Assembly (NCBI GenBank): GCA_039192515.1
Contig: JBCCXA010000009.1
Coordinates: 925 to 64,924, forward strand
Origin: Verrucomicrobiota bacterium
GTDB taxonomy: Bacteria; Verrucomicrobiota; Verrucomicrobiia; Methylacidiphilales; JBCCWR01
DNA length: 64,000 bases
Direction: 5' to 3'
Shown: piece by piece, positions 1 to 64,000 of the stretch
How positions within the stretch are numbered: position 1 is the stretch's first letter
How the letters are laid out: every line of letters begins with the position of its first letter
The notes under the pieces: model-generated
Told to the model about the DNA's origin: nothing
Databases searched by the model: none
What the model saw: only the letters and a program-made list of their open reading frames with translations
Translations under genes and position numbers: made by a program

Positions 1-2
1 AT

Positions 3-611
3 CTCGATAGATGGGAAAAGTTTTATCATTCAGGCTATCCTGATCCTTTAGTTCAATTAGCAATTGTTCATGCTCAGTTTGAAATCATTCACCCTTTCTT
101 AGATGGCAATGGACGTTTAGGTAGAATCCTTGTCCCACTGTTTCTATATGAGAAAGAGATTCTCTCAAGCCCAATGTTTTATCTTTCAGCGTATCTAGAA
201 AAATATCGGAGACATTACATTGATTCACTTAGAGCATTGAATGAGCCAGATCACTGGAACCAATGGATAAAGTTCTTTCTCAAAGCTATTTATATTCAGG
301 CTCAGGATAATACAACAAAGGCCAGAGAAATTATGGTTCTATATGACAAGATGAAGACAACTATTTTAGAAATCACACGATCTCAATATGGTGTTCCTAT
401 GTTGGACTTTATGTTTGCGCACCCTATCTTCAAAAGCAGTCAGATAAGTTTTGCTAAAGCCACCCCAAGTAAACAGCTTATAGCGAAAATGGTTCGTGCT
501 TTGAAAGAAGCAAGGGTGTTGAAAATCATGAAGGAAGGAAGCGGAAGACAAGGGCAAGTATATGGATTTGCTGAGTTAGTAAACATTTCTGAAGGCAAGA
601 AAGTCCTGTGA
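3..611 (+). CDS. Fic-family protein with probable C-terminal HTH, 5'-truncated by the window edge
   Basis: The frame upstream of the ORF-track start (174) is open from base 3 and reads LDRWEKFYH...HAQFEIIHPFLDGNGRLGR, containing the canonical Fic motif HPFxDGNGRxxR. Confidence 0.9.
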   Translation, partial: LDRWEKFYHSGYPDPLVQLAIVHAQFEIIHPFLDGNGRLGRILVPLFLYEKEILSSPMFYLSAYLEKYRRHYIDSLRALNEPDHWNQWIKFFLKAIYIQAQDNTTKAREIMVLYDKMKTTILEITRSQYGVPMLDFMFAHPIFKSSQISFAKATPSKQLIAKMVRALKEARVLKIMKEGSGRQGQVYGFAELVNISEGKKVL

Positions 612-795
612 TTCTCTCTTTTAATTAAATCTTAATTATAGTTCTTTGAAATAACCTGATCTGGAGACAGGGGTCTTCATCACCAGAGATCCACTAGTAG
701 TGAGATGTTTGCTATATCTCAACATTTTTAAAGTTCTTCTATACAGATGGGAATTTCGCTTTCATTCCGTTTTGTCGGTGGCAGTCTATGGTATC

Positions 796-1875
796 ATGAG
801 ATTTCGGTTAGCTTTGGTGACAGGTGTGGCTTTATTGTTGGTGGCCGTGTATTTTGTTCGTTCATCTATCATCAACAAACATAATCCTTTGCCCAGTGAG
901 ACCTTCTTGACATATGAGGTTCCAAAAATAACGGATCGATCACCCGCCGCACAAGCAAAGGCAGCACATGATTTTCTGGGTCTTTTAAATGAAAAATTAA
1001 AGAAAAAAACACTTTTTAATTTAGACTCAGAAGAGCGAAGAAAATGGACGAACTATCCTCCTAAACGAAATGAAATGGGAGCTAGATTGGGTGAGCTAAA
1101 TGTAGAGCAGATTCAAGCAGCTATGCGACTTTTAGCGACGGTGCTAAGTGAAGCAGGTTATTATAAGGCTCGTAGTATTCCTCTGGGTGACGATCAAACC
1201 GTTCCCGAAGGGAAGCGATACCATGGATTTGGTACACAAGATTATCGGGTAGTAATATTTGGAAATCCATCTGAAAGTGAATCATGGGCGTTGCAGTTTG
1301 ATGGCCATCATCTTGCGATTAATGTGAGTATTCATGGTGAAAAAATGTCACTTTCGCCCTCTTTGTTTGGAACACAACCTCACTACTTTAAACTGGGAGA
1401 GCGTGAATTTCGTCCTATTGAGCCGTTTACCGATAAGGCGCATGCCGTAGTTAATACCCTTCAGCCAGAGCAACAGTCTCAAGCTATCTTGTCAGATGAA
1501 AGCAAGGACACAAGGTTGGCGTATCCTGAAAATGATGGCGAAATCCCCGAGCTTGTGGGTATTAAGGGTAGTGAGCTTAACCAAGAGCAAAAAGACTTGA
1601 TGATCAGTTTGATATCAGAATACGTAAATTGTTTGCCAGACCATGCTTCTCAGCCAAGGATCCAATCCTTAAGCAAAGAAGTGGATCAAATGTACTTTTC
1701 CTGGAACGGAGCGACTGCGAAAAAAAGTCCCATGTCCTATCGAATCCAAGGACCGTCTATTATCATAGAATATGCGTGCCAGTTATTTAGTCCGGACCCA
1801 CTGGATCAGATTGATCATATTCATACGGTGTATAGAGATCCAAGTAATGAGTATGGTCAGAAATTTATGAAGTGA
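796..1875 (+). CDS. DUF3500-family exported protein
   Basis: Motifs WALQFDGHHLAIN, YRIQGPSIIIEY and HIHTVYRDPSNEYG. ATG 796 (in frame with the ORF at 700) is followed by a signal/anchor-like MRFRLALVTGVALLLVAVYF. Confidence 0.75.
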   Translation: MRFRLALVTGVALLLVAVYFVRSSIINKHNPLPSETFLTYEVPKITDRSPAAQAKAAHDFLGLLNEKLKKKTLFNLDSEERRKWTNYPPKRNEMGARLGELNVEQIQAAMRLLATVLSEAGYYKARSIPLGDDQTVPEGKRYHGFGTQDYRVVIFGNPSESESWALQFDGHHLAINVSIHGEKMSLSPSLFGTQPHYFKLGEREFRPIEPFTDKAHAVVNTLQPEQQSQAILSDESKDTRLAYPENDGEIPELVGIKGSELNQEQKDLMISLISEYVNCLPDHASQPRIQSLSKEVDQMYFSWNGATAKKSPMSYRIQGPSIIIEYACQLFSPDPLDQIDHIHTVYRDPSNEYGQKFMK

Positions 1876-1947
1876 TACGGTGGTATCTTATCACTAAGAT
1901 GCGCCCATGCAAGAGGCACTGATAATGAGAAGTAATTAGAGAATGCT

Positions 1948-2718
1948 CTAATTCGCAGGCATTAATGTCTCCACATGGTGGAGCAATTGAGTAATAGTAT
2001 GAGCAAGTATTGGTGCGGGGAGGATATGAGGTTGGTTTTTGAGTATGGTTATGTCAAATGAACCATCAGCGTAGTCTTTCCATTTTTTGATATCTTCCAC
2101 TTCAAGAAGAGTATCTGAATCTGAAGCGGTTACGAAAATAGGGCAGGTTAATTTTTCAACTTTAGTACGTTGGTAGTTTTCACAGTTGCGAAAGTCACTT
2201 CGTAATAGAGGCTCGACGAGTGACATGGTTTCTTCATCCTCGATAATCGCTTGGGGGAGGCCTCCAAGTTTGGCGACAGCCTTGCGAAAGGCCGTAGTGT
2301 CAAGGTGAGCAAGCTTTTCGGAGAGGGGTTGATGAGGTGGCCGAGAGGCTAAAGGGAGAAAAGCAAGTGGCAAAGTCATTTGTAGGGATTGGAGACGGTT
2401 GATAATTTCATAACCAAGCAAAGCACCCATGCTGTAGCCTAATATCATAAAAGGCTGGTCCATATAAGGCATTAGTTCTTTCGTTAATTGGTTAGCGAGA
2501 CCTTCAAGAGATTGAGGAATGGGTTCTTTGGCACGACCCTCTCGCCCAGGATAACAAACTGGGCAGATGCTATATCCAGGAGAATCGAGGTTCATCAAGG
2601 GGTAAAAAATGCTGGCTCCACCACCTGCAGGTGGGAGGCAAAATAAACGCACACTTGTTTGTGGGAGAAGGCGTCCCATACGGTAGATAAGTACAACATT
2701 GCTATTTGGTGTGGTCAT
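1948..2718 (-). CDS. Stand-alone (type II-like) thioesterase
   Basis: LFCLPPAGGG, nucleophile motif GYSMG, LLRSDF, C-terminal His. Last gene of the NRPS operon. Confidence 0.85.
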   Translation of the reverse strand: MTTPNSNVVLIYRMGRLLPQTSVRLFCLPPAGGGASIFYPLMNLDSPGYSICPVCYPGREGRAKEPIPQSLEGLANQLTKELMPYMDQPFMILGYSMGALLGYEIINRLQSLQMTLPLAFLPLASRPPHQPLSEKLAHLDTTAFRKAVAKLGGLPQAIIEDEETMSLVEPLLRSDFRNCENYQRTKVEKLTCPIFVTASDSDTLLEVEDIKKWKDYADGSFDITILKNQPHILPAPILAHTITQLLHHVETLMPAN

Positions 2719-2745
2719 AAGCCATTGTCGGAATTTCTATGTCCC

Positions 2746-5700
2746 TTATATTTCAATTTCAATATGATCTTCGGATTTCTCGGACAGGTTACTCGAAATG
2801 AGTAGTGCATCAATGTGATTGGCTAAGTCTAAAAGGATAGGGCACTCGAAATGGACTCGAAGGGGCAATTCGACATCGAATTCTTTTCGTAGGCGGGTAT
2901 TGGCACGAGTAGCAGAGAGGGAATGGCCTCCTAGTTCGAAGAAATGAGCATTGGCTCCGATAGTTTCAATATTGAGCATTTCACTCCAAATTTTAGCGAT
3001 GGTTTCTTGAGTAGAATTTTCTAAGGGTTGGAATTCTTGTTTGCTTGAAATAGGATCTGGAAGGGCTTTGTGATCTATTTTACCGTTTGTGGTAAGAGGA
3101 AATTTAGATAGTACTACCCATCTATGAGGAATCATGGCTTCCGTTAAGTGAGCTTTGAGGTAGCCTTCAAAGTGTGCTCTTGGATTCTCGGCAATACTAA
3201 TAGATTTGTCTTCTAAGACAAGATAAGCAACTAGTTCTCTTGATGAAGGGAGTTGTGAGACATGTGATTGTTTTACAGATGGGTGCTCGTTGAGGGGGTA
3301 TTCAATTTCTGCGAGTTCAATACGTTGACCGCGAATTTTGATTTGATGGTCATTTCGGCCTAAAAACTCAATTGTTCCATCGGCAGCATAACGAGCGAGG
3401 TCTCCAGTGCGGTAAAGAACTTCAGAGGAGGAAGGTGTATTTTGCTTATAGTATGGATTGGGGATAAAGCGTTCTGCTGTTAGGTCAGCTCTTTGAGCAT
3501 AGCCACGCGCTAAGCCGATGCCACCAATATAGAGTTCGCCTTCGACTCCTGTAGGAAGCTCATTTAGGTCTTGATCGAGGATATGAATGCTTGTATTAGC
3601 AATAGGCTTGCCTATGGGCACCTGCGTCATAGCCTGCCCTTGGTCACAAGACCAATGGGTGACATCGATGGCCGCCTCGGTAGGGCCATAAAGGTTTTGC
3701 AAGGAGGTGTTGGGCAAGAGTTCTTTGCATTTGGCGACAGTAGAGGGATTCAACTTCTCACCACTGCAAATGATGAGACGCAGGCAGGTACACTTGACGA
3801 CTTCGGATATTTCTAAAAGCACTTCGAGCATTGGAGGTACAAAATGAAGTACGGTGATTTTTTCTTTTTGAATCAATTCGACTAAGGCTTGACCGTCTTT
3901 GTGTTGCTCTGGTTCCGCTAGTACTAAGGTTGCACCTGTCATGATAGGCCAGAAAAATTCCCAAACAGACACATCAAAGCCAACAGGGGTTTTCTGCAAA
4001 ACACGGTCAGAAGAGGTAAGTGAGTATTGTTCTTGCATCCATAGCAAACGGTTGGCAAGCGCTTGATGCGTATTAATCACCCCCTTTGGTTTGCCTGTAG
4101 AGCCGGAGGTATAAATGAGATAGAGTGCTTGGTCAGGATTTGGATTACTCGGAATGTGTGGGATGGAGAGTGTTTTCTCTAATTCCTTTTCGTTTGCCCA
4201 ATCGATCACTCTGCAGTTTGTTTTGAGCTCTTGTAGGTTTTGTCTTTGATCTGTAACTATGGCAACGGGCGTACTTTCCTCTAACAAGCTTTGTAGACGT
4301 GCTTTCGGGTAAGAAGGGTCTAATGGGAAGTAAACGGCATTGGCTTTGAGAATAGCCAAGAGAGTGATAGGTAGTTCTAGGGAGCGTTCTAGATAGACAG
4401 CAACGGGTTGTTCAGGTCCTGCTCCAGTTTTTTTGAGTAGTGCAGCAAGCTGTGATGCTTTTTCATGAATTTCTTTGTAGTTAAGGTTTATTCCTCTGAA
4501 GCGCAGTGCAGTCATTGCAGATTCAGCAAATTGTTCAATGGGTTCAGTAATTGAGAGGGCGTGCTCTTTCCAATTTTGTTCAGTTGCATTCCATGATTGA
4601 ACTATTTTTCGTTCTTCCTGTGTATAGAGGGTAATGGATGAGAGTGGTTGATCAGGGTTGCAGAGAATTTGTTGAAGGATTTCATTGAGATGTGAAAAGA
4701 GGTTATGAATCATTGACTGAGAAAAGCGAGGTTCCTGATACTTTGCTTTGATGGTAAGGGTATCATTTTCGATGGCTAATAAGGTCATTGGAAAGTGTGT
4801 CCATTCATCGAATTCAGTACCATCTAGTCTAAGATTATCTTGTTTTTCGTTACTGCCAGCGGGAAGGGGATAGCTTTCTAGCACAAATAGCCAATCGAAG
4901 AGTGGGTTACCTTGATTGGTCCAAGACTGGATATCACGCAGAGCAACATATTCATAGGAGGAAGCGTCAGCCTGGTGTTTCTGGAGGTCTTTTAGCCACG
5001 TGATGATGGGAGCTTGTGGTAGCAGTGAAAGAGAGACGGGAAGGGTATTAATGAAAAGGCCGACCATTTTCGTAGAATCAGGTAAATTACTAGGCCGTCC
5101 AGAAACAGTATGTCCTAATGTCACATTTCGGGAGTCTTGATATCGACCAAGAAGAATACCTATGATACCGAGTAAAAGGGTGTGTAGGGTAACCTGGTGT
5201 GTTTGTGTCCATTGACGAATAGCATTACTCTGTTCGGAAGAAAAGACAAACGACTCTTCGCCAAATTTTTTAGCATTTTCTTGGTGAGAACTAGAGGAAA
5301 ATGATTCTGCAACCAAGGATTCGGTCCAGAATTTTTCGGCCTGTTCAGCATTTTGTTTGAGTAGCCAGGCAATGTAGTCTTTGTAGCGGCTGCGAGAAGC
5401 TTGGATAGGTGATACTGTTAGACCTTTAGCAAGTGCGAAGTAGTCAGTGAGAACTTCTTGTAAGACTTGTCCAGCTGACCACCCATCTAAAATGAGGTGG
5501 TGATAACACCAGACTAATTTAAAGGAAGAGTCAGAGAGACGGATTAAATGAAATCTGGTTAATGGAGCAGATTGTAGATTGAAACCTTCACTTTGATTAG
5601 CTGCTTGCAAGGCCTTTAGTTTTTTATCTTGTTGCTTAGGACTATCTGACCAGTCTAGTTCGATCCACTGTAATGAAACTTCATGATAGACGACTTGGAA

Positions 5701-5919
5701 TGGTTCATCACGCTGCTCCCATTGAAAACCTGTGCGTAGGATTTCATGCCGATGTAAAGCTCTTTCCCAGGATTGCTTAAGGATTTGCGTGTCGAGATTT
5801 CCTGACAAAGAAAGAACAATTTGGGGAATGTAGATTCCTTTTTCAGGAGCCAGTAGTGAGTGGAATAAAAGCCCTTGCTGTGTTGAGGATAATGGGTAGA
5901 TGTCTGCGATATTTGGCAT
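2746..5919 (-). CDS. NRPS, C(DCL-type)-A(Ser)-PCP
   Basis: IYPLSSTQQGLLFH and HHLILDGWS (DCL-like). A-domain cores YTSGSTGKPKG and YGPTE. Specificity code read by eye is DVWHISLIDK (Ser-type). PCP GGHSL. No TE or R domain; ends EDHIEIEI. Confidence 0.92.
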   Translation of the reverse strand: MPNIADIYPLSSTQQGLLFHSLLAPEKGIYIPQIVLSLSGNLDTQILKQSWERALHRHEILRTGFQWEQRDEPFQVVYHEVSLQWIELDWSDSPKQQDKKLKALQAANQSEGFNLQSAPLTRFHLIRLSDSSFKLVWCYHHLILDGWSAGQVLQEVLTDYFALAKGLTVSPIQASRSRYKDYIAWLLKQNAEQAEKFWTESLVAESFSSSSHQENAKKFGEESFVFSSEQSNAIRQWTQTHQVTLHTLLLGIIGILLGRYQDSRNVTLGHTVSGRPSNLPDSTKMVGLFINTLPVSLSLLPQAPIITWLKDLQKHQADASSYEYVALRDIQSWTNQGNPLFDWLFVLESYPLPAGSNEKQDNLRLDGTEFDEWTHFPMTLLAIENDTLTIKAKYQEPRFSQSMIHNLFSHLNEILQQILCNPDQPLSSITLYTQEERKIVQSWNATEQNWKEHALSITEPIEQFAESAMTALRFRGINLNYKEIHEKASQLAALLKKTGAGPEQPVAVYLERSLELPITLLAILKANAVYFPLDPSYPKARLQSLLEESTPVAIVTDQRQNLQELKTNCRVIDWANEKELEKTLSIPHIPSNPNPDQALYLIYTSGSTGKPKGVINTHQALANRLLWMQEQYSLTSSDRVLQKTPVGFDVSVWEFFWPIMTGATLVLAEPEQHKDGQALVELIQKEKITVLHFVPPMLEVLLEISEVVKCTCLRLIICSGEKLNPSTVAKCKELLPNTSLQNLYGPTEAAIDVTHWSCDQGQAMTQVPIGKPIANTSIHILDQDLNELPTGVEGELYIGGIGLARGYAQRADLTAERFIPNPYYKQNTPSSSEVLYRTGDLARYAADGTIEFLGRNDHQIKIRGQRIELAEIEYPLNEHPSVKQSHVSQLPSSRELVAYLVLEDKSISIAENPRAHFEGYLKAHLTEAMIPHRWVVLSKFPLTTNGKIDHKALPDPISSKQEFQPLENSTQETIAKIWSEMLNIETIGANAHFFELGGHSLSATRANTRLRKEFDVELPLRVHFECPILLDLANHIDALLISSNLSEKSEDHIEIEI

Positions 5920-5934
5920 GATTATAAAGACTTG

Positions 5935-6642
5935 TTAGAATTCAAGGTTGGGATGGTTAATGTGAAGGGTATGTGTTTTGGCAGATGCTTCACAAAATTT
6001 TGTGAGTAGGCTCAAAATAAGCTCAGTACCTTTTTTCGCATTTGATGCAGCAGAGTCACCTAGGCAGTCGACGTTCATGATGATTTTAGAAGTGTCCGGA
6101 GAAATGAGAGTTTGACAGGAATTTCGCCAATTCCAACGTCGGCACATGACCTCGTTGCCTACTACATAAATGAGTTCTTCTGGCTCTGGAGATTCTTGTT
6201 TGGCATCTTTGCCCAACGGTAAAAAGGATTCCTGTCCAGTTGCTTTTCTTAGCTGCAAAGCATCGCCATATGATTGTGCACGTTCGACATCATCTCCTCC
6301 AACAGGAATTTGTAATCTAAGAGAGGCTATATTCATAATAGCAACAACTTTCGAGATAAAAGGGAGTTGAACCTCAAGTTTTTGAACCCTTTTGAGCAAA
6401 TTTTTGTGGGCAGGAGGAAATTTATTCGGGTTTGATCCGAATTGGCGATGAACTTTATCCCAAGATTGCACACTGGAAAGGTCATTGGGTGTGCTTAAGC
6501 TTTTGACTATAGCCTCTGCTTCTCTTAGCAGCTCAGTTAGCTCAGCACTTTCGCCTTGATTGTTGATTCCTTCTGCAATCACGATTCCTCGGTGAAAATG
6601 CGGTGCTAATTCGAATACTTCTGGTTTTAATTCTATTTTCAT
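5935..6642 (-). CDS. Stand-alone B3/B4 (PheRS editing-like) domain protein
   Basis: WDKVHRQFGSNPNKFPPAHKNLLKR, ISKVVAIMNIASL..QIPVGGDD, ELIY and VMCRRWNWR match the stand-alone B3/4 family pattern. Confidence 0.8.
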   Translation of the reverse strand: MKIELKPEVFELAPHFHRGIVIAEGINNQGESAELTELLREAEAIVKSLSTPNDLSSVQSWDKVHRQFGSNPNKFPPAHKNLLKRVQKLEVQLPFISKVVAIMNIASLRLQIPVGGDDVERAQSYGDALQLRKATGQESFLPLGKDAKQESPEPEELIYVVGNEVMCRRWNWRNSCQTLISPDTSKIIMNVDCLGDSAASNAKKGTELILSLLTKFCEASAKTHTLHINHPNLEF

Positions 6643-6660
6643 TAATTTTAAATTGCTTAT

Positions 6661-9600
6661 CTAGAGATCTTTCAGGAGCTGGTCAAGTTCACCGGGTTTG
6701 AAATCCATAAGAGAAAAATCAGATTCGCTGTAACCGGATCCTGATTGAGGATTGATGCAGAAATCTGTGAGTTCTTTAATCTCTTTTTCAAGTCTTTCCA
6801 CAAGGGTTTGGATGGTTTTGCTCTGATGAAGGCTTGGATTGTACATCCAATAAATTTTTAAAGTTTTCTCTGAAATAATTGCGTTAATGTCGAAGAAAAC
6901 ATCACGTTTATCCTCCGGATGGCGAGCCTTACCAGAAGATTCAGTTGCTCTTCCGAAAAAGGAAGAATTATTTAGGAGTTGATCGGTCTGGCCTAGATAA
7001 TTAAAGCGAATAGATGGCAAACTAGATTTAGCGTAACCTCTTAAAACGCCATAGCTTAGCCCTTCATCAGGAAGCTGGTGAAATGCTTCTTTCACACTTT
7101 TTAATGAATCATCTAAAGTCTGATTAGTATTTGTTGGAAAGGATACAGGGAAGAGGCTAGTCAGCCAACCTACGGTTCGTGAAAGGTTAAGGTTGGAGTC
7201 TCCTTGTTGGCGCCCATGGCCTTCTAATTGGATGCCTAAGGAGTGATGCTTAGTCCAGGAGGTAACTGTCCGGGCAAGTGCAGCCAAAAGAAGTTCGTCT
7301 ACTTTGATTTTATAGTTTTTAGGAACTTCATTGAGTAGTTTCGCCGTTGCATCCTCGTTTATAATAAGGGAAGCTGTTTCTGCTTCACCCATGAAGATCT
7401 TGCCTGATGGGTCATCGACGGGTAAAGGTGATTGCAATGAGTTTTCTTCAATTTGTTTCCAAGTTTTTTCTGTTCCTTTGAATGCACGTCGGTTTAAGTC
7501 TTCCACCCATTTTGAGACTGTTGAAGAAGGAGGCATGAGTTCCGCGCTGCCAATTTTACCGATTTGAGCATAGAAGTTCTGAAGATCAAAGAGTAGAATG
7601 CGCCAGGAAATACCATCGATAAGTAAGTGATGGCAGACAATGAGAAGGCGGCGGCAAGGTGACTTGGTATTTGCATTTAGTTCAAAATAAACAAGGTGCC
7701 ATAGAGGACCGTTTGTGAGGTTAAAACCCGATTGTATAGAAGCAGCAACCTCTTCTATTTTTTTTTGTGGTTCATCTGTTGTTTCAACAATTTTTGTGAA
7801 TGGTGCTTTTTTAGGAATTGGAGTGTAAGTTTGTTTCCAACTACCATTTGTTTTAGTGTATATTGATCGGAGGGCGGGATGTTGGCGGTAGAGGGTATGT
7901 GCTGCTTGTTCCAATTGGTCGATATTAAGAGGCTCAAGAATACTGAGCAGAATAGATTGATTCCAGTGATTAGGATGATTTAAGGGAAGTTTGAAGAACC
8001 ATTCCTGGATAGGTGTTAAGGGCACCACGATTTCTTGATCTTCTGGGAGATGTTCCTGAGTGTGATTCTGACCAACCTGTGCTACGGTTGCAAGACCTTC
8101 GATAGTTGGATGTTGGAAGAGGTCTCGCGGAGTAAAGCTAATACCTTCTTGTTGAGCTTTAGCAATGACTTGTAAGATAAGAATGGAATCTCCACCTCGT
8201 TGGAAAAAATTATCTTTTATACCAATCTTTTCTACTCCAAGAACAGTTTTCCAAATAGCTAGTAGCTGTGTTTCGCAGTGATTTCTTGGAGAGTAGATTC
8301 GCGCACTTGTCAAATTCTCTAGGTCAGGAAGAGCGCCACGATCGATCTTACCATTAGAAGTTAGAGGGAGTTTTTTAATGGCACGAATAGCTGAGGGGAT
8401 TATCTGTTGAGGCAGTTGCTCCGATAAAAATTGTATTAGCTTATCTTCTGATATATCACTTTCAACAAAAGCGACGAGCTGGTTTTTGCGAAGGACAACA
8501 CAAGCATCTTTGATACCCTTGTGACTGCGAAGGACGGACTCAATCTCTCCTGGTTCGATACGGAAACCTTTGAATTGAAATTGCTCATCATACCTTCCCA
8601 AGTATTCAAGTATTCCATCTTGGCGGAGTAATGCCTGGTCACCCGTCCGATACATAATAGCTCCGACTGATGGGTTTGAAGCGAATGGGTTGGGTAGAAA
8701 TTTCTCTTTGGTTAATTCCTGTTGATTCCAGTAACCCTGAGCAACACCGCTCCCAGAAATATATAATTCTCCAGCGATGCCAATAGGCTGTAGATTTAAG
8801 CTTTCATTGAGAACATAAAGTTGAGTGTTGGCGATTGGTAAGCCTATGGGAATATTCTCATAGGTGAGGTTTTTTTCTTGGACCTCATAAATACAACAAC
8901 CCACAACCGTTTCTGTAGGACCATACTCATTGAAAATTCGAACTTGGGGGTAGTTCTCGCGCCAGAATTTGACATGTCCTGCGGTCAATGCTTCGCCACC
9001 TACAACTATGGCTTTGGGCAGTTGATCAGTAGCTAAATCTTTTGGGAAGATAGGTTCTAAAGCAGATAGGTGAGCAGGCGTTAGTTTGACTACACTAGGG
9101 CCAGTTTGCATCACTTCTGATAGTGCTAAGATCACATTCTCTTCAGGAAGCAAATGAACGGCTTTGCCTGTGAGTAGGGGTGCTAGAAGGCTAGTAATGG
9201 TTGCATCGAATCCGATGGAGCTTTGGACCGGTGACCCCCAACCTTCTGTATATGGATAGCTTTCCAAAGCGTGGTGGAGGTAGTGCATGAGTCCTTCATG
9301 AGAAACAGTAACTCCTTTGGGTTTTCCAGTTGATCCAGATGTATAAAGAATATAACAAGAGAGGTTATTTCTCAAAGCCGGAAGAGGAAGCTCGTTCTTA
9401 GTAAGAGGTAGTGCAGCTAACGAATCTAAGACCAATGTGCATCCAGCATTCTCAGTCATGTAGTCTTGCCTAGCCTTTGGGAGCTGAGGATCTATAGGAA
9501 CGTAGATGCCACCAATTTTCATAACGGCAATTACGGCGATGACTAGATCGGGAGTTCGAGGTAATTTAAGCCCCACGGTATTTCCGGATTCTATTCCTTT

Positions 9601-12600
9601 GGCTTTTAGGCCTTGGGCGACAAGATTAGATTTTAGATCGAGTTCACGATAAGTAATTACATCTTGATTCCAGCGAACTGCGATAGCAGTAGGCTGAAGT
9701 GTTGCTTGTGTTTGAAATGCGTCGATAAAGGTCCCGGATTTGAAAGACTTTTGTTCCCCCTTTGAGTATCTAAGGATACAAGATCGTTCCTCTTCAGGAA
9801 TAAAAGCCAAGGATGTAACAGGTTTTTCTGAGTTTTGAGTAAGGGCTTCAAGAAGCTTTTTGAAATGCTTAGCCATGCGTTCAATACGTGCATGAGCAAA
9901 CAAATCACTTCGGTATTCAAACCGTCCTGTTAATGAACCATCGTTATTTTGTGACATCGAGAGCGTGAGATCAAATTTCGCAGTAGAGGCGGGAAGGGGG
10001 AAAGGTTCTATGGTAAGGTCGTGGTTGGTAAATTGAGGAATCTTAGTGTCAGTTTGCCAAAGGAAAAATGTCTGAAAGACAGGTGAGTGGTCCCAACTTC
10101 TCTCAGCTCCTAAAGAAGAGACTATTTGCTCAAAGGGTACACTTTGATTCTCAAAGCCATCCAAGACTGTTTGTCTAACGAGTCTTAAAATATCATGGAA
10201 ACTTTGATGTTTTTGAATGCGAGTGCGTAGCGCTAGTGTATTGACAAACATGCCAACGACTTCTTCCCATTCAGAATTGGGGCGGTGTCCTATGGGACTG
10301 CCTATGATCAAATCTGTTTGATTCGTGTAACGGAACAAGAGTACTTTGAAAGCAGCTAGCAAGGCCATATAGAGTGTAGCCTCATGATCTTTTGACAGAT
10401 TACTGATTTGCTTAGTTAGTTCCCTCGAGATAGTAAAACGCAATTCTGAAGCAACTGGTTTTGCATCAGTATGACGAGGGAAATCAAGCGGCAAATCAAG
10501 AGTGGGGGGTAGATTTTCTAGCTGTTTTTTCCAATATTGTAAGCTGTCGGCTTGGTCTCCTTTTTGCTCATTATAGGCGTAGTCACTATATTGAAGTTTT
10601 AATGTTTTTAGCTCCTCTTTTTGGGCGATAGTTAAGAGATCTCTTAATAAAATTCTTAAGGACCAAGCATCACCGATTAGGTGAGGGATAACTAATAAGA
10701 TAATATGTTGATTAGGTTGTGATTTAAAACAGGAAATTCTTAAAAGGGGTGTATCTGAAAGGTCGAAAGGTTTGTAAGCTATCTTTTGTAATGCGTTACG
10801 AATCTCTTGCTGTCTTTTTTCTTCAGGTAGATGGCTTAAGTCTAAATAATTTAATGAAGGTAGCTTGGCTTTATCTTGCAATACTGGCTTGGGTTTTCCT
10901 GCTTGGTCAGCTGGAAAAGATGTATGAAGTACTTCGTGACGTTGGCAAAGTGTCTGCAGTGCTTGCTCAAGTTGATTGGTATTGAGTGATCCTTGGACTT
11001 GGATTGCTACTGGAATATTATACGAAGGGTTGTCGGGATCAAGTTGTGTAAGAACCCATTGCCTTTGTTGTGCGTGTGATAGAGTAATCGGAATGTTTTT
11101 TGGGCGTTTCTGAATAGGCTTGCTTTGTATTCTATGTGAAGAATCAATAGCTTGGGCAAATTCATGAATAGTAGGATCATCAAATATTGTACGAAGCGGG
11201 AGTTCAACGGAAAAATTTGATCTAACTTGCGCGATCATACGAGCTGCAAGAAGGGAGTGTCCACCAGCTTCAAAAAAGTTAGTGTTACCGTTTGTTAAAG
11301 GGCGTTCTAAAAGTTCTCCCCAAATCTTAGCAAGCTTTTCTTCCGTTTCGGTGACTAAGGGTGAGATAATTTCTTCAAGCTCATGTTGGAATTGTTCTCC
11401 AGGCTGAGGGAGTTTTTTTCGGTCAACTTTGCCATTGGGGTTTAAAGGAAAGGTTTTCAGAACTTGGTATTCTGAGGGAATCATATAACTTGGAAGTTGT
11501 TTGACCAAAAATTGTTTGAGCTTAGGAATAGATAAGTCGGTACTGGGAGATTGGCACCAAGCAACAATGCGCTTTTGTGTTTCAGATCCATGAAGAGATA
11601 CCACAACTGCTTCAATATTTGGGAATTCTAATAGCCTGGATTCAATCTCACTGAGTTCGATGCGGAAGCCTCGTAATTTTATTTGGTGATCGATTCTCCC
11701 CAAAAACTCAAGTGTGCCGTTTGCTTTGAACCTGGCGCGGTCACCTGTGGCATAAAGTCGAGTGCCTCTAAAACTTGTGAACTTCTTCGCTGTTAGACTT
11801 TCTTGCTTGTGATAGCCAGGGCTTAGACCAAGACCTGATAAGTAGAGCTCTCCAGGGATACCAATAGGCATTTCATTATATTGCTCATCCAAGATATGGA
11901 ACCCTGTATTGGCTAATCTTCCACCAATGGGAATACTTTCCTGGTTTAGATGGCCTTTCGTAATTTCTAAAGCACCAGACCAAATGGTGGTTTCTGTTGG
12001 CCCATAAAGATTCCAAAGTGCAGAACCAGAGGCAAAAAGTTGTTTAGCTAAGCTGGAGTCTAAAGCTTCTCCACCACATAATATCTTGAGGTCAGGTGAG
12101 CCTCTCCAGCCGCACTCAAGGAGTAGCCTCCAGCTTGCAGGTGTTGCCTGCATGATGGTGGCTTGGGATTTCTCAAGCAGATGGGTTAAAGCAAATCCAT
12201 CCGAAGCTGTTTCTTCATCAGCAATCCAAAGATGTGCACCAACCATCAGAGGCAATAACAATTCCAATGTTGCGATGTCAAAGGCAATAGTTGTGACAGC
12301 TAAAAGAGTATCTGATGCATTTATGCCAGGTGCCTCAGCCATCGACTCAAGAAGGTTGACGAGGCTCCCATGCTGAATGGGAACGCCTTTGGGTTTTCCA
12401 GTGCTTCCACTGGTGAAAATAATATAGGCAAGAGCGTCTTGTTTTACTGTGATAGGTAGAGGTTCTTTTGAATTTTGGGCAATGAGGGCGGCATCACAGC
12501 TGAGATCAATTACTCGAATACTTTTGTCCGATGATGGAGGTGAGTTACCATTTACAATGATTGTTTTTGCTTCCGAGTCCTCCAGAATCATCTTGAGTCG

Positions 12601-14355
12601 TTCTTCGGGGTGTGATGGGTCCAGCGGCACATAGGGGGATCCACTTTTAAGTATGGCAAGAAGCGAGATCACAAGTTGTTCCGAGCGTGGCAAGCAAAGA
12701 GCGATAGGTGAATTTGAGTTTTGGCTTTGAGAGTGTAGGTAATGGGCAAGTTGATTAGACTTATTTTCTATTTCTTCATAAGTGTAGTGCTGTTTATCAA
12801 AACTAACTGCGGTATCTTTAGGCTTGAGTTGAACTATTTGAGAAATTAATTCATGGATACTTAAGGAAGAAATTTCTTTGGCTGTGCAGTTCCAATTATT
12901 AATCTGTTGCTGCTCTTTGGGGGTAATGAGATTGTGCTTGGAGATAGCTTGGTCAGGAGCATTTACGGCTGCATGTAAGAGAAGCTTAAGATGTTCTGCA
13001 AGCCGTGAAATGGTTTCTTGGTCAAACAAGTCGACGTTGTATTCCAAAAATCCTTGATAACCGTTTTTGGTTTCTCCTACTTCTAGGCTCAAGTCAAAGC
13101 GAGAGCTTATTTTGTCTGGCGCAATGGATTCAAAGTGTAAGGATTGCTTGGCTTTTCCATGGGAGTCTGACTCGGTCTCAGTTCTTAGCAAAAATTGAAC
13201 TTGGAATAGGGGGTTATGGCTCAATTGGCGGTCAATCTTTAAAACATCCACCACTTGTTCGAAAGGGATTTGTTGATGTTGGAAGGCTTCGAGAACTTCT
13301 TTGTGTGTGTTGTTTAGCCATTGACGGAAAGTCCATTGAGAAGTTGGCTGACATCGGAAGACTAGATTGTTGACGAAAAGCCCTATAAGGTTGCGTGTCT
13401 CCTCTCGTTCACGATTAGAAACAGTGGAACCAATACAAAAGTCTTCTTGGCCTGAATAACGAAATAAAAGAGCTTGTAAGATAGAGAGTAGTGCACTGAA
13501 GCATGTCGTACGTTCTGCTTTTGCTAACAAAGCTAAAGCTTCCGAATCCTTTTTTGAGAATTCAATAGGTAGGCGTGATCCATTGAAAGTTTGGCGTTTT
13601 AGCCTAGGACGGTCTGATGGAAGTTTGAGTAGAGGGGAGACACCGTCTAATTTTGTTTTCCAGTAATCGAGTTCAGATTGCAATTTGTCTTGTTGGCTTT
13701 CTTGCCAAACGGCATAGTCGACATATTGGATTTCTAAGGGTGGCAGTTTACTTTTTTCGTTTGAGAGATAGCAGCCGTAGATATATTGCAATTCTCCCAT
13801 AAGGACGCGAAGTGACCAAAAATCAGCAATGATGTGATGAATGACGAGGTGGAGAAGCGTACAACCGCAATCATCCTTACCTAGTTTGGCTCGAATCAGG
13901 GGCAGCTCAGATAGAGTGAAAGGGGATTGGTAAAGTTGTTCTATATCGTTGGCATGGCCCGATCGTAATGCAGGCAATACATACTGTGGTTCAATGATTT
14001 GCCAAGGTGTTCCTTCTTCGGAAATGAAGCGAGTACGCAAAATTTCATGGCGAGAAATGATATCATTAAAGGACTTATAAAGAATCGTTTCGTTAACCTC
14101 ATCTGCGATTTTAAGTGTCGCAGGGATATGATAAACTGTTAAGCCAGGTTGAAGCTGGTCAATAAACCAAAGCCTTTGCTGGGCTGGAGATAGTGGGAAT
14201 CGTTTTTTTTTGTGCGACGCTTTTGAAGTCTTAGTGTCAGTAGATTTTTCAGCAAGAAGTTTAGCTAGAAGCTGGCGCTTTTCTTCAGCACTCAGCTTGG
14301 ACAGATCTGCTTTCTCATGGGCAGATTTAGAAAGTAAATTGTTCTCGTCCTTCAT
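6661..14355 (-). CDS. NRPS, C-A(Gly)-PCP-C-A(Asn)-PCP-E
   Basis: Codes read by eye: DILQLGLIWK (Gly) and DATKVGEVGK (Asn-type). PCPs GGHSL and GGDSI. The terminal E domain has HHLLIDGISW, EGHGR and RTVGWLTS. Start placed at ATG 14355 (AGGA RBS upstream), overlapping the upstream gene's stop. Confidence 0.92.
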   Translation of the reverse strand: MKDENNLLSKSAHEKADLSKLSAEEKRQLLAKLLAEKSTDTKTSKASHKKKRFPLSPAQQRLWFIDQLQPGLTVYHIPATLKIADEVNETILYKSFNDIISRHEILRTRFISEEGTPWQIIEPQYVLPALRSGHANDIEQLYQSPFTLSELPLIRAKLGKDDCGCTLLHLVIHHIIADFWSLRVLMGELQYIYGCYLSNEKSKLPPLEIQYVDYAVWQESQQDKLQSELDYWKTKLDGVSPLLKLPSDRPRLKRQTFNGSRLPIEFSKKDSEALALLAKAERTTCFSALLSILQALLFRYSGQEDFCIGSTVSNREREETRNLIGLFVNNLVFRCQPTSQWTFRQWLNNTHKEVLEAFQHQQIPFEQVVDVLKIDRQLSHNPLFQVQFLLRTETESDSHGKAKQSLHFESIAPDKISSRFDLSLEVGETKNGYQGFLEYNVDLFDQETISRLAEHLKLLLHAAVNAPDQAISKHNLITPKEQQQINNWNCTAKEISSLSIHELISQIVQLKPKDTAVSFDKQHYTYEEIENKSNQLAHYLHSQSQNSNSPIALCLPRSEQLVISLLAILKSGSPYVPLDPSHPEERLKMILEDSEAKTIIVNGNSPPSSDKSIRVIDLSCDAALIAQNSKEPLPITVKQDALAYIIFTSGSTGKPKGVPIQHGSLVNLLESMAEAPGINASDTLLAVTTIAFDIATLELLLPLMVGAHLWIADEETASDGFALTHLLEKSQATIMQATPASWRLLLECGWRGSPDLKILCGGEALDSSLAKQLFASGSALWNLYGPTETTIWSGALEITKGHLNQESIPIGGRLANTGFHILDEQYNEMPIGIPGELYLSGLGLSPGYHKQESLTAKKFTSFRGTRLYATGDRARFKANGTLEFLGRIDHQIKLRGFRIELSEIESRLLEFPNIEAVVVSLHGSETQKRIVAWCQSPSTDLSIPKLKQFLVKQLPSYMIPSEYQVLKTFPLNPNGKVDRKKLPQPGEQFQHELEEIISPLVTETEEKLAKIWGELLERPLTNGNTNFFEAGGHSLLAARMIAQVRSNFSVELPLRTIFDDPTIHEFAQAIDSSHRIQSKPIQKRPKNIPITLSHAQQRQWVLTQLDPDNPSYNIPVAIQVQGSLNTNQLEQALQTLCQRHEVLHTSFPADQAGKPKPVLQDKAKLPSLNYLDLSHLPEEKRQQEIRNALQKIAYKPFDLSDTPLLRISCFKSQPNQHIILLVIPHLIGDAWSLRILLRDLLTIAQKEELKTLKLQYSDYAYNEQKGDQADSLQYWKKQLENLPPTLDLPLDFPRHTDAKPVASELRFTISRELTKQISNLSKDHEATLYMALLAAFKVLLFRYTNQTDLIIGSPIGHRPNSEWEEVVGMFVNTLALRTRIQKHQSFHDILRLVRQTVLDGFENQSVPFEQIVSSLGAERSWDHSPVFQTFFLWQTDTKIPQFTNHDLTIEPFPLPASTAKFDLTLSMSQNNDGSLTGRFEYRSDLFAHARIERMAKHFKKLLEALTQNSEKPVTSLAFIPEEERSCILRYSKGEQKSFKSGTFIDAFQTQATLQPTAIAVRWNQDVITYRELDLKSNLVAQGLKAKGIESGNTVGLKLPRTPDLVIAVIAVMKIGGIYVPIDPQLPKARQDYMTENAGCTLVLDSLAALPLTKNELPLPALRNNLSCYILYTSGSTGKPKGVTVSHEGLMHYLHHALESYPYTEGWGSPVQSSIGFDATITSLLAPLLTGKAVHLLPEENVILALSEVMQTGPSVVKLTPAHLSALEPIFPKDLATDQLPKAIVVGGEALTAGHVKFWRENYPQVRIFNEYGPTETVVGCCIYEVQEKNLTYENIPIGLPIANTQLYVLNESLNLQPIGIAGELYISGSGVAQGYWNQQELTKEKFLPNPFASNPSVGAIMYRTGDQALLRQDGILEYLGRYDEQFQFKGFRIEPGEIESVLRSHKGIKDACVVLRKNQLVAFVESDISEDKLIQFLSEQLPQQIIPSAIRAIKKLPLTSNGKIDRGALPDLENLTSARIYSPRNHCETQLLAIWKTVLGVEKIGIKDNFFQRGGDSILILQVIAKAQQEGISFTPRDLFQHPTIEGLATVAQVGQNHTQEHLPEDQEIVVPLTPIQEWFFKLPLNHPNHWNQSILLSILEPLNIDQLEQAAHTLYRQHPALRSIYTKTNGSWKQTYTPIPKKAPFTKIVETTDEPQKKIEEVAASIQSGFNLTNGPLWHLVYFELNANTKSPCRRLLIVCHHLLIDGISWRILLFDLQNFYAQIGKIGSAELMPPSSTVSKWVEDLNRRAFKGTEKTWKQIEENSLQSPLPVDDPSGKIFMGEAETASLIINEDATAKLLNEVPKNYKIKVDELLLAALARTVTSWTKHHSLGIQLEGHGRQQGDSNLNLSRTVGWLTSLFPVSFPTNTNQTLDDSLKSVKEAFHQLPDEGLSYGVLRGYAKSSLPSIRFNYLGQTDQLLNNSSFFGRATESSGKARHPEDKRDVFFDINAIISEKTLKIYWMYNPSLHQSKTIQTLVERLEKEIKELTDFCINPQSGSGYSESDFSLMDFKPGELDQLLKDL

Positions 14356-17300
14356 GATTATTTTCCTGATCTGCTGGAGTAAGAGATGCGATCTGTTGTT
14401 TCCGGTCGATTCGTTTGCTAAGCGTAGATACAGTAGGTGCATCAAAGAGGTCGATTACGGTAAGTTCGACTCCAAATGTTTCTACAACTTTGGCGATCAG
14501 TTGGGTTACTAAAAGCGAATGTCCACCGAGCTCGAAGAAATTTTCTTCGACTCCAATCTCATCTATTTCCAGCGTAGCGGTAAAAATATCGGCAAGTTTG
14601 ATTTCAGTAAGTGTTTGCGGAGGTGTTCTGACTGTTACTCGATTATCATTTGGTTCCGGTAGTGCTTTTTCGTCAAGCTTTCCATTCGGAGTAAGAGGTA
14701 GTTCATCTAGCCAAATGAAGGCAGAAGGAATCATGAATTTGGGCATTTTTTGTGAGAGATATAATTTAATTTCCTCATCACTTTCGTGTTGTTTCTTGTG
14801 GGGAATTGCATAAGCCACGAGTCGCTTATTACCCTTATCAGATGTTTTGACCCTAACGAGGCCAACCTTGATGTCTGGATGTGTTTCTAAAACAGTTTCT
14901 ATTTCTTGTAGCTCAATGCGGTAGCCACGGATTTTTGTTTGGTGATCAGTTCTTCCCAGAATTTTAATTCGTCCATCAGAAAGGTACGAAGCAAGATCTC
15001 CACTTTTATAAAGTAGTGGGATATTGTAGTTACGTCCTTTGACCGGAGGAAATGGATTCGGAATAAATCTCTCTGCTGTAAGTGATGGACGATGATGGTA
15101 TCCACGAGCGAGACCTATACCCCCAATATGAAGTTCACCAACAACTCCTGGTGGGCATATTTCCAAAGAGTCATTTAGTACGTATAATTGTTTATTTGCA
15201 CTAGGTGTGACTGTGGGTGTGAGTGGAGCACCATTTCCGCAGGTTACCATACTAGCATTGACACTTGTCTCTGTAGGACCGTAAGCGTTGATGAATTTTC
15301 GGCCTTGGCTCCAGTGCTCAATTAACTCCTGTGGGGGCGCTTCACCTCCCACTAGAACCATCTTCAGTGAAGGATATTTATGTGCAGGAAGAGCATTTAG
15401 GGCAGATGGTGTTATGGTGATATGACTTACCTGGTGCTTATTAATCAAATCGCGCAGTGAGGGGCCGGGAAGTAAGTTTTCGGCTGGTGCAAGGAGTAGC
15501 TTAGCTCCAGCGGCGAGTGTCATAACAAATTCAGGAACAGAGCCATCAAAACTGAATGAGAAAAATTGAAGAATACAATCATCTGAGGTTATCTCACAAA
15601 CCCGAATTTTATCCTCTGTTAAGTTAACAAGTCCGCGATGTTGAATAAGTGTGCCTTTAGGTTTTCCAACGGAACCTGAAGTATAGATAAGATAGGCTAG
15701 ATTATCAGGTTGGACATTTGTTTTTGGATTTTTTGAAGAATAAGATGAGAGTGAGATTGTGTCTAGATTGATACGAGTCAGAGTTTTTTCAACTGAATCC
15801 TCAATAGTGAAATCACCGGTGGTAATGAGTGCTGATGAACCTGAGTCGGATAAAAGGAAGCGGAGCCGTTCTTCGGGGTAAGTGCGATCAAGAGGTAAGT
15901 AGGCAGCTCCAGCTTTTAGAACAGCAAGTAATGAAATGACCATTTCAAATGAGCGCTCTACAGCTATGCCAACGACACTTTCGGGTTTAATTCCCTTTTC
16001 GATGAGGAAATGAGCTAGCTGATTGGCACGTTCATTTAGCTTTCGATAGTTGAGTTCGGTAGAGCTTCCGTTGTCAAAAACTAGAGCAATAGCTTCAGGT
16101 GTGCGTTCGACTTGAGCTTCAAAAAGCTGGTGATAGCAAAGTGAATCTTTGAATGGCTTATCATGCGAATTCCATGATTGAAGATAAGCTTGTTCTTCTG
16201 TTTTAGTAAAAATGGAAAGCCCGGAAATGGGTGAAGTTGAGTTTTGGATAATCGATTTTAAAAGACCAAGAAAATGGTTGGACATTCTATCAACAGTCTC
16301 TCTTTTGAAGAGATCGGAGTTGTATTCGAATCCTCCAACAAGTCCTTCATCTGTTTCATAGAGATCGAGTCCTAAATCATGTTTGGCAGAAATCTGTTCT
16401 TGTGCAAGGGGCTTAAGACTTAAGCCTGGGAGCTGTAGTTCTGAGGTGGAAGCTCTCTCTAACTGAAATTTTACTTCGAAGATAGGACTTCTACTCATAT
16501 CCCGTTCAGGCTGAATCGCTTCAACGAGTTTTTCAAAGGGAAGGTCTTGATTTTCGTAAGCAGATAGAGTTGTGGAACGAACTTGTTTTAGTGTGTCTAT
16601 AAAGCTTGCTGTCGGAGAAATTTGAGTTCGTATGACAATGGAGTTGACGAAAAAGCCTATCAAGCTTTGGACTTCGTATCGGTGCCTATTGGCAATGGGG
16701 CATCCGACTAGGAGGTCATTTTGTCCAGTGTAGCGGTTCAAAAGTAATTTGTATGCGGTTAGCAAAACCATGAATAGGCTCGCCGATTGGTGCTGGCCAA
16801 TTTCTCGAAGTTGTTGAGTTATTTTATCAGGAATATTGAAGTGAACCATATCACCATTCGAGGTTTGCATTCTCTGGCGCGGGTAGTCAGTGGGTAGGTC
16901 AAGAGTTGGAAGTTCTCCAGAGAGTTGTTTTTTCCAATAATCTAATTGGTTTTTGAGTCCTGCATCATCCAAGGACTTGTGTTGCCAGATAGCAAAGTCA
17001 GCATATTGGATGGGAAGAGGAGTAAACTCAGGTTTAGTTCCTAAGAGGTGCGAGCGATAAGCCTGAACCAGTTCCTTGATTAGAACTTCAAAAGACCAAC
17101 CGTCAGTAATTATATGATGAAAACAAAAAAGGATCACAAATTTTTCATCCTTTATTTGATAAGCTGATGCTCTGAAAAGAGGTGCTTGATCTAGGGAGAA
17201 GGGGGTTGTTGCCATGATCTCAATTTCCTCCTTAATATGAGACTCAGGGCTTGGCTGGTCGCGGTGGTCATCAAAGATAAAATCGATAATTGCTCGGCTG

Positions 17301-17740
17301 AGAATTTCTTGAACTGGTTCACCTTTAATTGAAATAAAACGGGTTCGTAGTATTTCATGTCGTTCTATGAGTGTGTTTAGACTCTCTTCTAGAATTTCTA
17401 GATCTAAAGTACCTTGCAGCTCTAGAGCAAAGGGGACATTATAGGTCCAGGATTCAGGTTGCATTTCTTGCAGAAACCAGAGTCTTTGCTGCGAAAATGA
17501 GAGTGGAATTTTCTGTGGGCGAGGGTCACAACGCTCAATTTGAGCTGTTTTCGGCGTGTCTCTGGGAGCCGATAAAAAGGAAATAATTTCGGCTTTTTGC
17601 TGAGAAATTTGCTCTTTAAACTCATTAATAATCTTGGCAGAACCGCTGATTTTCAATTTGCCTTTAACGACCTGTAGGTTAATACCCCGATTTTGTAAGT
17701 CTGCTAAAAATGAAGTAATATTGGAGCTTTTAGCTTTCAA
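14327..17740 (-). CDS. NRPS, N-terminal docking domain-C(LCL)-A-PCP, substrate unclear
   Basis: LSFSQQRLWFL, HHIITDGWS, YTSGSVGKPKG, YGPTE, GGHSL. Code read as DGPTLGAVNK. The N-terminus ITSFLADLQNRGINLQVVKGKLKISG resembles a beta-hairpin (TubC-N type) docking domain. TTG start. Confidence 0.92.
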   Translation of the reverse strand: MKAKSSNITSFLADLQNRGINLQVVKGKLKISGSAKIINEFKEQISQQKAEIISFLSAPRDTPKTAQIERCDPRPQKIPLSFSQQRLWFLQEMQPESWTYNVPFALELQGTLDLEILEESLNTLIERHEILRTRFISIKGEPVQEILSRAIIDFIFDDHRDQPSPESHIKEEIEIMATTPFSLDQAPLFRASAYQIKDEKFVILFCFHHIITDGWSFEVLIKELVQAYRSHLLGTKPEFTPLPIQYADFAIWQHKSLDDAGLKNQLDYWKKQLSGELPTLDLPTDYPRQRMQTSNGDMVHFNIPDKITQQLREIGQHQSASLFMVLLTAYKLLLNRYTGQNDLLVGCPIANRHRYEVQSLIGFFVNSIVIRTQISPTASFIDTLKQVRSTTLSAYENQDLPFEKLVEAIQPERDMSRSPIFEVKFQLERASTSELQLPGLSLKPLAQEQISAKHDLGLDLYETDEGLVGGFEYNSDLFKRETVDRMSNHFLGLLKSIIQNSTSPISGLSIFTKTEEQAYLQSWNSHDKPFKDSLCYHQLFEAQVERTPEAIALVFDNGSSTELNYRKLNERANQLAHFLIEKGIKPESVVGIAVERSFEMVISLLAVLKAGAAYLPLDRTYPEERLRFLLSDSGSSALITTGDFTIEDSVEKTLTRINLDTISLSSYSSKNPKTNVQPDNLAYLIYTSGSVGKPKGTLIQHRGLVNLTEDKIRVCEITSDDCILQFFSFSFDGSVPEFVMTLAAGAKLLLAPAENLLPGPSLRDLINKHQVSHITITPSALNALPAHKYPSLKMVLVGGEAPPQELIEHWSQGRKFINAYGPTETSVNASMVTCGNGAPLTPTVTPSANKQLYVLNDSLEICPPGVVGELHIGGIGLARGYHHRPSLTAERFIPNPFPPVKGRNYNIPLLYKSGDLASYLSDGRIKILGRTDHQTKIRGYRIELQEIETVLETHPDIKVGLVRVKTSDKGNKRLVAYAIPHKKQHESDEEIKLYLSQKMPKFMIPSAFIWLDELPLTPNGKLDEKALPEPNDNRVTVRTPPQTLTEIKLADIFTATLEIDEIGVEENFFELGGHSLLVTQLIAKVVETFGVELTVIDLFDAPTVSTLSKRIDRKQQIASLTPADQENNHEGREQFTF

Positions 17741-17859
17741 TGGTGTAGAAGGTTGGGGTTGACTGGTGGTTTTTAGGCGAGTATTTTTAGGGTATCAGCC
17801 TTGTCAATTGCAAGGCTTTGAGTAGTTGATTTAAATTCTCTCTTTGCGTCTATTTATTC

Positions 17860-19890
17860 ATGAAAAGTATAAATGAAACATTATATGATCACTTTCGCAA
17901 GCTTTTTGAGATTGAGTCTAAATCTAAACAAGAGGCTTTTTTAGTTTACAACTCTAATTATTCGGAAGGGGAATGGGAAAAACAATATGACGTTTTTACC
18001 TACTCGGACCTGTATGAGAGGGTTATGATTATTTCTCAGCACATGAGGGAAAAAAAATTGCATGGGCAGATTTTAATTGCACAGGATACGGGTATCGAAT
18101 TTGTAGCTTCTTTTTTGGCCTGTCTTTTTACTGGAAGGATTGCCGTGCCCATTCCCAAGCCAAAGATGGCAAAAGAGGGGCAGAGGTGGGTGCATGTAGC
18201 AAAGGATGCTGGGGCAGTTGCAGTATTATCCGATATGAAGGCCCAGCAATTTTTCCGACCTCTAAATGGCTTGGAATGTATTTGTACGGCGGAGCTAACC
18301 GAAAAAGCAGAAATGAATCTGGAAAGGCCTCGGCTAGAAGATGTGGCCTTTTTGCAATACACCTCAGGTTCTACAGGGTTGCCAAAGGGAGTCATGGTGA
18401 CGCATGCAAATATCATGCATAATCTATCTGCAATTCAGCAGCGTTTTGGCCATACCGAGGATAGTAAGGGGGTGATATGGCTTCCGCCGCATCACGATAT
18501 GGGCCTTATTGGGGGGATTTTGCAGCCGATTTTTGTTGGCTTTCCTGTGGTATTGATGTCTGCGAGCACCATTGTAAGAGCTCCTTATAAGTGGCTAGAA
18601 GCTATTCATCAATTCAAAGCGACAACCAGCGGGGGGCCTGCCTTCGCCTACCAACTTGCTGCTCAAAGGATAACTCCTGAAAACAAGCAATTACTGGACT
18701 TGTCATCCTGGGAACTAGCATTTGTCGGTGCAGAAACAGTTCGGGCAAATGTTTTGCAAGAATTTGCAACTGCATTTGTAGAGTGTGGTTTCAATCCGAA
18801 AGCTTTTCTACCTTGTTATGGCATGGCGGAGGCTACCTTAATGGTCAGTGCGCCAGAAAAAGGAACGGGTTGGCGCCTAGCTCAAGCGAAGCAGGCGGGA
18901 GAAGTGCCACGAGTTTCTTGTGGGCATGTCTCTGAGGGGATACAGGTATTGATTGTTGACTCAGACAATAAAATCGAGAAAGAGAACGGAGAAATAGGTG
19001 AGATTTGGGTTTCAGGTTCGAGTGTTGCCAGAGGGTATTGGAATAACGAACAAGCGACCCAAGATATCTTTAGAGCAAGTCTGTTTTCGTCGCTAAGCTC
19101 TGAGAACTATCTAAGGACCGGTGATCTTGGCTTTCTCGATCAAAATGAACTAGTGATCTGTGGCAGGCTCAAGGATTTGATCGTGATTCATGGTCAAAAT
19201 TACATACCTACGGACCTTGAGGAGTCTGCAGCAAAAGCGATAGGTCTGAATGCTAGTTCGATCGTAGCATTTGCTATTGAAAATGGGATAGAAGAACAGG
19301 TCGTCATGGTTTATGAAATGCGGCCGAGTCAAAGAAATGGGCGGTCATGGGAAGAAATATCTATGAACGTCTATGATTGTATTCTTAGCGAGTGGGCTTT
19401 AGCAATTGCTTATTGTATAGCTGTGAATCCGGTCAGTTTGCCTCGAACAACTAGTGGTAAATTGCAAAGAAGGCAGTGCTGCCAAAATTTCCAAGAAAAA
19501 AGATTGAGCACTTTGTTTGAGCAGAGTTTTCTTGGAGATGATACCGCGGGCGACTTACTTGATCTTCCTCAGGATCAGGAGTCATTCAACCACTTTGTTT
19601 GTGATCAGTTTGCCAGAGTATTGGGACTAAGTGGGAGTCAACTTGATCACCGTAAGGGCTTTTTTGAAATGGGACTTACTTCCGTGACCGGTATGGAATT
19701 AAAAGCTCGCTTAGAAAGGAGTCTCAAAATGGAGCTCCCTGCCACTCTTATAATTGATTATCCAAATCTTGAGACGCTTCTACTTTATCTAGGGAACCAG
19801 CTATTTGATAAAAGAGAAAAATCTGAAAACTATTTTGAAGTAGTGGACAAGCAACTGGACGAGTTAGAAGCCTTGCTAGATGATTCTTGA
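17860..19890 (+). CDS. Fatty acyl-AMP ligase (FAAL) fused to ACP
   Basis: FLQYTSGSTGLPKGV, WLPPHHDMGLIG, FLPCYGMAEATL, LRTGDLGF, LPRTTSGK. C-terminal ACP FFEMGLTS. Confidence 0.92.
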   Translation: MKSINETLYDHFRKLFEIESKSKQEAFLVYNSNYSEGEWEKQYDVFTYSDLYERVMIISQHMREKKLHGQILIAQDTGIEFVASFLACLFTGRIAVPIPKPKMAKEGQRWVHVAKDAGAVAVLSDMKAQQFFRPLNGLECICTAELTEKAEMNLERPRLEDVAFLQYTSGSTGLPKGVMVTHANIMHNLSAIQQRFGHTEDSKGVIWLPPHHDMGLIGGILQPIFVGFPVVLMSASTIVRAPYKWLEAIHQFKATTSGGPAFAYQLAAQRITPENKQLLDLSSWELAFVGAETVRANVLQEFATAFVECGFNPKAFLPCYGMAEATLMVSAPEKGTGWRLAQAKQAGEVPRVSCGHVSEGIQVLIVDSDNKIEKENGEIGEIWVSGSSVARGYWNNEQATQDIFRASLFSSLSSENYLRTGDLGFLDQNELVICGRLKDLIVIHGQNYIPTDLEESAAKAIGLNASSIVAFAIENGIEEQVVMVYEMRPSQRNGRSWEEISMNVYDCILSEWALAIAYCIAVNPVSLPRTTSGKLQRRQCCQNFQEKRLSTLFEQSFLGDDTAGDLLDLPQDQESFNHFVCDQFARVLGLSGSQLDHRKGFFEMGLTSVTGMELKARLERSLKMELPATLIIDYPNLETLLLYLGNQLFDKREKSENYFEVVDKQLDELEALLDDS

Positions 19891-19892
19891 TC

Positions 19893-22800
19893 ATGAATAA
19901 ACCACAGGAGGTATCTACCCAATATAAAGAACGCTTAGAGCGTGCGATGACACTTATTGAACGACTCAAAGGAAAGCTATCACAACAGAACCAGAGCTCT
20001 GCATCCACTGAGCCAATTGCCATTGTAAGTATGGCATGTCGGTTTCCTGGCAGTGTAGCAGATCCTGAGGGGCTGTGGGAATTGTTAGAAAATGGACGTG
20101 ATGCTATTACGCAAGTGCCTTCGGATCGGTGGGATGCTGAGGAACTATATGATGGAGCTCCGGCTGTTCCGGGAAAAGTCATTAACAAGCAAGGTGGCTT
20201 CATTGATAAAGTAAAGGAATTTGATCCCCTATTCTTTGGAATATCGCCCAAAGAGGCACATACTATGGATCCTCAACAGCGGATATTAATGGAGGTTTCT
20301 TATGAGGCACTTGTCCGCTTAGGTATGAATCCCAAACAAGCTTCAAGTATTGAGGCTGGAGTTTTTGTTGGAGTGAGTGGCACGGACTATGCCAGACATT
20401 TATCTCAGCTTTCAGGAGAGCAAATAGATCCTTATTTAGCTACAGGAAATTCTGCAAGTGTGTTAGCGGGACGCCTTTCTTACGTGCTTAGAATGACGGG
20501 TCCAAGTCTTAGTATAGATACCTCGTGCTCGTCTTCTTTGGTAGCTGTTCATTTGGCTTGCCAGAGTCTTCAGAATCAGGAATGCGAACTTGCTTTAGCC
20601 GGCGGTGTGAATTGCATTCTGACGCCGGAAGTAAGTATCGCCTTTTCTCAGGCTCGGATGCTTTCGCCGAGAGGGCGTTGTCATACCTTTTCAAGTAAGG
20701 CAGATGGTTTTGTGCGAGCAGAAGGTTGTGGGATGGTTGCTCTCAAAAAGCTATCTAAAGCACGAGTTGATGGAGATCAGGTTCTTGGGATTATTCGCGG
20801 TTCGGCTATCAACCAAGACGGAGGGAGTGGGGGTCTTACAGTTCCCAATGGGCACTCCCAACAAAAGCTTATTCAATCTGCTTTAAAGACATCAGGAGCA
20901 TCACCAGAAGATCTTTACTATCTAGAAGCTCATGGCACTGGAACCGAGTTGGGAGACCCCGTCGAGCTGAATGCGTTGAGTGAAGTCTTTAAAGAGAGCC
21001 ATTCTCCAGAACGTCCACTTTTGATTGGGTCAATAAAAACTAATCTTGGGCATATGGAAGCTGCAGCAGGCATAGGGGGGTTGATGAAAGTAGTTCTTTC
21101 TATGCAGCATGGAATGTTACCTAAGCATCTCCATTTTTCGGAACCGACTCCTCATGTAAAATGGGATAAGATTCCAATCAAAGTGACTGACCAAAAAGTG
21201 GAATGGCCTAGAGGGTCTTCTTCTCTAGCGGGAGTGAGTTCTTTCGGTTTTAGTGGCACCAATGCTCATGTTATTTTAGAACGATCAGAGGGCTCTCTAA
21301 AAAATTTAGAGCCAGTTCCTTCTACTTCAAATCATAAAAGAAGGTATTGGGTAGATATACCTAAAAACAAGAAAAGACGCCCATTACTTTCTCATCCCTG
21401 GCTGCAAGAAATGCTTTCTGTGGCACGCATTAACTCGAAGCATCTTGTTGTTTCTCAAAGTCTCTTTCGTGATGATGTTCTGAAACAACACCAAGTTCTT
21501 GGACAAGCTGTTTTTCCAGGGGTTGGTTTTCTCGAATTGCTATCCGCTGCATTCAAACATGTTTATGGATCTAAGAATATTTCCTTAAAGGATGTGAGCT
21601 TTGCTCGGGTACTATCATTGGATTCTGAGATGCCAGTTCAAATTGTTCTCAAGCAAGATACCGCGGAAGTTCTGCAACAAACTGAAACAGGTGAATGGCA
21701 AACATTGTGTGTTACGATGCTAGATCAAAGCTATCAAAAGGTTCACAATTTATCCATAAGTGATTTTCCTAGGTATGAGCTTTCTGAGGTGGCGCCAAGC
21801 CATGTTTATGAGCGGCTAGCAAGCCAAGGGGTTTCTTATGGGGAAGCATGGAAATTAATTGAATCTCTCCAAACAAAAGATGGCTATATTCGGGCTCATA
21901 TTAAGGCTCCTCAAGAGTCAGGAGGCTTTCATTATCACCCGTTTCTATTAGATGCTATTCTACAGACAATGGCTGCTGGCTTCTTGGAGAAGGAAGATGA
22001 TAAATATACCTATATTCCAGAGGGCGTAGGCCAAGTTATCTTTCATGTCGAAAAACTCTGTGGTGAGGTATTTACCGTGTTAGGAAAGATGAAATCTGGA
22101 GAGGGTTGGGTTAGTGCAGATTTTCTTTTGCAAGACGAAGAGGGAGCCGACTTAGTAACTTTCAAAGATATTCGTTTGCGTCCTCTCACTAAAAACTGGA
22201 TTACCAGAGTCAATCGGGCTTCGGTTAAGGATTGGTTTTATTCAGTGGACTGGAAGCTCGATAATATTCCCTCTAGGGAAAAAGGACACACTCCAGAACA
22301 ATTAGCTCGTCAGCTTATGGATGATGCAAAAGAGGCTCTCGAGGTTGAAGAAATCAAACGGTACCGAGAGGGATTACCTAACTTAGAGCGAGCTGCGGCT
22401 CAGCTGGCAGGAATTATTTTATCTAAGGTAGACTCGGAAAAAGTTATTCCGGAACAAAAAGTGCTGTGGAGGCATTTGCATAATAGAGCCCAAACAGAAA
22501 TTTTAGAAACCTCAACGTTTACCGACGAATTGCAGGCTGTCTTCCCGCAGGAAATCAAGCTGATCCAACGTTGCGCAAGTGAAGCTGTTGCCGTGGTGGA
22601 AGGAGACCAGGATCCTATGGAAGTTCTTTTTCCTAAAGGTGATAGCTCCGAATTAACCTGGCTCTACCAAAAATCAGACGCAGCACAACTGCTCAACAAA
22701 CAAATGTGTCTGAGCTTTGCTCAAATACGAAAGGGTCTAGGGCGTCCTCTTAAAATTCTGGAAGTTGGTGGGGGAACCGGCGGAACTACTGCGTTACTTA

Positions 22801-25800
22801 TCGAACTCTTGGGTAAGGATGATGAGTATGTTTTCACGGATGTTTCACCCTTTTTAGTAGACGAAGCCAAACAAAAATTTGGTCATTCAGAACAAATGCT
22901 TTTCAAAACACTCGACCTAAGTCAAAGCCTATTAGAGCAAGGATTTGATAGAAATACGTACGATTTGGTCATCGCGGCGAATGTCTTGCATGCAACTCCT
23001 GACATAGATAGCTCTGTTCGCAAGATTGGAGAACTTCTTTTGACTAACGGATATTTGCTTTTATTAGAGGGAGTTAAACCACTCCTTTGGCTAGATCTTA
23101 TATTCGGTTTGACCAAAGGCTGGTGGTCTTTTAACGACGAGTGGAGAGTCGATTATCCTCTTTTGTCCAGCACTACATGGCATAAGCTCTTTAATAGCAT
23201 GGGTTGGGAATCATCAACGATTACAGTTGGCGATTTGCCTCAAGCCGTCATGGTTGCTCAAAAAAGGGCGGAAAAAAATGAGAAGCTAGTCATATGGGCT
23301 GAGCATCGTCAAGGAGCTGGAACATTTGCCGAGCAAATACAAGCCGGAGTTCGGAACCTGTTGTCGCAGGTTAAAGCATGTCTAAGTGGGAAGCCACCCT
23401 GGCCGCAACTTGTGCTAGTGACTCAGGGTGCCACTGATTTACACGCTTTTCACCCTGAGCAAGCAACTCTATGGGGATTATCAAGAACCATTGAACTGGA
23501 ATTTCCTGGACTACAATGCCTGCGCATCGATCTCGACCCCACGAAAACGCTTGCTGAACAGAGAGATTTAGTCAATCAAGAACTAGAAAACTTGAGTCGA
23601 GGCTCGGTTCGGTTCCGAGATGGAAAACGATATGTAGCAAGGTTGCAACACGCAGAAAAAATAGAGTCTCTAAAAATTCCAGAAACGGATGCTTACGAAC
23701 TGAAATTGGAGAATACGCCAACTCGTTCATTGACCCTTGCTGAAGTTGAGCGAGAAAAACCAATATGTGGTGATATCGAAATTCGTGTGCAGGCCGCTGG
23801 GATCAATTTTATCGATGGGTTAGATATTGCAGGTATGCTTCCTTTCGAAAGAGGTTGGTTGGGAGTTGAATGCGCGGGCGAAGTGGTGTCAGTTGGTGAT
23901 AGTGTCACTGATTTTAAGATAGGTGATAAAGTTATGGCATTGGCTCCACGGGCATTTCGCACTTATGTCAATGTACCATCTGTTCTAGTAGCAAAGTGGC
24001 CAAATAATATTAAGACCGCACAGGCTGCCGCTACATTGCCGGTTAATTTCCTGACAGCCCAGCGCGCTCTTTGCGATATAGCACATTTGAAAAAAGGAGA
24101 GTCTGTTCTTATTCATTCGGGTGCGGGAGGTACAGGGATGGCAGCCATTCAAGTCGCACAACATCTGGGAGCTACGGTTTATGCCACATCGAGCCGTGCT
24201 AAGTGGCCAGTTCTGAAGCGATTAGGCGTTAAGAATATTTTTGATAGCCGCAGTTTAGGCTTTGCTGTGGAAGTAATCAAAGCCACGCAGGGGCAAGGGG
24301 TTCAGGTTGTTCTTAACTCATTAACAGGTGACTATATTGAAAAAGGTCTTTCTATTTTAGCCAAGGATGGACGGTTTATTGAATTAGGAAAGCGAGGCAT
24401 TTGGACCAAGGAACAAATCGGTGAATTTCGATCCGATATTCAGTATCACATTGTGGATTTATTTTCTGAAAGTGAACAACGCATCAAGCTTTGGCGATCT
24501 GAGGGTAAAGGGGATTCTATTTTCAAGGGTTTGCTTCCAGTTCAGGCATTACCAGAAACTTCATTTCCTATTCAAGAGGCTCCTCGAGCTGTAAAGTTTT
24601 TCCAGCGTTCCCGCCATGTGGGAAAGGTAGTGCTAGATTTTGATCGGACCCAAAGTCCGGTTCGTCAAGATGCTTCTTATGTGATTACTGGAGGAGCTGG
24701 AGGGCTGGGGCTTGAAACAGCTCGTTGGTTGGTGGAGCAAGGCGCCAGGCACGTTTTGTTACTAGGCCGAAATATTCCAAAGTCGGATGATCCTAGATTA
24801 CTCATCATAAAAGAAGCCATTGAGAAGAATTGGGTGTGGTTTGAGAGTGCAGATGTTTCTGAGCGTGCTGCAGTTGAGGGAGTCTTGAAGCATGCTCAAG
24901 AACGTGCACCATTGCGCGGTATTTTTCATAGTGCGGGTGTCTTGTCTAATGCCACGATTCAGGAGTTATCTTGGGATGAGGTGAATTATGTTTTTGGTCC
25001 CAAGGTTTGGGGAGGTTGGCATTTGCATGAATTGACAGCTCATCTGGAGCTTGATTTATTTGTTTTGTATTCATCTGCAGCTTCTTTGCTCGGTTCTCCA
25101 GGCCAGGGAAATCATGTCGCAGCAAATGCTTTCCTGGATGCACTGGCGCATCATCGAAGATCACTCGGTTTACCTGCCCAAAGTTTCAATTGGGGAGCTT
25201 GGTCTCAGGTTGGATCGGCAGCCTCTCAGTCAACCCAAATGGAATTGGCAAAACGAGGGATTTCTATGATAGATCCTCAAAGTGGAATTAAATGCCTATC
25301 ACTTGCCCTCCAAAGGCCAGATTGTTGCCAGTTAGGGTTGGTTCGGGTTGACTGGAAAACTTTATTAAAAGCAGGTTTGTCTCTTGATCCATTTTTTGAA
25401 TATTTTGCTCGGTCCATATCAAAAGAAAGGCATGAAAATAAAGCATTAAAAACCGGGAAGGAAGGAGAATGGATTAAAGAATTAAAGAATCTTCCCAGAG
25501 GGCAATGGAGTCATTACCTAAACAAGAAAATTCGAGAAGAATTGGCTCAAGTCATCGGATTACAGGCTGGGGACTTGCCACCGGCTGACGCAGGATTTTT
25601 CGATCTTGGGGTGGATTCATTGATGAGTGTCGATTTAAAAAATCGGTTAGCGTTGTATCTGGCCACTGATATTTCTCCTACGCTTATCTTTCAGCATCCA
25701 ACCATCAGCGCTCTCGCACAAAAACTTACTGAGTTGTTAGAGAATCAAATGAATGTCTTAGGAAAAAACAAAATTCAAAGCAAACAATCGATTGATGTCT

Positions 25801-25916
25801 CTACTCTAAAACTAGATGACGATTCGGAGACAAAACTTTTAGTGTCCGAAGTTTCTGGCAAGGACATTGCCTCTGAGCTCTTAGCTCTTGAAGAGTTATT
25901 AGAGGAGTCCTCATAA
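19893..25916 (+). CDS. Type I PKS module KS-DH-cMT-ER-KR-ACP lacking an AT domain
   Basis: KS: DTSCSSS, HGTGT, KTNLGH. DH: HQVLGQAVFP and LLDAILQ. MT: LEVGGGTGG and ANVLHAT. ER: LIHSGAGGTG. KR: TGGAGGLG. ACP: FDLGVDSL. Only about 40 aa separate the KS end from the DH start, with no GHSxG. Confidence 0.9.
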   Translation: MNKPQEVSTQYKERLERAMTLIERLKGKLSQQNQSSASTEPIAIVSMACRFPGSVADPEGLWELLENGRDAITQVPSDRWDAEELYDGAPAVPGKVINKQGGFIDKVKEFDPLFFGISPKEAHTMDPQQRILMEVSYEALVRLGMNPKQASSIEAGVFVGVSGTDYARHLSQLSGEQIDPYLATGNSASVLAGRLSYVLRMTGPSLSIDTSCSSSLVAVHLACQSLQNQECELALAGGVNCILTPEVSIAFSQARMLSPRGRCHTFSSKADGFVRAEGCGMVALKKLSKARVDGDQVLGIIRGSAINQDGGSGGLTVPNGHSQQKLIQSALKTSGASPEDLYYLEAHGTGTELGDPVELNALSEVFKESHSPERPLLIGSIKTNLGHMEAAAGIGGLMKVVLSMQHGMLPKHLHFSEPTPHVKWDKIPIKVTDQKVEWPRGSSSLAGVSSFGFSGTNAHVILERSEGSLKNLEPVPSTSNHKRRYWVDIPKNKKRRPLLSHPWLQEMLSVARINSKHLVVSQSLFRDDVLKQHQVLGQAVFPGVGFLELLSAAFKHVYGSKNISLKDVSFARVLSLDSEMPVQIVLKQDTAEVLQQTETGEWQTLCVTMLDQSYQKVHNLSISDFPRYELSEVAPSHVYERLASQGVSYGEAWKLIESLQTKDGYIRAHIKAPQESGGFHYHPFLLDAILQTMAAGFLEKEDDKYTYIPEGVGQVIFHVEKLCGEVFTVLGKMKSGEGWVSADFLLQDEEGADLVTFKDIRLRPLTKNWITRVNRASVKDWFYSVDWKLDNIPSREKGHTPEQLARQLMDDAKEALEVEEIKRYREGLPNLERAAAQLAGIILSKVDSEKVIPEQKVLWRHLHNRAQTEILETSTFTDELQAVFPQEIKLIQRCASEAVAVVEGDQDPMEVLFPKGDSSELTWLYQKSDAAQLLNKQMCLSFAQIRKGLGRPLKILEVGGGTGGTTALLIELLGKDDEYVFTDVSPFLVDEAKQKFGHSEQMLFKTLDLSQSLLEQGFDRNTYDLVIAANVLHATPDIDSSVRKIGELLLTNGYLLLLEGVKPLLWLDLIFGLTKGWWSFNDEWRVDYPLLSSTTWHKLFNSMGWESSTITVGDLPQAVMVAQKRAEKNEKLVIWAEHRQGAGTFAEQIQAGVRNLLSQVKACLSGKPPWPQLVLVTQGATDLHAFHPEQATLWGLSRTIELEFPGLQCLRIDLDPTKTLAEQRDLVNQELENLSRGSVRFRDGKRYVARLQHAEKIESLKIPETDAYELKLENTPTRSLTLAEVEREKPICGDIEIRVQAAGINFIDGLDIAGMLPFERGWLGVECAGEVVSVGDSVTDFKIGDKVMALAPRAFRTYVNVPSVLVAKWPNNIKTAQAAATLPVNFLTAQRALCDIAHLKKGESVLIHSGAGGTGMAAIQVAQHLGATVYATSSRAKWPVLKRLGVKNIFDSRSLGFAVEVIKATQGQGVQVVLNSLTGDYIEKGLSILAKDGRFIELGKRGIWTKEQIGEFRSDIQYHIVDLFSESEQRIKLWRSEGKGDSIFKGLLPVQALPETSFPIQEAPRAVKFFQRSRHVGKVVLDFDRTQSPVRQDASYVITGGAGGLGLETARWLVEQGARHVLLLGRNIPKSDDPRLLIIKEAIEKNWVWFESADVSERAAVEGVLKHAQERAPLRGIFHSAGVLSNATIQELSWDEVNYVFGPKVWGGWHLHELTAHLELDLFVLYSSAASLLGSPGQGNHVAANAFLDALAHHRRSLGLPAQSFNWGAWSQVGSAASQSTQMELAKRGISMIDPQSGIKCLSLALQRPDCCQLGLVRVDWKTLLKAGLSLDPFFEYFARSISKERHENKALKTGKEGEWIKELKNLPRGQWSHYLNKKIREELAQVIGLQAGDLPPADAGFFDLGVDSLMSVDLKNRLALYLATDISPTLIFQHPTISALAQKLTELLENQMNVLGKNKIQSKQSIDVSTLKLDDDSETKLLVSEVSGKDIASELLALEELLEESS

Positions 25917-25948
25917 TTTCAGAACGCTTCTCTAAAATATCATGCAAC

Positions 25949-25986
25949 AAAAAACCTATCTCTCACTAGGGCGAGATAGGTTTTTT
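25949..25986. terminator. Bidirectional intrinsic terminator
   Basis: AAAAAACCTATCTC-tcactagggc-GAGATAGGTTTTTT, lying between the convergent PKS and PEP-CTERM genes. Confidence 0.85.
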
Positions 25987-26006
25987 GAGTGACGGTATTT
26001 ATTAAG

Positions 26007-26693
26007 TCATTTCCTAGCGCTACGACGAAGAAGCGCTAGGGCAGCTGCGCCTACAGCAAGCAGAGCATATGTAGAAGGTTCTGGAACCACTTCAATGCTG
26101 GCTGTACCATCAGCATCCCATTGATGACGAACAAAAACGAAAGCGCCTACTTGATCATCGACATCTAAATCGAAGGAACTTTCTGTTAGTATAAGGCCAC
26201 TAGTTTCGCTAAATACACCTGGACCAAAACCACTTTGAAATGTGAATGAAACATCTGCATCTAGGCTTAAGCTAGTCAGTAACCCATCAGTGAAAGACGC
26301 CGATCCTGAATTAATGGCAAGAGTCGTCGTATAATTGGTATCGTTAAGGACTGAGAATGTCCCGCTAATATATTGTGCAAAATCAAAAGTAGCATCAGTG
26401 ATATTGAAACTTTCAGATCCAGAACCAATGAGATCACCGTCTAGGCTTAAGCTTCCCACACTATTCCAGTTTCCTTCGCTAGGAAAAACGTCGAGGTCTC
26501 CCCCTAGTTGATTATTAGTATCAATGTCATACATGCCATCTGGTTCCAGGTCTACCTGAGCATATCCGTTAGAGAAATAGTCATAGACACGACTGCTCCC
26601 ATTAGCCGTCAGATCAACATTTAATACAGTTACTGCTTGAGCACTAACAGACATAACACTGATCATACACGTTAGTAATAATGATTTTTTCAT
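26007..26693 (-). CDS. PEP-CTERM surface protein
   Basis: Signal peptide. C-terminal VVPEPSTYALLAVGAAALALLRRSARK. Confidence 0.9.
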   Translation of the reverse strand: MKKSLLLTCMISVMSVSAQAVTVLNVDLTANGSSRVYDYFSNGYAQVDLEPDGMYDIDTNNQLGGDLDVFPSEGNWNSVGSLSLDGDLIGSGSESFNITDATFDFAQYISGTFSVLNDTNYTTTLAINSGSASFTDGLLTSLSLDADVSFTFQSGFGPGVFSETSGLILTESSFDLDVDDQVGAFVFVRHQWDADGTASIEVVPEPSTYALLAVGAAALALLRRSARK

Positions 26694-26706
26694 CTTTCTT
26701 CTCCTA

Positions 26707-27576
26707 TTATTTATTAAAATTTGATGTACGAGTTACATCTATCTTTTTCTTGATTGAAATTAGTAATGTTGCCAGGCCAATGACGAGCATGGCCCATGTC
26801 GAAGGTTCCGGAATAACATAATTACCCTGTGCATCAAATACCAAGTGTGTGTTCTCTAAAGGCCCCAAGGCAGTTGTGTTATCTTGTATAACATCAACAT
26901 CAAATGCAAAGGAGTTTCCAGAAAAGGTGAGTAAACCATCGTATGAGCTGCCAAAGGGCAGAGATCCTAGCAACTGAGGGGTGATGGCAATGTCAGCGAC
27001 GAAATCGATGCTCGTTAATTCACCATTTACAAAAGTTAGACCAGCACCTGTCAAATCTCCGATACTGGCAGCATAGTCCCAGGCGAATTCGTTGTTGATA
27101 TTTCTGGGACTAAACAAAGGCGAAAAATCGGCTAGGTCTAAAGAGAGTGTAAAGTCTGATAACCCTAATACTTCTGTCCCGCTGCCTGTAAGTAAAGTGT
27201 CATCGTAGCTGATATCACCCACATCAAATATGCCAAAGTCACTATCCGTAATCGTCTTTTGTAAGACATTGAAATTGGCTTCCTCAAAGCTATAAGTAGT
27301 AGAAGCCGACAATTGTTCAGATACAATCATAACCCATACCCCTGCTCCGCCGTTCTTACTTGGATCCCAATAGTAAGGATATTCGAAGGGTTTTGAACCG
27401 GGTAAACCAGAGTTTGGTTCAACTAACTCTGATTGGATATTTGTAATATACAAAGAGCCTGTTCCATTATTTGTGCTGAGATCAACAAATTGAGTCGTGG
27501 AATGCGCTGCTGTGTTCAAAAGTAATACCGTGCTTGTTAAATAAAGTAAGTTTTTAAGCAGACCTTTTTTAATCAT
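26707..27576 (-). CDS. PEP-CTERM surface protein
   Basis: Signal peptide. C-terminal VIPEPSTWAMLVIGLATLLISIKKK. Confidence 0.88.
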   Translation of the reverse strand: MIKKGLLKNLLYLTSTVLLLNTAAHSTTQFVDLSTNNGTGSLYITNIQSELVEPNSGLPGSKPFEYPYYWDPSKNGGAGVWVMIVSEQLSASTTYSFEEANFNVLQKTITDSDFGIFDVGDISYDDTLLTGSGTEVLGLSDFTLSLDLADFSPLFSPRNINNEFAWDYAASIGDLTGAGLTFVNGELTSIDFVADIAITPQLLGSLPFGSSYDGLLTFSGNSFAFDVDVIQDNTTALGPLENTHLVFDAQGNYVIPEPSTWAMLVIGLATLLISIKKKIDVTRTSNFNK

Positions 27577-27593
27577 GCCGAGAAAATACTTAA

Positions 27594-27612
27594 ACTGAGA
27601 CTCATGTGCAAT
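27594..27612. promoter_or_regulatory. Fur-like 19-bp operator
   Basis: ACTGAGACTCATGTGCAAT, 18 bp upstream of the 27576 start. 16/19 identical to the box at 32137. Confidence 0.55.
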
Positions 27613-27718
27613 AAGAAATTTAATTAATTAATGAAATACTTATTTAAACCACTGGATAGGACGTCTCGAGCTCGATAGACACCTGTAATGAAAAAGTCTA
27701 AGCTTATACTGAAAAGAT

Positions 27719-28498
27719 TTAGAGATTTAATGAGAATGCAATGGGGACAACTAGAGGCATCTCAACCGGAAAATCGTTGATTGTTCCAGGGTAAAACTTC
27801 CATCGGAGTGCAGTCTGATAAGCCTTTTGATCTAGGACTTCATGACCGGAACCCTCGATAATATCAATGTCTAAAACCGATCCTTCACTTGAAATCATTA
27901 ATTTAAGAAGTACGCGACCTTCATATTTATTTCTCCTAGCAAGGACAGGGTAGCTAGGAGCTGGGCAATCCTTATAAGTAGGTCGCTTGCGAACTTTAAT
28001 CGCTTTTTGGCCGTGACTATTCAGAGGCCGAGAATAAGTAATCATGGATCTACTGCTATTAGAATTCGCCGCGCCTTGATTGGCTGGGGAAGCCATGACC
28101 TCAAATAACTCAGAACTAACAGTGGGTCCGTCATAGGAAACGATTACATCCAGCATATGACTCTCCAAAGCATCATCATTCAGGTTTTCAAAGGCCTTCT
28201 CAGTCAATATCTCTTCCATCTCTCTCTCAAATTCTAGGTCTTCACGATTATCTAAAACCAGAGCATTTGTTTCTTCTACTTGTATTTGAGGCGAACTCAG
28301 TTCCTCTTCAGGTATTTCCTGTGGTTCATCTACGATCAGAGGCTCAACCTGAATGGCCTGGAATTGCAGTCTTGGTTGGAAATGAAGGCCCTGGGTTCTA
28401 AATAAGATGATCCCACCGACAGCAGCAAAGAGAACAGAGTGAAATGCAATGGAAAGTAGCAGGCCCAATACTCCGGATGATCTTAGGGTTAACTTCAT
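27719..28498 (-). CDS. tonB: Energy transducer TonB
   Basis: N-terminal TM with SIAFH, acidic/Pro linker, and a C-terminal TonB domain PSYPVLARRNKYEGRVLLKLMISSEG...SGHEVLDQKA...WKFYPG. Confidence 0.88.
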   Translation of the reverse strand: MKLTLRSSGVLGLLLSIAFHSVLFAAVGGIILFRTQGLHFQPRLQFQAIQVEPLIVDEPQEIPEEELSSPQIQVEETNALVLDNREDLEFEREMEEILTEKAFENLNDDALESHMLDVIVSYDGPTVSSELFEVMASPANQGAANSNSSRSMITYSRPLNSHGQKAIKVRKRPTYKDCPAPSYPVLARRNKYEGRVLLKLMISSEGSVLDIDIIEGSGHEVLDQKAYQTALRWKFYPGTINDFPVEMPLVVPIAFSLNL

Positions 28499-28533
28499 GA
28501 GTAGGATTTATGTATCGATCGGAATGTAAAGTT

Positions 28534-28552
28534 ATTGAGATTGATTTTCAAG
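28534..28552. promoter_or_regulatory. Fur-like 19-bp operator between divergent tonB and receptor
   Basis: ATTGAGATTGATTTTCAAG, an imperfect 9-1-9 palindrome. Confidence 0.5.
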
Positions 28553-28579
28553 TATTAAGGCCTTAATAATCCTTTCTTC

Positions 28580-30991
28580 ATGATGCGACTTCTTAAGCTT
28601 AACTGCGTAATAAGTCTATTTATTTCCACTGTTTTTTGCCAATCTGAGGAAAGCGCTAACTTGTATACTGATCCCAACACAGGTGAGAAAATTTTTGTAT
28701 TAAAGGAAATTCTTGTGCAAGCAGATGCAATTATTGCTGTAGAGGATACAAAATTCCGAGCCAAGAAGAATACTTCAGGAATAGGTCTTGAGGTAGATCG
28801 CATGAATTCGCCAGTTACTGTTAACACCTTAACCTCAGAACTTCTTGAAACGCAGCAAACGGTGGATATTCGGGAAGCTTTTGATAATATTGCTGGGGTC
28901 ACTCAGTCAGGGAGTGGTAGTAAGGAGTTACCTATTATTCGAGGGTTTGATGCGAGGCGTTCTATTTTTAAAAATAACTCACGCGTAGGTGGTGCAGCGC
29001 CTCTTGGAGAGCTATTAGCTCCCACGACGGAGGTTAGTAATATCGAAAGAGTTGAAGTTCTAAAAGGTCCTTCAGCTATTCTATATGGTAACATGGAACC
29101 TGGTGGAATTATTAACTATATAACGGAATCCCCGGAGCAGTTTTTTGGTGCTGAGGCCAAGGCATTTTACGGATCAGAAGATTTTCTCAAAGGCTTGCTG
29201 GACATTACTGGCCCAATTGGAGAAAGTGATTTCTCTTACCGGGTTAATGCCTCTTGGACAGAACAAGATACCTATCGAGGATCTCTTAGAGATCAGGATA
29301 GGCTTTTCCTAGCTCCTGCTTTAAGCTGGCAGCCCTCAGAGGACACCCTTATGCTTTTTAGAGGTGAATTTACTCAAGATAATGTTCCTACGGATGCGGG
29401 TTTATTCTATGACCGTGGCAATGCAGTGCCCAATACAAATCAATCAACGGTTTATGGGGTGCCTAACATCAATATAGAGGAGACCGAGATCGTAAGAGGT
29501 GATCTTGACTTTGAACACCGTTTCTCGGATTTTTTTAAAATTGACTATCACGGTAGCTTTAATCAGATGAGAAAAAGAATTAATCAATCAGCATTAGTTC
29601 CTATCCAAGAGGTTTTAGATTCTGCAGCAATTCTTGCTACATTATTTGGTGGCACACCGAGAGTCTCAAACTTCGATTCCAGTGCTATGCTCATTGATGA
29701 TACTGTTATACAAGAGGGCAACTATACAGGCTTCACTGTCTTCGCAGTGGCTGAATTACTTGAGTTAGGATTCCTAGGAGATCCTCCACTTACCTATGGC
29801 ACGGCCCAAGAAGGTAGTGTTCTAGTGCTTCATCAGAATAACAAAGTTTATACAAATGAATATGGGGCTCAGGCTAATCATATCTTTGAGTTTGAAACGG
29901 GTGAAGCTTTTGATCAGGCAATATCCCACCAAATGTTAGTCCGTTTCGATATGGAGTTTTTACCTTACGAGTTCTACTCTAGCGACTCTGGGTTAATATT
30001 CGGTCTTCAGGATGCAATCGATCCTGTTTATCCTGAGACTCTTGATTTTCTACCACTTCAGCTTACCACAGATGAGGAGACTTTTTCTTATGGTATCTCT
30101 GCTCAACATTTGATTTCTTTTGGTGAATATTTACATATTTTATTAGGTGGGCGTTTTAGTCATTTTGATCGAGATTATAAGGATCAAGATATTATCTTAG
30201 AAAATGGTGATGTAGACACTGGTCTTGGGTTTACAGACACATCAGATTCCATTGACCCACGCTTCGGTGTGGTGTTGAGGCCTATCGAGGAAATGTCTGT
30301 CTATGGTGCTTTTTCAACTGCGTTTAATACAGAGAATAGAATAACTAGAGTTGGAGCACCTGTAAAACCTACCACTTCAGAGCAAATCGAGGTAGGAATG
30401 AAGTTCGATCTCCTAAAAAGTAGGCTAGGTATCGAGTTCTCATTATTCCAAGTGATCAAACAAGACTTAGTCGTTGTCGATCCCACGAATGATCGTTTTG
30501 CTGAGCCTGCCGAAAATTTTTATCTCAACATTGGGGAAGAAACAACCCGAGGCTTAGAATTAGAAATCACAGGAGAACTTTTTAGTGGCTTCGATCTTCA
30601 GCTCAGTTACGCCTATCTCGACGCAAGGCTTAGTAATGATGAAACGCGTGGCTATACAGGGAATCGCAAAAAAGGCGTCCCTTACCACAGTGGAAGTATT
30701 TCAGCCGTTTATGAGGTGCAGGAGGGTGCTTTGAAAGGGTTTGGTATGGGCACGAGCTGTTTTTTACGTGATACGGTGCAAAATGATGACGCCAATACCT
30801 TTACGCTATATGGCTGGGTGCGTAACGATGCATTGATCTACTACCGGCAAGAGCACTGGAAAGCCCAAATTAATTTTAAAAACATCTTTGATGTAGAATA
30901 CTTACTTCCCGCTGGAACGGAATCGACTCCTAATACCGTTTTTCCTGCTCCTCCTTTTACAATTATTGGCTCTTTAGGAGTTAATTTTTGA
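28580..30991 (+). CDS. TonB-dependent receptor (siderophore-receptor-like)
   Basis: Plug motifs IIRGF and NIERVEVLKGPSAILYGNMEPGGIINYIT. Barrel strands, NFKNIFDVEY, C-terminal Phe. Confidence 0.92.
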   Translation: MMRLLKLNCVISLFISTVFCQSEESANLYTDPNTGEKIFVLKEILVQADAIIAVEDTKFRAKKNTSGIGLEVDRMNSPVTVNTLTSELLETQQTVDIREAFDNIAGVTQSGSGSKELPIIRGFDARRSIFKNNSRVGGAAPLGELLAPTTEVSNIERVEVLKGPSAILYGNMEPGGIINYITESPEQFFGAEAKAFYGSEDFLKGLLDITGPIGESDFSYRVNASWTEQDTYRGSLRDQDRLFLAPALSWQPSEDTLMLFRGEFTQDNVPTDAGLFYDRGNAVPNTNQSTVYGVPNINIEETEIVRGDLDFEHRFSDFFKIDYHGSFNQMRKRINQSALVPIQEVLDSAAILATLFGGTPRVSNFDSSAMLIDDTVIQEGNYTGFTVFAVAELLELGFLGDPPLTYGTAQEGSVLVLHQNNKVYTNEYGAQANHIFEFETGEAFDQAISHQMLVRFDMEFLPYEFYSSDSGLIFGLQDAIDPVYPETLDFLPLQLTTDEETFSYGISAQHLISFGEYLHILLGGRFSHFDRDYKDQDIILENGDVDTGLGFTDTSDSIDPRFGVVLRPIEEMSVYGAFSTAFNTENRITRVGAPVKPTTSEQIEVGMKFDLLKSRLGIEFSLFQVIKQDLVVVDPTNDRFAEPAENFYLNIGEETTRGLELEITGELFSGFDLQLSYAYLDARLSNDETRGYTGNRKKGVPYHSGSISAVYEVQEGALKGFGMGTSCFLRDTVQNDDANTFTLYGWVRNDALIYYRQEHWKAQINFKNIFDVEYLLPAGTESTPNTVFPAPPFTIIGSLGVNF

Positions 30992-31055
30992 TTTTTTGAT
31001 CAAAAATTTGGACTGATTGCAGGAGGTTAGACGGCGATTGAGCAATTTTATTGCT

Positions 31056-31074
31056 ATTGAGACTTAATCTCTTT
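31056..31074. promoter_or_regulatory. Fur-like 19-bp operator
   Basis: ATTGAGACTTAATCTCTTT, 14 bp upstream of ATG 31089. Confidence 0.5.
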
Positions 31075-31088
31075 ATACACGTTAGCGC

Positions 31089-32069
31089 ATGAAGAAACCG
31101 AAGTTTAGACTCTCTTTAGTTTTAGCAACAATACTAGGAATAGCAACGCCATCCTATTCTGCGACTTTTGATCTAGATTTGACCGCAGATGGTGATAGCC
31201 GTTGGTTTGAATATTTTGCGGACGCCTTCGCTCAAATCGATCAAGGCTTCTTTAATGGTACGACAATACCCAATCCAGATCCAGTTCTTGATGGATTCTT
31301 CTTCATCAGTGAACTTCCCAATTTAGTTCCTATCCAGGGCGGGAGTACGGGGACAGGCGGTGCTGCTACTGGTGCAGATATTTTTCCTTTTGAGGAAAAT
31401 TTTTCGAACATTGGTTCTATTACCTATGATGATTCTGGTCTGACAAACATTGGCGTGGAGATTGCCCCAATCACGGGCATTATCATGGATTGGGTAACTT
31501 ATGTTTCGGATCTCGGTACTATCATCGAGAATGCCAACTCGCAAGATGATGGTGAAAACTCATATGAAACCTTTTTCTCTAATTTAGTTGGTGAGGTGAA
31601 GTTATTAGATGGTGCGGTAATAGACATTAGTCTGACAGCGGATATCACATTTACTTATGTCGACTTTAAAATAAGTCCTTCTGCACCTACAGAAGATATT
31701 GATTTCCAAGGTGTGTTTACCATAAGTGACGGTGAATTTGATCTCTTTGTTGATGAAACAGAAAACTACATACTTTTCTCTGATAACGTTCGAGTAGCCT
31801 GGGACGTTGAGGGTATTGTCAATAATTTGGCAACCCCTCGTATAGCTCCTGACATTGAATTTGTCTCTGCACCATCGCTTGGTGTAAGATTAAGTTGGCC
31901 TTCAGTGACAGGCTGCAGCTATCAAGTCAAAAGATCGACAACGGGAGTTGATGGTGCAGACTTCCAAGACTTTGGCAGTTCCATTGCTGGAGACGGCACG
32001 ACCAAGGAAATAACAGACAGCGCGTTAGGCGCAAATGCCTTTTACACCGTCGAGGTGTTTTTTCCATAA
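31089..32069 (+). CDS. Exported protein paralogous to the PEP-CTERM proteins but with a different C-terminal beta-domain
   Basis: Signal peptide. DLTADGDSRWFEYFADAFAQID aligns with DLTANGSSRVYDYFSNGYAQVD of 26007..26693. Ends LSWPSVTGCSYQVKRS...FYTVEV instead of PEP-CTERM. Confidence 0.85.
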   Translation: MKKPKFRLSLVLATILGIATPSYSATFDLDLTADGDSRWFEYFADAFAQIDQGFFNGTTIPNPDPVLDGFFFISELPNLVPIQGGSTGTGGAATGADIFPFEENFSNIGSITYDDSGLTNIGVEIAPITGIIMDWVTYVSDLGTIIENANSQDDGENSYETFFSNLVGEVKLLDGAVIDISLTADITFTYVDFKISPSAPTEDIDFQGVFTISDGEFDLFVDETENYILFSDNVRVAWDVEGIVNNLATPRIAPDIEFVSAPSLGVRLSWPSVTGCSYQVKRSTTGVDGADFQDFGSSIAGDGTTKEITDSALGANAFYTVEVFFP

Positions 32070-32136
32070 TCACTTCGTTTTAATTCTATTAAATGATGGA
32101 TACCACATTTAGCTTACAACCCAATAAATTTTTGTA

Positions 32137-32155
32137 AATGAGACTCATTTGCATT
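32137..32155. promoter_or_regulatory. Fur-like 19-bp operator
   Basis: AATGAGACTCATTTGCATT, 14/18 match to AATGATAAT-n-ATTATCATT. Directly abuts a TTGACT -35-like hexamer. Confidence 0.6.
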
Positions 32156-32227
32156 TGACTCCTCCACGAATTCTGTTATTTAAATGTCATAGTCTAGTTA
32201 GACATAACAACTAAAATAATAAAAAAT

Positions 32228-33154
32228 ATGAATAGATACCTAATAATTGCAATGGCCGCTATGGTCTCGTTGGCGACTGCGCCAAACACATCAAAAGCTG
32301 ATGAATTCTTGTTAACCTTCAACGCTACTCTTAATAGCTATTCTGGACCCGCAGGAGCTGATCCATTTAACCCCACAAGCCTATTAGGGTCGCAAATTGC
32401 TGCCAATCCGGATTTAGGGATTCTTGAGGGCCAATTTATTGTAAAAGACTTTGATGCCAACTTCACAGGCACAATTACGACTGCTACATCAGGTGCCGAG
32501 CTCTTTATTCATTCGCCTGTTCTTGAGCGTGTTGAGGCTTACACAACACGAGTAAGTAGTTCATCTCCTCTCGGAACACCAGTAAATACAAAGTATCTAC
32601 TACCAAGAACCGCAACAACTACCACCACTGATGAAAATGGCCTTACCTCAACAGGATTCTTCGGAACTGCAACAGCGACCTTTGTAAACGGTGAAGTTAC
32701 ATCATTTAGTTACAGCCAGGGTCCCGATACTTTAGCATCGTTTGACTTCCGCTTCGACCCCTTTAGTATCGAAGGTTTAGACATCACCACAGGTGATGAG
32801 ACTGGCTTTGAATTAGTTGGAACTTTTGATCTAGATACGCCTGGCGATGCTGATGCTGTGCCTTACGGTTTCTTCAACACTCTGACACCTGCACCAAGTA
32901 GCACCGTTTTGCAAACAACACGTGGTGATCTAGCAATTGAGTTGGCAGCTGGTGCAATATTAGATGGAAGAGAGAGCAGCGGAGGTCAGCCTCTTGATTT
33001 TGATCCATTAGATGGAACAGGCACACTTTACTATTACGACACGACATCACTTGACGCTAGTCTTGAAGTCGTTCCTGAGCCTAGCACCTATGCTTTACTA
33101 GGTTTTGGAGGTGCAGCTTTATTTGCTCTTAGGCGGTTTCGTCGTCGCAAGTAA
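32228..33154 (+). CDS. PEP-CTERM surface protein
   Basis: Signal peptide. C-terminal VVPEPSTYALLGFGGAALFALRRFRRRK. Confidence 0.9.
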   Translation: MNRYLIIAMAAMVSLATAPNTSKADEFLLTFNATLNSYSGPAGADPFNPTSLLGSQIAANPDLGILEGQFIVKDFDANFTGTITTATSGAELFIHSPVLERVEAYTTRVSSSSPLGTPVNTKYLLPRTATTTTTDENGLTSTGFFGTATATFVNGEVTSFSYSQGPDTLASFDFRFDPFSIEGLDITTGDETGFELVGTFDLDTPGDADAVPYGFFNTLTPAPSSTVLQTTRGDLAIELAAGAILDGRESSGGQPLDFDPLDGTGTLYYYDTTSLDASLEVVPEPSTYALLGFGGAALFALRRFRRRK

Positions 33155-33185
33155 AATATTTAACCATTAACTTTATCTAAGTTTT

Positions 33186-33218
33186 GAAAGAGCCCTTAGT
33201 TACTACGAGGGCTTTTTC
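33186..33218 (+). terminator. Intrinsic terminator
   Basis: gaaagAGCCCT-tagttactacg-AGGGCTttttc, downstream of the 33154 stop. Confidence 0.7.
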
Positions 33219-33405
33219 AATGTATCGCGACTTACCGAGATTTGATTACGGCCTAGCAGGAAGCAGGCTTATGCGTGATATCAAAATAGGATTTTCCTGA
33301 AACCTTTCGTTGATAAAACTTTTAAAGAGAGAAGAGAATTTGGAGAGGTTCTGAAGAGTTAACCATTAAGTGAGTTAGAGGCGTTAAGGAATCAAAAGAA
33401 AGCTT

Positions 33406-33684
33406 TCATTTCTGCGAGTCGCCATAGGAGCGCCAAGGTTGAAAAGCTATGACGATGGTCATCATTTCACTAAGTCGCATCTTACTCCTTCTGTTGCGTT
33501 GCCTCTTGGATCCTCGTGGCAACCCTTTTTGTTTCCACTTATGCTGGTGCTCCAGACAATAATCGTCTATCTCTACACAGAGTTCTGTGAAAGGAACTCT
33601 GGACTCTTGGTGTTGTTTTCTTTTCATACATTAAACTTCTTCCAAGAGTCTTTTTTTGTACAGATTCTTATCCCGAACTCAGGT
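33406..33684 (-). mobile_element. IS982-family remnant (left end plus truncated transposase N-terminus)
   Basis: ELCVEIDDYC...KRQRNRRSKMRLSEMMTIVIAF resembles an IS982 transposase start. ACCTGAGTTCGGGATAAG at 33684-33667 resembles an IS982-type terminal repeat. The ORF stops after 73 aa. Confidence 0.7.
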
Positions 33685-33775
33685 TTATAAATAATCAGAT
33701 AGTTGCCATGACTTAAAACCCTCAAGTTATTATAAATTTTGTGGCGATAAGGTTTCCCAATAAAAGGAGATTTGC

Positions 33776-33901
33776 TTAATGATTGAGCTCTATCAAAGAT
33801 TCATCACGAATAGGATCATCTTGAAAAGTATATTCTGCGATTCCTCTAAGATGTATTTTGGCTTCAGGAGTAATAGCTACTTGAAAGAATTTTTGATCCA
33901 T
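33776..33901 (-). pseudogene. Truncated ParE/RelE-like toxin
   Basis: MDQKFFQVAITPEAKIHLRGIAEYTFQDDP... resembles a ParE N-terminus. It stops after 41 aa and overlaps the upstream antitoxin-like gene. Confidence 0.55.
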
Positions 33902-34070
33902 TCAGAAAATTCTTTCCTAGCATCTTCTAGAGTGATTGTTTGAACAGCCTCACTTTGTGACGACTGCGTTCTAAAGAGTCGTGAAGACGGGTGTCCTGTA
34001 TAATATCTTCCACAGTTACATCATCAGGAGCATTCTCCATAACGTTGTATACTATTTCCTTCACCCTCAT
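33877..34070 (-). pseudogene. Frameshifted addiction-module antitoxin
   Basis: MRVKEIVYNVMENAPDDVTVEDIIQ... continues in another frame as EAVQTITLEDARKEFSEW, typical of the small antitoxins found upstream of parE. Confidence 0.55.
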
Positions 34071-34260
34071 ATTATTGTCCAAGCTAAGAATTCGGAGTTT
34101 TCCAAAGAAAATCACCTTTACATTATCGACGGTTAGTAGATTTCTAAGACGAAAAATACCCGTAGCACTTTCAGGTTGTATTTGTAAATCATTGATTTAT
34201 GACAAGTTAGATTATTATTAAGTGTATTCAATAATTTCTGTTTTAAAGAACAATCTTAGG

Positions 34261-34635
34261 TCCAGAATGCGCCAGAGCTATTAACAAAGGCACCATTACG
34301 GTTCTCTCAGATCCTACCAATCCAGATAATGCAGAAATCGAAATCTCACCTCTTATTCTAAGTGAAGCGGCGGCGCTGTCGTGCTATGGGAGAAAGAATC
34401 TCCGGTAGCAACACCTGATGCACCCTCTGCACAATGGACCTGGCAACAAAAAGATCTGACTGATCTCTTACCCGATTCCGAAGCCAACGGCTTACAAAGA
34501 CTCACCTATGCCACCGATATCTCCAACACCGGCTGGATTACCGCTAAGGGCGTGGATCATGAAGGCAAGGAGCTTGAGGTGGCATTGTATATGGCAGTTT
34601 TTGGTTTTATACCGGTCCAGCAAGGTCGGAGATGA
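34261..34635 (+). pseudogene. Fragment of an extracellular beta-propeller/HAF-repeat-like protein
   Basis: KDLTDLLPDS..LQRLTYATDISNTGWITAKG resembles the last blade of HAF/DUF3466-like proteins. No convincing start or signal peptide. Confidence 0.3.
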
Positions 34636-34754
34636 GTGTAGGTATTGGTGAATTGCGTTTTTGTAAAGTGCCGGTAATCACCGACGTTTAAACTATTTGC
34701 CATTATTCAGCTGCAAAGTAGCAACAACTTATCCATTGACACTTACTTTCTTTA

Positions 34755-35420
34755 TCAAAGAATGCTTATTTCATGAATCCATTTCAGAGATCGATTATTT
34801 CGATGGGCCCCAGGCTTCCTTTCGTAATGATTATATTTTATTTGTTTCATCTCTGCGTACTCCACAAAAATGGCAGCTAATAAGCTTTCATTTTGAGGTA
34901 TCTTTAAATATTCAAAGATCTCAGGGCTTCTCAATTTACCTCCACTTGACCAATACGTCCCCATCCCATATGCAGTCAACATCAGTAAGAGATTTTGCAC
35001 CATTGCAGAAGACGCAGCCAAATGTTCTTCATTTCGCATCTTAATTTGTACTTCTTGATCGGGGTTGAAAGAAGAAGAAGGTTCCTCAGGAAGCCAGGTT
35101 ATAAGGATCAAGGCACTACAAGCGGTGGCAAGTTTAGGTTCCTTAGTTTTAATACCTAATTTCTCCACTAGATATTTAGCGGCTTGGTAAGCTTCTTCTT
35201 TCCACAAAATGTAGGCTCTCCAAGGCTCAGAAACATCATTGATATCTCTTGGATAGTGAAATGGAGCCCAACCGGCTATTTCTAAGGAGTAGTGTACAGA
35301 TTTACGGTTTTTTTCATCAATATGGGATGGAATAGCTTCATAATGCTCGAGAGAGCACATGACTTTTTCTGTGACTCGTTCTCGGATTATCCTTTGCATA
35401 GTTTGCACATCATTTGACAT
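34755..35420 (-). CDS. Nitroreductase-family protein
   Basis: IIRERVTEK, LEIAGWAPFH, EPWRAY and SSAMVQNLLLMLTAYGMGTYWSSG. Start placed at MSNDV. Confidence 0.8.
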   Translation of the reverse strand: MSNDVQTMQRIIRERVTEKVMCSLEHYEAIPSHIDEKNRKSVHYSLEIAGWAPFHYPRDINDVSEPWRAYILWKEEAYQAAKYLVEKLGIKTKEPKLATACSALILITWLPEEPSSSFNPDQEVQIKMRNEEHLAASSAMVQNLLLMLTAYGMGTYWSSGGKLRSPEIFEYLKIPQNESLLAAIFVEYAEMKQIKYNHYERKPGAHRNNRSLKWIHEISIL

Positions 35421-35712
35421 AGCTATAAACATACCTGGGGAATTTGAAGATGATAGCCTGGAATAGGCCACATTATTTTATCTGTGACATTGGATGTAAT
35501 TTTTAGGTGATATCTAAGGCTAGAAAATTGCTTGGTATCTGTATGGCGAGTTGTCATCTCAGAATAAAGAAGCTACTGAAAAATGAACTAAGTCTAAGCT
35601 AATTTTTTTGAAGCAGTTCTTTCATATTTCTCTTTCAACCCGATTATTTCTCAAGGGTGAGACTTTCTAAGCGAGAATTGATAAAAAACGATCTATAGTC
35701 TAGAGTTGTAAT

Positions 35713-36174
35713 GTGAAGTGCATATTTCTTCTATTTTTTCTTCAACTGTCTGTTTCTAATCTTTTTGCCTTACGAGGCAAAGTGGTAAGTGTTATCGAGG
35801 GAGATGTGATTCATTTTAAGGCAGATTCAAATCACGAATATAAGATAAGGCTCTATGGTATTGATGCTCCTGAGATGAAGCAGCAGCATGGGAAAGAGGC
35901 TAAGAAGGTGTTGGCTGATAAGATATTAAAGAAGAGCGTGAGGATTGAGGTAAATGGTATGGATCGCTATGGCCGCACGACTGGCATTGTTGTCCTAGAC
36001 AAAATAAGTATCAACCGCTGGCTTGTTGAAAATGGATGGGCATGGCAATACAGACAATATGACCAATCAGATGTTCTCCGCGATGCACAGAAATCAGCTC
36101 ATAGGAAAAGGCTGGGTTTATGGCAGGGAACAAATCCTATCCCACCTTGGGAATTTAGGAAGAATGTTAAATAA
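35713..36174 (+). CDS. Thermonuclease (SNase-like) family exported protein
   Basis: GKVVSVIEGD, IRLYGIDAPE, DRYGRTTG, LVENGWAW, LGLWQGTNPIPPWEFR. Confidence 0.88.
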   Translation: MKCIFLLFFLQLSVSNLFALRGKVVSVIEGDVIHFKADSNHEYKIRLYGIDAPEMKQQHGKEAKKVLADKILKKSVRIEVNGMDRYGRTTGIVVLDKISINRWLVENGWAWQYRQYDQSDVLRDAQKSAHRKRLGLWQGTNPIPPWEFRKNVK

Positions 36175-36632
36175 ATGGGCGGTCTATATTTCAAGGTTAC
36201 AACTGCCTTAAACTCACATAATGCTATAGACACTTAAAGATCTGCGCAAGATCTTGGCCTCAAGGAGCACTGATACTACTCAAAATATCACCTTTGAATA
36301 TGTCTTTGCAGACCCTGTTTAAGAAAATATCCAAAATCCTTAGGCGTATCTGGGTTATAGGTAAGAAGATGATAACCAACATGAAAATAAATAGAGCCAA
36401 GAGAAGTGCAATTGGAGTTGTTACTCGTGGTATTGACTTTCATTAGGAATGCTCAAGATAGTCATTGAGTTCGATAAGAAAAAGAAGTGACTTGGGCAAT
36501 TGAGAAGGAAATACCGTAGAGATTAAACATTTTATTAAAATGGTAACCACAGTGTGACATAATTAGTTTGAAAATGTCTTTATAAATTTTGAAAGGAAGC
36601 TAATTCATTTAAATAAGAGAACGAGAATAGCT

Positions 36633-37490
36633 ATGGAAAATGATATTGTATACATCTCTACCGACTGTGGGACCTCCTATACAACTAAATCCAAACAACA
36701 GATACATAAGGAATGGAAAGAAGGGTCCATCAATGACGACCGATTGGTTTGGCATGATGAGAAATGGATTCAAATCAAGGATCTATTTGCCGGTTTTAAG
36801 GAAACGGCAAAGCTGGCAAAGCAGAGGATTAAGAGGCTTACCCAGAAGATTACGGCGGTGAATCTTGAGCAAGCCCAGCAGCCCCATTCTTCAAAATACG
36901 AAGTGAAGCAGGTGTCTGCTGCAGCAGTGCCCCAAGCTGGATATAGATCTTCATACCAGAGTCCTTTGATTAAGAAGAAAGGAAATTATCTTAGTAAGCT
37001 AACCTTTATTTTATTCATTCCATTTAGTTTTATAGTAGCTTATGGATGCTACTCCACGATTGTTTTTTTTCCGCAAACACTAGATCAAATTCCTTTATCG
37101 CAGGAAGTTGGGGTGACATTAAAATTACAAAACTATATCAAGGCAAATGTCTTGGAGGTTAATTTATCAGGTCGTTATGCAAGTCCTTCTGCTCTTATCC
37201 AGGATCTTAACTCTATAGCCCAAGGAGCGCAACAAGCTCCACTATTTGGTATTCAATACGATTATGTTAGAATAGTTGCGGGAGATAAAGTTTTCCTTAT
37301 TCAAGATGAGGGATGGAATGCTGTTTCAAACTTAAATGGTGAAGTGAAACAAGCCAAAGAGCAAATTGGCGCAGTAATTTATGACAACAACGGCCATCTC
37401 CTTTCAAATGAACATACTTTAGAAGACAAGGACGTGGCTCATTTAAAAGCCTTTAATGATTTTTATGCTCATGTCTCAATTAGTATGTAG
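36633..37490 (+). CDS. Hypothetical membrane protein, possible N-terminal GYF_2-like domain
   Basis: N-terminal EGSINDDRLVWHDEKWIQIKDL and one central hydrophobic segment. Confidence 0.6.
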   Translation: MENDIVYISTDCGTSYTTKSKQQIHKEWKEGSINDDRLVWHDEKWIQIKDLFAGFKETAKLAKQRIKRLTQKITAVNLEQAQQPHSSKYEVKQVSAAAVPQAGYRSSYQSPLIKKKGNYLSKLTFILFIPFSFIVAYGCYSTIVFFPQTLDQIPLSQEVGVTLKLQNYIKANVLEVNLSGRYASPSALIQDLNSIAQGAQQAPLFGIQYDYVRIVAGDKVFLIQDEGWNAVSNLNGEVKQAKEQIGAVIYDNNGHLLSNEHTLEDKDVAHLKAFNDFYAHVSISM

Positions 37491-37647
37491 CGGATCATTT
37501 TGAATTTTTGATTTCTAGATATGCATTGAGGAAGTTATGGATGTCTGCTGTCTGGCAATCCGAAGACCAAATCTAGCATTCCAGGTAAAAATCTATCAGA
37601 ATATTACGCTAGCAAGGTGGCGTCTTTCGGCATAGTATGATTGTTAC

Positions 37648-38238
37648 GTGGACATGATACAAAAAGTAAGAATGCATGCTGCATTAGTGCTAGCACTCTT
37701 TAGCTTCTCTGAGTTACCTTGTTGTGCTGTAGGGCCTCCCATCGATCTATCAAACGGCTATACTGCTGAAACAACGACTACGACACAGGGTATGGAGGTA
37801 AAAAGCAAAATTTATTTTGCCTCTAATAAAATGCGTACAGAATCAAATATTATGGGGCAGTCTATCATTACCATCGTTCGTCAAGATAAGAAAGTGATTT
37901 GGAATTTGATGGAGCAGATGAAAACTTATATGGAAATGCCTCTTACTGAGATGACTAGCCAACCACTAGCTTATCAACCCGCCTCAGATGCTAAGTGGGA
38001 AAACTTAGGAGAAGAGAGCATTGATAACCAAGCTGCTGTTAAATGGTCAGTGACATTTGATGTAGATGGTAAAAAGCAACTGGCTTATTATTGGTTGCGT
38101 CAAGAGGATGATGTTCTTATTCGCTCTGAAGTCCAAGGTGTGGTGACAACATGGAAAAATGTAAAATTAGGACAGCCCGATGCGAAGCTTTTCGAGTTAC
38201 CAACAGGTTACACAAAAATCTCAGTACCAGGTATGTAG
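37648..38238 (+). CDS. Exported DUF4412/LolA-fold-like protein
   Basis: Signal peptide. KIYFASNKMRTE, IIVRQDKKVIW, LGEESIDNQAAVKW and PDAKLFELPTGY. Confidence 0.65.
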   Translation: MDMIQKVRMHAALVLALFSFSELPCCAVGPPIDLSNGYTAETTTTTQGMEVKSKIYFASNKMRTESNIMGQSIITIVRQDKKVIWNLMEQMKTYMEMPLTEMTSQPLAYQPASDAKWENLGEESIDNQAAVKWSVTFDVDGKKQLAYYWLRQEDDVLIRSEVQGVVTTWKNVKLGQPDAKLFELPTGYTKISVPGM

Positions 38239-38261
38239 TGCGAGAGAAGTTAGGACTATGA

Positions 38262-38744
38262 GTGAGAAAGAAAAGTGATATAGAGAAAGCTTATCCAAGC
38301 AAAGAAGCACTAGAGATTCCTAGCGAATGGTCTCTCATGATAGTCGAAGACGAAGAAGGGCCCATGGTTCTTAGAATGAACCACGGCTATAAAGACTTAA
38401 TAGGTCATCCAGAATATAACTTTCAGGTTGGGGTAGCAGTGCCTCTCAACAATCCGACAGAGGCCGGATTTCATGAAGAAGAAGAAGGACTAGAGGTAGC
38501 AGTCATTGAAGAACAATTGGTGGAGCTTTTACAAAACGACAAGTTGGCACTTTTTGTTTTTTCCCAGTGCAGTGGGGGAGGTAAAGAATGGGTTTTCTAT
38601 ACAGGTAATCCTGATGAAGTGGAAAAACGTATAGAAGCTGTTCGCAACAGCGTCACCACTCATACCTTACAAAATTTCTCTCAAGAAGATCCTGACTGGG
38701 AAATTTATCAAGAGTTTGGTGGTGGATCTGATCAAGATTTGTGA
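38262..38744 (+). CDS. DUF695-like protein
   Basis: Acidic protein with EWVFYT and FSQEDPDWEIYQEF motifs. GTG start. Confidence 0.6.
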   Translation: MRKKSDIEKAYPSKEALEIPSEWSLMIVEDEEGPMVLRMNHGYKDLIGHPEYNFQVGVAVPLNNPTEAGFHEEEEGLEVAVIEEQLVELLQNDKLALFVFSQCSGGGKEWVFYTGNPDEVEKRIEAVRNSVTTHTLQNFSQEDPDWEIYQEFGGGSDQDL

Positions 38745-38780
38745 GCGCAATGCTTTCCTTTTTAAGTTCTAACCCAGTTA

Positions 38781-38808
38781 TTGACTCATGCTATTAGTTC
38801 GCTATACT
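38781..38808 (+). promoter_or_regulatory. Sigma70-like promoter, probably producing a leaderless mRNA
   Basis: TTGACT-16 nt-TATACT. The ATG at 38815 begins 7 nt after the -10 hexamer, with no Shine-Dalgarno. Confidence 0.55.
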
Positions 38809-38814
38809 TTATTC

Positions 38815-39168
38815 ATGAGTAATCAATCTATTTCCAAAGAGGATCACCAGCACGTGCATGGTAAAGACTGCGGTCACACAGCCATTCAACATGAAGATCA
38901 CGTCGATTATCTTCATGACGGACATTTGCATCATCAGAATGAGGATGGCTCCGTGGAGAGTCACGTGCTACCAGTTACTGAAGTAAATCCTGATTCTTGC
39001 TCTTGTGAGCAGCATGTGAGGCATGATGACGGGCATGTTCATGGTCCGGGTTGTGGTCATGAAGCTGTTCCTCACGGTGATCACATTGACTATATTGTCA
39101 ATGGGCGTCTTCATCATCCTCATGGTGATCATTGTGATGATCATGGGCCTGTTACGGTAGTAAGGTGA
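38815..39168 (+). CDS. Small His/Cys-rich putative metal-binding protein with two internal repeats
   Basis: HVHGKDCGHTAIQHEDHVDYLHDGHLHH and HVHGPGCGHEAVPHGDHIDYIVNGRLHH. Confidence 0.8.
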   Translation: MSNQSISKEDHQHVHGKDCGHTAIQHEDHVDYLHDGHLHHQNEDGSVESHVLPVTEVNPDSCSCEQHVRHDDGHVHGPGCGHEAVPHGDHIDYIVNGRLHHPHGDHCDDHGPVTVVR

Positions 39169-39351
39169 TCTATTTTCTGACTCAATGAGCAATAGCATAG
39201 AAAGCCTTTCAAGCTATTGCTCATTTGTAAGAAACGATATATGGACGCTCTGAGATACTTATGTTTCTCCCAATTCCTGAGCATGAGTTACGGAACATTT
39301 GGATTGCTCTCGTCTTAGCAGCATTCAAATCTTTCTTTCTAAGAATACAAA

Positions 39352-40491
39352 ATGCGTCGCTCAAAGTTAGTTATTAACTGTGCCCCTACTATCACCCCAA
39401 TACTCAAAAAAGAGGTAGAGTCTTTAGGTTACGAAAACATAAGGATCGAAAGAAGTGGCGTAACTTTAGAAGGTGGCTGGAAGGAGGTTATTCACCTCAA
39501 TATTCATTTAAGGACAGCGTCTCGCGTGCTTTGGCAGATTAAGTCTTTCGAGGCAAAGACTCCTGATAGGTTATATCAAGAAGCAAAAAAAATACCTTGG
39601 CACAAATTGATTCCCAAGAATGGGTATCTTTCTATCCAGTCATTTGTAAAGAACGATTCTATACGAGATACCCGTTTCGCCAATTTAAAACTAAAAGATG
39701 CCGTTGTGGATCAAATGTTGGAGCAAAATGGGATCAGACCTAATTCTGGAAAAGAGTGTGATCAAACGGTACTGTTTCTCTTTTGGCATGGGAGCCTTGT
39801 GCATATTTACTTTGATACGTCAGGGCAAACAATAGCCAAACATAATTATCGAAAAATACCCTTCAAAGCACCGATAGCTGAGTCTTTGGCTTCAGCTTGT
39901 CTTTATTCCGCTGGTTGGAGCGATGCCAAGGGATCTTTTGTTAATCCTATGTGTGGCAGTGGCACGTTAGCCATAGAAGCGGCTTTAATAGCTGCTGGTC
40001 GTCCACCAGGTCTGCTACGTGATAATTATGGTTTTATGCACATTCAGGGGTATGAGGAAGCGAATTGGAAAAATGCTTTGTCAAAAATTGAAGCAAAGGA
40101 TGAGATCGATTCACCGATTATCGCTACAGATATTGACGGAAAGGCTATAGAGTCGGCGCAAGAGAATGCCAAGATGGCAGGAGTGGAAAAGATGATTGAA
40201 TTTGACCAGGTTCCCTATGAAAAAACGTCTGTACCCAATGGCCCCGGTATTGTGATGTTGAATCCTGAATACGGAGAGAGATTGGGTAATGAAAAAGAAT
40301 TAGGAGAAGTTTATGCGGGAATTGGTAATTTTTTTAAAAAGTTCTGCCAAGCTAAAACAGGGTATGTTTTCACTGGGAATTCTAAGCTGGCAAAGAAAAT
40401 TGGTCTGAAAGCAAAAAGCCGCACGACTTTTAACCATGCAAAAATTGATTGTAAACTTTTAGCTTATGATCTCTATGCGGGTTCTAGGTAA
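39352..40491 (+). CDS. THUMP-domain class I SAM RNA methyltransferase (RlmL N-terminal type)
   Basis: LRTASRVL, DTSGQTIAKHNYR, APIAESLA, VNPMCGSGTLAIEAA, IIATDID, NPEYGERLG. Confidence 0.85.
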   Translation: MRRSKLVINCAPTITPILKKEVESLGYENIRIERSGVTLEGGWKEVIHLNIHLRTASRVLWQIKSFEAKTPDRLYQEAKKIPWHKLIPKNGYLSIQSFVKNDSIRDTRFANLKLKDAVVDQMLEQNGIRPNSGKECDQTVLFLFWHGSLVHIYFDTSGQTIAKHNYRKIPFKAPIAESLASACLYSAGWSDAKGSFVNPMCGSGTLAIEAALIAAGRPPGLLRDNYGFMHIQGYEEANWKNALSKIEAKDEIDSPIIATDIDGKAIESAQENAKMAGVEKMIEFDQVPYEKTSVPNGPGIVMLNPEYGERLGNEKELGEVYAGIGNFFKKFCQAKTGYVFTGNSKLAKKIGLKAKSRTTFNHAKIDCKLLAYDLYAGSR

Positions 40492-40493
40492 GA

Positions 40494-41153
40494 TTAAATC
40501 CGCTTGGTGTCATAGCTTGTGAATGTTAGTTGATGTTCCTTCGCCCAAAGGATTAAATTTTCTACGGCATCTGGTAGCCAAGATTTGTCAATAGAGACAC
40601 TGTGACAGTTTTCATGCAACACTATGGCGCCGCCTTTGTTTTTTAGAAGTCTCTTTTTGATTTGATCCATTTTCTGTTTGCCAGATGCCGGGTCGGACCA
40701 AGCTTCGCTGATAAAGAAAGTTAGGTAGGCAGTGTCTAAAGATAACTCTTTTAATAAGTGTTTCACTGCCGGAGTGACTATTCCCCATGGAGGGCGGAAA
40801 AGTTTTGGAGACTTGTTATGAGCTTTCGTTATTGTTTTAAATAATTTCTGTGTTTTATCTGTTTCGTGTAAGAGGCGTTTTTTAGACAGAAGGGGCCAGG
40901 GAGTATGCGAATAGGTGTGATAAGCAACGGAATGGTTTTCATCGATAGCTCTTTTAACAATCGCAGGATGTTTTTTTATATTTCTTCCAATGTAGCAGAA
41001 AGTTGCAGGTATCTGGTGGCTTTTAAGCACATCGAGCAGTTGATTCGATATGCTTATATTTGGATTTGGACCATCATCAAAAGTCAAAATGATTTTGCCT
41101 TCTCCAGCTGGCCAATGCTTTGGTTCTAAAATGGTTGAAAGCATGCAGCTCAA
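40494..41153 (-). CDS. Polysaccharide deacetylase (NodB/CE4)
   Basis: LTFDDGP, HTYSH, LFRPPWG, IVLHE. Confidence 0.88.
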   Translation of the reverse strand: MSCMLSTILEPKHWPAGEGKIILTFDDGPNPNISISNQLLDVLKSHQIPATFCYIGRNIKKHPAIVKRAIDENHSVAYHTYSHTPWPLLSKKRLLHETDKTQKLFKTITKAHNKSPKLFRPPWGIVTPAVKHLLKELSLDTAYLTFFISEAWSDPASGKQKMDQIKKRLLKNKGGAIVLHENCHSVSIDKSWLPDAVENLILWAKEHQLTFTSYDTKRI

Positions 41154-41194
41154 TTAAAAGGCGTGGAATTCATTTTGTAAACAGCTGCGTTTTT

Positions 41195-42592
41195 CTAAAC
41201 CCTGTAAGTAAGATCCTTGTAAGTAGTGAGTGGCCACTGCTCTGGTGATTGGCAAATATCTTGTAGTAAAATGAGTAGCCAAGAGCAATCTTGGTATTGA
41301 TGCATGCCAGTTTTAATGAGCTTTAGAAGTTTATTTGTCTCTTTGTTTATAATTGTACTTTTACAAGAGCAGAGCCAAGCCAGTAGGCCTTTAGCATCTA
41401 GGCTAAATTCGTTAAGCTCTGCCTTGTCTTTAGCAATCTTGGAGTTAGATAAAAGCCATTCAATTTGGTGGCTATTGTCAAGGGGTAGGATAGAAAGCTG
41501 CTCACCTTTTCTTTCTTTTGCAAATAAAAGAACAGAGAGAGATATTGGATCCCAGTCATTGAGATCTGTTTGTTTTGAGGTGTTTTGTTCCAGGAAAAAA
41601 TGAGCGAGCCATAACCATGACGTAGCGAATGCTTGGTATAACTCAGGCTGGCAATAAACGCCAACCTCAATGGTATTTTCAAGATCCTTTAGCACCTGCT
41701 TGGAAAATCTTTTGAGCTCGATCCAGTTTTCTTGTTTCATGTAATACTGGCAAAGGTAAAAGGATGCTGAGATGTAGTGAGGGTAAGCCTTAAGGATTTC
41801 TTGTGCGCTACGAAGTCCCATCTCGTATTTATTCTGTTGTGAAAAATAAACTAAAAAATTTCCAAAATCTTGTCTCCAGTAATTATTTAACAGGCGCTCT
41901 TCAGTGGAGTAAGTTTGGTTAATGAGCTGGAAACGTTGTTCAAACTCTTTGTTTTCACCAGTGATAAGGAGATAAGACATAAGCTGGCAAAGGCGAGACA
42001 AATCAGGCTTATCTCCTTTGACAAGAGGTCGTAGACGCTTGAGCATTCGTTCCCCTTTTTCTTGGCGCAATTTGGCGTCCCACATGTATCCATAGTGAAT
42101 CATCTTTCCATTTAAATGGACCATGCCTTGTCTTTGGTTTAGCTGTGGGTGAACCTCTCCTTCAAATCGTAAATCATCAAAACGCCGGAAAACTCGTGTC
42201 GTTCGCACAGTGTTAGATGTGCCTTGTGGCATCTTGTTCTCTTCTAGAAATGTTATGGCATTAATACTGTTGTCTTGGTTTATATTACGAAGTTTGTTAA
42301 TCAACTCTACTTGTAGCCCGGAGGAAAGTTCCTGGTCAGCATCCAAAACCAAAACCCAGCTCCCGGTGGCGATTTTGAGAGACTCATTACGTGCGGCAGC
42401 CTCATCTCCATTCCAGGCAAAGAAACCCGTTTTAGCCTGATAACTCTCAGCAATTTCTAGTGTTTTATCAGTGGAGCCTGTGTCGATAATCACGATCTCC
42501 TGCGCAATTTCTTTGACGCTATCCAAGCAGCGAGGAAGATTCTTTTCCTCATCTTTAACGATCATAACAACACTAAGCAATAGATTTGACAT
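41195..42592 (-). CDS. GT2 glycosyltransferase with helical (TPR-like) C-terminus
   Basis: LSVVMIVKDEEKNLPRCLDSV, DTGSTD, AARNESL, LVLDADQ, FEGEVHPQL, HYGY. Start placed at ATG 42592. Confidence 0.88.
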   Translation of the reverse strand: MSNLLLSVVMIVKDEEKNLPRCLDSVKEIAQEIVIIDTGSTDKTLEIAESYQAKTGFFAWNGDEAAARNESLKIATGSWVLVLDADQELSSGLQVELINKLRNINQDNSINAITFLEENKMPQGTSNTVRTTRVFRRFDDLRFEGEVHPQLNQRQGMVHLNGKMIHYGYMWDAKLRQEKGERMLKRLRPLVKGDKPDLSRLCQLMSYLLITGENKEFEQRFQLINQTYSTEERLLNNYWRQDFGNFLVYFSQQNKYEMGLRSAQEILKAYPHYISASFYLCQYYMKQENWIELKRFSKQVLKDLENTIEVGVYCQPELYQAFATSWLWLAHFFLEQNTSKQTDLNDWDPISLSVLLFAKERKGEQLSILPLDNSHQIEWLLSNSKIAKDKAELNEFSLDAKGLLAWLCSCKSTIINKETNKLLKLIKTGMHQYQDCSWLLILLQDICQSPEQWPLTTYKDLTYRV

Positions 42593-42630
42593 AGTATTTT
42601 GAGCGCTGTGTCGCTCTACCAAGATGGTGC

Positions 42631-44544
42631 TTAACTAGAAGAAATAAAGATGTTATATCTTTCCAGTAAAGTGCCAGCAGTCTCAAAGAGTCTGATATAG
42701 GCCTTGTTGAGATCAACAGTTGCTGCTAGCTCCCGAACTTTAGCTTTATGAAGATCACGTCTAAACTTAAAAAGAGTATTTTCAGTGGTGAGACCTTTTT
42801 CAAGGCGTATTTCTTCCTCTTCATAGGAACGTTGAGCATTGGCATGAAAGAGTTGCATGGCCTCAAGGCGTTCTCGGTTAGATTCTATGATGGCAATAAG
42901 TTGTTGAAAGGCCAATGAGGTTTGTAGTTCGAGATTTTTTAGTTCTAGTATACTTTGTCTCTTTCGGTGTTGTGCTTCGTGCTTGCGACCAATGGCTTCG
43001 TCATTGCCGAGGGGAATGGAGAAGACCGCTCCGACGGACCATTCGGAGCCTTGACCTCCGAAAGATCGCGTGTAGCTACCCCCAATGCTAGGAGACAAGC
43101 CATTTATTCCGTAGGTGCCTTTAAGATCGAGTTGAGGCCAGACCTGGTTCTCGGCAAAAACGAGTCTGATATCTTCTCGCTCAACTTTTCGTTTAGCGAT
43201 TTTATATGCGGGGCTCGAGCTGAAGGCCTCGGCAACCAGATTGTTATAATCTAGATCAATATGGGGGATGATAAGCTTAGTTGTTGGAATAAAGACTGAA
43301 GTTCTATTAGGTGTGGGGTGGTTAGTCGTGAGAATTTGAAGTTCGGTCTGTTTGGCAAAGACTTCATTACGAGCTAGGACTAGTTCTTCAATGACTTCGG
43401 CAAGAGTTGCTTCTGCTTTATTGAGGTCGCCGGGGGAAACAAGCCCTTTTTCGAGTAGTTCCCTTTTTTCTTTGGCTAACTCAGAGGCTAGATCTTGCTC
43501 AAGCTCCTTGAGCTTTAAATTTCTCACGTGATACATGAGATCAAAGTAGGCTTTTAAGGTTTCGCTAACTGTTTCGAGCATAGCTGCTTCTAGCTCGAGC
43601 CTAGAGATCAATTTGTTTTTTCTAGCAACACGGATTTCTGCGAGGTTTACATCTGTTCCAAAATTACGGAGTAGCGGCTGGGTAAGTGTCATCCCGGTAA
43701 AGGTGCTATATTCTGGGCTAAATAAAGAAAGAGCGCTTTGCTGGGGACCTGACTCAATCAAGGTATTTCTTAGAATGTCTTGTTTAGTAAAGAGATCATA
43801 TTCAGTGCCCGTAGGGAGTTTGCCCTCTAACGATAGTTCATAGCTCCAGTTTTCTTCAGTGAAAATACGAGGATCGCTACTTAGAATAACTGCATTACCA
43901 CCACTACTAATAAATTCCTCGGTATTTTGAGGAGTACGTATCTTTTCATACTGTCCTTCAAAGGAGAGCTCGGGGTTAAATCCCCCAATCTGTTGTCGAA
44001 GAACATCTTGGGCGATGGAGATATCCAGTTTCTTCACTTCAACATCTAAGTTTTTTGTTAGAGATGAAGAAATAGCAGATGGCAAGTCCAGTGTAATTTC
44101 TGGCAGAGCTTCTAAAGTTGGGATTTTGTATTCATCTTCCGAGGAACTAGATGAGCCGTAGTATGTCGGCAAAGAATTCGGAGGCACGGAATCTGACTCT
44201 GGGATATCAGGTGGTGAGCCTGTAGGGGATTCGTTCAGTTCGGTTGTTTCTGTGGTTAGAGTTGGCTCTGTATTAGAACTGACAGCATCCAGGCCATCCG
44301 GCTCAAAAGGGTCGTCGTCCGAGCTAGTAGTGGTCGTTGTTGTTGAACTACTGGTGCTAGCAATCAAGCTTCCTGCAAGAAGCGCATGTTTCTTGGCTAG
44401 TGGAGACTCGAGTTTAGCAACCTGAGTAGAAGAGGATTTAGAGCAACCGACAACAACAACAGCAAAAATGAAGCTAGAGAGCAAAACATATATGCTCGTT
44501 ATCTTTAGTTTATTTTTATTTCCAAGCATGACATTTTTTAACAA
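42631..44544 (-). CDS. TolC-family outer membrane channel with long Ser/Thr/Pro-rich N-terminal extension
   Basis: TLTQPLLRNFG, AENQVWPQLDL, WSVGAVFSIPLG and heptad helices. Lipobox-like VVVVGC followed by a low-complexity linker. Confidence 0.88.
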   Translation of the reverse strand: MLKNVMLGNKNKLKITSIYVLLSSFIFAVVVVGCSKSSSTQVAKLESPLAKKHALLAGSLIASTSSSTTTTTTSSDDDPFEPDGLDAVSSNTEPTLTTETTELNESPTGSPPDIPESDSVPPNSLPTYYGSSSSSEDEYKIPTLEALPEITLDLPSAISSSLTKNLDVEVKKLDISIAQDVLRQQIGGFNPELSFEGQYEKIRTPQNTEEFISSGGNAVILSSDPRIFTEENWSYELSLEGKLPTGTEYDLFTKQDILRNTLIESGPQQSALSLFSPEYSTFTGMTLTQPLLRNFGTDVNLAEIRVARKNKLISRLELEAAMLETVSETLKAYFDLMYHVRNLKLKELEQDLASELAKEKRELLEKGLVSPGDLNKAEATLAEVIEELVLARNEVFAKQTELQILTTNHPTPNRTSVFIPTTKLIIPHIDLDYNNLVAEAFSSSPAYKIAKRKVEREDIRLVFAENQVWPQLDLKGTYGINGLSPSIGGSYTRSFGGQGSEWSVGAVFSIPLGNDEAIGRKHEAQHRKRQSILELKNLELQTSLAFQQLIAIIESNRERLEAMQLFHANAQRSYEEEEIRLEKGLTTENTLFKFRRDLHKAKVRELAATVDLNKAYIRLFETAGTLLERYNIFISSS

Positions 44545-44596
44545 CCCGCGAAAGTCTTTCAGATTCGCAAAGGCTTGTCAACTTTTGCTGGTTAAC

Positions 44597-46573
44597 CTAG
44601 ACCGCAGAAGATTTCCCGGAAAAGGATAGGTTTTCGTCTAACCAGGTGTCATGTTTCAGAACACGCTTTCTTGTCTTAAAAGCCATGCTTGAGGCCATCC
44701 ACTGAGCCCATGCGAATAAATGAATAATCCAACTGGGCAAAGGTTTAGGTAAGGTTCCACCCACAGCTTTTAAGAGAGAAAGTGGTAAAAACCGTAGGGT
44801 TAATTCGTCGTTAATAGATACAATAAACCGGGCGCTCCCAGGATCTCCTTGTCGGCCTGATCTACCAATGAGTTGTCTATCAATGCGAGATGACTCATGG
44901 ATCTCAGTAGCAATGACGTGAAGTCCTCCTAATTCTCTCACTCCGTGTCCGAGCTTTATATCTGTGCCACGTCCAGCCATGTTTGTGGCAATGGTTATCC
45001 GGCCAAGTTGTCCGGCTTTAGAGATAATTTGAGCTTCGTCTTCCTGCCGGAGGGCATTGAGGATTTCGAATTGTAACCCCATCTTACTGAGATGTTTGGC
45101 CACCAACTCGCTGCTTTGAACAGACCGTGTGCCGATTAGGAGGGGGCGATCCTTTTGATGCAATTTTTTTGCCTCGCAAGCAACAGCTTTCCATTTGTCG
45201 TTCTGAGAGGCAAAAATTTGGTCAGGGTATCTTTTGCGTAATGCAGGGCGGTGTGTAGGAATTTTTAGGACTGCTAGATGGTAGATTTGCCAGAGTTCTT
45301 CCTTGGATTCATATGCGGTTCCAGATAGACCCGAGAGGTTTGGATAACAACGAAAAAATCTTTGAAAGCTCATAGAAGCTATAGATTCATTAGGAGGTGT
45401 GATTTCTACGTTTTCTTTAGCTTCCACCGCTTGGTGCAATCCTTGTTGCCACGTGCGATGCTCCATAATCCGACCAGTGAATTCATCTATGAGTTCTATT
45501 TTTCCCTCGTTTATGGCATAATGAACATCTTTTAGATAAAATTCTCTTGCAATTAAAGCGGTACGAATGAGGTCGTGGAAGCGCTCCCTGTTTCGCCAAG
45601 CAGCAGGGAGAATCGAAGCTTTGCTAAAGAGTCGATCATTAATTTGAGATACGATACTGATTTCTCGGAACTTGAAATCAACCTGATAGTCTTGACCACG
45701 TTTTAGGGGTGCAATCAGCTTTTTAGCGTGAATACTGGCTGATTCGAGATCTTTATTCCTGACGCGTTGTGAAATAATAAGTGGTGTCACGGCTTCGTCA
45801 ATGAGGACGCTATCTGCTTCATCCACAATGGCAAAATGTAAACCACGCATGACTACACTTTGATGGCGGTTTTGTCTTTTTGCCAGATTACGAATCAGGC
45901 GGCGAGTGGGGTCATAGGGAGTACTTAAGGCTATACGATCTCTTAAAAAATCAGCTAAAGCTTCTTTTGGTGTAGTGTAGGTGATATGTGCTGCATAGGA
46001 TTTCTCGCGCTCATTAGCAGGCATGTGACCAGTGACGGATCCAACCGATAAGCCGAAAAAACGGAATAAAGCCTCCATCTCTTGACTGTCGCGTGAGGCT
46101 AAGTAATCGTTGGCTGTAATGACATGGCAAGGTCTACCTGTGCTTCCCATGAGAGTAGCAGCTAGTGCGACAGTAAGTGTTTTCCCCTCTCCGGTGGCCA
46201 TTTCAGCTAAATATCCATGGAATAGGCTGGCCGCACTAGCAAGTTGAACCGGGTAAGGACTTAGTTGTAGTGCTCGCTTTGCTCCGAGAACTAGCATAGC
46301 AAGACCTTCTGCTACGGCTTTATCTGTGGCAGGGAATTTGAGGAAATGAAGGCGCAGGTTTTTTAAACGGGATACAACCTCTTTGTCTGTAATGGACTCA
46401 TTTCGCTCAGCTATATGCTGAGCTTTCTTAGCTAATTCTAAAAAGTATTTTAGTGAACTTTTGCGGCGCTTGTATTTACCATGGAGTGAAAAAATAAAGG
46501 CATCAAGGCCTTGATAGCTTTTGCATTTTTCACTTGCTTTGAGCCGCCAATAATCTAACTGGAAATTTGACAT
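44597..46573 (-). CDS. Truncated SecA-like DEAD ATPase (NBD1-PPXD-NBD2 only)
   Basis: EMATGEGKT, TANDYLASRD, IVDEADSVLIDEA, GLHQAVEAKE, ATNMAGRGTDI and RIDRQLIGRSGRQGDPG. The protein ends about 70 aa after NBD2, so it lacks the wing domain and two-helix finger. Confidence 0.88.
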   Translation of the reverse strand: MSNFQLDYWRLKASEKCKSYQGLDAFIFSLHGKYKRRKSSLKYFLELAKKAQHIAERNESITDKEVVSRLKNLRLHFLKFPATDKAVAEGLAMLVLGAKRALQLSPYPVQLASAASLFHGYLAEMATGEGKTLTVALAATLMGSTGRPCHVITANDYLASRDSQEMEALFRFFGLSVGSVTGHMPANEREKSYAAHITYTTPKEALADFLRDRIALSTPYDPTRRLIRNLAKRQNRHQSVVMRGLHFAIVDEADSVLIDEAVTPLIISQRVRNKDLESASIHAKKLIAPLKRGQDYQVDFKFREISIVSQINDRLFSKASILPAAWRNRERFHDLIRTALIAREFYLKDVHYAINEGKIELIDEFTGRIMEHRTWQQGLHQAVEAKENVEITPPNESIASMSFQRFFRCYPNLSGLSGTAYESKEELWQIYHLAVLKIPTHRPALRKRYPDQIFASQNDKWKAVACEAKKLHQKDRPLLIGTRSVQSSELVAKHLSKMGLQFEILNALRQEDEAQIISKAGQLGRITIATNMAGRGTDIKLGHGVRELGGLHVIATEIHESSRIDRQLIGRSGRQGDPGSARFIVSINDELTLRFLPLSLLKAVGGTLPKPLPSWIIHLFAWAQWMASSMAFKTRKRVLKHDTWLDENLSFSGKSSAV

Positions 46574-46584
46574 CGGAAGGGTAG

Positions 46585-48738
46585 TTACAACTTGAGTCTG
46601 TCTTGAAGAACTTGCCTGATCAATCTCCAGCCTTGTTTGAGTAATGGTTCGTAACCAATATGAAAGCGAATTTGTCCTCTACGGTGTTGGACAAAATAAA
46701 CATTTTCTTGATTCTCAAGCTCTGCATAAATCATAAAGAAAGGCTCTTTGCTTGTAACCCCCTGAGGATCTTCTTGTGAAACTTCGATTTCACCACCACC
46801 ACCCCAACCTAGAGCGGGTGAAGGCAATGCTTTCTGCTCTCCGGGAATTCGAATCATATTGAGCACTTCAATTTCTTTACCAGCTTGACCTATCAGTCGG
46901 ACTGAAGCACCGCGTATCGATTGAAAGAAAACATCCGCAGCTTGTGGTTGCTCTACGATAGCAACAAAGCGATAGCTAGTAGGTTTGAGGAAGACTCCGA
47001 TTGGGGTGCCCTTGTGAAACCAGGCGCCGATTTGCTGGTCTAATTCAGGGGCGGCCCAAACTCCGTCATAGGGAGCTGTTATATTGAGGCGTTCTTTTTC
47101 CTCCAGATAGAATTTTAGATTTTTCCGTGCGCTTTCCAGTTTAAGCTGGACGGGTTTGATGCGAACATTTTCTTTAAAGGCTAGATTTTGCAAGGTAGCC
47201 CTAGATGCGCGTATCTCGGCCTGAGCTTGTTCAATTTTCCAGTCTAGTGCTAAGTCGCTAAACACCATGAGCTTATCACCTGCCTCTACTTTGGTGCCTG
47301 GACGCGTATAAACTTGCTCTAAGCGACCAGAGGTAGGCGCAAATAGCCGAAGGAATTTATCAGCTTCTACCACCCCGTGTGCTCTGGCATGCAGTGGAAA
47401 GGGTATAATGGCCAATAGGGTGATCGTGCCTACGAGAATTGAAAAAACGATGGTCAGGGCTCGGTTTCTAGTAGCGTCTAAGCCCGGGTCTGTAAACAGA
47501 TAGTAAAAAAATTTGTACAAAGGCATAGCTAACCAAATAAATGAAGTGATAGCTGCTAAGACAATACCTAGCCCAAAGAATTGGTCAGCCACGATGAGAG
47601 CAATACTCGTTAATAGAAAAATACGATAAAGGCCTGCACTTATTCCATAGATAGCCAACCAAATGCTTTCCGAGTTAGATTGTGCAGCAGGGAGCATGTG
47701 ACGGCATTTAAAGATAAATTTTTCCAAAAGGTATTTCAATTGCTGGTTGGAGCGTTGAGACATATTAGGGATTTCGATAAGGTCTGAGAGAATGTAATAG
47801 CCATCAAAACGCAAAAGAGGATTTATGTTAAATAAAAAGGTAGTGATGGATGCGATGACCATCAAATTATAGGCCATGGCATTCATAGTGGTATCCGAGG
47901 TATTGGCCCAAATGATGACAGCAATAGCTGCGAGGAAGAATTCAAAGATCATTCCGGCGGCTGCGACGTAAATGCGATTCCATTTACTGCGAAAGCCCCA
48001 ACTTGTTGTAGCGTCGACATAGGGAATGGGTGTGAAGATTAGTAACATGACACCTAACGTGCGCACTTCTCCTCCTAAGACCCGGCATATCAAACCATGA
48101 CCGAGTTCATGCCAAAACTTTGCAATCACACCACAGAGATAGAGCAGGAAAAGGTTTCCAGGAGATAGAAGGCCCTCTGTTTGATCAAGCGCAGCGTCCC
48201 AGTTTTCAAAGAGTTCTTTAGCTCCTAGAAAAATAACAATGGACCAAAGGATCATTCCCCAACGATTTAAGAGAGGCCTGAAAAAGGGAAGCAGTGCATT
48301 AATAAATGGAGTAGGGTCACAAAGAGAAATTTTAATAAAGAGGAAATTAAGAAATTTGCTTCGTAACTCCTTATGTTCTGCTTTACGGCGTCTTTCTGAC
48401 ATAGCTGAGACATCAGGAGGAAAGTCGGAGTGAATGAGGTTACCCTGTGTCAATTGGGCAAGAAGTCGGACGACTTCTTGCTGTCCGGGCGTTTCATCAG
48501 GATAAATTTCTAAACATTCATTCCAGACTTCTTCGATTGTTCGTTCGATTCGTAGTCTAGCTACAAAATGGTAGCCAGCAGGAGAAAGACGGAAGAATTT
48601 ATTGCTAAATGGTTCGCTTAAAACATACCAAGGCACTCCTCTATAGCTTTGACGTTCAACTCGAACACTGGGATGTAGCTGCGCACTACGACTAGCAATA
48701 CGGTGCCAAGACTCACTGAATAATGAACTCCGATTCAT
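46585..48738 (-). CDS. M50 (site-2 protease) membrane protein fused to an HlyD-like adaptor; PqqD/RRE-like N-terminus
   Basis: HELGH and NINPLLRFDGYY motifs, several TMs, and a C-terminal barrel-sandwich (APTSGRLEQV...ITAPYDGVW). Confidence 0.85.
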   Translation of the reverse strand: MNRSSLFSESWHRIASRSAQLHPSVRVERQSYRGVPWYVLSEPFSNKFFRLSPAGYHFVARLRIERTIEEVWNECLEIYPDETPGQQEVVRLLAQLTQGNLIHSDFPPDVSAMSERRRKAEHKELRSKFLNFLFIKISLCDPTPFINALLPFFRPLLNRWGMILWSIVIFLGAKELFENWDAALDQTEGLLSPGNLFLLYLCGVIAKFWHELGHGLICRVLGGEVRTLGVMLLIFTPIPYVDATTSWGFRSKWNRIYVAAAGMIFEFFLAAIAVIIWANTSDTTMNAMAYNLMVIASITTFLFNINPLLRFDGYYILSDLIEIPNMSQRSNQQLKYLLEKFIFKCRHMLPAAQSNSESIWLAIYGISAGLYRIFLLTSIALIVADQFFGLGIVLAAITSFIWLAMPLYKFFYYLFTDPGLDATRNRALTIVFSILVGTITLLAIIPFPLHARAHGVVEADKFLRLFAPTSGRLEQVYTRPGTKVEAGDKLMVFSDLALDWKIEQAQAEIRASRATLQNLAFKENVRIKPVQLKLESARKNLKFYLEEKERLNITAPYDGVWAAPELDQQIGAWFHKGTPIGVFLKPTSYRFVAIVEQPQAADVFFQSIRGASVRLIGQAGKEIEVLNMIRIPGEQKALPSPALGWGGGGEIEVSQEDPQGVTSKEPFFMIYAELENQENVYFVQHRRGQIRFHIGYEPLLKQGWRLIRQVLQDRLKL

Positions 48739-48754
48739 ATTTTCTGATTGTATC

Positions 48755-50176
48755 CTAAAGCCACAATTTTAATCTTAAGAAATCAATAAGGCGATGGGTC
48801 ATCATGTAAAGGGGAGGCTTGGTGCCAGCATTGATTTTGACAATACCTGTCATGCCTGGGCGCCACCATTCATCCGGTGGACATTCGATGCTGCAGCGAA
48901 CATAAAAGACATTTTTTTTGTCGCGAGCAACTGCACTGGGCTCGATGAGTCTCACGGTGATGGGGTACTTGATTTCCGGGCGGCTCTTAAAAGCAATAGC
49001 TCCATCAGCTTTGACTAGGACTTCTTGAATATCCTCCTCTGGGATCATTGCTTGAGTATAAAGGTCTTCTAAACGGGCGATTTTCATAAGGACATCACCC
49101 TTTTCAACTGGAGCACCAATTTGTTCAGTAAGAGCTCCTTCGACGATGACACCGTCAAATGGGCTCACGATTTTTGAACGGCTTAATTTATAGCGGGTTT
49201 GTTTGAGTTCTGATTCAGACTGAGCTGCTTTAGCTGTGGCTATATGCATGTCACCAAGACTACTTTGACCAAGTGCGACTTGGGCTTCGCTTCGGTAGCG
49301 TTGCATAGTAGCCATGACTTCACTTTCTTGGAGTTTAAGTTCGCGAGTATCTAGGGCAATGAGTGGTTCCTCCTTTTTTACTTCCTTACCGGGAATGACA
49401 TGGACTTCTTTGATGTAGCCTTGGAAAGGAGCGGGTAGGTTGATGAGGGCATCCGTTTTTAAAATAAACTCTCCACTGACTTTGTAAGGCCATGGGTATA
49501 GGCATAAAAAAAGAAGCACGATTGTAACGAGTAGGCCCCCAAATTTCCACCATGTGTGTTCTGGTCCAAGAACGGTAGCCAACCAGCTGCGTGTTTTGTT
49601 CTCTCCGAGAAACCACCAACCTCTAGCGTATTTATGAAGTTCTTCGAGCCTTGGTGTAACTAGGTCACAAATTAACCGAAGTGCTTCTACTTCTGTTTCT
49701 TTAAACTGCGCGTTTTCTCTTTGCAAAGTGAGTGTACCAATGACTTGGGAATTTATTCTCAACGGCATTGACAGCATATTTGTTGCACCAAATTTTTGAT
49801 GAAAGTTTTGATGTTCTCGAGTGATGGTGAGTTCGTTGTCTTTAGTGGGCCAAACAACATTTTCATCTTGATCGGATGCTTCCAGCATTACCCGTTCGAG
49901 TTCTTGTGCGATCTCAGTTCTTTTTTCGATTTTATTTGAGTGACTTGTTGCTTTAAGTCTCATTTCATCGTCTTGCAAGCGGCCAATAGAAACACGTGTA
50001 CAACGAAAGTGAAAAACCAATTCATTGCAAAGAGAGAGTGCTGCGTGATCGTACCGACTACTTTGGTTGAGTAACGAGATCAGGTCCAGGGTGATCCATA
50101 GAGGTCCTTCTGGCATTTGATTATGCGTCTTAGAGGGCAATGAGGATGTTGTTTCAGACTCTATACTTTCTGACAT
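48755..50176 (-). CDS. GAF-domain / HlyD-family periplasmic adaptor fusion
   Basis: N-terminal GAF-like region (LSMPLRINSQVIGTLTLQR), one TM, then LPAPFQGYIKEVHV..G..V and IVSPFDGVIVEG. Confidence 0.85.
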   Translation of the reverse strand: MSESIESETTSSLPSKTHNQMPEGPLWITLDLISLLNQSSRYDHAALSLCNELVFHFRCTRVSIGRLQDDEMRLKATSHSNKIEKRTEIAQELERVMLEASDQDENVVWPTKDNELTITREHQNFHQKFGATNMLSMPLRINSQVIGTLTLQRENAQFKETEVEALRLICDLVTPRLEELHKYARGWWFLGENKTRSWLATVLGPEHTWWKFGGLLVTIVLLFLCLYPWPYKVSGEFILKTDALINLPAPFQGYIKEVHVIPGKEVKKEEPLIALDTRELKLQESEVMATMQRYRSEAQVALGQSSLGDMHIATAKAAQSESELKQTRYKLSRSKIVSPFDGVIVEGALTEQIGAPVEKGDVLMKIARLEDLYTQAMIPEEDIQEVLVKADGAIAFKSRPEIKYPITVRLIEPSAVARDKKNVFYVRCSIECPPDEWWRPGMTGIVKINAGTKPPLYMMTHRLIDFLRLKLWL

Positions 50177-50283
50177 CTAAGTAGAGACTATCTCAAGGTG
50201 TGGGTGTAGTCCTAGTAAATTTTGTTTTGGGAAAACAAGAAAAGAGAGTTAAGGTTTTAAGATAAGTCTTAGATAAGAAAAAG

Positions 50284-51039
50284 ATGTTCATGCGATGGAA
50301 TTTGATATGGTTGATCAGCTTCTTTGGGGTAGTGGAGACACAAGCGCAGAAGTCAGATTTTAAAAATAGCTTAGGTATGTTGTTTGTGACAGTTCCGAAC
50401 ACAGAAGTTTATTTCTCTGTCTATGAAACAAGCGTAAAAGATTATCAGGTTTTTGTAAAAGAAACGAAGCGCACAGTTAAAAAGCCTTCTTTTAAGCAGA
50501 ATGGGAATCATGCAGCAGTCAATGTCAGCTGGGAGGATGCGAAAGCTTTCTGTTACTGGCTAACGGCAAAGGAGAGAAAAGAGAAAATTATCTCAGCTAA
50601 ACAGTATTATCGATTACCCAACGATAAGGAATGGAGCTTAGCTTCTGGGATTAAGGGTGCAGCAGATGAATTCTCTTTCGAAGATAATTTAGATTTTGAA
50701 TATCCTTGGGGAAAAGAATGGCCACCGCCCCCAGATGCTGGAAATTACAGCCCTGATTTGTTTGTAGATAACTACTCCCATACCTCTCCGGTAGGCAGTT
50801 TTAAGCCTAACAAACTTGGTATTTATGATCTTGGAGGCAATGTTTGGGAGTGGTGTGAAGATATTTTTAATCAATCTCCAGATTATCGAATTCTTCGAGG
50901 GGCCTCCTGGCGTATGCGTTTGCCAAATGACCTTCTCTTGACCAATAAAATCGGTAACCGTCCGGACCTTAGGCTTTCCGTGTATGGCTTCCGAATTGTT
51001 TTGACGAAAGATAAAAAAGAAGAAGACGCACTTCAGTAG
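50284..51039 (+). CDS. Exported FGE-sulfatase (SUMF1/EgtB/PvdO) domain protein
   Basis: VNVSWEDAKAFCYWL, YRLPNDKEW, YPWG, PVGSFKPNKLGIYDLGGNVWEW, GFRIVL. Confidence 0.88.
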   Translation: MFMRWNLIWLISFFGVVETQAQKSDFKNSLGMLFVTVPNTEVYFSVYETSVKDYQVFVKETKRTVKKPSFKQNGNHAAVNVSWEDAKAFCYWLTAKERKEKIISAKQYYRLPNDKEWSLASGIKGAADEFSFEDNLDFEYPWGKEWPPPPDAGNYSPDLFVDNYSHTSPVGSFKPNKLGIYDLGGNVWEWCEDIFNQSPDYRILRGASWRMRLPNDLLLTNKIGNRPDLRLSVYGFRIVLTKDKKEEDALQ

Positions 51040-51043
51040 GTTG

Positions 51044-51838
51044 CTAACTGGCAGCACCCACTTTTTTAGCATATCCTTGAACACTTGCTAGCAGCGTAGC
51101 AAGAAAGCCTGCAATGGTAACTAAGGAGCCAATCATTTCGCCTTTGTTCAATTCTAATTGATCACCTTCTTTAAATTGGCGAGTGTGGTCGGACATTTTG
51201 CGAGTTAGGCCGAGGATGGGCTCTCCGGAATCTGATTTAGCAGGCGTTTGCGACAAAGTAATCGTTCTAATTTTAAAGATATATTTGCCATCTTGGCAGA
51301 TCTCTTTTGTTGCTTTTCCTTCAAACATAATCATGCCTCTAGAAAAATCCATTAGGCTAAGAATTTGTTCTTGGAGCTCAGAAGATGCTGAGTATTTATC
51401 TTTCAAAAACTTGAATTTATCTGGGACTGGAAGATTCATAAACTCTTGACGGTCTTTGCCAGTGATTTTTTGGATTTCAGTGGCGTCGTTTTTGCCAGCA
51501 GATTTGTAATCACATAGGGCTAGCACAGTTCTGCAATCCTCTAATAGTGGCACAATGGTCGACAAAGCCTCTGTGATAAGATTTCGAGTAAGCCAATCTT
51601 GAGAAGCATTTTTTGCTGCCTCAAAGGAGCGTCTTTCTTTTTGTTGGGGTTGAACAGGAAATTGATTGGTAACACTATCGTAATCCTCTTCACTAACTTT
51701 GCGATATCCCGCGAGGTTCACCATCGCGATATCGAAAAGACGTTGATAAACATTTAGGTAACGATCTGCGATCTCGTTTAAACTAATCTTTTGTCCTGTA
51801 GGAGCTTCTTTTGTTTGGTTAGGCATGTTTGACATCAT
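51044..51838 (-). CDS. Hypothetical protein
   Basis: 264-aa ORF with normal composition and no recognised motif. Confidence 0.7.
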   Translation of the reverse strand: MMSNMPNQTKEAPTGQKISLNEIADRYLNVYQRLFDIAMVNLAGYRKVSEEDYDSVTNQFPVQPQQKERRSFEAAKNASQDWLTRNLITEALSTIVPLLEDCRTVLALCDYKSAGKNDATEIQKITGKDRQEFMNLPVPDKFKFLKDKYSASSELQEQILSLMDFSRGMIMFEGKATKEICQDGKYIFKIRTITLSQTPAKSDSGEPILGLTRKMSDHTRQFKEGDQLELNKGEMIGSLVTIAGFLATLLASVQGYAKKVGAAS

Positions 51839-52139
51839 TATCTAAAACCGCAGAAGGTCAATAGTTTGTTCAGTAAGCATGCGATTATTGTATTTTTCAT
51901 AAATTAATATAATTACAATAATGAAATAGAATTTATACATAAACTTTAGCATAGTTCGATGATGATTGGAGAGTTGAAATTAATCCAGTTTTATCTGATT
52001 AATACTTGATTATAACAGTGCTGTCTTCAGAATCAAACAAGTCTTTGGTTGCGAAAGACTGTTAATGTTGGGAGGGTTTAGATGGCAGGAATATTACCTG
52101 TCATCGTATCCCTATTTATACCAAAAAGAGGTAATAAAT

Positions 52140-55100
52140 ATGGCTAAGACAAAAACTAAAAATCGGAATCGCTGGAAACAACCCCGAAAGCACAAGAAAA
52201 TCCCAAGGCATCTGCAATATGATTTGCAAACATTAGAGCCGAGGCTTTTATTTTCTGCCGCCTTGTATGATCCTGGAGATGGCGGCGGTTCTGGGGATAG
52301 TGATGTCGCAACGAATATAGAAACGCAGTTAACGGATACTTTTACTTTTCTCGGCAAGTATGCAGACGAGATAGGAACCGAAGAGGCAGCAGATTCCTCA
52401 GCAGTTCCTTTTTTCCAATCAAGCGTTGAGGATTTATTAGGTTTTGAGATTGAAGACTTTTTAAAGGGTGGGTCAGGTAGTGATGCATATAGCCAAGTAG
52501 TTGATGACTACTTTGACAATGCGAGTCCGGATTCCACAGGCCTTGCTGCTGACCTACAGAGCGCAGTGCAGAACACCTTTGGAGTTGGATCTGTTACGGA
52601 TACAGGCTCGGACAATGATAATCTGATATTAAATTTCTCTATCGATCTGAATGAAGTTACAAAGGACCTAAAATTTGGCACCGAAGCTCAGGAGTTTTTC
52701 TTAGAATATGGAGCAGGTGCCCAAGTAAAGTTTAATGCGGATGCCATAACGTTCTCTATTAAAGCTGATTTAAGTGGAGTGGATAATGTGGCAACAGATG
52801 AAACAGATAACTCCTCTAACGATAGCCTTTATTCAGTCGAGTTTGGTGGCAGTGATAAAGACACGTTATCTATAATGGGTTCTTCGAGTCATACCAATAG
52901 TCTAGATCCCTTAACCGGATTTGGAGTTGGTTTTGGACTCATTGATGCTCGGGATGATGTAATGGACTCGGGTGGTTATGTTGCTAACACAGGCGGGACT
53001 TTCTCTTTTAATCTTCAACTTGATTTTATCTTGGAGAGTTCTTTGTCTGCTGATAGTAAGCTCAGTCTGGATGAGCTCAGAGCAATTGATACTGCTTCAT
53101 CATATGAAAGCATCTACAGAGTGGATACTCCAACCGGTGCGGGTGTTAATGAAGGTGAACTCTTTTTACCAATCCAAGTAGCTAACCCAGCAGGGGATGA
53201 GTTTATTAGCGGTATTGATGGTATCACCGGAGACTTTACCTTTACCGATAACGATCTTTTTGATAGCCGTTCACCCTTGGTTCAAGCAAGTGATCAGACA
53301 TTAGCTTCTTTTTCGAGGATGACTGCTGATGATCTTTTACAGTTTGTTAAAAACGCTACCTATCTCTTTGGTCAGAGTTCAGATCTAACAGAGATGCAAA
53401 ATTTTCTTCCATTACTTGATCTTAACCTGGGCCAAGCGTATGATTTCCTGGAGGCTTCAGAAAAAGCATTAGTTGATCCTTTAGTCATCATTGAGAATGT
53501 ATTACGCATCAAAGATGCGCCATCAACAAGTGGTGATCCACTTGATTACACGGGTAATAGTAGCTTTCAAATTTATGTCTTTTACCAAGGTGTCTTAGAA
53601 GGTGGTGCCTTGCAAATCATTACTCTCAATGCGAATAGCTCCCGTGCTTCACTGCAAGATGTTGCCGATGACTTAAATATTGCGCTCGCTGCCGCTGCCG
53701 CAGGGACCCAAAGAGTCTTCGCACGGGTAACCGAAACCGCTTCTCCTCGGCTAGAGTTGTATGGTGTAGATGCGGATACGACCTTCTTCATTAGTAGTGT
53801 GAATCCAAGTGGAGAAACATTAGATCTTGGTATTGATCCTTATGGACTGGTCTTTGCTCGAAACAATGGAACGATCTCGAGCAATCAAAATGAGAAATAT
53901 CAGCTACAAGAAGTTAAGGTAGAGTCTTCCACCGCCATAGAGGTAAGTCATTTTACAACACTAAAGACTTTTACTGTAGCAATTGGCTCTGACAGCGCGA
54001 CCACCATTACTTTGCCTCCAAGTGTTTATGGCTCTATGGCAGATTTTGTATTTGCCTTACAATCGGCTTTAGCGGAGGCTGGCGTCTACGATGCGAGCAC
54101 GGGCGAGGGAATTGAGGTGGATGAAGCTACTTCCGGGGATAGTCAGGGCTTCGGGGTAACTTTTTCTATTAGTGGTTCTCGTTCAGGGGAAACACTAACG
54201 CTTGGGGGTAGTGATGTGGGGATTTTCCAGTTAAGTGCGACAAGTGGAGCGAGCTCCTATACCTCGGCAACTCCTGTAGAACTCTCTCCTTTTGAGTCGG
54301 GGTTATCTCTGACTATTTCATTCAGCTCTCAGCAGGCTGGGCTATTGGCGACAACTACAGAGACTATTTCGATTCCCGCAGGAAAATATGCGTCCGTCGA
54401 TGATGTGATTTTTGCTATTCGCGAAGCTCTTCAAAGCAATGGTCTTTATGATGCTTTTACGAATACGGGGATATTGATTGAGAAGATTCCTGTGGGTGGT
54501 GGCGAAGGTATACGTTTTTATACCTCGGCAGAGGTTTATGAGCTAACCATTTCTACCTCTAGTAATAGCCTCATAGGATTATCCAGTACGAGTGAAAGCG
54601 CTACGGCGGCTTACATTGATATTGATGTGAAGCAAGATGGCAATGCATCCGCAACGACTACTCGAGTTTACATCAATGGCAACACAACGACAGATCTTTT
54701 AGGAAATTCCACCAACACCTCTGTTTCAGACTTTGTTAGTGATGTGCAAAGTGCTTTGACTCGAGCAGGTTTAAGGGACTCTCTTTCTGGAACTGGAGTG
54801 GATATTCGCTCCTTTGACCAGAATGGGAGTTCAACTGATTATTTAGAATTCTTTGCATTAAATCCAGGTGCCGGTTCTGGCTTTATCCAAGAAATTTCGA
54901 CTGGAGCTTCTGCTTCATTTGGTATGGATGACTATAACTTAGATGGATTGGCTGCCCAAGTAATGGCTTTATCTGCCGAGGATCAAAAACCTCGGTTTAG
55001 TAATGTGCAAGAATTTGTCGCGCTCCTTAATCAATCTACGGGATTACCACAGGTCAGTGTGGACCTTAATGGCTCCGCTGATGGTGTGGAGATCAGCCGT

Positions 55101-58100
55101 TGGTCTGCAAATACGACCAGTGTTGAGGTTACAGGTGGAACCGGGAAAGGTTTTCTCAATTTAGATGCGGATTTAGTAGATAATGCTAACACAGAAATCA
55201 CTTCATCCAGTGCTGTAGATCTAAGTAACTTTACGGTCGATACGACCTTATTCGTTTCTGTAAATGGGGCTGCTGCAGTGACAGCTACCATTAAAGGAGA
55301 TACATATAATTCTATGGCTGATTTAGTGGACGCTATATCCATAGCGCTACGTGAAGCAGGGTTGGCAGATGGTCTTCTTTCCTCCCCTGCAGTCTATAAT
55401 GGCGGGGACATTGTCAATGGGGTCTCTCCTTATTTCACCTTTCCCATCCACCTCTACGTAGACGAATACTTTGGGGATGAAGGGTTGGCAGATCTCACTG
55501 ATGTCGATATGCGATTTGAGTCCAGCTATGGAGAAACAGCGACGGGGCAGATAAGTAATCTATCAGCCGAAAAACAAGTCACGGTATCCCGCTCCTCAGA
55601 AATTAGTTTTGATTTGGGCCTCAATTTAATTCAGCCGAAAACAAGCAGTGAGGAGCTTGTCGTAGAACTACCCGTTATCATTCAAGACTGGGATGGGCAG
55701 CTTGATTCGTACGATGCTCTCTTTAAGGTGATACTTGACGATGGTGTGGTACACGACGTTCTCGTTTTAGCGAGTGATACGGCTCTTAACACAAGCACAG
55801 AAGACTTTGTTGCGAATATTAATGCCGCACTGAGTGCAGTTGATATCGGTGGTGGAGTTATGCTTAGCTCGCTGGTAGTAGCTTCTTTGGACATGGTCAA
55901 CGACTTTGAACGAGATGTGATTCGCTTCACAACCGTGGCGGGGTCAAGTCGTAGCTTAGCAGTCGAAGTTCCTGAATACATTTCAGAAGATACGACCTAT
56001 AATAATGATGCTGCCGTTAAGTTAGGTTTTACGACGAATGTTTCAACAGGTAATCTCGATGATTTTGATGTATTAGCGGGTGCTACGCAGATCGATGCTT
56101 CAGGAGTTCTTCCCAACAATCCGGATTATGATGTCTACTACCGCGTTAAGCTAGAGGACTCAGTTACGGGGGCAACAGATGCTTTTGTCTTTTCAACTAA
56201 GGCTACTGACACTTCGGGTAATACGAACCTAGCCCAGTTGATTGTTGACATAAACAATGCCCACAGCTCTGTAGATTTTGAGGCATTTGATAATGGAGGA
56301 AACTTAGGGTTCCAAATTCTTGGAGTAAATTACGATATTATTAGAGTTGATGTGGCTAAAAATCAATACTTGGCTACGGAAACAGACCCCATCATTGCCG
56401 ACAACCCCGTTGATGTAAGCGATTTTGTTCTAGCTACGGATGCATTTTTTGAGTTTATCCTACCTGATGGAACCAGTCAGATACTGACCATTGAAGTCGA
56501 GGACACAACAGATAACGCCAGTTTAGATGACTTGGTCAATGACCTCAATCAGGCGATCCAAGCAACTTCCGCCCTCATGGACAATGGGGTTTATCAAAAG
56601 ATTATCGCCTTCATTGAAGGCGTTGGGGGTAATAATCATTTAGCTTTCCGTTTAGATACGACAAATGTCTATCCCTCTGGTGGTGATTGGCGTATGACGG
56701 TCATTGCTCAATACAACGAGTCTGTTACGAATGCTGCAAGCTTTGAGCTGGCAATGGCGGAAGAGACTTATCGTGACACAAGGTATGCATTGATCGGACC
56801 TATTATTGGAAGCTTAGCTGATGCAGACAGTATTTTGGTTAATGATTTTCTATTGGATATTTCAATTAATGGCTCAGATTATGAAACAGTTACGGTTTTG
56901 GCCTCTGACACCTCGGCAAATACCAGCATTGGAGATCTCATTGCAGACATCAATACTTCCCTGGCTAATACTTCAATTACCGTGGCGGGCAATAGCTACA
57001 CGGTTAGCCAATTCATTGATGCTATTGCTTTGAGTGGAGGAGATGTAGTCCAGCTTGCAGTTAGGGATGATGCACCTGTGCCTTTGCTTAATGTTCGTTT
57101 TGATCCAACTACTGATTCTAACAATGGCTATATAGATTTAGGCTTTTCTTCAGAAGAGTCACAGATAGGTATCCGCGGTTCTGATGCCACTCTCGATAAT
57201 ATTTTCTTAACTGGCCGAGCGGAAGTTAGAGATGCAGACGTAAGTGGAAAAGGTTCCCTAGGTTTTGCAGATTTCAGCTTTGATCATACCGATTTTGATG
57301 CCATTACCGAAACAACTCTAGGACTCACTGGCAATATGACAAGTATGCTGGATTTAATGAGATACCTAGGGTCTTATGAAGCTGAGTATAGCGCAGTAGA
57401 GATAGATCATAGCCTAACCATTGAAGACGATACTTTTGCAAGAGTAGAGTTTCAGGATCTGGCTTTCTTGGAAGATAGTGTTACGGAAAATACTCTAACT
57501 GGCCTAACCTTTGATCCAACAAGCACGATAGTGCTTGCCTATCAACCTAATGGGAATGGGGCCTCTTCGAGCATAGGAGTAGGTGGCTCGGATTTATTCA
57601 AACTTCCTGAAGCTGACCTTTCTTTTAATAACACAAATGACATCGAGTTAATCAGTCGGCTGACTTTTGATGACATTGCGCTTTCTCTCTGGCATGTAGG
57701 GGATTTCATCAGTGACTGGATGAATAATGATCCTAATGGGCCATTTGCAGCTAATCTCTTTTTTGCCAAGACGGGAATCGTTGATGTTCAAGATTTTGGG
57801 GAAGAATTCAGCGCCATCATGGCGCAACTATGGGCTAATCCTCCTGAAAATTTACAGGAGGTACAGCGCGCTCTAGAGTCTGGACTAAACTTAGATGCGG
57901 GGGATGTGACGGTTGAACTGGTGACATCTGGAAGCGGTTCCACTTTCAATGCGAGTTTACGTGTGGCATTCGACTTCATCACGACCTTTGCCTCAACGCT
58001 TCCCCTTTACATTGATCTGGCAATGTTATCGGATCGCAGCTCTAACTCTGGCTTAGTCAAGCAGAGTTTACTAGGTCTCTCTTCATTATCGAGTAGTTTG

Positions 58101-61100
58101 TCTGATCCCATGGAAGTGGAGTTGGAGGGACTCTCTAAGCTCCAACTAGATATGGATCTTGTGCTAGTAGAGAACGGAGAAGTTATAGAACCAAAGGCTA
58201 TCCTGAATCAACCAAATTCAGGTGAGTTTTTTGAAACGAAATTTTTTGTAACTGGAGATTCGTACACAGGAGACCTTCCTGCCGGAGCTAACCGACTTAG
58301 ACTTGGTTACAGCTGGTTTGATGAGACAGGACGTGAAGTTCTAGCCCCTGACACAGGAACAGCCCCTGTTGGTGCAACTGTTGCGACGACAGGCGAGCTC
58401 GCAGCTACTTATGATGATGCAACAGATAGACTTACTTCTACGAGTGTCGGAGCCCTTGTCGTAGATGGAATCACGCTTACAGAACAAGGAAGCGACGGAG
58501 CACCTGGTGATTATGTCCTTGTAAAGGACCAAAGTGATCCTACGCAAAATGGTCTTTATGAAGTGATCGAATCTGGTGATGGCGCAACCGCTTGGATACT
58601 AGAACGCACTGATAGTGATTTGTCCTGGCTCAAGGTCAGTGTGAATTCAGGGTCTATCTTTGGGGACCGCATCTTCATGGTGAAAGATATTTCTAATGTT
58701 GATGTTGTTGCTGCTGCCACGACCTCTGTAGGAAATTCTTACAATCTTCAGTCATATCCTTTCCTCAATTATATTGATGCAGGTTCTAGCTTAACCATTG
58801 ATGGAGTGACCCCTGAGCATGGGGACTTTGTTTTACTTACAGGACAGCAATTGGGATCAACGGGTGCTCCTAATGGAGTTTATCAGGTTCAGATCAATTC
58901 AGGTACTTATGAGCTGTATCTTATGGACATTGGCCAAGGGACTATTGGGCAAGCGGATGTCACGGGTGGCTCTCTTGCCGGGAATTCTTATTTTGTCGAT
59001 TTCAATAATATTACAAACAACATTCAGCAGCGCGGTGTTGCAGAATTGACACCTTACAACGTTGTAGAGCTTCGCTCAGCTGCTGTAGCCGTGAGCGAAG
59101 GTGGAGAGGTGGCTTTACCAGATGTGAATGGCACACCGCAAATTTATGATACTGACGAAACGACTCTGGATGAAAATGATATTCCTGCAGCAGACTTTAC
59201 AGTTGAAGTTTCTACAACTGAGGAAGTCGCTGGTACATTTAGCGGCGGCACCATCACTTTGAATGTATTGTCCGCCCCAGTAATAGATGGTGTGACTTTA
59301 GCTGCAGGTGATTTGGTCATGGTGAATCATCAAGGGGATGGCTCTCAGAACGGTATTTACCAATTAACTGAATCCAGCGGAATTTGGACTTTAACTCGTG
59401 TGAGTACTTATGATGATTTATCAGATACCCTTAATGTAAAGGTCACGGTTGCTAGTGGGACGACATATGGCGGTTTCGAATTTAAAATGGCGGAGACAAT
59501 CTCTGAATTTAATGCCTCAATTGTTCGTTTTTCTAAGTTGATAAAGCCTGCTTCCTTTATCATCAACTTATCTGATTTTAATGGGACGAAAGATAAACAG
59601 CTCCCTTATCATGCGGTAGCCGCTTCTACATCAGATCTTTTGGTGAGTGCCGATGGCAGTTCGACTGCTTCTTTTGATTTATCAACGGGAACCATAACAG
59701 CAGACCAAAATGGCTCACTCAATCGCTACGTCACTCAAGTTTGGGACGAACAGACGGGGCAAGTGATTAATATTATCGGTATTGATGGGGTGACTAATTT
59801 ACGAGTGGGAGATCGAGTTTTGTTGAAGGATATTGGTCGAACCGAGCTCAATCCCTCAGGAGCTAGTTATGGTTCCTACACCGGTGATTATCGAAATGGT
59901 ATTTACGAGGTGGTATCTTTGGGAGGCAGCACCTCCCAATGGGAGTTAAAGCGCGTTGATTTTGCCGACGAGGCCTCTGAATTTGACCAGTTGAAGATTG
60001 GGGTTCAGCGTGGTAGCTACAATTTAGATACGCGTTATATTCAAACACTTTTTAATCCTCTCAGCTTAGGTGCAGGAACGAATATTGGATTCACGGATGA
60101 TATTGCTTTTGTTTATGGGAACTACGATAGTAACGGCAACTTAGTTGGTAGTTGGGTTGATTTTTCTGCTGACGGAAATGCGGCCGCCGCACTTCCCTTG
60201 AGTGTTGTCATGGTTCCATCTGGTGGCGGAGAGACGGTGATTACCAAAAACCTGGCTAGCCTAACTGATGATGAAAAAGAGGCACTAGGTCAACTTGGTG
60301 AAGCTATTCTGGAAGATGATCTTTATCTTGCGGCACCAGATCTAGATGCGTTGAAAATCTTTGTTGCAGATGATACCGATGCGTCTGACGATGGATTTGC
60401 TGGTTCTGGCCTGGAGAAATTTTTCGATACTTCAGATATAGCGGTGACTTTTGATCCACTACCGGATTTATTTCGCACGGTACCTCCCTCGGACGTACTT
60501 TCATTAGTTCGAGATTGGGTTTTTATGGGGGATGCATTAGATCTCGCCTTGTTTAATCTTCAATTTGCCATGGATCAGGCGCTAGGTATTGAGGTGCCTT
60601 TGCTCGGAACCAGTCTGCCTAGTTATACCGGCTTTATCGAGGAGTTTCGAGACGATTTAACAACCCGAGTACGTGAGAATTTGCGCCTAGACACTTTAAA
60701 GCCTGCCAATGCTATCCGCGATGCTCTCTACGCCGCACTTGGACCTAATGGTCTGGGGTATCTCACAGATATCACCGATATTGTGGTAATGGCAGGCGAT
60801 ACGGTTTGGGATATTGATAATACTTCGGATACGACTTTTTATGGGACAACGGCTGAAGGGCTCTTGTTTGAGAAGGTGAGTCAGAGTTCACTAGAGTTTT
60901 CCTTTAGCATTAGTAAGTCTTTGGATACTGATGCAACAGCAGTGGCGATTGACTCCATAGAAAGTGGAGATCAAAGTATCGGGCTGTCTATATCCAATAG
61001 CACGGTTTCTCAAAACAGTGACGGGGTGGTGACATCGACTACGGGCGGTGTTCAGCTCAAACGTTCGTTTGAGCTTAATTTTGGTTTCGGTATGGATATC

Positions 61101-64000
61101 TTAGACGGATTCTATATTTTTAATCCAACTCAGACTGACTCTTTAAGTCCTCCAACTAGCGATCTAATAGAAATTGGAATAGAAGCTCAACTAGATGGAG
61201 ATATCAACACCCCTGGGATTCAAGCTTTTGTTCAAAGCGATAGCATTAGTCAGTTGAATCAGTTATCTATGTCTGTGGCAGATGGACGAATTGATTACAG
61301 CACGGATGGTCGTGCTTCAGGATTTTTTGGAACCTACGAGTTTAATTTAAATGTAGATGATACTCAACTTGCCACTGGATCCCATAGCAGAGTTGGGCGC
61401 AATAGTGTCGGAGTGACGACCGATCAACTCCGCAATAACGAAGTGCTCGGGCCTGAATCTGAAGCAGATACCTTGTTGAATTTTGAAATTAATGCGGATG
61501 CCGACATTCATTTATTAGCAGAGACAGCACGTGACTCTTTGATTCCTTCCTATCAAATGGATATCATCATGGCCAAGCGCTATGGAACGGGTTACGCGCC
61601 TTTGGTGTTTGATAATAAGTTAGCAGGCTTGGGAACCAGCGCTGAGGCTCAAGCTTTGGGAGATAAGATTATCGATGCTGCTAATGGAGTCACCGTGGAA
61701 GGAGATGCTGACTACCCTACAGATGCAGATTTCCAATCCTCTTCACCAGATTGGAGAGTCAATAGAGATACTCTTACGGATAATGCTCAGGAGGGGCAAA
61801 CATTCCTTGCTTTCCAGAACATTACTATTGATATCAGAGATTATCTCAGTGGACCTATCTATACGTTGCTTCAGTACTATGATGAGGGGACCGAAGAAAT
61901 TCGCCCTTATATTGAGTTTCTAACAAGTCCTGTTCCCGGAACAGAGTGGATGGCCGAGCCTTTCACAGTTGGAGATTTCTTGGGTCCTGAATTCCAAATA
62001 TTTCTATCAGTTATTAGTACGCTAGACAGCTTGCTAGGACCAGTCGTCCAATATGCTCAGGTTAATGAAAGTGGCTCGAGTCGATCTCGAGTAGGCATAG
62101 GAGGAACCTCTGATGGAATTTCCTTGGGTGTTGAAAAGGCATTTGAAAATAATGCTTCTTCATCCGGGAACAAAGAACGCTTTGATCGATATGATGAAGC
62201 ATCAGATCAACGTGCTTACGACGAGCAAACACGAGGGTTGTTAGATGAACTTCCTGCAGGTGAAAGTGAAAGCTCATCTGACAATCGCAGTGCTCTCAGT
62301 AAGTTTGGAGATACATTAAATGAGAAGCTGACAACACCCAATAAGTTTAGCGAGAAATTTGAGCAAGTCAGAGATGGAGATGTTGGTTGGTTAAAAAATA
62401 ATGACAATCCGACGGGCGTAAAAGACAAACTTTTAAATGATGTTAAATCACAAACTCGTGATTCCCTGGAGTCTGATGACCAAGGCACCTCGAAACAGAT
62501 TGAGGCGGGTATTTCCGGTGGAGGCTTCCAGCTCGAAGCGCTTTCCGTTAATACCGCACTGACTTTATTTAATGGGGGAACAGCTGATTTATTGCGCATA
62601 GAAGTTCCTCAGGTCTCCGTATCCTTTACCATATCCAGATATTTTCCGCTGCCTGCGTTTCCACCTCTGGGAGTCACTCTTGGCTTTACCATAGAAATTT
62701 TTGTTCAATTGAGTTTTGGATTTGATGATAGAGGATTCTACTGGACAGATCGTGATACTTCAGGATTAACGCTTGAGGAGAGCGAGCGCATTCCAACTTT
62801 TGGTTTTGCAGGAACATTTTCAGTGGGTGTTGCCCTGAATTTAGGATTGATTGAAGCGGGCATAGAAGCCTTCTTTGAAGTTGGAGTAGAGTTTTATTGG
62901 AATACACCAGAGAACAGCAGTAAGTTGAGGCAAGAGGAGATTAACTGGTTGTTTGACAACGGGAGGTCTCTCTTTGATATCCGAGTCTATGGTAAAGTAG
63001 GGGTGGAAATCTATGTCGACCTAACGATTCCCATTCCATTTGTCGGCCCGATTACAAAGCGTATTTTCTCACAAACCTTCGAAGTTTTTCTTTTCGATGA
63101 GTTCATTGACTTTGATAGTGGCGTGATTCAGCTTGCTCAGCAATCAGGTGATACGTTGCGCCTCAATATGGGGACTTATGCGAGTGATCGTATCTTTATT
63201 GATGTAGATGATATCAGTGAAGTTTACAGAATCTACAGTATTGATACAGATGGCTCTGCCAATGGTGAAGATATTATTGTGGCCTACTATGGAGCGGATC
63301 GAACCTATTACAGTAAGTATACAGGTATTAAACACATCTATGGCTATGCCGGAGACGGACAAACGATTATAGATGCTGGAGGTTCTCTGTCCGGTGTGGA
63401 TATTGACTTTGAAGAGGGTGGAAGTTTTTCTGGTGACCTTTCGGCTCTGAAATATGCCAGTGTGAATTTCTTTGGCGGTGACGGTTCTACCTTTTTACGC
63501 ACAGCAGGAACTTCTCAATGGGGACGTTCTCGTTTAGACGCAAAAGAAAGCTCAGGAACTCTGGATGCTACCCAAGCTACACGAGGCACTGTCCTAATAG
63601 CTGGTCAAGGCAATACCGTTATTCAAGGTAGCCAGTATGATGATGACATTGTTTCTAATATAGGTTCGGATATTCTGAGAGGTAATGGAGGCGGAGATAC
63701 TTTTCATTTCTTAACAGAATTCGGTCGCGACAGAATTTATGTGAGTGGAGACAATAATACGGTTTCCTTTGATGATGGTTCTTTAAGCGGTTTTGCAGTA
63801 GGCGGTGACTATGTCTTACCGACTCATACAGTTGGAGCTAAATTTCAGTTTGGGCCATTAGTCCAGAGTGTTAAATTGGACACACACACCGCATTTTTTG
63901 CGGTTGATCCGAGTGGTGTTGATCGCATTGATACTTGGGTAGGAACTGCGGGTGATGATATTTGGAATGTTTTTTACTTTGCTCCAGGTACTAAGAATGA
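52140..64000 (+). CDS. Giant (>3950 aa) extracellular repeat protein with LEPRxLL leader, 3'-truncated by the window edge
   Basis: ATG 52140 has RBS AAGAGG. N-terminus MAKTKTKNRNRWKQPRKHKKIPRHLQYDLQTLEPRLLFSA. The ORF track has no ORF in this frame, consistent with no stop before the window end. Frame checked at 52233, 58380 and 63663 (GSDILRGNGGGDTF, RTX-like). Confidence 0.88.
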   Translation, partial: MAKTKTKNRNRWKQPRKHKKIPRHLQYDLQTLEPRLLFSAALYDPGDGGGSGDSDVATNIETQLTDTFTFLGKYADEIGTEEAADSSAVPFFQSSVEDLLGFEIEDFLKGGSGSDAYSQVVDDYFDNASPDSTGLAADLQSAVQNTFGVGSVTDTGSDNDNLILNFSIDLNEVTKDLKFGTEAQEFFLEYGAGAQVKFNADAITFSIKADLSGVDNVATDETDNSSNDSLYSVEFGGSDKDTLSIMGSSSHTNSLDPLTGFGVGFGLIDARDDVMDSGGYVANTGGTFSFNLQLDFILESSLSADSKLSLDELRAIDTASSYESIYRVDTPTGAGVNEGELFLPIQVANPAGDEFISGIDGITGDFTFTDNDLFDSRSPLVQASDQTLASFSRMTADDLLQFVKNATYLFGQSSDLTEMQNFLPLLDLNLGQAYDFLEASEKALVDPLVIIENVLRIKDAPSTSGDPLDYTGNSSFQIYVFYQGVLEGGALQIITLNANSSRASLQDVADDLNIALAAAAAGTQRVFARVTETASPRLELYGVDADTTFFISSVNPSGETLDLGIDPYGLVFARNNGTISSNQNEKYQLQEVKVESSTAIEVSHFTTLKTFTVAIGSDSATTITLPPSVYGSMADFVFALQSALAEAGVYDASTGEGIEVDEATSGDSQGFGVTFSISGSRSGETLTLGGSDVGIFQLSATSGASSYTSATPVELSPFESGLSLTISFSSQQAGLLATTTETISIPAGKYASVDDVIFAIREALQSNGLYDAFTNTGILIEKIPVGGGEGIRFYTSAEVYELTISTSSNSLIGLSSTSESATAAYIDIDVKQDGNASATTTRVYINGNTTTDLLGNSTNTSVSDFVSDVQSALTRAGLRDSLSGTGVDIRSFDQNGSSTDYLEFFALNPGAGSGFIQEISTGASASFGMDDYNLDGLAAQVMALSAEDQKPRFSNVQEFVALLNQSTGLPQVSVDLNGSADGVEISRWSANTTSVEVTGGTGKGFLNLDADLVDNANTEITSSSAVDLSNFTVDTTLFVSVNGAAAVTATIKGDTYNSMADLVDAISIALREAGLADGLLSSPAVYNGGDIVNGVSPYFTFPIHLYVDEYFGDEGLADLTDVDMRFESSYGETATGQISNLSAEKQVTVSRSSEISFDLGLNLIQPKTSSEELVVELPVIIQDWDGQLDSYDALFKVILDDGVVHDVLVLASDTALNTSTEDFVANINAALSAVDIGGGVMLSSLVVASLDMVNDFERDVIRFTTVAGSSRSLAVEVPEYISEDTTYNNDAAVKLGFTTNVSTGNLDDFDVLAGATQIDASGVLPNNPDYDVYYRVKLEDSVTGATDAFVFSTKATDTSGNTNLAQLIVDINNAHSSVDFEAFDNGGNLGFQILGVNYDIIRVDVAKNQYLATETDPIIADNPVDVSDFVLATDAFFEFILPDGTSQILTIEVEDTTDNASLDDLVNDLNQAIQATSALMDNGVYQKIIAFIEGVGGNNHLAFRLDTTNVYPSGGDWRMTVIAQYNESVTNAASFELAMAEETYRDTRYALIGPIIGSLADADSILVNDFLLDISINGSDYETVTVLASDTSANTSIGDLIADINTSLANTSITVAGNSYTVSQFIDAIALSGGDVVQLAVRDDAPVPLLNVRFDPTTDSNNGYIDLGFSSEESQIGIRGSDATLDNIFLTGRAEVRDADVSGKGSLGFADFSFDHTDFDAITETTLGLTGNMTSMLDLMRYLGSYEAEYSAVEIDHSLTIEDDTFARVEFQDLAFLEDSVTENTLTGLTFDPTSTIVLAYQPNGNGASSSIGVGGSDLFKLPEADLSFNNTNDIELISRLTFDDIALSLWHVGDFISDWMNNDPNGPFAANLFFAKTGIVDVQDFGEEFSAIMAQLWANPPENLQEVQRALESGLNLDAGDVTVELVTSGSGSTFNASLRVAFDFITTFASTLPLYIDLAMLSDRSSNSGLVKQSLLGLSSLSSSLSDPMEVELEGLSKLQLDMDLVLVENGEVIEPKAILNQPNSGEFFETKFFVTGDSYTGDLPAGANRLRLGYSWFDETGREVLAPDTGTAPVGATVATTGELAATYDDATDRLTSTSVGALVVDGITLTEQGSDGAPGDYVLVKDQSDPTQNGLYEVIESGDGATAWILERTDSDLSWLKVSVNSGSIFGDRIFMVKDISNVDVVAAATTSVGNSYNLQSYPFLNYIDAGSSLTIDGVTPEHGDFVLLTGQQLGSTGAPNGVYQVQINSGTYELYLMDIGQGTIGQADVTGGSLAGNSYFVDFNNITNNIQQRGVAELTPYNVVELRSAAVAVSEGGEVALPDVNGTPQIYDTDETTLDENDIPAADFTVEVSTTEEVAGTFSGGTITLNVLSAPVIDGVTLAAGDLVMVNHQGDGSQNGIYQLTESSGIWTLTRVSTYDDLSDTLNVKVTVASGTTYGGFEFKMAETISEFNASIVRFSKLIKPASFIINLSDFNGTKDKQLPYHAVAASTSDLLVSADGSSTASFDLSTGTITADQNGSLNRYVTQVWDEQTGQVINIIGIDGVTNLRVGDRVLLKDIGRTELNPSGASYGSYTGDYRNGIYEVVSLGGSTSQWELKRVDFADEASEFDQLKIGVQRGSYNLDTRYIQTLFNPLSLGAGTNIGFTDDIAFVYGNYDSNGNLVGSWVDFSADGNAAAALPLSVVMVPSGGGETVITKNLASLTDDEKEALGQLGEAILEDDLYLAAPDLDALKIFVADDTDASDDGFAGSGLEKFFDTSDIAVTFDPLPDLFRTVPPSDVLSLVRDWVFMGDALDLALFNLQFAMDQALGIEVPLLGTSLPSYTGFIEEFRDDLTTRVRENLRLDTLKPANAIRDALYAALGPNGLGYLTDITDIVVMAGDTVWDIDNTSDTTFYGTTAEGLLFEKVSQSSLEFSFSISKSLDTDATAVAIDSIESGDQSIGLSISNSTVSQNSDGVVTSTTGGVQLKRSFELNFGFGMDILDGFYIFNPTQTDSLSPPTSDLIEIGIEAQLDGDINTPGIQAFVQSDSISQLNQLSMSVADGRIDYSTDGRASGFFGTYEFNLNVDDTQLATGSHSRVGRNSVGVTTDQLRNNEVLGPESEADTLLNFEINADADIHLLAETARDSLIPSYQMDIIMAKRYGTGYAPLVFDNKLAGLGTSAEAQALGDKIIDAANGVTVEGDADYPTDADFQSSSPDWRVNRDTLTDNAQEGQTFLAFQNITIDIRDYLSGPIYTLLQYYDEGTEEIRPYIEFLTSPVPGTEWMAEPFTVGDFLGPEFQIFLSVISTLDSLLGPVVQYAQVNESGSSRSRVGIGGTSDGISLGVEKAFENNASSSGNKERFDRYDEASDQRAYDEQTRGLLDELPAGESESSSDNRSALSKFGDTLNEKLTTPNKFSEKFEQVRDGDVGWLKNNDNPTGVKDKLLNDVKSQTRDSLESDDQGTSKQIEAGISGGGFQLEALSVNTALTLFNGGTADLLRIEVPQVSVSFTISRYFPLPAFPPLGVTLGFTIEIFVQLSFGFDDRGFYWTDRDTSGLTLEESERIPTFGFAGTFSVGVALNLGLIEAGIEAFFEVGVEFYWNTPENSSKLRQEEINWLFDNGRSLFDIRVYGKVGVEIYVDLTIPIPFVGPITKRIFSQTFEVFLFDEFIDFDSGVIQLAQQSGDTLRLNMGTYASDRIFIDVDDISEVYRIYSIDTDGSANGEDIIVAYYGADRTYYSKYTGIKHIYGYAGDGQTIIDAGGSLSGVDIDFEEGGSFSGDLSALKYASVNFFGGDGSTFLRTAGTSQWGRSRLDAKESSGTLDATQATRGTVLIAGQGNTVIQGSQYDDDIVSNIGSDILRGNGGGDTFHFLTEFGRDRIYVSGDNNTVSFDDGSLSGFAVGGDYVLPTHTVGAKFQFGPLVQSVKLDTHTAFFAVDPSGVDRIDTWVGTAGDDIWNVFYFAPGTKN
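53640..56970 (+). repeat. About 10 divergent protein-level repeats with a helical 'S..DLV.DIN.AL' motif in the giant protein
   Basis: Examples: SRASLQDVADDLNIAL, YGSMADFVFALQSAL, NTSVSDFVSDVQSAL, YNSMADLVDAISIAL, NTNLAQLIVDINNA, NASLDDLVNDLNQAI and NTSIGDLIADINTSL, spaced about 100-160 aa apart. Confidence 0.7.
58370..59970 (+). repeat. Four protein-level repeats 'A.T...IDGVT..GD.VL....Q....NG.Y.V....W.L.R' in the giant protein
   Basis: Copies near 58370, 58700, 59200 and 59610, for example VDGITL..GDYVLVKDQSDPTQNGLYEV..WILER and IDGVTLAAGDLVMVNHQGDGSQNGIYQL..WTLTR. Confidence 0.8.

Follow-up and report, generated by a model that had tools for sequence, protein, structure and literature searches.

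Gene content of the locus

Four closely spaced genes on the minus strand of the window (the complete 64,000-nucleotide stretch of DNA that was analysed) encode, in operon order, a GAF-HlyD adaptor (48755..50176, 473 amino acids), a fusion of an RRE(PqqD)-like domain, an M50 intramembrane metalloprotease and an HlyD domain, hereafter M50-HlyD (46585..48738, 717 amino acids), a short or 'wingless' SecA paralogue (44597..46573, 658 amino acids), and a TolC-family outer-membrane factor with a lipoprotein signal (42631..44544, 637 amino acids). The gaps between them are 16, 11 and 52 bp. The original prediction had described this run, and the open reading frame (ORF) list and Pfam matches agree with it. 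It had also reported no ABC transporter in the window, and Pfam searches found no ABC gene in the operon of the window. Likewise, no SecY-like gene was found in the operon using the ORF list and Pfam.

The GAF-HlyD protein, as judged by Pfam matches (GAF, 33.6 bits; HlyD_D23, 59 bits; HlyD_3, 52 bits) and a transmembrane (TM) scan, comprises a cytoplasmic GAF domain (residues 50-173), one TM helix (residues 212-230) and a periplasmic membrane-fusion domain. M50-HlyD, assigned using Pfam, motifs and an AF2 model, matches HlyD_3 as well as Peptidase_M50 (PF02163), the latter at 27.9 bits and barely over its cut-off of 27.2. Its zinc motifs HExxH (H210, E211, H214) and NxxPxxxxDG (N304, P307, D312, G313) do not vary among 62 homologues. 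There are at least five TM helices in the protein, and the AF2 model (pLDDT 84.5) places its TM helices within residues 159-444, followed by an adaptor domain (residues 446-717) whose fold yields Foldseek matches to MacA, MexA and AcrA (E about 1e-11). The N-terminal domain (residues 19-98) adopts a beta3-alpha3 arrangement in the same model, with strands in residues 19-51 and helices in residues 53-98. A PqqD match to this protein (PF05402, E=0.008, 16.9 bits) is below the cut-off of 23.4 and is seen in 35 of the 62 homologues, and the NCBIfam daptide_HExxH model matches residues 22-405 at 1.4e-46, which is below that family's cut-off. The modelled fold and the sub-threshold Pfam match suggest that the N-terminus of M50-HlyD may be a cytoplasmic RRE/PqqD-like domain. 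The M50-HlyD family is tight, with a length of ~718 amino acids, and its members are encoded on the same contigs as those of the short SecA family.

The short SecA protein matches SecA_DEAD (285 bits), SecA_PP_bind and P-loop_SecA, with no Pfam match to the scaffold/wing domain SecA_SW, and it aligns to residues 12-604 of Bacillus subtilis SecA (E about 1e-127). In this alignment the Walker A sequence MATGEGKTLT, whose lysine is K131, and the motifs DEADSVLIDEA, NMAGRGTDIKLG and GRSGRQGDPG are intact. The set of ATPase motifs is complete and the preprotein clamp (PPXD) is present, both strongly conserved, in an NBD1-PPXD-NBD2 architecture that ends after the first scaffold helix, and the alignment and AF2 model (pLDDT 86, final element a helix at residues 614-649) indicate that the wing, two-helix finger and C-terminal tail/linker are missing. 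The two-helix finger of SecA is thought to contact or push substrate at SecY, and its absence counts against a role for the short SecA as a translocation motor. Among the NCBIfam models the protein reaches at most 557 bits, where 862 would be needed, and it falls below every SecA and SecA2 cut-off. One other SecA_DEAD gene is present in the genome, a 1017-amino acid ORF on contig C6 that corresponds to canonical SecA. We considered whether the short form might be a truncation artefact or pseudogene and rejected this explanation, because hundreds of homologues share both the length of ~660 amino acids, which varies little across this large family, and the conserved termini, namely an N-terminal extension particular to the family and a C-terminal DTWLDExLSFxG tail.

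The TolC-family protein matches OEP (135 bits in two stretches) and scores 90 bits with TIGR01844, for which the subfamily cut-off is 225. It carries a lipoprotein signal (…VVVVGC) and a linker of ~270 residues rich in Ser, Thr, Asp and Glu, and the genome encodes just one other TolC homologue.

Divergent from the operon lies a giant plus-strand ORF of 5,837 codons from its first ATG, which extends past the edge of the window in the genome assembly. From the ATG at 52140, which is the likely start given the sequence AAGAGG 8 nucleotides upstream, the gene occupies 52140..64000 and continues to C9:70502 beyond the window, and would encode 5,812 amino acids. Its presumed LEPR-XLL leader (52140..52259), MAKTKTKNRNRWKQPRKHKKIPRHLQYDLQT-LEPRLLFSA, consists of 31 amino acids of basic character followed by LEPRLLFSA. 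The NCBIfam model NF012209 (LEPR-8K) scores 18.9 bits in the genome search, over the cut-off of 17, and 16.2 bits on a 500-amino acid fragment. These features bear out the earlier description of a divergent protein of more than 3950 amino acids in the window with a basic N-terminus that carries LEPRLLFS and lacks a hydrophobic core. By TM scan, the first 200 amino acids contain no hydrophobic segment, and Sec-dependent export of the giant was rejected on this basis. The protein contains no Cys residues, is acidic, and ends in a hydrophobic stretch of 15 amino acids plus a basic tail. No Pfam domain was detected in it, including HemolysinCabind, and no RTX block was found, there being two isolated nonapeptide matches in 5,837 amino acids. 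It is the only LEPR protein found by searching this genome.

Two genes between the operon and the giant may be accessory genes of this subtype of the locus. The first encodes a protein with a formylglycine-generating-enzyme fold (FGE-sulfatase-like; 50284..51039, plus strand; PF03781, 108 bits), whose orthologues adjoin the cassette in loci L005 and L014. The second encodes a 264-amino acid protein (51044..51838, minus strand) with a C-terminal TM helix (residues 235-253) and no Pfam or NCBIfam match, and its orthologue (314 bits) is found at the same position in L005. Genes for GT2 and CE4 proteins downstream of tolC were rejected as core parts because homologues are absent from all other loci compared. 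Promoter and terminator scans of the locus gave signals at the level of shuffled sequence and were uninformative.

Conservation of the cassette and co-occurrence with LEPR-XLL proteins

The cassette is present in at least 593 species genomes, distributed among Verrucomicrobiota, Planctomycetota, Lentisphaerota, Desulfobacterota, Gamma- and Betaproteobacteria, Nitrospira, Spirochaetota and Fibrobacter. Synteny was assessed in 83 loci found through M50-HlyD, and the denominators given here are the loci with enough flanking sequence. Consistent with the original prediction, the genes stay together: the short SecA accompanies M50-HlyD in 62/66 loci, GAF-HlyD lies upstream of it in 67/69, and TolC is nearby in 20/34. 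Searches that began with SecA recovered the same cassette in three of three cases. Thus, GAF-HlyD, M50-HlyD and the short SecA, often with TolC, constitute a unit conserved across hundreds of species. A third, small HlyD/Biotin_lipoyl adaptor is common in most other loci (54 ORFs) and is absent both from the window, which has two adaptor genes, and from the closest subtype, L005. A paralogous module also occurs in which three HlyD proteins accompany an M50 protein and SecA, GAF and LEPR components are absent, from which it follows that the membrane part can function without the short SecA.

In at least 18 further loci, large ORFs adjoining the cassette carry at their N-termini the LEPR motif seen on the giant in the window. 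A regular-expression search of cassette loci for this motif returned 18 matches, 15 of them at the N-termini of big ORFs, compared with one match in reversed and three in shuffled sequences. NF012209 scores above its cut-off in 11 of 12 system genomes and in none of 14 controls. When genomes were compared within phyla, LEPR matches were present in 20/21 system-positive versus 10/230 system-negative Verrucomicrobiota and in 20/25 versus 1/176 Planctomycetota, whereas in Gammaproteobacteria the system was present in 19-23 of 26 LEPR-positive genomes versus 1 of 20 controls. Fisher p-values are about 1e-21 per phylum and overstate independence, since the genomes are phylogenetically related. The exceptions are five Planctomycetota and one Verrucomicrobiota genome that carry the system and have no LEPR match, and three to seven LEPR-positive Gammaproteobacteria with no clear system orthologue. 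The SecA-less paralogues with three HlyD proteins and M50 do not co-occur with LEPR proteins.

These data from three groups agree with the co-occurrence anticipated in the original prediction: the presence of the cassette predicts LEPR-XLL proteins in a genome, and vice versa. LEPR genes often directly adjoin the cassette, and LEPR ORFs of up to 23,847 amino acids directly abut the operon in system genomes. Others are dispersed, with up to 14 non-adjacent LEPR genes per Phycisphaerae genome and, in genome G072, three LEPR giants located 150-700 kb from the cassette. Genome G006 has 25 LEPR matches at a weaker threshold. The assignment of LEPR-XLL proteins as cargo of the cassette is strongly supported by these sequence comparisons, and because the two are found almost exclusively together across genomes, the cassette is very probably the machine that exports them.

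Relation to known loci and export systems

A locus of this type was described in silico as that of a 'secondary SecA_DEAD domain protein' by Kamneva, Poudel and Ward (2015, PLoS One, PMC4452313). These authors proposed that SecA_DEAD takes the place of the ABC ATPase and that M50 is a possible inner-membrane pore, named no substrate, and called the biological role 'completely unknown'. Their locus shares with that of the window a SecA_DEAD protein without scaffold and wing, Peptidase_M50/HlyD and GAF/HlyD proteins, sometimes OEP, the lack of an ABC transporter, and the same phyla. The window subtype differs in having two adaptors rather than three, in the position of TolC downstream of SecA, and in its additional conserved neighbours, the FGE-like and 264-amino acid proteins. 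We read the absence of the small HlyD adaptor as subtype variation and not as exclusion from the published type. Judged by its domain composition, therefore, the locus belongs to the 'secondary SecA_DEAD' type, which is known only in silico. The original prediction had named no experimental characterization of this combination of genes, subject to a literature check. That part stands, as a literature search found no paper that tests the cassette experimentally, but the locus and the idea of SecA in place of an ABC motor had already been published in silico (PMC4452313). The search likewise found no paper linking the cassette to LEPR-XLL proteins, a cargo link that is made statistically here.

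The LEPR-XLL motif was itself proposed as an export signal by Studholme (2004), as quoted in PMC8567305. In Chlorochromatium, experiments have shown that giant LEPRxLL proteins encoded beside a TolC gene are exported (bioRxiv 10.64898/2026.03.19.712371). West-Roberts et al. (2023, bioRxiv 10.1101/2023.11.21.568195) described SecA_DEAD and PPXD modules embedded in giant proteins of Omnitrophota and Actinobacteria and suggested that the embedded module helps to export the giant protein itself. Both cases tie a SecA motor without scaffold and wing to giant-protein export. However, the embedded module acts in cis and lies near type II/IV-like secretion genes, whereas here the motor is a separate 658-amino acid protein encoded in a TolC/HlyD/M50 operon.

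The cassette resembles the type I secretion systems (T1SSs) that export giant adhesins and RTX proteins (HlyB-HlyD-TolC; LapB-LapC-LapE with LapA) in its TolC-family duct, its HlyD-type adaptors and the logic of a one-step trans-envelope duct, and in that the substrates are very large, acidic, poor in Cys and secreted in an unfolded state. Unlike these systems, it has no ABC transporter, its ATPase is SecA-like, one of its adaptors forms a single polypeptide with an M50 protease, its cargo lacks an RTX block, and its signal sits at the N-terminus as a leader, whereas T1SSs use an uncleaved C-terminal signal. The original prediction had named a consistently co-occurring ABC or RND pump as evidence that would speak against it. 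Among the related loci there is no conserved ABC, RND or MFS cluster within 9 kb of the cassette, and the ABC ATPase matches in 3 of 83 loci are unrelated. The ABC exporters of the genome are on other contigs, none adjoining an HlyD gene. No PrtD-type ABC protein scored above the TIGR01842 cut-off in 21 system-positive genomes, which is a weak test because no positive control exceeded that cut-off, and the best score in the genome of the window was 224 bits against 510 for this model, which covers the PrtD type only. With the HlyD-family type I adaptor model TIGR01843, which has a cut-off of 208 bits, the score was 42 bits, and the adaptors show no more than the generic HlyD/MFP fold. A classical T1SS was rejected on these grounds and on the lack of RTX and C-terminal T1SS features in the cargo; of four T1SS features looked for, the locus has only the TolC-family outer-membrane factor.

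Relative to canonical SecA and accessory SecA2 proteins, the short SecA has the same NBD1-NBD2 DEAD-box motor with all motifs and the PPXD clamp, but lacks the wing, two-helix finger and C-terminal linker and falls below the NCBIfam cut-offs. Moreover, its gene adjoins those for HlyD, M50 and TolC, whereas SecA2 genes adjoin SecY2/Asp genes. The joining of an RRE-like fold to a membrane HExxH protease is reminiscent of RiPP leader-peptide machinery and peptidase-containing exporters (RRE/PqqD; daptide and YydH/LiaK HExxH proteases; PCAT), where the common logic is that a leader is read and cut and the cargo exported. In those systems the substrate is a peptide and the protease is paired with an ABC exporter, whereas the cassette would handle a substrate thousands of residues long, and its protease carries a periplasmic adaptor in the same chain and is accompanied by SecA and TolC.

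A proposed export pathway and its alternatives

We consider it probable that the cassette is a dedicated, envelope-spanning exporter of proteins with LEPR-XLL leaders, in this case of the giant of 5,812 amino acids. In the cytoplasm, the basic leader with its FxLExLEPRxLLSA motif would bind to the RRE-like domain, the SecA clamp, or both. The short SecA would dock at the cytoplasmic face of a ring of adaptor and M50 components, where the GAF domain might serve as a dock or gate, and, with energy from ATP, would drive the cysteine-free chain, still unfolded, through the inner membrane, conceivably N-terminus first. The portal could be built from the M50 TM domains, with the two adaptors forming a mixed ring that couples it to TolC. 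We infer the entry-point role of M50-HlyD and the motor role of SecA. The M50 protease might also remove the leader, and the C-terminal hydrophobic stretch and basic tail could stop or anchor the giant so that it stays on the cell. Against an export machine counts the weak expression of the operon in M. extorquens, where Kamneva et al. found it barely expressed in exponential phase (PMC4452313).

One alternative is that the HlyD/M50/TolC proteins export their cargo under another drive, such as the proton-motive force or an unlinked ABC protein, with the short SecA serving only as a cytoplasmic holdase, unfoldase or targeting factor that prevents folding of the giant nascent chain and hands it over. 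The SecA-less modules of three HlyD proteins and M50, the missing finger and wing of the short SecA, and the generic ABC exporters found in every genome examined, which leave room for an unlinked ABC partner, all favour this explanation. However, the short SecA keeps a strongly conserved, whole ATPase core and clamp, is in the operon in nearly all loci (62/66), and has no conserved ABC or RND gene for a neighbour, and the SecA-less paralogues do not track LEPR proteins, such that we regard another drive as unlikely. The cassette might instead be a device for processing, retention or release of LEPR proteins that are exported otherwise, in which a GAF-controlled M50 protease cleaves the LEPR segment much as LapD/LapG act on LapA. 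The invariant M50 active site, the putative leader-binding RRE-like domain, the GAF domain with its suggestion of ligand control, and the anchor-like tail of the giant in the window fit such a device. It would nevertheless be difficult to account for a clamp-bearing SecA motor, a dedicated TolC and two or three adaptors if the cassette were a protease and nothing more. In addition, the leader lacks Sec or Tat features and the cargo lacks a C-terminal RTX region of the T1SS type, and no other export route is therefore evident. We judge a processing device to be rather improbable.

Genomic hitch-hiking on shared mobile islands, with no functional link, could also produce co-occurrence. Many LEPR genes do adjoin the cassette, and Kamneva et al. 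(PMC4452313) inferred horizontal transfer of the locus. Yet the association is seen in three phyla with differing gene orders, only a single LEPR match was found among the system-negative Planctomycetota, and the association persists where LEPR genes are dispersed, as in G072 and Phycisphaerae. This scatter of non-adjacent genes argues against simple hitch-hiking, which appears very improbable.

Returning to the dedicated exporter, a broader proposal is that it represents a distinct and widespread secretion pathway, in which an RRE-like domain reads the leader, a wingless SecA pushes the chain N-terminus first through M50/adaptor and TolC in one step, and M50 clips it. Many of the largest bacterial proteins (up to ~24,000 amino acids in the genomes searched) would leave the cell by this pathway, as would dozens of ordinary-sized Phycisphaerae surface proteins. 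We hold the chances of this proposal in full to be evenly balanced.

No characterized secretion system is known to combine a SecA-type motor with a TolC duct. If the mechanism is correct, the cassette would be a secretion system that joins the two, and it would account for the exit of giant LEPR-XLL proteins that have no Sec, Tat or T1SS signal, among them the Chlorochromatium symbiosis proteins of 20-36 thousand residues and the 'RRLxxExLExRxLLA' surface proteins of Planctomycetes. It would likewise give a role to the 'secondary SecA' of Gram-negative bacteria, and a SecA that works without a two-helix finger would be relevant to the disputed mechanism of polypeptide movement by SecA. The cassette and its LEPR-XLL proteins would then provide a concrete pair of cargo and machine that is testable in cultured carriers.

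The short-SecA operon and its surroundings

The four-gene run of the original prediction lies on the minus strand and comprises GAF-HlyD (48755-50176, 473 aa, with GAF and HlyD domains in Pfam and NCBIfam), M50-HlyD (46585-48738, 717 aa, with Peptidase_M50 and HlyD domains), a short SecA (44597-46573, 658 aa, with SecA_DEAD, SecA preprotein-binding and SecA P-loop domains) and an OEP/TolC protein (42631-44544, 637 aa). The intergenic gaps are 16, 11 and 52 bp, as originally noted. Genes for a GT2 glycosyltransferase and a CE4 polysaccharide deacetylase follow tolC on the same strand (40494-42622, minus). Because neither has a homologue in 83 related loci, both probably lie outside the system. 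The interval at 50284-51838, which separates the operon from a divergent giant gene, holds genes for an FGE-sulfatase-like protein and a 264-aa tail-anchored protein of unassigned family, which may modify or escort the cargo. Both recur at this position in locus L005, of the closest subtype, and the FGE gene also occurs in locus L014. The window locus is of a two-adaptor verrucomicrobial subtype with these neighbours, common to L005 and L014. Several very large ORFs (2,594, 1,137 and 2,009 aa) lie upstream, at 6661-25916. Elsewhere, the window's genome encodes a canonical SecA and, on a different contig, one MacAB-like HlyD and ABC pair; it holds only two TolC homologues in all.

Relatives of the short SecA number in the thousands; of the top 120, nearly all are 653-678 aa long and approximately 50% identical. 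M50-HlyD shows the same pattern, with relatives of ~718 aa on the same contigs. OEP, (small HlyD), GAF-HlyD, M50-HlyD and short SecA recur in all three neighbourhoods located through SecA, and a scan using one genome per species detected an M50-HlyD relative in at least 593 genomes. Cultured carriers include Vreelandella aquamarina, Limnohabitans sp. DCL3, Pseudomaricurvus alkylphenolicus, Thiomicrospira microaerophila and Pseudacidovorax intermedius. The gene-neighbourhood comparison suggested by the original prediction bears out the unit: among those of the 83 loci with enough flanking sequence, GAF-HlyD is present in 67 of 69 and short SecA in 62 of 66, and TolC is found in 20 of 34 loci of at least 18 kb. 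The lack of an ABC transporter first noted for the window extends to the related loci, as clustering of all neighbouring ORFs in the 83 loci yielded no conserved ABC, RND or MFS family. ABC ATPase matches appear in three of these loci and are mutually unrelated.

Domain organization of the cassette proteins

The short SecA aligns to residues 12-604 of Bacillus subtilis SecA (E ~1e-127), with Walker A, the DEAD box, NMAGRGTDIKLG and GRSGRQGDPG all intact. It has no wing domain, two-helix finger or C-terminal linker; no scaffold or wing domain match was obtained, and its score falls under every SecA and SecA2 cut-off in NCBIfam. In an AlphaFold2 model (pLDDT 86, pTM 0.82), the terminal element is a single long helix (614-649), which forms the start of the scaffold. 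The family also carries its own conserved N-terminal extension (35 aa; Y8, G22, D24 and G32 nearly invariant), which canonical SecA lacks and which may be a docking element. Wingless SecA modules have been described inside Omnitrophota giant proteins (West-Roberts et al. 2023).

The HExxH and NxxPxxxxDG motifs of M50-HlyD are invariant across 62 homologues, and the protein matches the NCBIfam model for daptide HExxH membrane proteases strongly but below threshold. Its N-terminus weakly matches PqqD, as do 35 of the 62 homologues. The AlphaFold2 model (pLDDT 84.5) has three parts: an N-terminal beta3-alpha3 domain (aa 19-98) whose modelled shape is consistent with an RRE/PqqD fold, transmembrane helices between aa 159 and 444, and a periplasmic domain matched by Foldseek to MacA, MexA and AcrA (E ~1e-11). 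GAF-HlyD consists of a cytoplasmic GAF domain, one transmembrane helix and a periplasmic adaptor domain, and the TolC lipoprotein contains an extended Ser/Thr-rich linker.

Association with LEPR-XLL proteins

The giant ORF divergent from the operon extends beyond the window end and comprises 5,837 codons in the genome (the window being C9:925-64924 on contig C9). Its true start is probably the ATG at 52140, behind an AAGAGG box, giving 5,812 aa. The leader, MAKTKTKNRNRWKQPRKHKKIPRHLQYDLQT-LEPRLLFSA, is basic and without a hydrophobic core, and includes the LEPRLLFS originally noted. The protein has no cysteine, Pfam domain or RTX block. At its end, SVPETS-LGVWTAGALLLVPVV-KSVDMLAKAKK…, a brief run of hydrophobic residues leads into a basic tail, an arrangement that recalls the motif, hydrophobic helix and basic tail of PEP-CTERM-type sorting signals. 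This end, SVPETS followed by LGVWTAGALLLVPVV and KSVDMLAKAKKAVKTMMSLF, maps to C9:70400-70502, outside the window, and to 8400-8514 of locus L086. The giant is the sole LEPR protein in its genome. The original observation is confirmed in every detail.

A LEPR-type regular expression matched 18 times in the loci, versus once in reversed and three times in shuffled sequence, and 15 of the 18 matches are N-termini of large ORFs adjoining the cassette. The motif, which also occurs as FEPR and LEER, lies 12-45 residues from the start after a basic stretch without hydrophobic character, and extends to the consensus [FY]x[LVF]ExLE[PQ]RxLLSADP. With the NCBIfam LEPR-XLL model NF012209, matches exceeding the cut-off were obtained for 11 of 12 genomes that carry the system, drawn from several phyla, and for none of 14 controls; the matching ORFs are as long as 23,847 aa. 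In Limnohabitans sp. DCL3 (NZ_CP171842, ~2.426-2.522 Mb), two giants, of 23,847 and 7,890 aa, abut the operon on its upstream side; in Vreelandella aquamarina (NZ_CP085210, from 1,418,719), a 20,892-aa LEPR protein is encoded immediately downstream of SecA. Both are cultured, have complete genomes and would be convenient experimental models.

The phylogenetic profile proposed in the original prediction likewise favours the association. Among 251 Verrucomicrobiota genomes, LEPR matches occur in 20 of 21 system-positives, spanning ~11 families in this phylum, versus 10 of 230 system-negatives (all ten weak); among 201 Planctomycetota genomes, the counts are 20 of 25 versus 1 of 176. Fisher tests give p values of ~3e-21 for Verrucomicrobiota, ~6e-22 for Planctomycetota and, pooled, ~1e-40, which overstate significance because the genomes are not independent. 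For Gammaproteobacteria the test was reversed, with 400 sampled genomes first sorted by LEPR status; the cassette was present in 19-23 of 26 LEPR-positives, depending on the score boundary, versus 1 of 20 LEPR-negative controls.

In five proteobacterial loci (L018, L030, L035, L052 and L082), giant ORFs terminate immediately upstream of the tolC gene of the cassette and have C-terminal tails in common (...DSWLFEYWTEDVVL, ...VDWWLESVEL, ...FDDWQEELAL, ...FDYWVENLTL). These resemble the nearly invariant short-SecA C-terminus DTWLDExLSFxG (window 44597-44640), and a docking peptide common to both may explain the likeness. No such tail is present on the giant of the window.

A candidate export pathway and its precedents

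The cassette is a conserved unit without a pump. Its ATPase, clamp and protease site are intact, it has the membrane topology described above, and it co-occurs with LEPR proteins. It probably exports proteins that carry a LEPR leader, and the short SecA probably supplies the ATPase. The RRE-like domain, the SecA clamp or both would recognize the leader, ATP would drive N-to-C threading via the M50/adaptor portal and TolC, and the M50 protease would remove the leader. For the window's cargo specifically, the C-terminal hydrophobic and basic tail could act as a stop or anchor. The interpretation in the original prediction holds under the gene-neighbourhood and phylogenetic-profile tests proposed with it.

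The SecA might serve only as a chaperone while energy comes from another source, which we regard as unlikely; that the cassette is a processing or release device seems rather improbable. Mere hitch-hiking of LEPR genes with the cassette could produce co-occurrence, but is very hard to credit given Phycisphaerae, where LEPR proteins are numerous (up to 14 per genome at E 1e-3 or better), of ordinary size and dispersed round the chromosome. This distribution favours a pathway with multiple substrates over simple hitch-hiking.

Scans of Verrucomicrobiota and planctomycetes also revealed lower-scoring M50-HlyD paralogues in a module of small HlyD, GAF-less HlyD and M50-HlyD (loci L087-L091; Verrucomicrobiota genomes G018, G178, G238, G201 and G017), near which no SecA, ABC or LEPR protein was found. 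This module, present in ~36 of 251 Verrucomicrobiota genomes, is a candidate for the ancestral core. The membrane part is therefore probably older and of more general use; the link to LEPR cargo belongs to the version with SecA and GAF.

The original prediction knew of no experimental characterization, and our literature search found no paper testing the cassette or joining it to LEPR-XLL proteins; the system itself, however, had been predicted in silico. In the locus described by Kamneva, Poudel and Ward (2015, PMC4452313), genes for secondary SecA_DEAD proteins accompany those for Peptidase_M50/HlyD, GAF/HlyD, HlyD and, in some cases, OEP, and an ABC gene is absent. The authors suggested SecA_DEAD as the ATPase and M50 as a possible pore, named no substrate and called the biological role 'completely unknown'. 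According to a quotation in PMC8567305, Studholme et al. 2004 proposed that RRLxxExLExRxLLA is an N-terminal signal for export. Experiments in a 2026 preprint showed that two Chlorochromatium LEPRxLL giants (36,806 and 20,647 aa), whose genes flank one for TolC, are expressed and passed on to the partner cell; the preprint draws no link to a SecA/M50 cassette. The window thus adds another member to a published in-silico system, and the link between the cassette and LEPR-XLL cargo, so far unpublished, gains strong comparative support here.

Follow-up and report, generated by a model that had tools for sequence, protein, structure and literature searches.

What can a SecA protein do for a cell once most of the part that engages SecY is gone? 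The question is posed by the 64,000-nucleotide stretch of verrucomicrobial DNA analysed here (the window), which encodes a SecA paralog of 658 residues (short SecA) amid genes for HlyD-type adaptors and a TolC-like channel. To our knowledge SecA, among the best-studied of molecular motors, works only at the SecY channel. We read short SecA as the cytoplasmic ATPase of a trans-envelope exporter that resembles type I secretion, has no ABC transporter and carries a giant LEPR-XLL protein as cargo, and we assign this reading a probability of roughly 0.6. The genes concerned are the following.

40494-41153, minus strand: CE4 polysaccharide deacetylase, last of the co-directional row
41195-42622, minus strand: GT2 glycosyltransferase with a long C-terminal extension, starting 8 bp past the tolC-like gene
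42631-44544, minus strand: TolC-like outer-membrane factor of 637 aa that bears a lipoprotein-type signal and a long linker rich in Ser and Thr
44597-46573, minus strand: short SecA paralog, 658 aa, with NBD1, PPXD, NBD2 and about 35 scaffold-helix residues; C-terminal signature DTWLDENLSFSG
46585-48738, minus strand: fusion of a PqqD/RRE-like domain, an M50-like HExxH membrane protease and an HlyD adaptor (M50-HlyD), 717 aa, with HELGH and NPLLRFDG motifs
48755-50176, minus strand: periplasmic adaptor of HlyD/RND_mfp type whose N-terminal GAF domain is cytoplasmic (GAF-HlyD), 473 aa, the operon's first gene
50284-51039, plus strand: protein with an FGE-sulfatase domain and a signal peptide, situated between the cassette and the giant gene
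51044-51838, minus strand: 264-aa protein without a family match, by coordinates also between the cassette and the giant gene
52140-63998, plus strand: 5' part of the giant gene (LEPR-XLL), a 5,859-codon open frame on the contig, divergent from the cassette

The domain content of short SecA bears out the core of the original prediction, which described a SecA paralog of 658 residues with both nucleotide-binding domains and the substrate clamp: the open reading frame has this length, Pfam places SecA_DEAD at residues 35-428 (E 4.6e-85), SecA_PP_bind at 282-384 (E 5e-21) and P-loop_SecA from 443 onwards (E 1.7e-54), and the protein aligns with residues 12-604 of B. subtilis SecA at 38% identity over about 610 residues. 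The clamp match covers positions 8-110 of the 110 in the SecA_PP_bind profile, and the clamp is present in the AF2 model (pLDDT 79.5), while NBD2 is 50% identical to that of the genome's own canonical SecA. That all helicase motifs are intact likewise held up, with Walker A (MATGEGKT, its lysine being K131), Walker B (VDEADSVLIDEA), TNMAGRGTDIKLG and GRSGRQGDPG invariant across 37 aligned family members, as is the arginine finger. The alignment also shows an N-terminal extension of about 35 residues that is specific to the family.

The further claim, that the C-terminal half has been lost, proved right for the wing domain, the two-helix finger and the C-tail, and too sweeping for the helical scaffold. 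The Pfam scan returned no match in short SecA to the wing/scaffold family PF07516 (SecA_SW). After NBD2 the AF2 model continues with a long helix (614-641) and a short one (644-649), and about 35 residues, or approximately three-quarters of the long scaffold helix counted from its start, are kept, so that the scaffold loss is incomplete. The string first quoted as the end of the protein does occur in it, and the real terminus, ...HDTWLDENLSFSGKSSAV, lies five residues further on.

Could the gene then be a decaying or mis-assembled secA fragment without function? Its length, well below that of canonical SecA, and the inconsistent public names (DEAD/DEAH box helicase, hypothetical protein, SecA and once 'prepilin peptidase') would suit such an origin, to which we give next to no credence and which the conservation data refute. 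No internal stops interrupt the frame, the operon is conserved across phyla, and more than 100 homologs of about 660 residues stop at the same point and have a conserved motif in common at the C-terminus. The 37 aligned homologs (49-66% identical) all end 5-8 residues past a DTWLDExLSFxG signature, with R635, L639, D642 and L649 invariant, and this ending recurs in dozens of homologs from several phyla; the two-helix finger, the wing domain and the remaining scaffold are missing in the same way from every family member. A frameshifted continuation encoding the C-terminal domains is likewise rejected, because the stop at 44597 is followed, after a 52-bp gap, by the start of the TolC-like gene at 44544, which opens with a lipoprotein signal; the homologs, moreover, end alike.

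Nor is short secA the only secA of its genome. The separate full-length gene that the original prediction had asked to confirm lies on contig C6 and encodes 996 residues including a SecA_SW domain. The whole genome holds two PF07517 matches, this canonical SecA and short SecA on contig C9, whereas PF07516 matches the C6 protein only, and SecY is represented by a single PF00344 match (contig C4). This canonical SecA runs about 253 residues past the position equivalent to the end of short SecA. In an unrooted tree the canonical SecAs formed a clade of their own with support 1.0, and on the far side of its branch lay all the short forms, their phyla mixed, a topology consistent with a single origin and later transfer of the cassette.

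The gene family, its truncation, its partners and its interpretation as an ATPase were already published in 2015 by Kamneva, Poudel and Ward (PLoS One 10:e0129066, PMC4452313), whose computer analysis described a secondary SecA_DEAD family that has lost the wing-scaffold wholly or in part and lies in a locus with GAF-HlyD, M50-HlyD, HlyD and, in many cases, OEP genes, independently proposed an ATPase role in which the family takes over from the ABC transporter, the M50 protein being a possible pore, and called the biological role 'completely unknown'. Its distribution was found to be patchy (Planctomycetes, Verrucomicrobia, Proteobacteria and others), and the only expression data in print come from M. 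extorquens AM1, a tractable carrier for which the paper names genes META1p2399-2402, in exponential growth, where the SecA-like gene was silent or barely expressed (PMC4452313). Short SecA resembles that family as a second SecA_DEAD protein beside a canonical SecA in a Gram-negative genome, in the loss of its wing-scaffold domain, in an operon (40494-50176) with Peptidase_M50/HlyD, GAF/HlyD and OEP proteins, the same set being found in loci L004, L006 and L008, and in standing apart from the canonical clade with the short forms of other phyla. New relative to that paper, which makes no mention of giant proteins, LEPR or a cargo, are the co-occurrence with LEPR-XLL giants, the signature conserved at the C-terminus and a second subgroup, that of Desulfobacterota.

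Set against SecA proteins of known structure, short SecA shares NBD1, PPXD, NBD2, the start of the scaffold helix and all ATPase motifs with canonical SecA (1M6N, 3DIN, 6ITC), but has no wing, two-helix finger, remaining scaffold or C-tail and is encoded with adaptor and TolC genes instead of sec genes. It scores below the cut-offs of both canonical equivalogs (TIGR00963, 552.8 bits against 800; NF009538, 551.5 against 814). Almost the same piece of SecA, motor and PPXD without the C-domain, makes up E. coli SecA-N68 (5K9T), which is included among the Foldseek matches; SecA-N68 is engineered and translocation-inactive, whereas short SecA is natural and conserved, extends about 35 residues further into the scaffold helix and ends in a conserved tail of its own. 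The ATPase of SecA-N68 is elevated and unregulated because the IRA1 region is gone, and judging by this resemblance that of short SecA may be deregulated as well.

Short SecA is a second, specialised SecA paralog like the SecA2 accessory motors (the mycobacterial, SecA2/SecY2, Listeria, Bacillus and Clostridioides types), which act on few substrates and, unlike it, retain the two-helix finger. A SecA2-like accessory motor could move the giant across the inner membrane through the housekeeping SecYEG; in this two-step route the HlyD adaptors and the TolC-like channel would only take it on from the periplasm to the exterior. The retained PPXD and partial scaffold helix would be in keeping with this, both elements being in contact with SecY in canonical SecA, as would the AF2 model, which superposes best on substrate-engaged SecA (6itc, 5eul and 3dl8; Foldseek, TMq 0.68-0.71) and resembles SecY-bound conformations. 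An alternative inner-membrane pore for the cassette is, besides, only putative, and we know of no M50-type protease that forms a protein-conducting pore. The clade was also placed near actinobacterial SecA2 by Kamneva et al. (PMC4452313). We nevertheless consider the SecYEG route unlikely, given the family-wide absence of finger, wing and remaining scaffold, a genome without a second SecY, a LEPR leader in which no hydrophobic signal-peptide core was seen, and a short secA that strictly adjoins the M50-HlyD gene and never a sec gene. The SecA2 equivalogs, too, were all missed by a wide margin (TIGR03714, 465.7 bits against 930; TIGR04221, 425.1 against 725; TIGR04397, 529.1 against 1085; NF012136, 362.9 against 1100), and on these scores, the single SecY and the absence of SecY2 from the genome we reject membership in the SecA2 or SecA2/SecY2 systems.

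Synteny points to a different partner. The original prediction had short SecA probably coupled to the adjacent membrane protein, and gene order now lends this strong support: within the window's phylum we found 12 short secA genes in 11 of 151 genomes, and all 12 directly follow an M50-HlyD (RRE/M50/HlyD) ortholog scoring at least 525 bits, while in Desulfobacterota the two genes adjoin in all 7 cases that have both on one contig. The same cassette is present in proteobacterial, planctomycete-like and Methylacidiphilales records (L004, L006, L008) as well as in Desulfobacterota, and in those three loci the GAF-HlyD adaptor is conserved and the OEP gene is found too. In the window only 11 bp separate the stop of the M50-HlyD gene from the start of short secA. 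The domain scan assigned HlyD_D23/HlyD_3 domains to P0003 and P0002 and OEP to P0004 among the operon proteins, and neither the operon nor its flanks yielded a pump gene of the ABC, RND or MFS class.

Related M50-HlyD systems without any SecA-like gene occur in 28 other genomes of the window's phylum, so the membrane part can function without short SecA; the examined neighbourhoods of distant M50-HlyD paralogs contained no alternative ATPase. Since homologous modules of M50-HlyD and HlyD proteins thus exist alone, short SecA might be an add-on to a self-sufficient module, namely a non-translocating, ATP-driven chaperone, unfoldase or checkpoint that holds on to the nascent giant or brings its leader to the M50 protease while export is driven otherwise, and a protein that kept the substrate clamp and lost the pore-inserting finger would suit such work. 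We think this improbable: the invariant full DEAD motor, arginine finger included, argues for processive use of ATP, the tight coupling to the membrane-protein gene suggests a stoichiometric complex, and the cassette encodes no other energy source.

The cargo is probably the giant LEPR-XLL protein. Its gene, for which ATG 52140 is the likely start in a frame open from 52065, encodes a basic N-terminus followed by LQTLEPRLLFSA (the LEPR-XLL motif), and this is the only N-terminal LEPRxLL protein of the genome, lying beside the cassette. As a profile match it is marginal: its N-terminal fragment reaches 16.3 bits, where the cut-off is 17, and the genome scan gives it 18.9 bits. The variants LETR and LEQR escaped a strict LEPR regular expression, which was relaxed, and a whole-genome scan with the profile NF012209 (LEPR-XLL) was more informative. 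Within the window's phylum this profile scored above its cut-off in 11 of 11 cassette genomes and in none of 140 others (Fisher p = 6e-17), the giant open frames of the 11 ranging from 615 to 20,466 aa. The link in Desulfobacterota is weaker than in the window's phylum, yet clear, for 5 of the 7 cassette genomes have strong matches, as does 1 of the 194 genomes that do not carry the cassette (p = 5e-8); the exceptions, this one genome and the two cassette genomes in which no LEPR-XLL protein was detectable, are draft assemblies that may be incomplete. Three further cassette genomes of other lineages all have LEPR-XLL proteins, and giant LE(P/T/Q)RxLLSA genes adjoin the cassette in at least 5 of the other loci examined. 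A 2026 preprint reports the motif in the giant protein pair of the Chlorochromatium symbiosis.

With a very large cargo, HlyD-type adaptors and a TolC-type channel, the cassette resembles type I secretion as in the LapBCE exporters of giant adhesins, and a putative leader-cleaving protease built into the inner-membrane component recalls the bacteriocin ABC exporters that contain a peptidase (C39) domain. It differs from type I secretion in having no ABC transporter, a SecA-derived ATPase and a protease of M50 type, and in a putative signal that is N-terminal (LEPR-XLL) instead of C-terminal and RTX-like. The exporter that we propose would be built from short SecA, the RRE-like/M50/HlyD inner-membrane fusion, the GAF-HlyD adaptor and the TolC-like outer-membrane channel. 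Recognition of the giant would rely on the basic region at its N-terminus and on the LEPRxLL motif, the PqqD/RRE-like domain of the fusion protein being the presumed leader-binding part. The parts that engage the SecY pore are lost while the DEAD motor and polypeptide clamp are kept, and we therefore infer that short SecA would dock on the cytoplasmic parts of both adaptor proteins and not on SecY. Two of its conserved elements are candidates for the docking: the N-terminal extension and the C-terminal DTWLDExLSFxG tail, which is predicted to be flexible. The unfolded chain would be fed into the conduit from N- to C-terminus by the ATPase, and the M50 protease would remove the leader meanwhile. 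Current SecA models give the two-helix finger a central role in pushing or gating, and in its absence the motor of short SecA would have to work differently.

We suggest tentatively, at odds somewhat short of even, that these parts form a distinct secretion system in which a SecA-derived motor moves LEPR-XLL giants of up to about 20,000 residues, N- to C-terminally and possibly co-translationally, through an M50-HlyD/GAF-HlyD/TolC-like conduit that bypasses both SecYEG and ABC transporters. If this is true, a natural SecA without the SecY-engaging half on adaptors of efflux-pump type would mean that the SecA motor can serve a conduit other than SecY, and short SecA would indicate what such a motor must retain in order to move a polypeptide. 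The cargo link offers a concrete, testable answer as to the exit route of the LEPR-XLL giants, some of them among the largest of bacterial proteins, and as to the purpose of the orphan LEPR-XLL motif.

At the borders of the cassette, our promoter and terminator scan performed at chance level, and we used from it only the terminator-like hairpin that follows the last gene, the CE4 deacetylase, at 40441-40419. Both proteins encoded between the cassette and the giant gene have counterparts in the corresponding positions of a Methylacidiphilales locus, with 57% identity for the FGE-sulfatase-domain protein and 55% for the 264-aa protein.

The short secA is the third gene of a compact minus-strand row with intergenic gaps of 8-52 bp, and neither the row nor its flanks carry ABC, RND or MFS pump genes.

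Genes of the row containing the short secA, in order
Gene 1, minus: GAF-HlyD adaptor
Gene 2, minus: PqqD/RRE-like + M50 (HExxH) + HlyD fusion (M50-HlyD)
Gene 3, window 44597..46573, minus: short SecA open reading frame, 658 residues
Gene 4, minus: TolC-like lipoprotein
Gene 5, minus: GT2 glycosyltransferase
Gene 6, minus: CE4 deacetylase

Evaluating the domain content of the short SecA, we found Pfam matches to SecA_DEAD (residues 35-428), the preprotein cross-linking domain (282-384) and the SecA P-loop/NBD2 domain (from residue 443), with no Pfam match to the SecA_SW wing/scaffold domain. The NCBIfam SecA and SecA2 models were matched only over their first ~550 positions, each far under its curated cut-off, and comparison with solved structures aligned the protein to residues 12-604 of B. 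subtilis SecA (E 1e-126). Beyond NBD2, an AlphaFold2 model built from a family alignment of 37 sequences (mean pLDDT 79.5) has one long helix (614-641) and a shorter one (644-649), and it ends in a tail of low confidence. Its top Foldseek matches were exclusively SecA structures, the best superpositions being with SecY-bound, substrate-engaged SecA (6ITC, 5EUL, 3DL8, 3DIN; TMq 0.68-0.71), and the engineered E. coli SecA-N68 truncation (5K9T) was also among the matches. Domains and alignment thus bear out the original prediction of a SecA that keeps both nucleotide-binding domains and the clamp while losing its C-terminal half, except that the scaffold helix continues for ~35 residues; all that would follow it (wing domain, two-helix finger and C-tail) is absent.

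This truncation is a property of the family. Since the TolC-like lipoprotein gene starts 52 bp past the short secA stop codon, no frameshifted C-terminal half is hidden there, and we exclude such a continuation. Searching 5.8 billion proteins revealed more than 100 homologs of ~660 aa with 47-66% identity, labelled Verrucomicrobiota, Methylacidiphilales, Proteobacteria and Deltaproteobacteria. All 37 aligned homologs end 5-8 residues past a conserved DTWLDExLSFxG signature, with R635, L639, D642, L649 and all motor motifs invariant. Ahead of the SecA core they share an N-terminal extension of ~35 residues that is specific to the family and has conserved positions of its own. A pseudogene reading is excluded. 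Public names for the family range over DEAD/DEAH box helicase, hypothetical protein, SecA domain protein, preprotein translocase subunit SecA and, for one member, 'prepilin peptidase', and NCBIfam holds no dedicated model for it.

In the window genome (3.7 Mb, 107 contigs, 96% complete), SecA_DEAD is matched by two proteins, and SecY is encoded once. Only one of the two also matches SecA_SW, and this is the separate full-length SecA that the original prediction called for (996 aa, contig C6), which continues ~253 residues past the point equivalent to the short SecA end and shares with it 50% identity across NBD2 and 34% across NBD1. A SecA2-like motor that still works through SecYEG would fit the superposition on SecY-bound structures, and we consider it unlikely given the missing C-terminal domains. 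The housekeeping SecA itself (contig C6:12113-15163) has a ~170-residue insertion in its preprotein-binding region, between residues 243 and 409, and its C-terminal tail lacks cysteines, so that the usual zinc-binding end is apparently missing.

The family is already in print. Kamneva, Poudel and Ward (2015) described a conserved locus of Peptidase_M50/HlyD, GAF/HlyD, HlyD and sometimes OEP proteins around SecA_DEAD proteins, proposed for the latter that they might be 'co-opted as a functional ATPase', the M50 protein possibly forming the pore, and called the biological role 'completely unknown' (PMC4452313); neither LEPR nor giant proteins nor a cargo come up in that paper. The short SecA of the window is a new member of this family, and the observation and inference that we started from are therefore a rediscovery of a finding already published from computational work.

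The neighbourhood is conserved in other genomes. The set of OEP, short HlyD, GAF-HlyD, ~718-aa M50 protein and ~661-aa SecA recurs in three other records (a proteobacterial MAG, a Methylacidiphilales MAG and a 2.25-Mb contig with planctomycete-like neighbouring genes). We sampled 151 genomes evenly from the window's phylum. Canonical SecA (~1,000 aa) was present in all 151, and 11 genomes, spread over nine families, additionally carried 12 short copies (full-length matches of 489-642 bits; open frames mostly ~660-715 aa). Directly upstream of every one of these 12 lies an M50-HlyD ortholog (at least 525 bits), an adjacency that supports the predicted coupling to the neighbouring membrane protein. 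Weaker M50-HlyD paralogs (at most 218 bits, 22-29% identical) occur in 28 other genomes, all without short SecA; around four of them (G093:C31, G006:C1, G005:C6, G139:C5; loci L030-L033) we found one or two extra HlyD adaptor genes each and no SecA-like, ABC or other ATPase gene. At one of these loci, circularly permuted ATP-grasp and Alpha-E genes come next.

Desulfobacterota carry short SecAs in 7 of 201 genomes, adjoining an M50-HlyD ortholog in 7 of 9 copies, which are all those with both genes on one contig. Some genomes (G151, G313, G062) hold two cassettes, and a second subgroup, which has a related yet distinct conserved tail (MDExxxxLAFSGRxE) at the same truncation point, also adjoins M50-HlyD orthologs (loci L046-L048, L050, L051; genomes G313, G295, G262, G151). 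In an unrooted FastTree phylogeny of 31 short and 14 canonical SecAs (583 shared columns), the canonical proteins formed one clade (support 1.0) and all short forms fell on the opposite side of its branch with phyla intermixed, a topology consistent with the short form having arisen once and then spread horizontally together with its cassette.

A candidate cargo lies next to the row. A giant gene (5,859 codons open on the contig) lies 1.9 kb upstream in divergent orientation, and its product begins with a basic stretch followed by LQTLEPRLLFSA; its match to LEPR-XLL (NF012209) is marginal, at 16.3 bits for the fragment and 18.9 in the genome scan against a cut-off of 17, and it is the genome's only N-terminal LEPRxLL protein. 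Among the 151 genomes, giant open frames (615-20,466 aa) scored above the cut-off in exactly 11/11 cassette genomes versus 0/140 others, three of which had marginal matches to frames 38-138 aa long (Fisher p = 6e-17, or 2e-14 counting these, ignoring phylogenetic relatedness), and the scatter over nine families argues against a single inherited coincidence. LEPR-XLL proteins are also encoded in all three additional cassette genomes to which the loci led. Giant genes beginning ...LE(P/T/Q)RxLLSA adjoin the cassette at five more of the loci retrieved (G123, G099, G096, L008, L010) and, by match coordinates, LEPR-XLL giants do so in three from Desulfobacterota. Strong matches there fall in 5/7 cassette genomes versus 1/194 others (p = 5e-8, relatedness likewise ignored).

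We interpret the short SecA, with a probability of roughly 0.6, as the ATPase of a T1SS-like, ABC-less machine that would export LEPR-XLL proteins; instead of SecY, its docking sites would be those parts of M50-HlyD and GAF-HlyD that face the cytoplasm. A signal at the N-terminus together with a motor working N-to-C would be well matched to products of 5,000-20,000 residues, whose export could then start before translation finishes. The missing two-helix finger, the paralogous M50-HlyD modules lacking the motor and the imperfect co-occurrence in Desulfobacterota count against this; a non-translocating chaperone or checkpoint ATPase would accommodate the first two, and with the motor motifs invariant we think it improbable. 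That the cassette constitutes a distinct secretion system for the giants is a tentative proposal, somewhat short of even odds. Our literature search found no paper making this cargo link. A 2026 preprint on Chlorochromatium aggregatum reports two giant symbiosis proteins with N-terminal LEPRxLL domains, ascribes their export to a T1SS and places a horizontally acquired 'secA', Cag_1676, in their co-expression cluster (10.64898/2026.03.19.712371); should Cag_1676 prove to be a short SecA, motor and cargo would for the first time be tied together by expression evidence. Overall, the original observation is confirmed and its interpretation gains support.

Further genes accompany the row. The GT2 and CE4 genes follow the TolC-like gene (window 40494-44544, minus); the glycosyltransferase has a long C-terminal extension and a weak best NCBIfam match to the SunS peptide S-glycosyltransferase, and in the TolC-like protein the lipobox is followed by a long linker rich in Ser and Thr, features that hint at glycosylation of cargo or channel. 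Between cassette and giant gene lie an FGE-sulfatase-domain protein with a signal peptide (window 50284-51039, plus) and a 264-aa protein matching no family (51044-51838, minus). Both recur at the equivalent position in a Methylacidiphilales locus (L008; 57% and 55% identity, respectively) and may serve the system as accessory components in Verrucomicrobiota.

What the first reader, a model, noticed from the sequence alone, without database searches (positions are those of the whole stretch)
46585..48738. RRE-like / site-2 protease / HlyD triple fusion as a leader-reading, leader-cleaving gate
Seen: intact HELGH and NxxPxxxFDG zinc motifs, and a C-terminal adaptor domain. The roughly 100-aa N-terminal region (YVLSEPFSNKFFRLSPAGYHFVARL...TIEEVW...QQEVVRLLAQLTQGNLI) has the three-strand, three-helix look of PqqD/RiPP-recognition elements. 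Established: RREs bind short leader peptides, and peptidase-containing exporters remove leaders during export. Inference: this domain binds the LEPRxLL leader and the M50 site cleaves it, a functional analogue of a C39-ABC exporter built from unrelated parts.
Basis: inference. Interest (0 to 1): 0.72.

Follow-up and report, generated by a model that had tools for sequence, protein, structure and literature searches.

The report
Leader-reading protease-adaptor of giant-protein exporter
This gene encodes one protein that joins a leader-peptide-binding domain, a membrane zinc protease and a periplasmic adaptor, and it most likely recognises and trims the "LEPR-XLL" tag of the neighbouring 5,800-residue protein while a SecA-like motor and a TolC-like channel export it, a route with no tested counterpart.

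Summary
The minus-strand ORF 46585-48738 encodes 717 aa with HELGH (210-214), NINPLLRFDG (304-313) and a C-terminal adaptor.

- **N-terminal domain:** it is a PqqD/RRE domain. 57 of 74 family members hit Pfam PqqD. The AlphaFold model's best PDB matches are the lasso-peptide RRE TbiB1 bound to its leader.
- **Protease half:** it is closest to RiPP leader peptidases (daptide MpaP-type E 1e-46; YydH/LiaK), not to regulatory site-2 proteases.
- **Topology:** the RRE and zinc site are predicted on the cytoplasmic side and the adaptor in the periplasm.
- **Cassette:** GAF-HlyD, this gene, then a truncated SecA-like gene lie in that order in nearly all 80 loci from many phyla.
- **Cargo link:** a giant LEPR-XLL gene follows directly in about 17 loci. 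In 151 genomes of the window's own phylum, orthologue and LEPR-XLL proteins co-occur 11/11 versus 0/140. In other phyla 22 of 25 orthologue-bearing genomes have LEPR-XLL proteins. A Desulfobacterota sample was weaker (2 of 4).

The gene row (Kamneva 2015, role unknown) and the motif as a putative export signal (Studholme 2004) are already in print. I found no paper giving the RRE call, the cargo link or the resemblance to the daptide leader. Leader binding and cleavage remain untested.

The parts
46585..48738 (-). Whole gene: 717-aa RRE / M50 site-2 protease / HlyD-type adaptor fusion
   Evidence: ORF. Pfam and NCBIfam hits. More than 4,400 homologues of about 718 aa. AlphaFold model with pLDDT 84.6.
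48427..48687 (-). Residues 18-104: PqqD-like RiPP-recognition element (RRE), predicted cytoplasmic
   Evidence: Pfam PqqD in 57 of 74 members, best E 4.6e-9. Strand-and-helix order. Foldseek top hits TbiB1 with leader peptide, probability 1.00, TM 0.67-0.70 on the target.
47407..48264 (-). Residues 159-444: seven-helix membrane core of the M50 protease, with a beta-hairpin (228-241) after the HExxH helix
   Evidence: Secondary structure of the model. Hydropathy and positive-inside loop charges. NF041824 E 1.4e-46 and NF058609 E 1.1e-9.
48097..48111 (-). HELGH zinc-binding motif (residues 210-214)
   Evidence: H210, E211 and H214 are invariant in 74 of 74 sequences.
47800..47829 (-). NINPLLRFDG, the second M50 motif (residues 304-313; D312 is the third zinc ligand by family knowledge)
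   Evidence: N304, P307 and D312 are invariant.
46588..47406 (-). Residues 445-717: periplasmic adaptor (membrane-fusion protein) domain with a short alpha-hairpin (496-549)
   Evidence: Pfam HlyD_3. Foldseek matches to MacA, AcrA and MexA, E 5e-13 to 1e-9.
48755..50176 (-). Upstream partner: cytoplasmic GAF domain, one TM helix and a HlyD-type adaptor (473 aa); stop codon 16 nt before the target's start
   Evidence: Pfam hits. It lies immediately upstream of the target's orthologue in nearly all of 80 loci.
44597..46573 (-). Downstream partner: truncated SecA-like ATPase (NBD1, preprotein cross-linking domain, NBD2; no scaffold, wing or C-terminal domains), 658 aa
   Evidence: Pfam and NCBIfam hits. 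It lies immediately downstream of the target's orthologue in nearly all loci. A canonical SecA is on another contig.
42631..44544 (-). TolC-like outer-membrane factor (637 aa) with a Ser/Thr-rich N-terminal linker
   Evidence: Pfam OEP E 3e-39 and TIGR01844. A TolC-like gene is present in most related loci.
40494..42622 (-). GT2 glycosyltransferase with a helical tail, then a CE4 deacetylase, on the same strand after tolC; possible cargo or envelope tailoring, membership uncertain
   Evidence: They were not found in the related loci at E 1e-5.
52140..64000 (+). Proposed cargo: giant LEPR-XLL protein (5,812 aa; runs past the window end), no Pfam domains detected
   Evidence: ORF. Full length from the genome. 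It is the only such ORF in the genome. Pfam scan negative.
52140..52253 (+). Basic N-terminal leader ending in Y-D-L-Q-T-L-E-P-R-L-L-F (LEPR = residues 32-35)
   Evidence: NF012209 LEPR-8K scores 18.4 bits against a cut-off of 17. The same [FY]x[LIV]Ex[LM]E[PQ]Rx[LM]LS motif starts giant genes next to the cassette in many loci.

Best explanation
The 717-aa protein is the substrate-selecting, leader-processing inner-membrane subunit of a SecA-like-driven, TolC-linked export machine that has no ABC transporter. Its cargo in this genome is the single 5,812-aa LEPR-XLL protein encoded 3.4 kb away.

Shown here:
- The protein is a collinear fusion of a cytoplasmic PqqD-type RRE, a catalytically intact M50 site-2 protease core and a periplasmic adaptor domain.
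- It is always flanked by a GAF-adaptor gene and a truncated SecA-like gene.
- Its presence tracks LEPR-XLL proteins across phyla.

Inferred:
- The RRE binds the acidic-hydrophobic leader segment ([FY]x[LIV]Ex[LM]E[PQ]R) as an added beta-strand.
- The zinc site sits in the cytoplasmic leaflet on the same side as the RRE and cuts the leader off at or just after LEPR, by register with daptide leaders that are cut straight after ELExMEAP.
- The SecA-like ATPase feeds the unfolded chain into a duct built from the two adaptors and the TolC-like channel.

What forms the inner-membrane pore is not known. The oligomeric M50 membrane domain is the only candidate encoded in the operon.
For: - **Architecture:**
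- **Catalytic residues:** invariant in 74 of 74 sequences.
- **Protease relatives:** the nearest curated families are RiPP leader peptidases, daptide_HExxH (E 1.4e-46, residues 22-405 on profile 4-364 of 379) and YydH/LiaK (E 1.1e-9). No RseP or SpoIVFB-type family was hit.
- **Published precedent:** daptide clusters have an RRE fused N-terminally to a site-2 protease that removes the leader. The leader motif is ELExMEAP, with L(-7) and M(-4) essential (bioRxiv 10.1101/2023.03.08.531785).
- **Leader register:** LEPR leaders read E-L-E-A-L-E-P-R in the same register.
- **Topology:** N-terminus inside, seven TM helices, zinc site near the cytoplasmic side, adaptor outside.
- **Synteny:** the GAF-HlyD / target / SecA-like order holds in nearly all 80 loci. 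A giant LEPR-type ORF starts 70-400 nt after the SecA-like gene in about 15 loci and lies upstream in 2 more.
- **Phyletic pattern:** 11 of 11 versus 0 of 140 genomes in the window's phylum (Fisher p = 6e-17). 22 of 25 orthologue-bearing genomes from other phyla have LEPR-8K hits, against 0 of 14 control genomes.
- **Own genome:** one cassette and one LEPR giant.
Against: - No binding, cleavage or secretion data exist for any member.
- The window's own PqqD score is below Pfam's cut-off (20.7 against 23.4 bits).
- The N-terminal 110 aa alone did not hit the daptide model, and a profile of the domain found no PDB sequence.
- The daptide model score (159 bits) is far below its 300-bit cut-off.
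- The leader-motif resemblance to daptides rests on the motif as printed in the paper, not on an alignment.
- In the Desulfobacterota sample only 2 of 4 orthologue-bearing genomes had a LEPR hit, and 2 LEPR-bearing genomes had no orthologue. All four exceptions lie on short contigs or contig-end ORFs.
- No inner-membrane channel protein is evident.
- This cassette lacks the third short adaptor present in 48 of 80 related loci.
Confidence: 0.6

Rival explanations
1. The M50 membrane domain serves mainly as the inner-membrane pore or scaffold of the machine, as Kamneva et al. proposed. The PqqD-like domain docks another subunit, such as the SecA-like motor or the GAF domain, rather than the cargo leader. 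The leader is not cleaved, or another enzyme cleaves it.
For: No other polytopic membrane protein is encoded in the operon. PMC4452313 suggests the M50 protein as the pore. The RRE assignment of the window's own sequence is below the Pfam cut-off.
Against: All zinc-binding and catalytic residues are invariant across phyla, which argues for retained proteolysis. The closest families are leader peptidases. RRE domains with solved complexes bind peptides (TbiB1 hits). The pore role and the peptidase role are not exclusive.
Confidence: 0.15
2. The protease acts after export begins, as a clearing enzyme. Like RseP on spent signal peptides, it degrades leader remnants or jammed cargo left in the machine, rather than carrying out the maturation cut.
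For: Site-2 proteases such as RseP also act as signal-peptide peptidases (established family knowledge). The leader has a short hydrophobic stretch (LLFSAAL) after LEPR.
Against: A dedicated RRE fused to the protease is the hallmark of primary leader peptidases in RiPP pathways. No other protease is conserved in the cassette.
Confidence: 0.1
3. The cassette exports or processes something other than the giant protein, such as a small unannotated peptide or an envelope component. LEPR-XLL proteins then use the general Sec pathway, and the linkage is indirect, for example shared regulation or a shared surface structure.
For: In most non-verrucomicrobial loci no LEPR gene is adjacent. The Desulfobacterota co-occurrence is imperfect. 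A paralogous RRE-like/M50/HlyD family exists without LEPR proteins.
Against: Co-occurrence is 11 of 11 versus 0 of 140, and 22 of 25 across phyla. About 15 loci have the giant gene directly downstream. The LEPR leader has no canonical hydrophobic signal core. The leader motif resembles one read by a related RRE-protease.
Confidence: 0.08
4. It is a regulatory site-2 protease. It cleaves a membrane regulator (an anti-sigma factor or the GAF-adaptor) to control expression or assembly of the exporter.
For: This is the classic role of M50 proteases (family knowledge). A GAF sensory domain is encoded next door.
Against: No anti-sigma or sigma gene sits in the conserved cassette. There were no hits to RseP or SpoIVFB-type families. 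Fusion to an RRE and an adaptor is unexplained by this role.
Confidence: 0.05

Closest known systems
Daptide leader peptidase MpaP family (NCBIfam NF041824; RRE fused N-terminally to an intramembrane site-2 protease)
   Same: The RRE and M50 core are collinear, and the model match spans residues 22-405 at E 1.4e-46. The published role is RRE-dependent leader removal. The leader motif ELExMEAP resembles ELEALEPR.
   Different: The score is well below the equivalog cut-off. No daptide tailoring genes are nearby. The cargo is a 5,812-aa protein, not a peptide of about 40 aa. A periplasmic adaptor is fused to the C-terminus. The partners are a SecA-like ATPase and TolC instead of ABC transporters.
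Secondary SecA_DEAD locus of Kamneva, Poudel and Ward 2015 (PMC4452313)
   Same: [quoted passage not shown] This window is a member.
   Different: The paper left the biological role 'completely unknown'. It does not mention PqqD/RRE or LEPR-type cargo. This window also lacks the third short HlyD/biotin-lipoyl adaptor.
Peptidase-containing ABC transporters with HlyD and TolC (PCAT-type type I secretion, e.g. colicin V CvaAB-TolC)
   Same: An N-terminal leader is recognised and removed on the cytoplasmic side by a protease built into the export machine, which is coupled through an adaptor to a TolC-type channel.
   Different: There is no C39 cysteine protease and no ABC transporter. The protease is a zinc intramembrane enzyme fused to the adaptor, not to the motor. 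The motor is SecA-like. The cargo is thousands of residues long.
Type I secretion of giant adhesins (LapA/LapBCE, SiiE)
   Same: Giant, acidic, probably surface-located cargo; adaptor plus TolC-like duct.
   Different: Those systems use a C-terminal signal and an ABC transporter. Here the signal is N-terminal and no ABC gene is in the cassette.
Planctomycete N-terminal export motif RRLxxExLExRxLLA (Studholme 2004, Pfam PF07595) / NCBIfam LEPR-XLL (NF012209)
   Same: It is the same kind of leader. It is reported as a putative new export signal and found on 8 of the 10 longest Tuwongella proteins (PMC8567305).
   Different: No export machinery or peptidase had been assigned to it in the papers I could read. 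PF07595 itself scores only E 0.25 on one leader here.

Membership tests
PqqD / RiPP-recognition element (Pfam PF05402) | Sequence match to the PqqD profile | tested here: inconclusive
   The window's isolated domain scores 20.7 bits (E 5.2e-4) against a 23.4 cut-off but covers the full profile, 3-67 of 67. 57 of 74 family members match, best E 4.6e-9. The feature is met at family level and borderline for this sequence.
PqqD / RiPP-recognition element (Pfam PF05402) | Winged-helix fold with three strands followed by three helices | tested here: met
   AlphaFold model with pLDDT 83: strands 26-32, 35-42, 47-51 and helices 53-59, 68-78, 86-98. Foldseek ranks 1-3 are TbiB1-leader complexes (probability 1.00, TM 0.67-0.70 on the target). 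TglHI and CteB, which I recall as RRE-containing RiPP enzymes, also appear.
PqqD / RiPP-recognition element (Pfam PF05402) | Binds a precursor leader peptide beside strand 3 and helix 3 | not testable with these tools
   Co-folding of a chimeric or two-chain input was not available. Conserved residues do cluster on strand 3 (R50) and helix 3 (Q86, L93, Q95, L96).
Peptidase M50 / site-2 protease (Pfam PF02163) | HExxH in a transmembrane helix plus NxxPxxxxDG supplying the third zinc ligand | tested here: met
   HELGH at 210-214 within helix 193-220, and NINPLLRFDG at 304-313. These residues are invariant in 74 of 74 sequences. PF02163 scores 27.9 bits against a cut-off of 27.2.
Peptidase M50 / site-2 protease (Pfam PF02163) | Proteolytic activity on a membrane-proximal substrate | not testable with these tools
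   This needs biochemistry.
Daptide biosynthesis intramembrane metalloprotease (NF041824 equivalog) | Score over the curated cut-off and a daptide gene-cluster context (aminotransferase, dehydrogenase, methyltransferase, short precursors) | tested here: not met
   159 bits against a 300 cut-off. None of those genes is in the operon. It is a homologue with the same RRE-protease layout, not a member.
HlyD-type periplasmic adaptor (membrane-fusion protein) | Lipoyl, alpha-hairpin and beta-barrel periplasmic domains after a membrane anchor | tested here: met
   HlyD_3 scores 22.9 bits against 22.2. Foldseek matches MacA, MexA, AcrA and ZneB at E 5e-13 to 1e-10 over about 270-300 columns. The hairpin helices are 496-520 and 528-549.
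Type I secretion system / PCAT | ABC transporter as inner-membrane engine (with a C39 domain for PCATs) | tested here: not met
   No ABC or C39 domain is present in any gene of the operon. None lies in the conserved cassette of the related locus examined in detail. It is therefore not a T1SS, although it may work like one.
Secondary SecA_DEAD locus (Kamneva et al. 2015) | Truncated SecA_DEAD protein co-encoded with M50/HlyD, GAF/HlyD and a short HlyD/biotin-lipoyl protein | tested here: met
   Three of the four genes are present and adjacent. The order is conserved in 80 loci. The fourth, a short adaptor, is absent from this genome.

The most novel reading that the evidence does not exclude
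This cassette is a distinct type of Gram-negative protein secretion system. A SecA-derived motor replaces the ABC transporter. An RRE-guided intramembrane protease fused to an adaptor acts as receptor, leader peptidase and perhaps inner-membrane pore. The orphan LEPR-XLL / planctomycete N-terminal motif is its address tag. The RiPP leader-recognition logic (RRE plus site-2 protease, as in daptides) would then have been re-used to sort some of the largest bacterial proteins.
Probability: 0.5. Interest if true: 0.9.

Novelty: new variant of a known kind. Interest (0 to 1): 0.74.

Why it matters
LEPR-XLL-type leaders mark hundreds of giant (4,000-20,000 aa) surface proteins in Planctomycetota, Verrucomicrobiota, Desulfobacterota, Proteobacteria and other phyla. 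In the papers I could read, no export route or processing enzyme has been assigned to them.

If this fusion protein reads and cuts that leader, three things follow. The 2015 'secondary SecA' locus gets a function. An orphan sorting signal gets its machine. RiPP-style leader recognition is shown to have been co-opted for protein secretion.

The idea is directly testable: peptide binding, an HExxH mutant, and cassette knock-outs in Methylobacterium extorquens AM1. It also gives a genomic rule, orthologue present means LEPR cargo present, for annotating giant proteins.

Tried and rejected
- The search for related loci with the single protein found no relatives; the alignment was needed.
- A profile of the N-domain against PDB sequences found nothing even at E 10; only the fold comparison found RREs.
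- NF012209 was not detected in 1,000-aa pieces of the giant protein, nor in the whole-genome scan of the window's own genome. It was detected only on the isolated 70-aa N-terminus.
- The N-terminal 110 aa alone did not hit the daptide model. The daptide homology is therefore carried mainly by the protease core.
- Pfam PF07595 (Planc_extracel) was not significant on three leaders (best E 0.25).
- The Pfam scan of all 5,812 aa of the cargo gave no domain. The one NCBIfam hit, PueAB at E 2.9e-7 and 29 bits against a 670-bit cut-off, is too weak to assign a family.
- Literature searches for 'LEPR-XLL', 'SecA-like'+'HlyD', 'SecA'+'HlyD'+'M50'+'TolC' and 'PqqD'+'HlyD'+'site-2 protease' found no description of the mechanism.
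- The Omnitrophota giant-gene papers describe SecA_DEAD domains inside giant proteins and type II secretion neighbours, which is a different arrangement.
- I considered and rejected a classic T1SS (no ABC transporter, N-terminal signal) and a regulatory RseP-type protease (no such family hit, no sigma or anti-sigma context).
- A two-chain co-fold with the leader could not be run with the tools allowed.
Full report
**Observation**

The minus-strand ORF 46585..48738 encodes 717 aa. HELGH is at residues 210-214 and NINPLLRFDG at 304-313. Pfam reports Peptidase_M50 (27.9 bits, cut-off 27.2), HlyD_3 (22.9 bits, cut-off 22.2) and a weak but full-length PqqD match at residues 39-102.

The family is large and rigidly conserved. 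More than 4,400 homologues of about 718 aa were found, at 43-64% identity among the best 120 listed. In an alignment of 74 sequences from many phyla, H210, E211, H214, N304, P307 and D312 are invariant. The motifs are real and under selection.

**N-terminal domain**

- Scanned separately, the first ~120 residues of 57 of the 74 family members match Pfam PqqD (best E 4.6e-9). The window's own copy scores E 5.2e-4, just under the gathering score.
- An AlphaFold model built with the 74-sequence alignment (pLDDT 83) has strands 26-32, 35-42 and 47-51 followed by helices 53-59, 68-78 and 86-98.
- Foldseek against the PDB ranks the lasso-peptide RRE TbiB1, in complex with its leader peptides, first to third (probability 1.00, TM 0.67-0.70 normalised to the target). 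TglHI and the sactipeptide enzyme CteB, which I recall as RRE-containing, also appear.
- A sequence profile of the domain found no PDB entry, so the fold comparison was needed.
- The family's nearly invariant residues include R50 on strand 3 and Q86, L93, Q95 and L96 on helix 3. From established knowledge of RRE complexes, that is where leaders bind. This mapping is inference.

**Protease core and adaptor**

NCBIfam places residues 22-405 on positions 4-364 of 379 of the daptide intramembrane metalloprotease model (E 1.4e-46, 159 bits, below the 300-bit equivalog cut-off). Residues 198-331 match the YydH/LiaK epipeptide maturation protease (E 1.1e-9). No RseP or SpoIVFB-type family is hit. The nearest curated relatives are therefore RiPP leader peptidases.

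[quoted passage not shown] One caveat applies: the N-terminal 110 aa alone do not hit the daptide model, so the homology signal lies mainly in the protease core.

The full-length model (pLDDT 84.6) shows seven long membrane helices, a beta-hairpin after the HExxH helix, and a C-terminal lipoyl / hairpin / barrel module. That module matches MacA, AcrA, MexA and ZneB at E 5e-13 to 1e-10.

Loop charges follow the positive-inside rule for an N-in, C-out, seven-helix topology. Both zinc motifs sit at the cytoplasmic ends of their helices. The RRE and the active site are thus on the cytoplasmic side and the adaptor is in the periplasm.

**Neighbourhood**

The operon on the minus strand reads:

| Gene | Coordinates | Size |
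|---|---|---|
| GAF-HlyD | 48755-50176 | 473 aa |
| Target (RRE / M50 / HlyD) | 46585-48738 | 717 aa |
| SecA-like ATPase (NBD1, cross-linking domain, NBD2 only) | 44597-46573 | 658 aa |
| TolC-like protein | 42631-44544 | 637 aa |
| GT2 glycosyltransferase | 41195-42622 | 475 aa |
| CE4 deacetylase | 40494-41153 | 219 aa |

No ABC, RND or MFS transporter is present.

On the plus strand from 52140 runs a 5,812-aa ORF. Its N-terminus, MAKTKTKNRNRWKQPRKHKKIPRHLQYDLQTLEPRLLFSA, reaches the NCBIfam LEPR-XLL model (18.4 bits, cut-off 17). The genome (3.7 Mb, 107 contigs) holds one cassette, one LEPR giant and a separate canonical SecA.

**Related loci**

Eighty loci were examined. They come from Verrucomicrobiota, Desulfobacterota, Lentisphaerae, Kiritimatiellae, Phycisphaerae, Spirochaetota, Beta- and Gammaproteobacteria, Magnetococcales, Chlorobi, Fibrobacter, Elusimicrobia, Nitrospirota and Anaerolineales.

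- Almost all keep the order GAF-HlyD, target, SecA-like. A TolC gene is usually a few kb away.
- In the locus I looked at in detail, a short third adaptor lies between tolC and the GAF gene. It occurs in 48 of 80 loci but not in this genome.
- In about 15 loci a giant ORF begins 70-400 nt after the SecA-like gene, and in two more it lies upstream. Each has the leader [FY]x[LIVF]Ex[LM]E[PQA]R[ILV][LM]LS[AG][DT], for example FELEALEPRVLLSAD.

**Presence and absence across genomes**

| Sample | Result |
|---|---|
| 151 genomes of the window's phylum | 11 genomes have a full-length orthologue (868-1,122 bits). They are exactly the 10 with LEPR-8K hits plus the window's own genome, whose leader passes the cut-off only when scanned alone. 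None of the other 140 has either. Fisher p = 6e-17. |
| 25 orthologue-bearing genomes from other phyla | 22 have LEPR-8K hits, mostly on ORFs of 1,000-14,000 aa. None of 14 control genomes does. |
| 151 Desulfobacterota genomes | 4 orthologue genomes, 4 LEPR genomes, overlap 2 (p = 0.003). |

The carriers in the first sample are scattered over eight families, and sister genera lack both features. In the Desulfobacterota sample, the two orthologue-only cases sit on 8-9 kb contigs and the two LEPR-only cases are ORFs cut by contig ends. I report that pattern as imperfect but compatible with fragmentary assemblies.

A second tier of hits (300-430 bits, about 30 genomes) is a paralogous family. 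It keeps an RRE-like start, HEFGH and NPLLKFDGYY. It sits with a GAF-adaptor and a short adaptor but has no SecA-like gene, and its genomes have no LEPR proteins.

**Leader resemblance**

The daptide leader motif is ELExMEAP, ending at position -1. L(-7) and M(-4) are essential, and E(-8), E(-3) and P(-1) contribute. LEPR leaders read E-L-E-A-L-E-P-R, with the same hydrophobic and acidic positions at -7, -6, -4 and -3 if R is taken as -1. The window's own reads D-L-Q-T-L-E-P-R. This comparison rests on the motif as printed, not on an alignment. I treat it as a lead that predicts cleavage at or just after LEPR.

**Mechanism proposed**

*Shown:* the domain composition, catalytic integrity, topology prediction, fixed gene partners and genomic coupling to LEPR-XLL proteins.

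*Inferred:* the cytoplasmic RRE captures the leader. The adjacent zinc site removes it. The SecA-like motor threads the unfolded, very acidic chain into a duct made by the two adaptors and the TolC-like channel.

*Unknown:* what forms the inner-membrane pore. The M50 membrane domain, as an oligomer, is the only encoded candidate, as Kamneva et al. already suggested.

**What is in print**

Kamneva, Poudel and Ward 2015 (PMC4452313) described this gene row: secondary SecA_DEAD, Peptidase_M50/HlyD, GAF/HlyD and HlyD/biotin-lipoyl. They noted its type I secretion flavour, its horizontal spread and the missing ABC transporter. They stated that its biological role is completely unknown, and the words PqqD and LEPR do not occur in the paper.

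The motif RRLxxExLExRxLLA (Studholme et al. 2004; Pfam PF07595) is cited as a putative novel N-terminal export signal. It is found on 8 of the 10 longest Tuwongella proteins (PMC8567305).

I found no paper that joins the two, calls the N-terminal domain an RRE, or relates the protein to daptide leader peptidases. Earlier notes of this scan describe the same cassette in other genomes. One of them pointed me to the 2015 paper, which lowered my novelty rating.

**Verdict**

The protein is a member of the Kamneva locus and of the M50, MFP and PqqD superfamilies. It is not a daptide peptidase, a T1SS component or a PCAT, although it most likely works like the peptidase-plus-adaptor part of a PCAT system. 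I rate it a new variant of a known kind. There is about an even chance that the whole cassette deserves to be called a new secretion system type.

Noticed in passing
L094:6366-11348 (genome G005) and about 30 other genomes: A paralogous cassette: GAF-HlyD (659 aa), a short HlyD (260 aa) and an RRE-like/M50/HlyD protein (732 aa, 28% identical to the target, HEFGH and NPLLKFDGYY kept). It has no SecA-like gene and its genomes have no LEPR-XLL proteins. Its cargo and energy source are unknown.
   Followed up: partly
window 50284-51039 (+): An FGE-sulfatase/PvdO-like gene lies between the operon and the giant gene. A 47-51% identical copy sits in the same position in L020 and L027, the closest relatives. 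This suggests a conserved accessory role, perhaps cargo modification.
   Followed up: no
window 41195-42622 (-): The GT2 glycosyltransferase after tolC has its best NCBIfam hit to SunS-family peptide S-glycosyltransferases (E 2e-14, far below cut-off). That is another RiPP-flavoured enzyme in the operon. It was not found in the other loci at E 1e-5.
   Followed up: no
window 52140-64000 (+) and beyond (L093:1-17436): The 5,812-aa LEPR-XLL protein has no Pfam domain at E <= 0.001 anywhere along its length. The only NCBIfam signal is a weak PueAB hit (E 2.9e-7, 29 bits, cut-off 670) near residue 3,800-3,870.
   Followed up: partly
window 42631-44544 (-): The TolC-like protein carries a likely lipobox (VVVVGCSK) and a long Ser/Thr/Asp/Glu-rich low-complexity stretch of about 130 residues before the OEP repeats.
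   Followed up: no
window 51044-51838 (-): A 264-aa ORF upstream of the operon has no Pfam or NCBIfam match and no counterpart in the 80 related loci.
   Followed up: partly
own genome versus L001:7141-8004: The short third adaptor is present in 48 of 80 related loci. It has no clear orthologue in this 96%-complete genome (best hit 21% identity, E 7e-5). This cassette may run on two adaptors.
   Followed up: partly
G152 (genome of L068, Phycisphaeraceae chromosome): One genome holds 15 LEPR-8K hits. Many are on ORFs of only 400-2,700 aa, so the leader is not restricted to giant proteins.
   Followed up: no

Follow-up and report, generated by a model that had tools for sequence, protein, structure and literature searches.

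A basic LEPR-type leader on a giant acidic protein as a candidate address tag for an adjacent SecA-paralog/protease-adaptor/TolC cassette

Results

A giant gene lies beside SecA-like, protease-adaptor and TolC-like genes

The window, by which we mean the whole stretch of 64,000 nucleotides analysed here, carries a giant plus-strand gene that opens at position 52140, runs through the last nucleotide of the window (52140–64000) and ends at window-equivalent position 69578. Four genes on the minus strand (42631–50176), 2 kb from the start of this gene, form what we call the cassette. The nearest of them encodes a GAF-HlyD adaptor (48755–50176, minus strand) with a predicted cytoplasmic GAF domain, one transmembrane segment (residues 212–230) and a periplasmic membrane-fusion domain, and is present in 74 of 80 related loci. 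It is followed by a gene for a fusion of an RRE-like domain, an M50 intramembrane protease (HELGH) and an HlyD adaptor (46585–48738, minus strand; 717 aa; RRE-M50-HlyD, or M50-adaptor), the proposed reader and cutter of the leader, and then by one for a short SecA paralog of 658 residues (44597–46573, minus strand) comprising a DEAD motor, a preprotein cross-linking domain and a second NBD. The SecA paralog comes directly after the M50 fusion in 69/80 related loci. No SecA_SW (scaffold-wing) match was found in it, and its match to the full-length SecA model ends near position 550 of 790; the housekeeping SecA is encoded elsewhere in the genome, on contig C6. The last cassette gene encodes a TolC-like outer-membrane factor (42631–44544, minus strand) with a lipoprotein-type signal and a Ser/Thr-rich linker. 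The giant gene is thus found beside a SecA_DEAD paralog, M50/HlyD and GAF/HlyD combination (with or without OEP), and no ABC transporter was seen among the neighbouring genes.

Two further genes lie between the cassette and the giant gene. One encodes an FGE-sulfatase-like protein with a Sec signal (50284–51039, plus strand), conserved beside the cassette in loci G005, L066 and L130; the other encodes a 264-residue protein (51044–51838, minus strand) with a C-terminal transmembrane segment and no family match, 67% identical to the product of a gene in the syntenic G005 locus. The giant gene is transcribed divergently from the cassette, outside its operon, and a promoter and terminator scan of the 300-bp intergenic region did no better than shuffled sequences. 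Glycosyltransferase (GT2) and deacetylase (CE4) genes come after the TolC-like gene in the window; they were considered as parts of the system and rejected, as they are present in 0/80 related loci.

The leader lacks the hallmarks of a Sec or Tat signal

The 40 N-terminal residues of the giant acidic protein, MAKTKTKNRNRWKQPRKHKKIPRHLQYDLQTLEPRLLFSA, are the translation of 52140–52259 (plus strand). They consist of a basic N-region (residues 1–31, 52140–52232, plus strand), with homologous basic regions in relatives, and the core LEPR-XLL motif LEPRLLFSA (residues 32–40, 52233–52259, plus strand), identified by NF012209 scores and by the logo of 67 leaders. Just ahead of the core, Y-D-L-Q-T (52218–52232, plus strand) occupies the conserved phi-x-phi-E-x positions. 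The preliminary description had called this leader basic, free of a hydrophobic h-region or twin arginine ahead of LEPR, and joined to a strongly acidic mature region, and counting in the translation bore out each point. K, R or H stands at 13 of the first 24 positions; ahead of the motif there is no RR and no hydrophobic run longer than two residues; and the net charge of +10 over residues 1–31 (plus 2 His) compares with –45 over residues 41–340 and –555 over all 5,812. With K+R+H at 5.1%, as in the whole protein, the binomial probability of so basic a start is 2e-11; with 15% assumed it is 9e-6. A similarly basic N-terminus was found in 0/2,106 other genome ORFs of at least 200 aa. Extreme basicity is frequent in the LEPR class, not universal.

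A basic n-region followed by an h-region of ~10 or more residues, as in a Sec signal, was not found in the leader: the longest hydrophobic run in residues 1–70 is the 8-residue LLFSAALY, which stands between R and D, after the LEPR motif. Adjacent arginines are absent from residues 1–40, so that the Tat motif S/T-R-R-x-F-L-K is lacking as well. Ordinary signals occur in the same locus, with hydrophobic cores of 11–19 aa: the FGE-like protein begins MFMRWNLIWLISFFGVVETQAQ, and the TolC-like protein combines a hydrophobic stretch of 19 aa with a VVVVGC lipobox.

The start codon is supported by three kinds of sequence evidence. A Shine-Dalgarno-like AGAGG (52127–52131, plus strand) read from the sequence precedes ATG 52140 by an 8-nt spacer. 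The only alternative in-frame starts before the motif are ATG 52065 and the TTG right after it (52068); no comparable purine-rich site was seen upstream of either, and the 25 extra residues that a start at 52065 would add are missing in relatives. Independently, the ORF is found by at least one gene caller, and a public protein collection holds the same gene as 5,812 aa beginning MAKTKT. A charged N-region followed by LLFSAALY does superficially resemble an n-region with a short h-region, and in principle the motif could have arisen by chance, be a cryptic signal peptide of the Sec or Tat type, or be the product of a misplaced start. However, the 8-residue stretch is interrupted by D at +9 in most family members (logo), a Tat signal would need an RR pair, the curated HMM finds the motif in syntenic orthologues, and the evidence on the start favours ATG 52140. 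We give these readings almost no credence.

The leader is a borderline member of the LEPR-XLL class

The claim that LEPRxLL N-termini on very large proteins are an established class agrees with the curation of the motif as NCBIfam NF012209 ('LEPR-8K', cut-off 17 bits) and Pfam PF07595 (Planc_extracel, gathering cut-off 25.5 bits). The idea that the motif serves as an export signal dates from 2004 (Studholme, Fuerst and Bateman, as cited in PMC8567305 and PMC3343278). In Tuwongella, 8 of the 10 longest proteins bear it (PMC8567305), and two LEPRxLL giants of a Chlorochromatium epibiont have been reported in the partner cell (bioRxiv 10.64898/2026.03.19.712371). The NF012209 and PF07595 records, in their readable parts, name no machine that reads the motif.

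By score, the leader of the window stands at the edge of this class. NF012209 gave 16.7 bits on a 200-aa N-terminal piece, 13.5 bits on the 3,953 aa encoded within the window and 18.9 bits, flagged over the cut-off, in a six-frame search of the genome, with an alignment spanning only model positions 4–16 of 24; PF07595 gave no match at E up to 10, and 12.8 bits over the LEPR stretch of the G005 orthologue. The core L-E-P-R-x-L-L expected within the first ~60 residues is found as LEPRLLF at residues 32–38, with F in place of L at the last core position (+6), which is the residue there in 6/67 leaders. Across the 67 leaders L-E-x-R is invariant, P stands at +2 in 44/67 and LLSA follows; the preceding residues (up to 30) have a median net charge of +5 and a median longest hydrophobic run of 3. 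E is found at –2 in 65/66 leaders, the Q of the present leader being the sole exception; its hydrophobic positions –5 and –3 are retained. The part conserved across the class is phi-x-phi-E-x-LEPR-phi-LLSA, and the relatives share the leader design, with Met 28–43 residues ahead of LEPR. The short N-terminal LExRxLL, the basic residues ahead of it and the very large extracellular-type protein behind it are thus shared with the curated class, whereas the borderline score, the missing PF07595 match, Q at –2 and the unusually basic N-region set this leader apart. As judged from these comparisons it appears to be another example of a known motif class, and no other LEPR-type N-terminus occurs in the 3.7-Mb genome.

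The cargo resembles giant adhesins without the features of a type I substrate

The protein behind the leader is very large (5,812 aa; relatives 5,222–6,885 aa), acidic (825 D+E vs 270 K+R) and Cys-free, with a predicted extracellular location, as expected of LEPR carriers. No Pfam domain, HemolysinCabind/RTX included, was found along its full length, and its C-terminus is a hydrophobic patch with a basic tail. A C-terminal membrane anchor was considered as a general partner of the tag and rejected: it is kept only within the close orthologue group, not across phyla. More generally, the C-termini of LEPR-tagged giants from different genomes are not conserved.

A huge, acidic, Cys-free cargo beside HlyD-type adaptors and TolC recalls the type I secretion of giant RTX and LapA-type adhesins, and RTX repeats do occur near the C-terminus of some tagged proteins. 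The leader might accordingly be a retention module or anchor, with type I export proceeding C-terminus first and the basic end staying in the cytoplasm or plugging the duct, as in LapA-type adhesins. Type I systems, however, use a C-terminal signal, an ABC motor and C-to-N transport; here the conserved tag is N-terminal, the locus has no visible ABC transporter, and the cargo shows no RTX repeats and a C-terminus unlike a type I signal. The 40-residue, unstructured tag is also unlike the folded LapA retention domain, and an RRE, as a cytoplasmic leader reader, fits initiation better than plugging. We therefore regard retention as very unlikely.

Tag and cassette co-occur across genomes

M50-adaptor homologues were sought in genome contigs with an alignment-based query; a single-sequence query had given no match. 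NF012209 matches over the cut-off were present in 46 of 50 genomes with an M50-adaptor homologue (Verrucomicrobiota, Planctomycetota, Proteobacteria, Nitrospirota, Desulfobacterota and others) and in 0/14 controls. In a sample of 251 Verrucomicrobiota genomes of 90% completeness or more, a LEPR match was present in each of the 20 that carry a close-clade M50-adaptor vs 6 of the 231 others (Fisher p = 1.2e-24, phylogeny ignored), and those six matches were marginal (no more than 22.2 bits, in ORFs of at most 838 aa). In 151 Planctomycetota the M50-adaptor was found in 22/23 LEPR-positive vs 22/128 LEPR-negative genomes (Fisher p = 2.6e-13, phylogeny likewise ignored). The tag is less widespread than the M50-adaptor family: of the 57 Verrucomicrobiota genomes in which the M50-adaptor was matched, 36 (33 carrying distant subfamilies and three of the G019 clade) have no NF012209 match, nor do four Planctomycetota genomes with high-scoring copies.

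No more than 5 kb separates the tagged gene from the M50-adaptor in 11 of the 20 Verrucomicrobiota genomes, and the usual gap of 2.1–2.4 kb corresponds to one SecA-paralog gene. The divergent arrangement of cargo and cassette is found in this window and in G005, G013, G023 and G024. In alpha- and gamma-proteobacteria, ORFs of 4,710–12,332 aa stop just upstream of the cassette, with a LEPR start where expected. Among cultured, non-pathogenic strains, candidates for a complete cassette next to a tagged gene are Marinobacterium mangrovicola DSM 27697, Shimia gijangensis DSM 100564 and Histidinibacterium lentulum B17, as well as Methylobacterium extorquens AM1, the locus of which is described in PMC4452313. 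Marinobacter suaedae was considered as a small-cargo model (1,716 aa) and set aside, having no SecA paralog beside its M50-adaptor. Tag and cassette could merely co-travel on one island.

A planctomycete genome (Phycisphaeraceae) encodes 20 LEPR N-termini. Nine of the mid-sized tagged proteins were scanned, and their domains differ (RTX, trypsin-like proteases, FG-GAP, cadherin/CARDB, Golvesin_C). To judge from these sequences, the LEPR tag appears portable onto unrelated proteins.

The protease-adaptor carries a domain predicted to fold like a leader reader

An AF2 model of M50-adaptor residues 1–135 (pLDDT 82) was used in a fold search, in which the best matches were complexes of TbiB1, a lasso-peptide RRE, with its leader (probability 1.0, TM 0.68–0.70; E-values weak at 0.017), followed by the RRE-containing TglHI, CteB and ThcOx. 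In this model the N-terminal part of the protein, with the RRE domain assigned to residues 1–110, adopts a fold like that of a RiPP leader-recognition element. The protease core matches the daptide leader peptidase NF041824 (1.4e-46; 159 bits, below the curated cut-off of 300). A protein with a PqqD-like RRE fold, predicted as in TbiA/TbiB1 (PDB 5v1u, 5v1v), and a matching core would be expected to bind a short conserved leader motif. The differences from RiPPs are that the 'peptide' has thousands of residues, that modifying enzymes are absent and that a secretion adaptor is joined to the protease in one chain.

This likeness could mean that LEPR is a processing or maturation tag only, bound and clipped by the M50 fusion acting as a RiPP leader peptidase, with the export information residing in another part of the protein or in a different system. 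RiPP leader peptidases are indeed the nearest sequence family of the protease, its N-terminal fold is RRE-like, and distant M50-adaptor members lie in RiPP-like loci, one copy adjoining a radical-SAM gene with no SecA paralog. Yet the protease and a periplasmic membrane-fusion adaptor are parts of one polypeptide, with the SecA paralog as the next gene in most related loci; the N-terminal tag is the sole common element seen across the 20 tagged Phycisphaeraceae proteins; and the C-termini of tagged giants are not conserved between genomes. A tag for processing alone is, in our judgement, unlikely.

The locus holds neither an ABC nor a SecY-like gene that could provide a protein-conducting channel in the inner membrane. 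Accessory SecA2 systems of Gram-positive bacteria handle glycoproteins of very large size whose N-terminal signals are unusually long. By this precedent the SecA paralog could hand the tagged protein to the housekeeping SecYEG, the adaptors and TolC serving the outer-membrane step only, which would fit the missing dedicated channel and the glycosyltransferase and deacetylase genes after the TolC-like gene. Several features speak against such an accessory route: the leader lacks a hydrophobic core with which to engage the SecYEG lateral gate, the GT2 and CE4 genes are conserved in none of the related loci, and the SecA paralog has no SecA_SW match and a truncated full-length match, the missing region being the one that presumably carries the SecY-engaging two-helix finger. 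We consider this route highly improbable.

Discussion

The suggestion that the leader is the export signal for the neighbouring apparatus gains support from co-occurrence, adjacency and portability at the sequence level and from the RRE-like fold of the model. The neighbouring SecA-like/protease-adaptor/TolC set is most likely the export machine of the LEPR-tagged protein, and we think it probable that 52140–52259 encodes an N-terminal targeting leader of an acidic surface or extracellular protein exported via this cassette. The leader would act as neither a Sec nor a Tat signal. As it emerges, the N-terminus would be bound in the cytoplasm as an extended strand by the RRE-like domain of RRE-M50-HlyD, and the short SecA paralog would push the chain from N to C at the expense of ATP through an envelope duct formed by the two HlyD-type adaptors and the TolC-like lipoprotein; the leader would probably be removed by the M50 active site. 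Four elements of this scheme are inferred: recognition by the RRE, the direction of transport, removal of the leader and which component forms the inner-membrane channel. To name the five hydrophobic segments of the M50 domain as that channel is only a guess.

Bacteriocins with double-glycine leaders leave the cell through ABC exporters that contain a peptidase and work with an HlyD-type adaptor and TolC, as colicin V does through CvaAB-TolC. The arrangement proposed here is alike in its N-terminal non-Sec leader, exporter-built protease, membrane-fusion adaptor and TolC. Colicin V-type export, however, handles a small peptide with an ABC motor and a C39 cysteine peptidase, in contrast to a cargo of thousands of residues, a SecA paralog and an M50 metalloprotease with an RRE.

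The cassette itself corresponds to the conserved 'secondary SecA_DEAD' locus (Kamneva, Poudel and Ward, 2015; PMC4452313), with which it shares a short SecA_DEAD paralog and Peptidase_M50/HlyD, GAF/HlyD and OEP-family genes. That paper names neither a cargo nor a signal and nowhere uses the words LEPR, giant or cargo. It is the present comparisons that pair the locus with LEPR-tagged proteins, a pairing absent from the literature that could be searched. Extending it beyond this locus, we lean modestly towards a general reading in which LEPR-XLL is the tag of a distinct, widespread diderm secretion pathway: an RRE would read the tag, a SecA-derived motor would feed the protein N-terminus first, possibly co-translationally, into an M50/adaptor/TolC conduit, and the protease would remove the tag. 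Such a pathway would be the route of many of the largest bacterial proteins and, in some Planctomycetota, of dozens of ordinary exoproteins.

The window contributes a clean case of a single cargo and a single machine, a residue-by-residue account of the tag and two tests of co-occurrence. Some LEPR-tagged giants exceed 10,000 residues, and as a group they count among the largest proteins of bacteria; the secondary-SecA locus, for its part, has lacked a cargo ever since 2015. Should the tag prove to be the address for this locus, the two questions would be answered at once, and bacteria would possess a short, portable, non-Sec N-terminal signal that might prove useful for secreting very large recombinant proteins.

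Start and character of the leader

The leader MAKTKTKNRNRWKQPRKHKKIPRHLQYDLQTLEPRLLFSA is the translation of window positions 52140–52259 (+ strand) and forms the N-terminal start of a giant ORF that overruns the window and ends at window-equivalent position 69578 (contig C9), yielding a 5,812-aa protein. The protein contains no Cys, is rich in acidic residues (D+E 825 vs K+R 270), and had no detectable Pfam domain across its entire length. The preliminary description had allowed that the true start might lie elsewhere; however, the start at ATG 52140 stands. AGAGG is found 8 bases 5' of this ATG, and the only alternative in-frame starts before the motif (ATG 52065 and an adjoining TTG) would add 25 residues that are found in no relative. 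A public protein collection likewise calls the gene at 5,812 aa from the N-terminus MAKTKT, and the objection thus fails.

As originally claimed, 13 of residues 1–24 are K, R or H (binomial probability 2e-11 at the K+R+H content of the giant protein itself, 9e-6 at 15%), and no comparably basic start was found among 2,106 other long ORFs of the genome. The mature region is strongly acidic, with a net charge of –45 for residues 41–340 versus +10 for residues 1–31. The reported lack of Sec and Tat features also held: the leader has no RR pair, and the longest hydrophobic run ahead of LEPR is 2 residues. LLFSAALY (8 aa), the longest such run of residues 1–70, lies downstream of the motif. Two proteins of the same locus, the FGE-sulfatase-like protein and the TolC-like lipoprotein, carry ordinary Sec-type signals and served as internal controls. 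That the leader is a cryptic Sec or Tat signal, even pooled with a chance motif or a start elsewhere, is extremely improbable.

At the opposite end of the protein, the last ~70 residues (G000:C9:70290–70499, beyond the window) contain a short hydrophobic patch and a basic tail, GVWTAGALLLVPVVKSVDMLAKAKKAVKTMMSLF. This C-terminus, which may be a membrane anchor or sorting signal, is kept in the orthologue of the related genome G005 and in three database relatives, and is not seen in tagged giants of other phyla.

The leader belongs to the LEPR-XLL class

The NCBIfam model NF012209 (LEPR-8K, 'LEPR-XLL domain-containing protein') aligns to leader residues 30–42, scoring 16.7 bits on a 200-aa piece (cut-off 17) and 18.9 bits in a six-frame genome search. 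No second LEPR-type N-terminus was found in the whole genome, and a search with PF07595 did not detect the leader. The motif was first described in Planctomycetota and was proposed in 2004 as an export signal, as relayed by two citing papers (PMC8567305, PMC3343278). Its standing as an established N-terminal motif of very large proteins was confirmed by the curated NF012209 family and by Tuwongella immobilis, for which PMC8567305 gives the motif on 52 proteins (20 of them seen in the proteome) and on 8 of the 10 longest proteins. Two giant proteins of a Chlorochromatium epibiont with 'N-terminal 24 aa LEPRxLL' domains are reported to occur in the partner cell (2026 preprint, bioRxiv 10.64898/2026.03.19.712371).

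Alignment of 67 leaders from relatives and other phyla gave the consensus phi(-5) x phi(-3) E(-2) x L E P R [IVL] L L S A [D] [P/L] (phi, hydrophobic; numbered from the L of LEPR), with E at –2 in 65/66 leaders. The window's leader retains LEPR and the hydrophobic positions; its Q at –2 in place of E and its F at +6 explain the borderline NF012209 score. In the stretch of up to 30 residues before the motif, the net charge of the 67 leaders has a median of +5, and their longest hydrophobic run a median of 3. Several class leaders are just 12–19 residues long with little charge, and the +10 of the window's leader is the maximum among those collected; strong basicity, stressed in the preliminary description, is therefore common in the class and does not define it. 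We conclude that the window's leader adds a new, if slightly atypical, member to a known motif class.

The neighbouring gene cassette

Four minus-strand genes lie 2 kb away from the leader. The GAF-HlyD adaptor (48755–50176, –) has one TM segment, which places its GAF domain in the cytoplasm. The 717-aa M50-adaptor (46585–48738, –) combines a PqqD-like N-terminal domain, an M50 protease (HELGH, five hydrophobic segments) and an HlyD adaptor. The 658-aa SecA paralog (44597–46573, –) contains a DEAD motor, a preprotein cross-linking domain and a second NBD, with no match to the scaffold/wing; the housekeeping SecA is encoded elsewhere in the genome. The fourth gene encodes a TolC-like lipoprotein (42631–44544, –), whose lipoprotein-type signal VVVVGC is followed by a ~40-residue Ser/Thr-rich linker, unusual for the TolC family. 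Among 80 loci drawn from a wide range of phyla, the order GAF-HlyD, M50-adaptor, SecA paralog is conserved: 74 have the GAF-HlyD gene, 80 the M50-adaptor and 69 the SecA paralog, and many loci without one of the genes are on short contigs.

Other genes flank the cassette. The FGE-sulfatase-like protein (50284–51039, +), with a normal Sec signal, is encoded between cassette and cargo; a homologue is equally placed on contig C7 of G005 and others adjoin the GAF-HlyD gene at loci L066 and L130. It may be an accessory factor of the periplasm or one that modifies the cargo. A 264-aa protein (51044–51838, –) with a single C-terminal TM segment and a tail-anchored look had no family match; the syntenic locus of G005 has, at its far end, a gene with 67% identity to it. 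The TolC gene is followed by genes for a GT2 glycosyltransferase and a CE4 deacetylase (40494–42622, –). Neither turned up in the 80 related cassette loci, and they probably do not belong to the core of the system.

The cassette corresponds to the 'secondary SecA_DEAD' locus, described in silico in 2015 with no cargo named (PMC4452313, in which the words 'LEPR', 'giant' and 'cargo' are absent). Its pairing with the LEPR class was not found in the literature searched.

Tag and cassette occur together

NF012209 matches over the cut-off were found in 46/50 genomes holding an M50-adaptor homologue (Verrucomicrobiota, Planctomycetota, alpha-, beta- and gamma-Proteobacteria, Nitrospirota, Desulfobacterota, Fibrobacter and others) and in 0/14 controls. 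In a neutral sample of 251 genomes (≥90% complete) from the phylum to which the window belongs, all 20 genomes with a close-clade M50-adaptor (≥680 bits) were LEPR-positive, while the other 231 yielded 6 marginal matches (≤22.2 bits, ORFs ≤838 aa; Fisher p = 1.2e-24, uncorrected for phylogeny). The positives are spread over at least 9 families, and gene arrangement varies between clades. For Planctomycetota, the M50-adaptor was present in 22/23 LEPR-positive versus 22/128 LEPR-negative genomes (p = 2.6e-13, likewise uncorrected for phylogeny); the single positive genome lacking it has a 20-bit match.

The tagged gene lies within 5 kb of the M50-adaptor gene in 11/20 Verrucomicrobiota genomes, usually with a gap of 2.1–2.4 kb, which puts it immediately downstream of the SecA paralog and in the same orientation. 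Tagged gene and cassette are divergent in the window and in four other genomes (G005, G013, G023, G024). In alpha- and gamma-proteobacteria, ORFs of 4,710–12,332 aa end just 5' of the cassette, with the LEPR start where ORF length predicts.

The tag is also portable. The LEPR tag heads 20 proteins in one Phycisphaeraceae genome; every one of these N-termini has a basic stretch and lacks a hydrophobic core. Among the 9 mid-sized tagged proteins scanned there are an RTX protein of 304 aa, trypsin-like proteases, and FG-GAP, Golvesin_C and cadherin/CARDB proteins. One tag on such differing proteins is as expected of a secretion signal. Co-occurrence, adjacency and portability thus support the earlier proposal, and the leader is probably a targeting signal for the neighbouring apparatus, as judged by comparative evidence.

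In Marinobacter suaedae chi1 (locus L133), the gene for a small tagged cargo (1,716 aa), whose leader reads MDKKQKKRGAPLIEA and then LEPRMLFSAD, follows the M50-adaptor gene at a distance of 1.4 kb. No SecA paralog was detected within this 22.8-kb locus; the motor gene either lies at another site or is dispensable for this variant.

A possible export route and its origin

Residues 1–135 of the M50-adaptor, modelled with AlphaFold2 (45-sequence alignment, pLDDT 82), form 3–4 strands followed by 3 helices. The best PDB matches were TbiB1 (lasso-peptide RRE) with leader peptides (probability 1.0, target TM 0.68–0.70), and the RRE-containing TglHI, CteB and ThcOx were also among the matches; the fold-search E-values are weak (0.017) and the matches mutually consistent. 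The protease core matched the NCBIfam daptide leader peptidase at 1.4e-46, under the family cut-off.

As an N-terminal address that is neither Sec nor Tat, the leader would meet the RRE domain in the cytoplasm and bind to it; the SecA paralog would then push the chain, N-to-C, through a duct formed from the adaptors and TolC, and the leader would probably be removed at the M50 site. We infer how the leader is recognized, in which direction the chain moves, that the leader is cleaved, and which inner-membrane channel is used; RRE binding and M50 cleavage, taken jointly, are proposed tentatively. That the motif is a processing tag only is unlikely, that it is a retention module at the N-terminus of an adhesin secreted by its C-terminus is quite unlikely, and that the tagged chain is handed over to SecYEG is highly unlikely. 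The closest known functional analogue of the LEPR route is the double-glycine leader bacteriocin exporter, which likewise has a built-in peptidase, an HlyD-type adaptor and TolC; motor and protease are both replaced in the LEPR route.

A small-genome relative encodes a distant M50-adaptor (26% identity; L191/L192, G032:C1:796000–835999) near radical-SAM/SPASM-like and HlyD-type genes, with neither a SecA paralog nor a LEPR match; it looks like a RiPP-type export locus. This LEPR-less, SecA-less clade suggests that the LEPR system arose from a RiPP-type leader-processing exporter through recruitment of a SecA motor. Finally, two paralogous cassettes are present in G005 (loci L193, L194 and L195; contigs C22, C36 and C7), and each includes a separate SecA paralog. 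The two tagged giants of this genome differ in leader subtype (LEPRYLLSANLYDP versus LEPRVLFSAVPAV), which makes G005 a natural case for leader-reader specificity.
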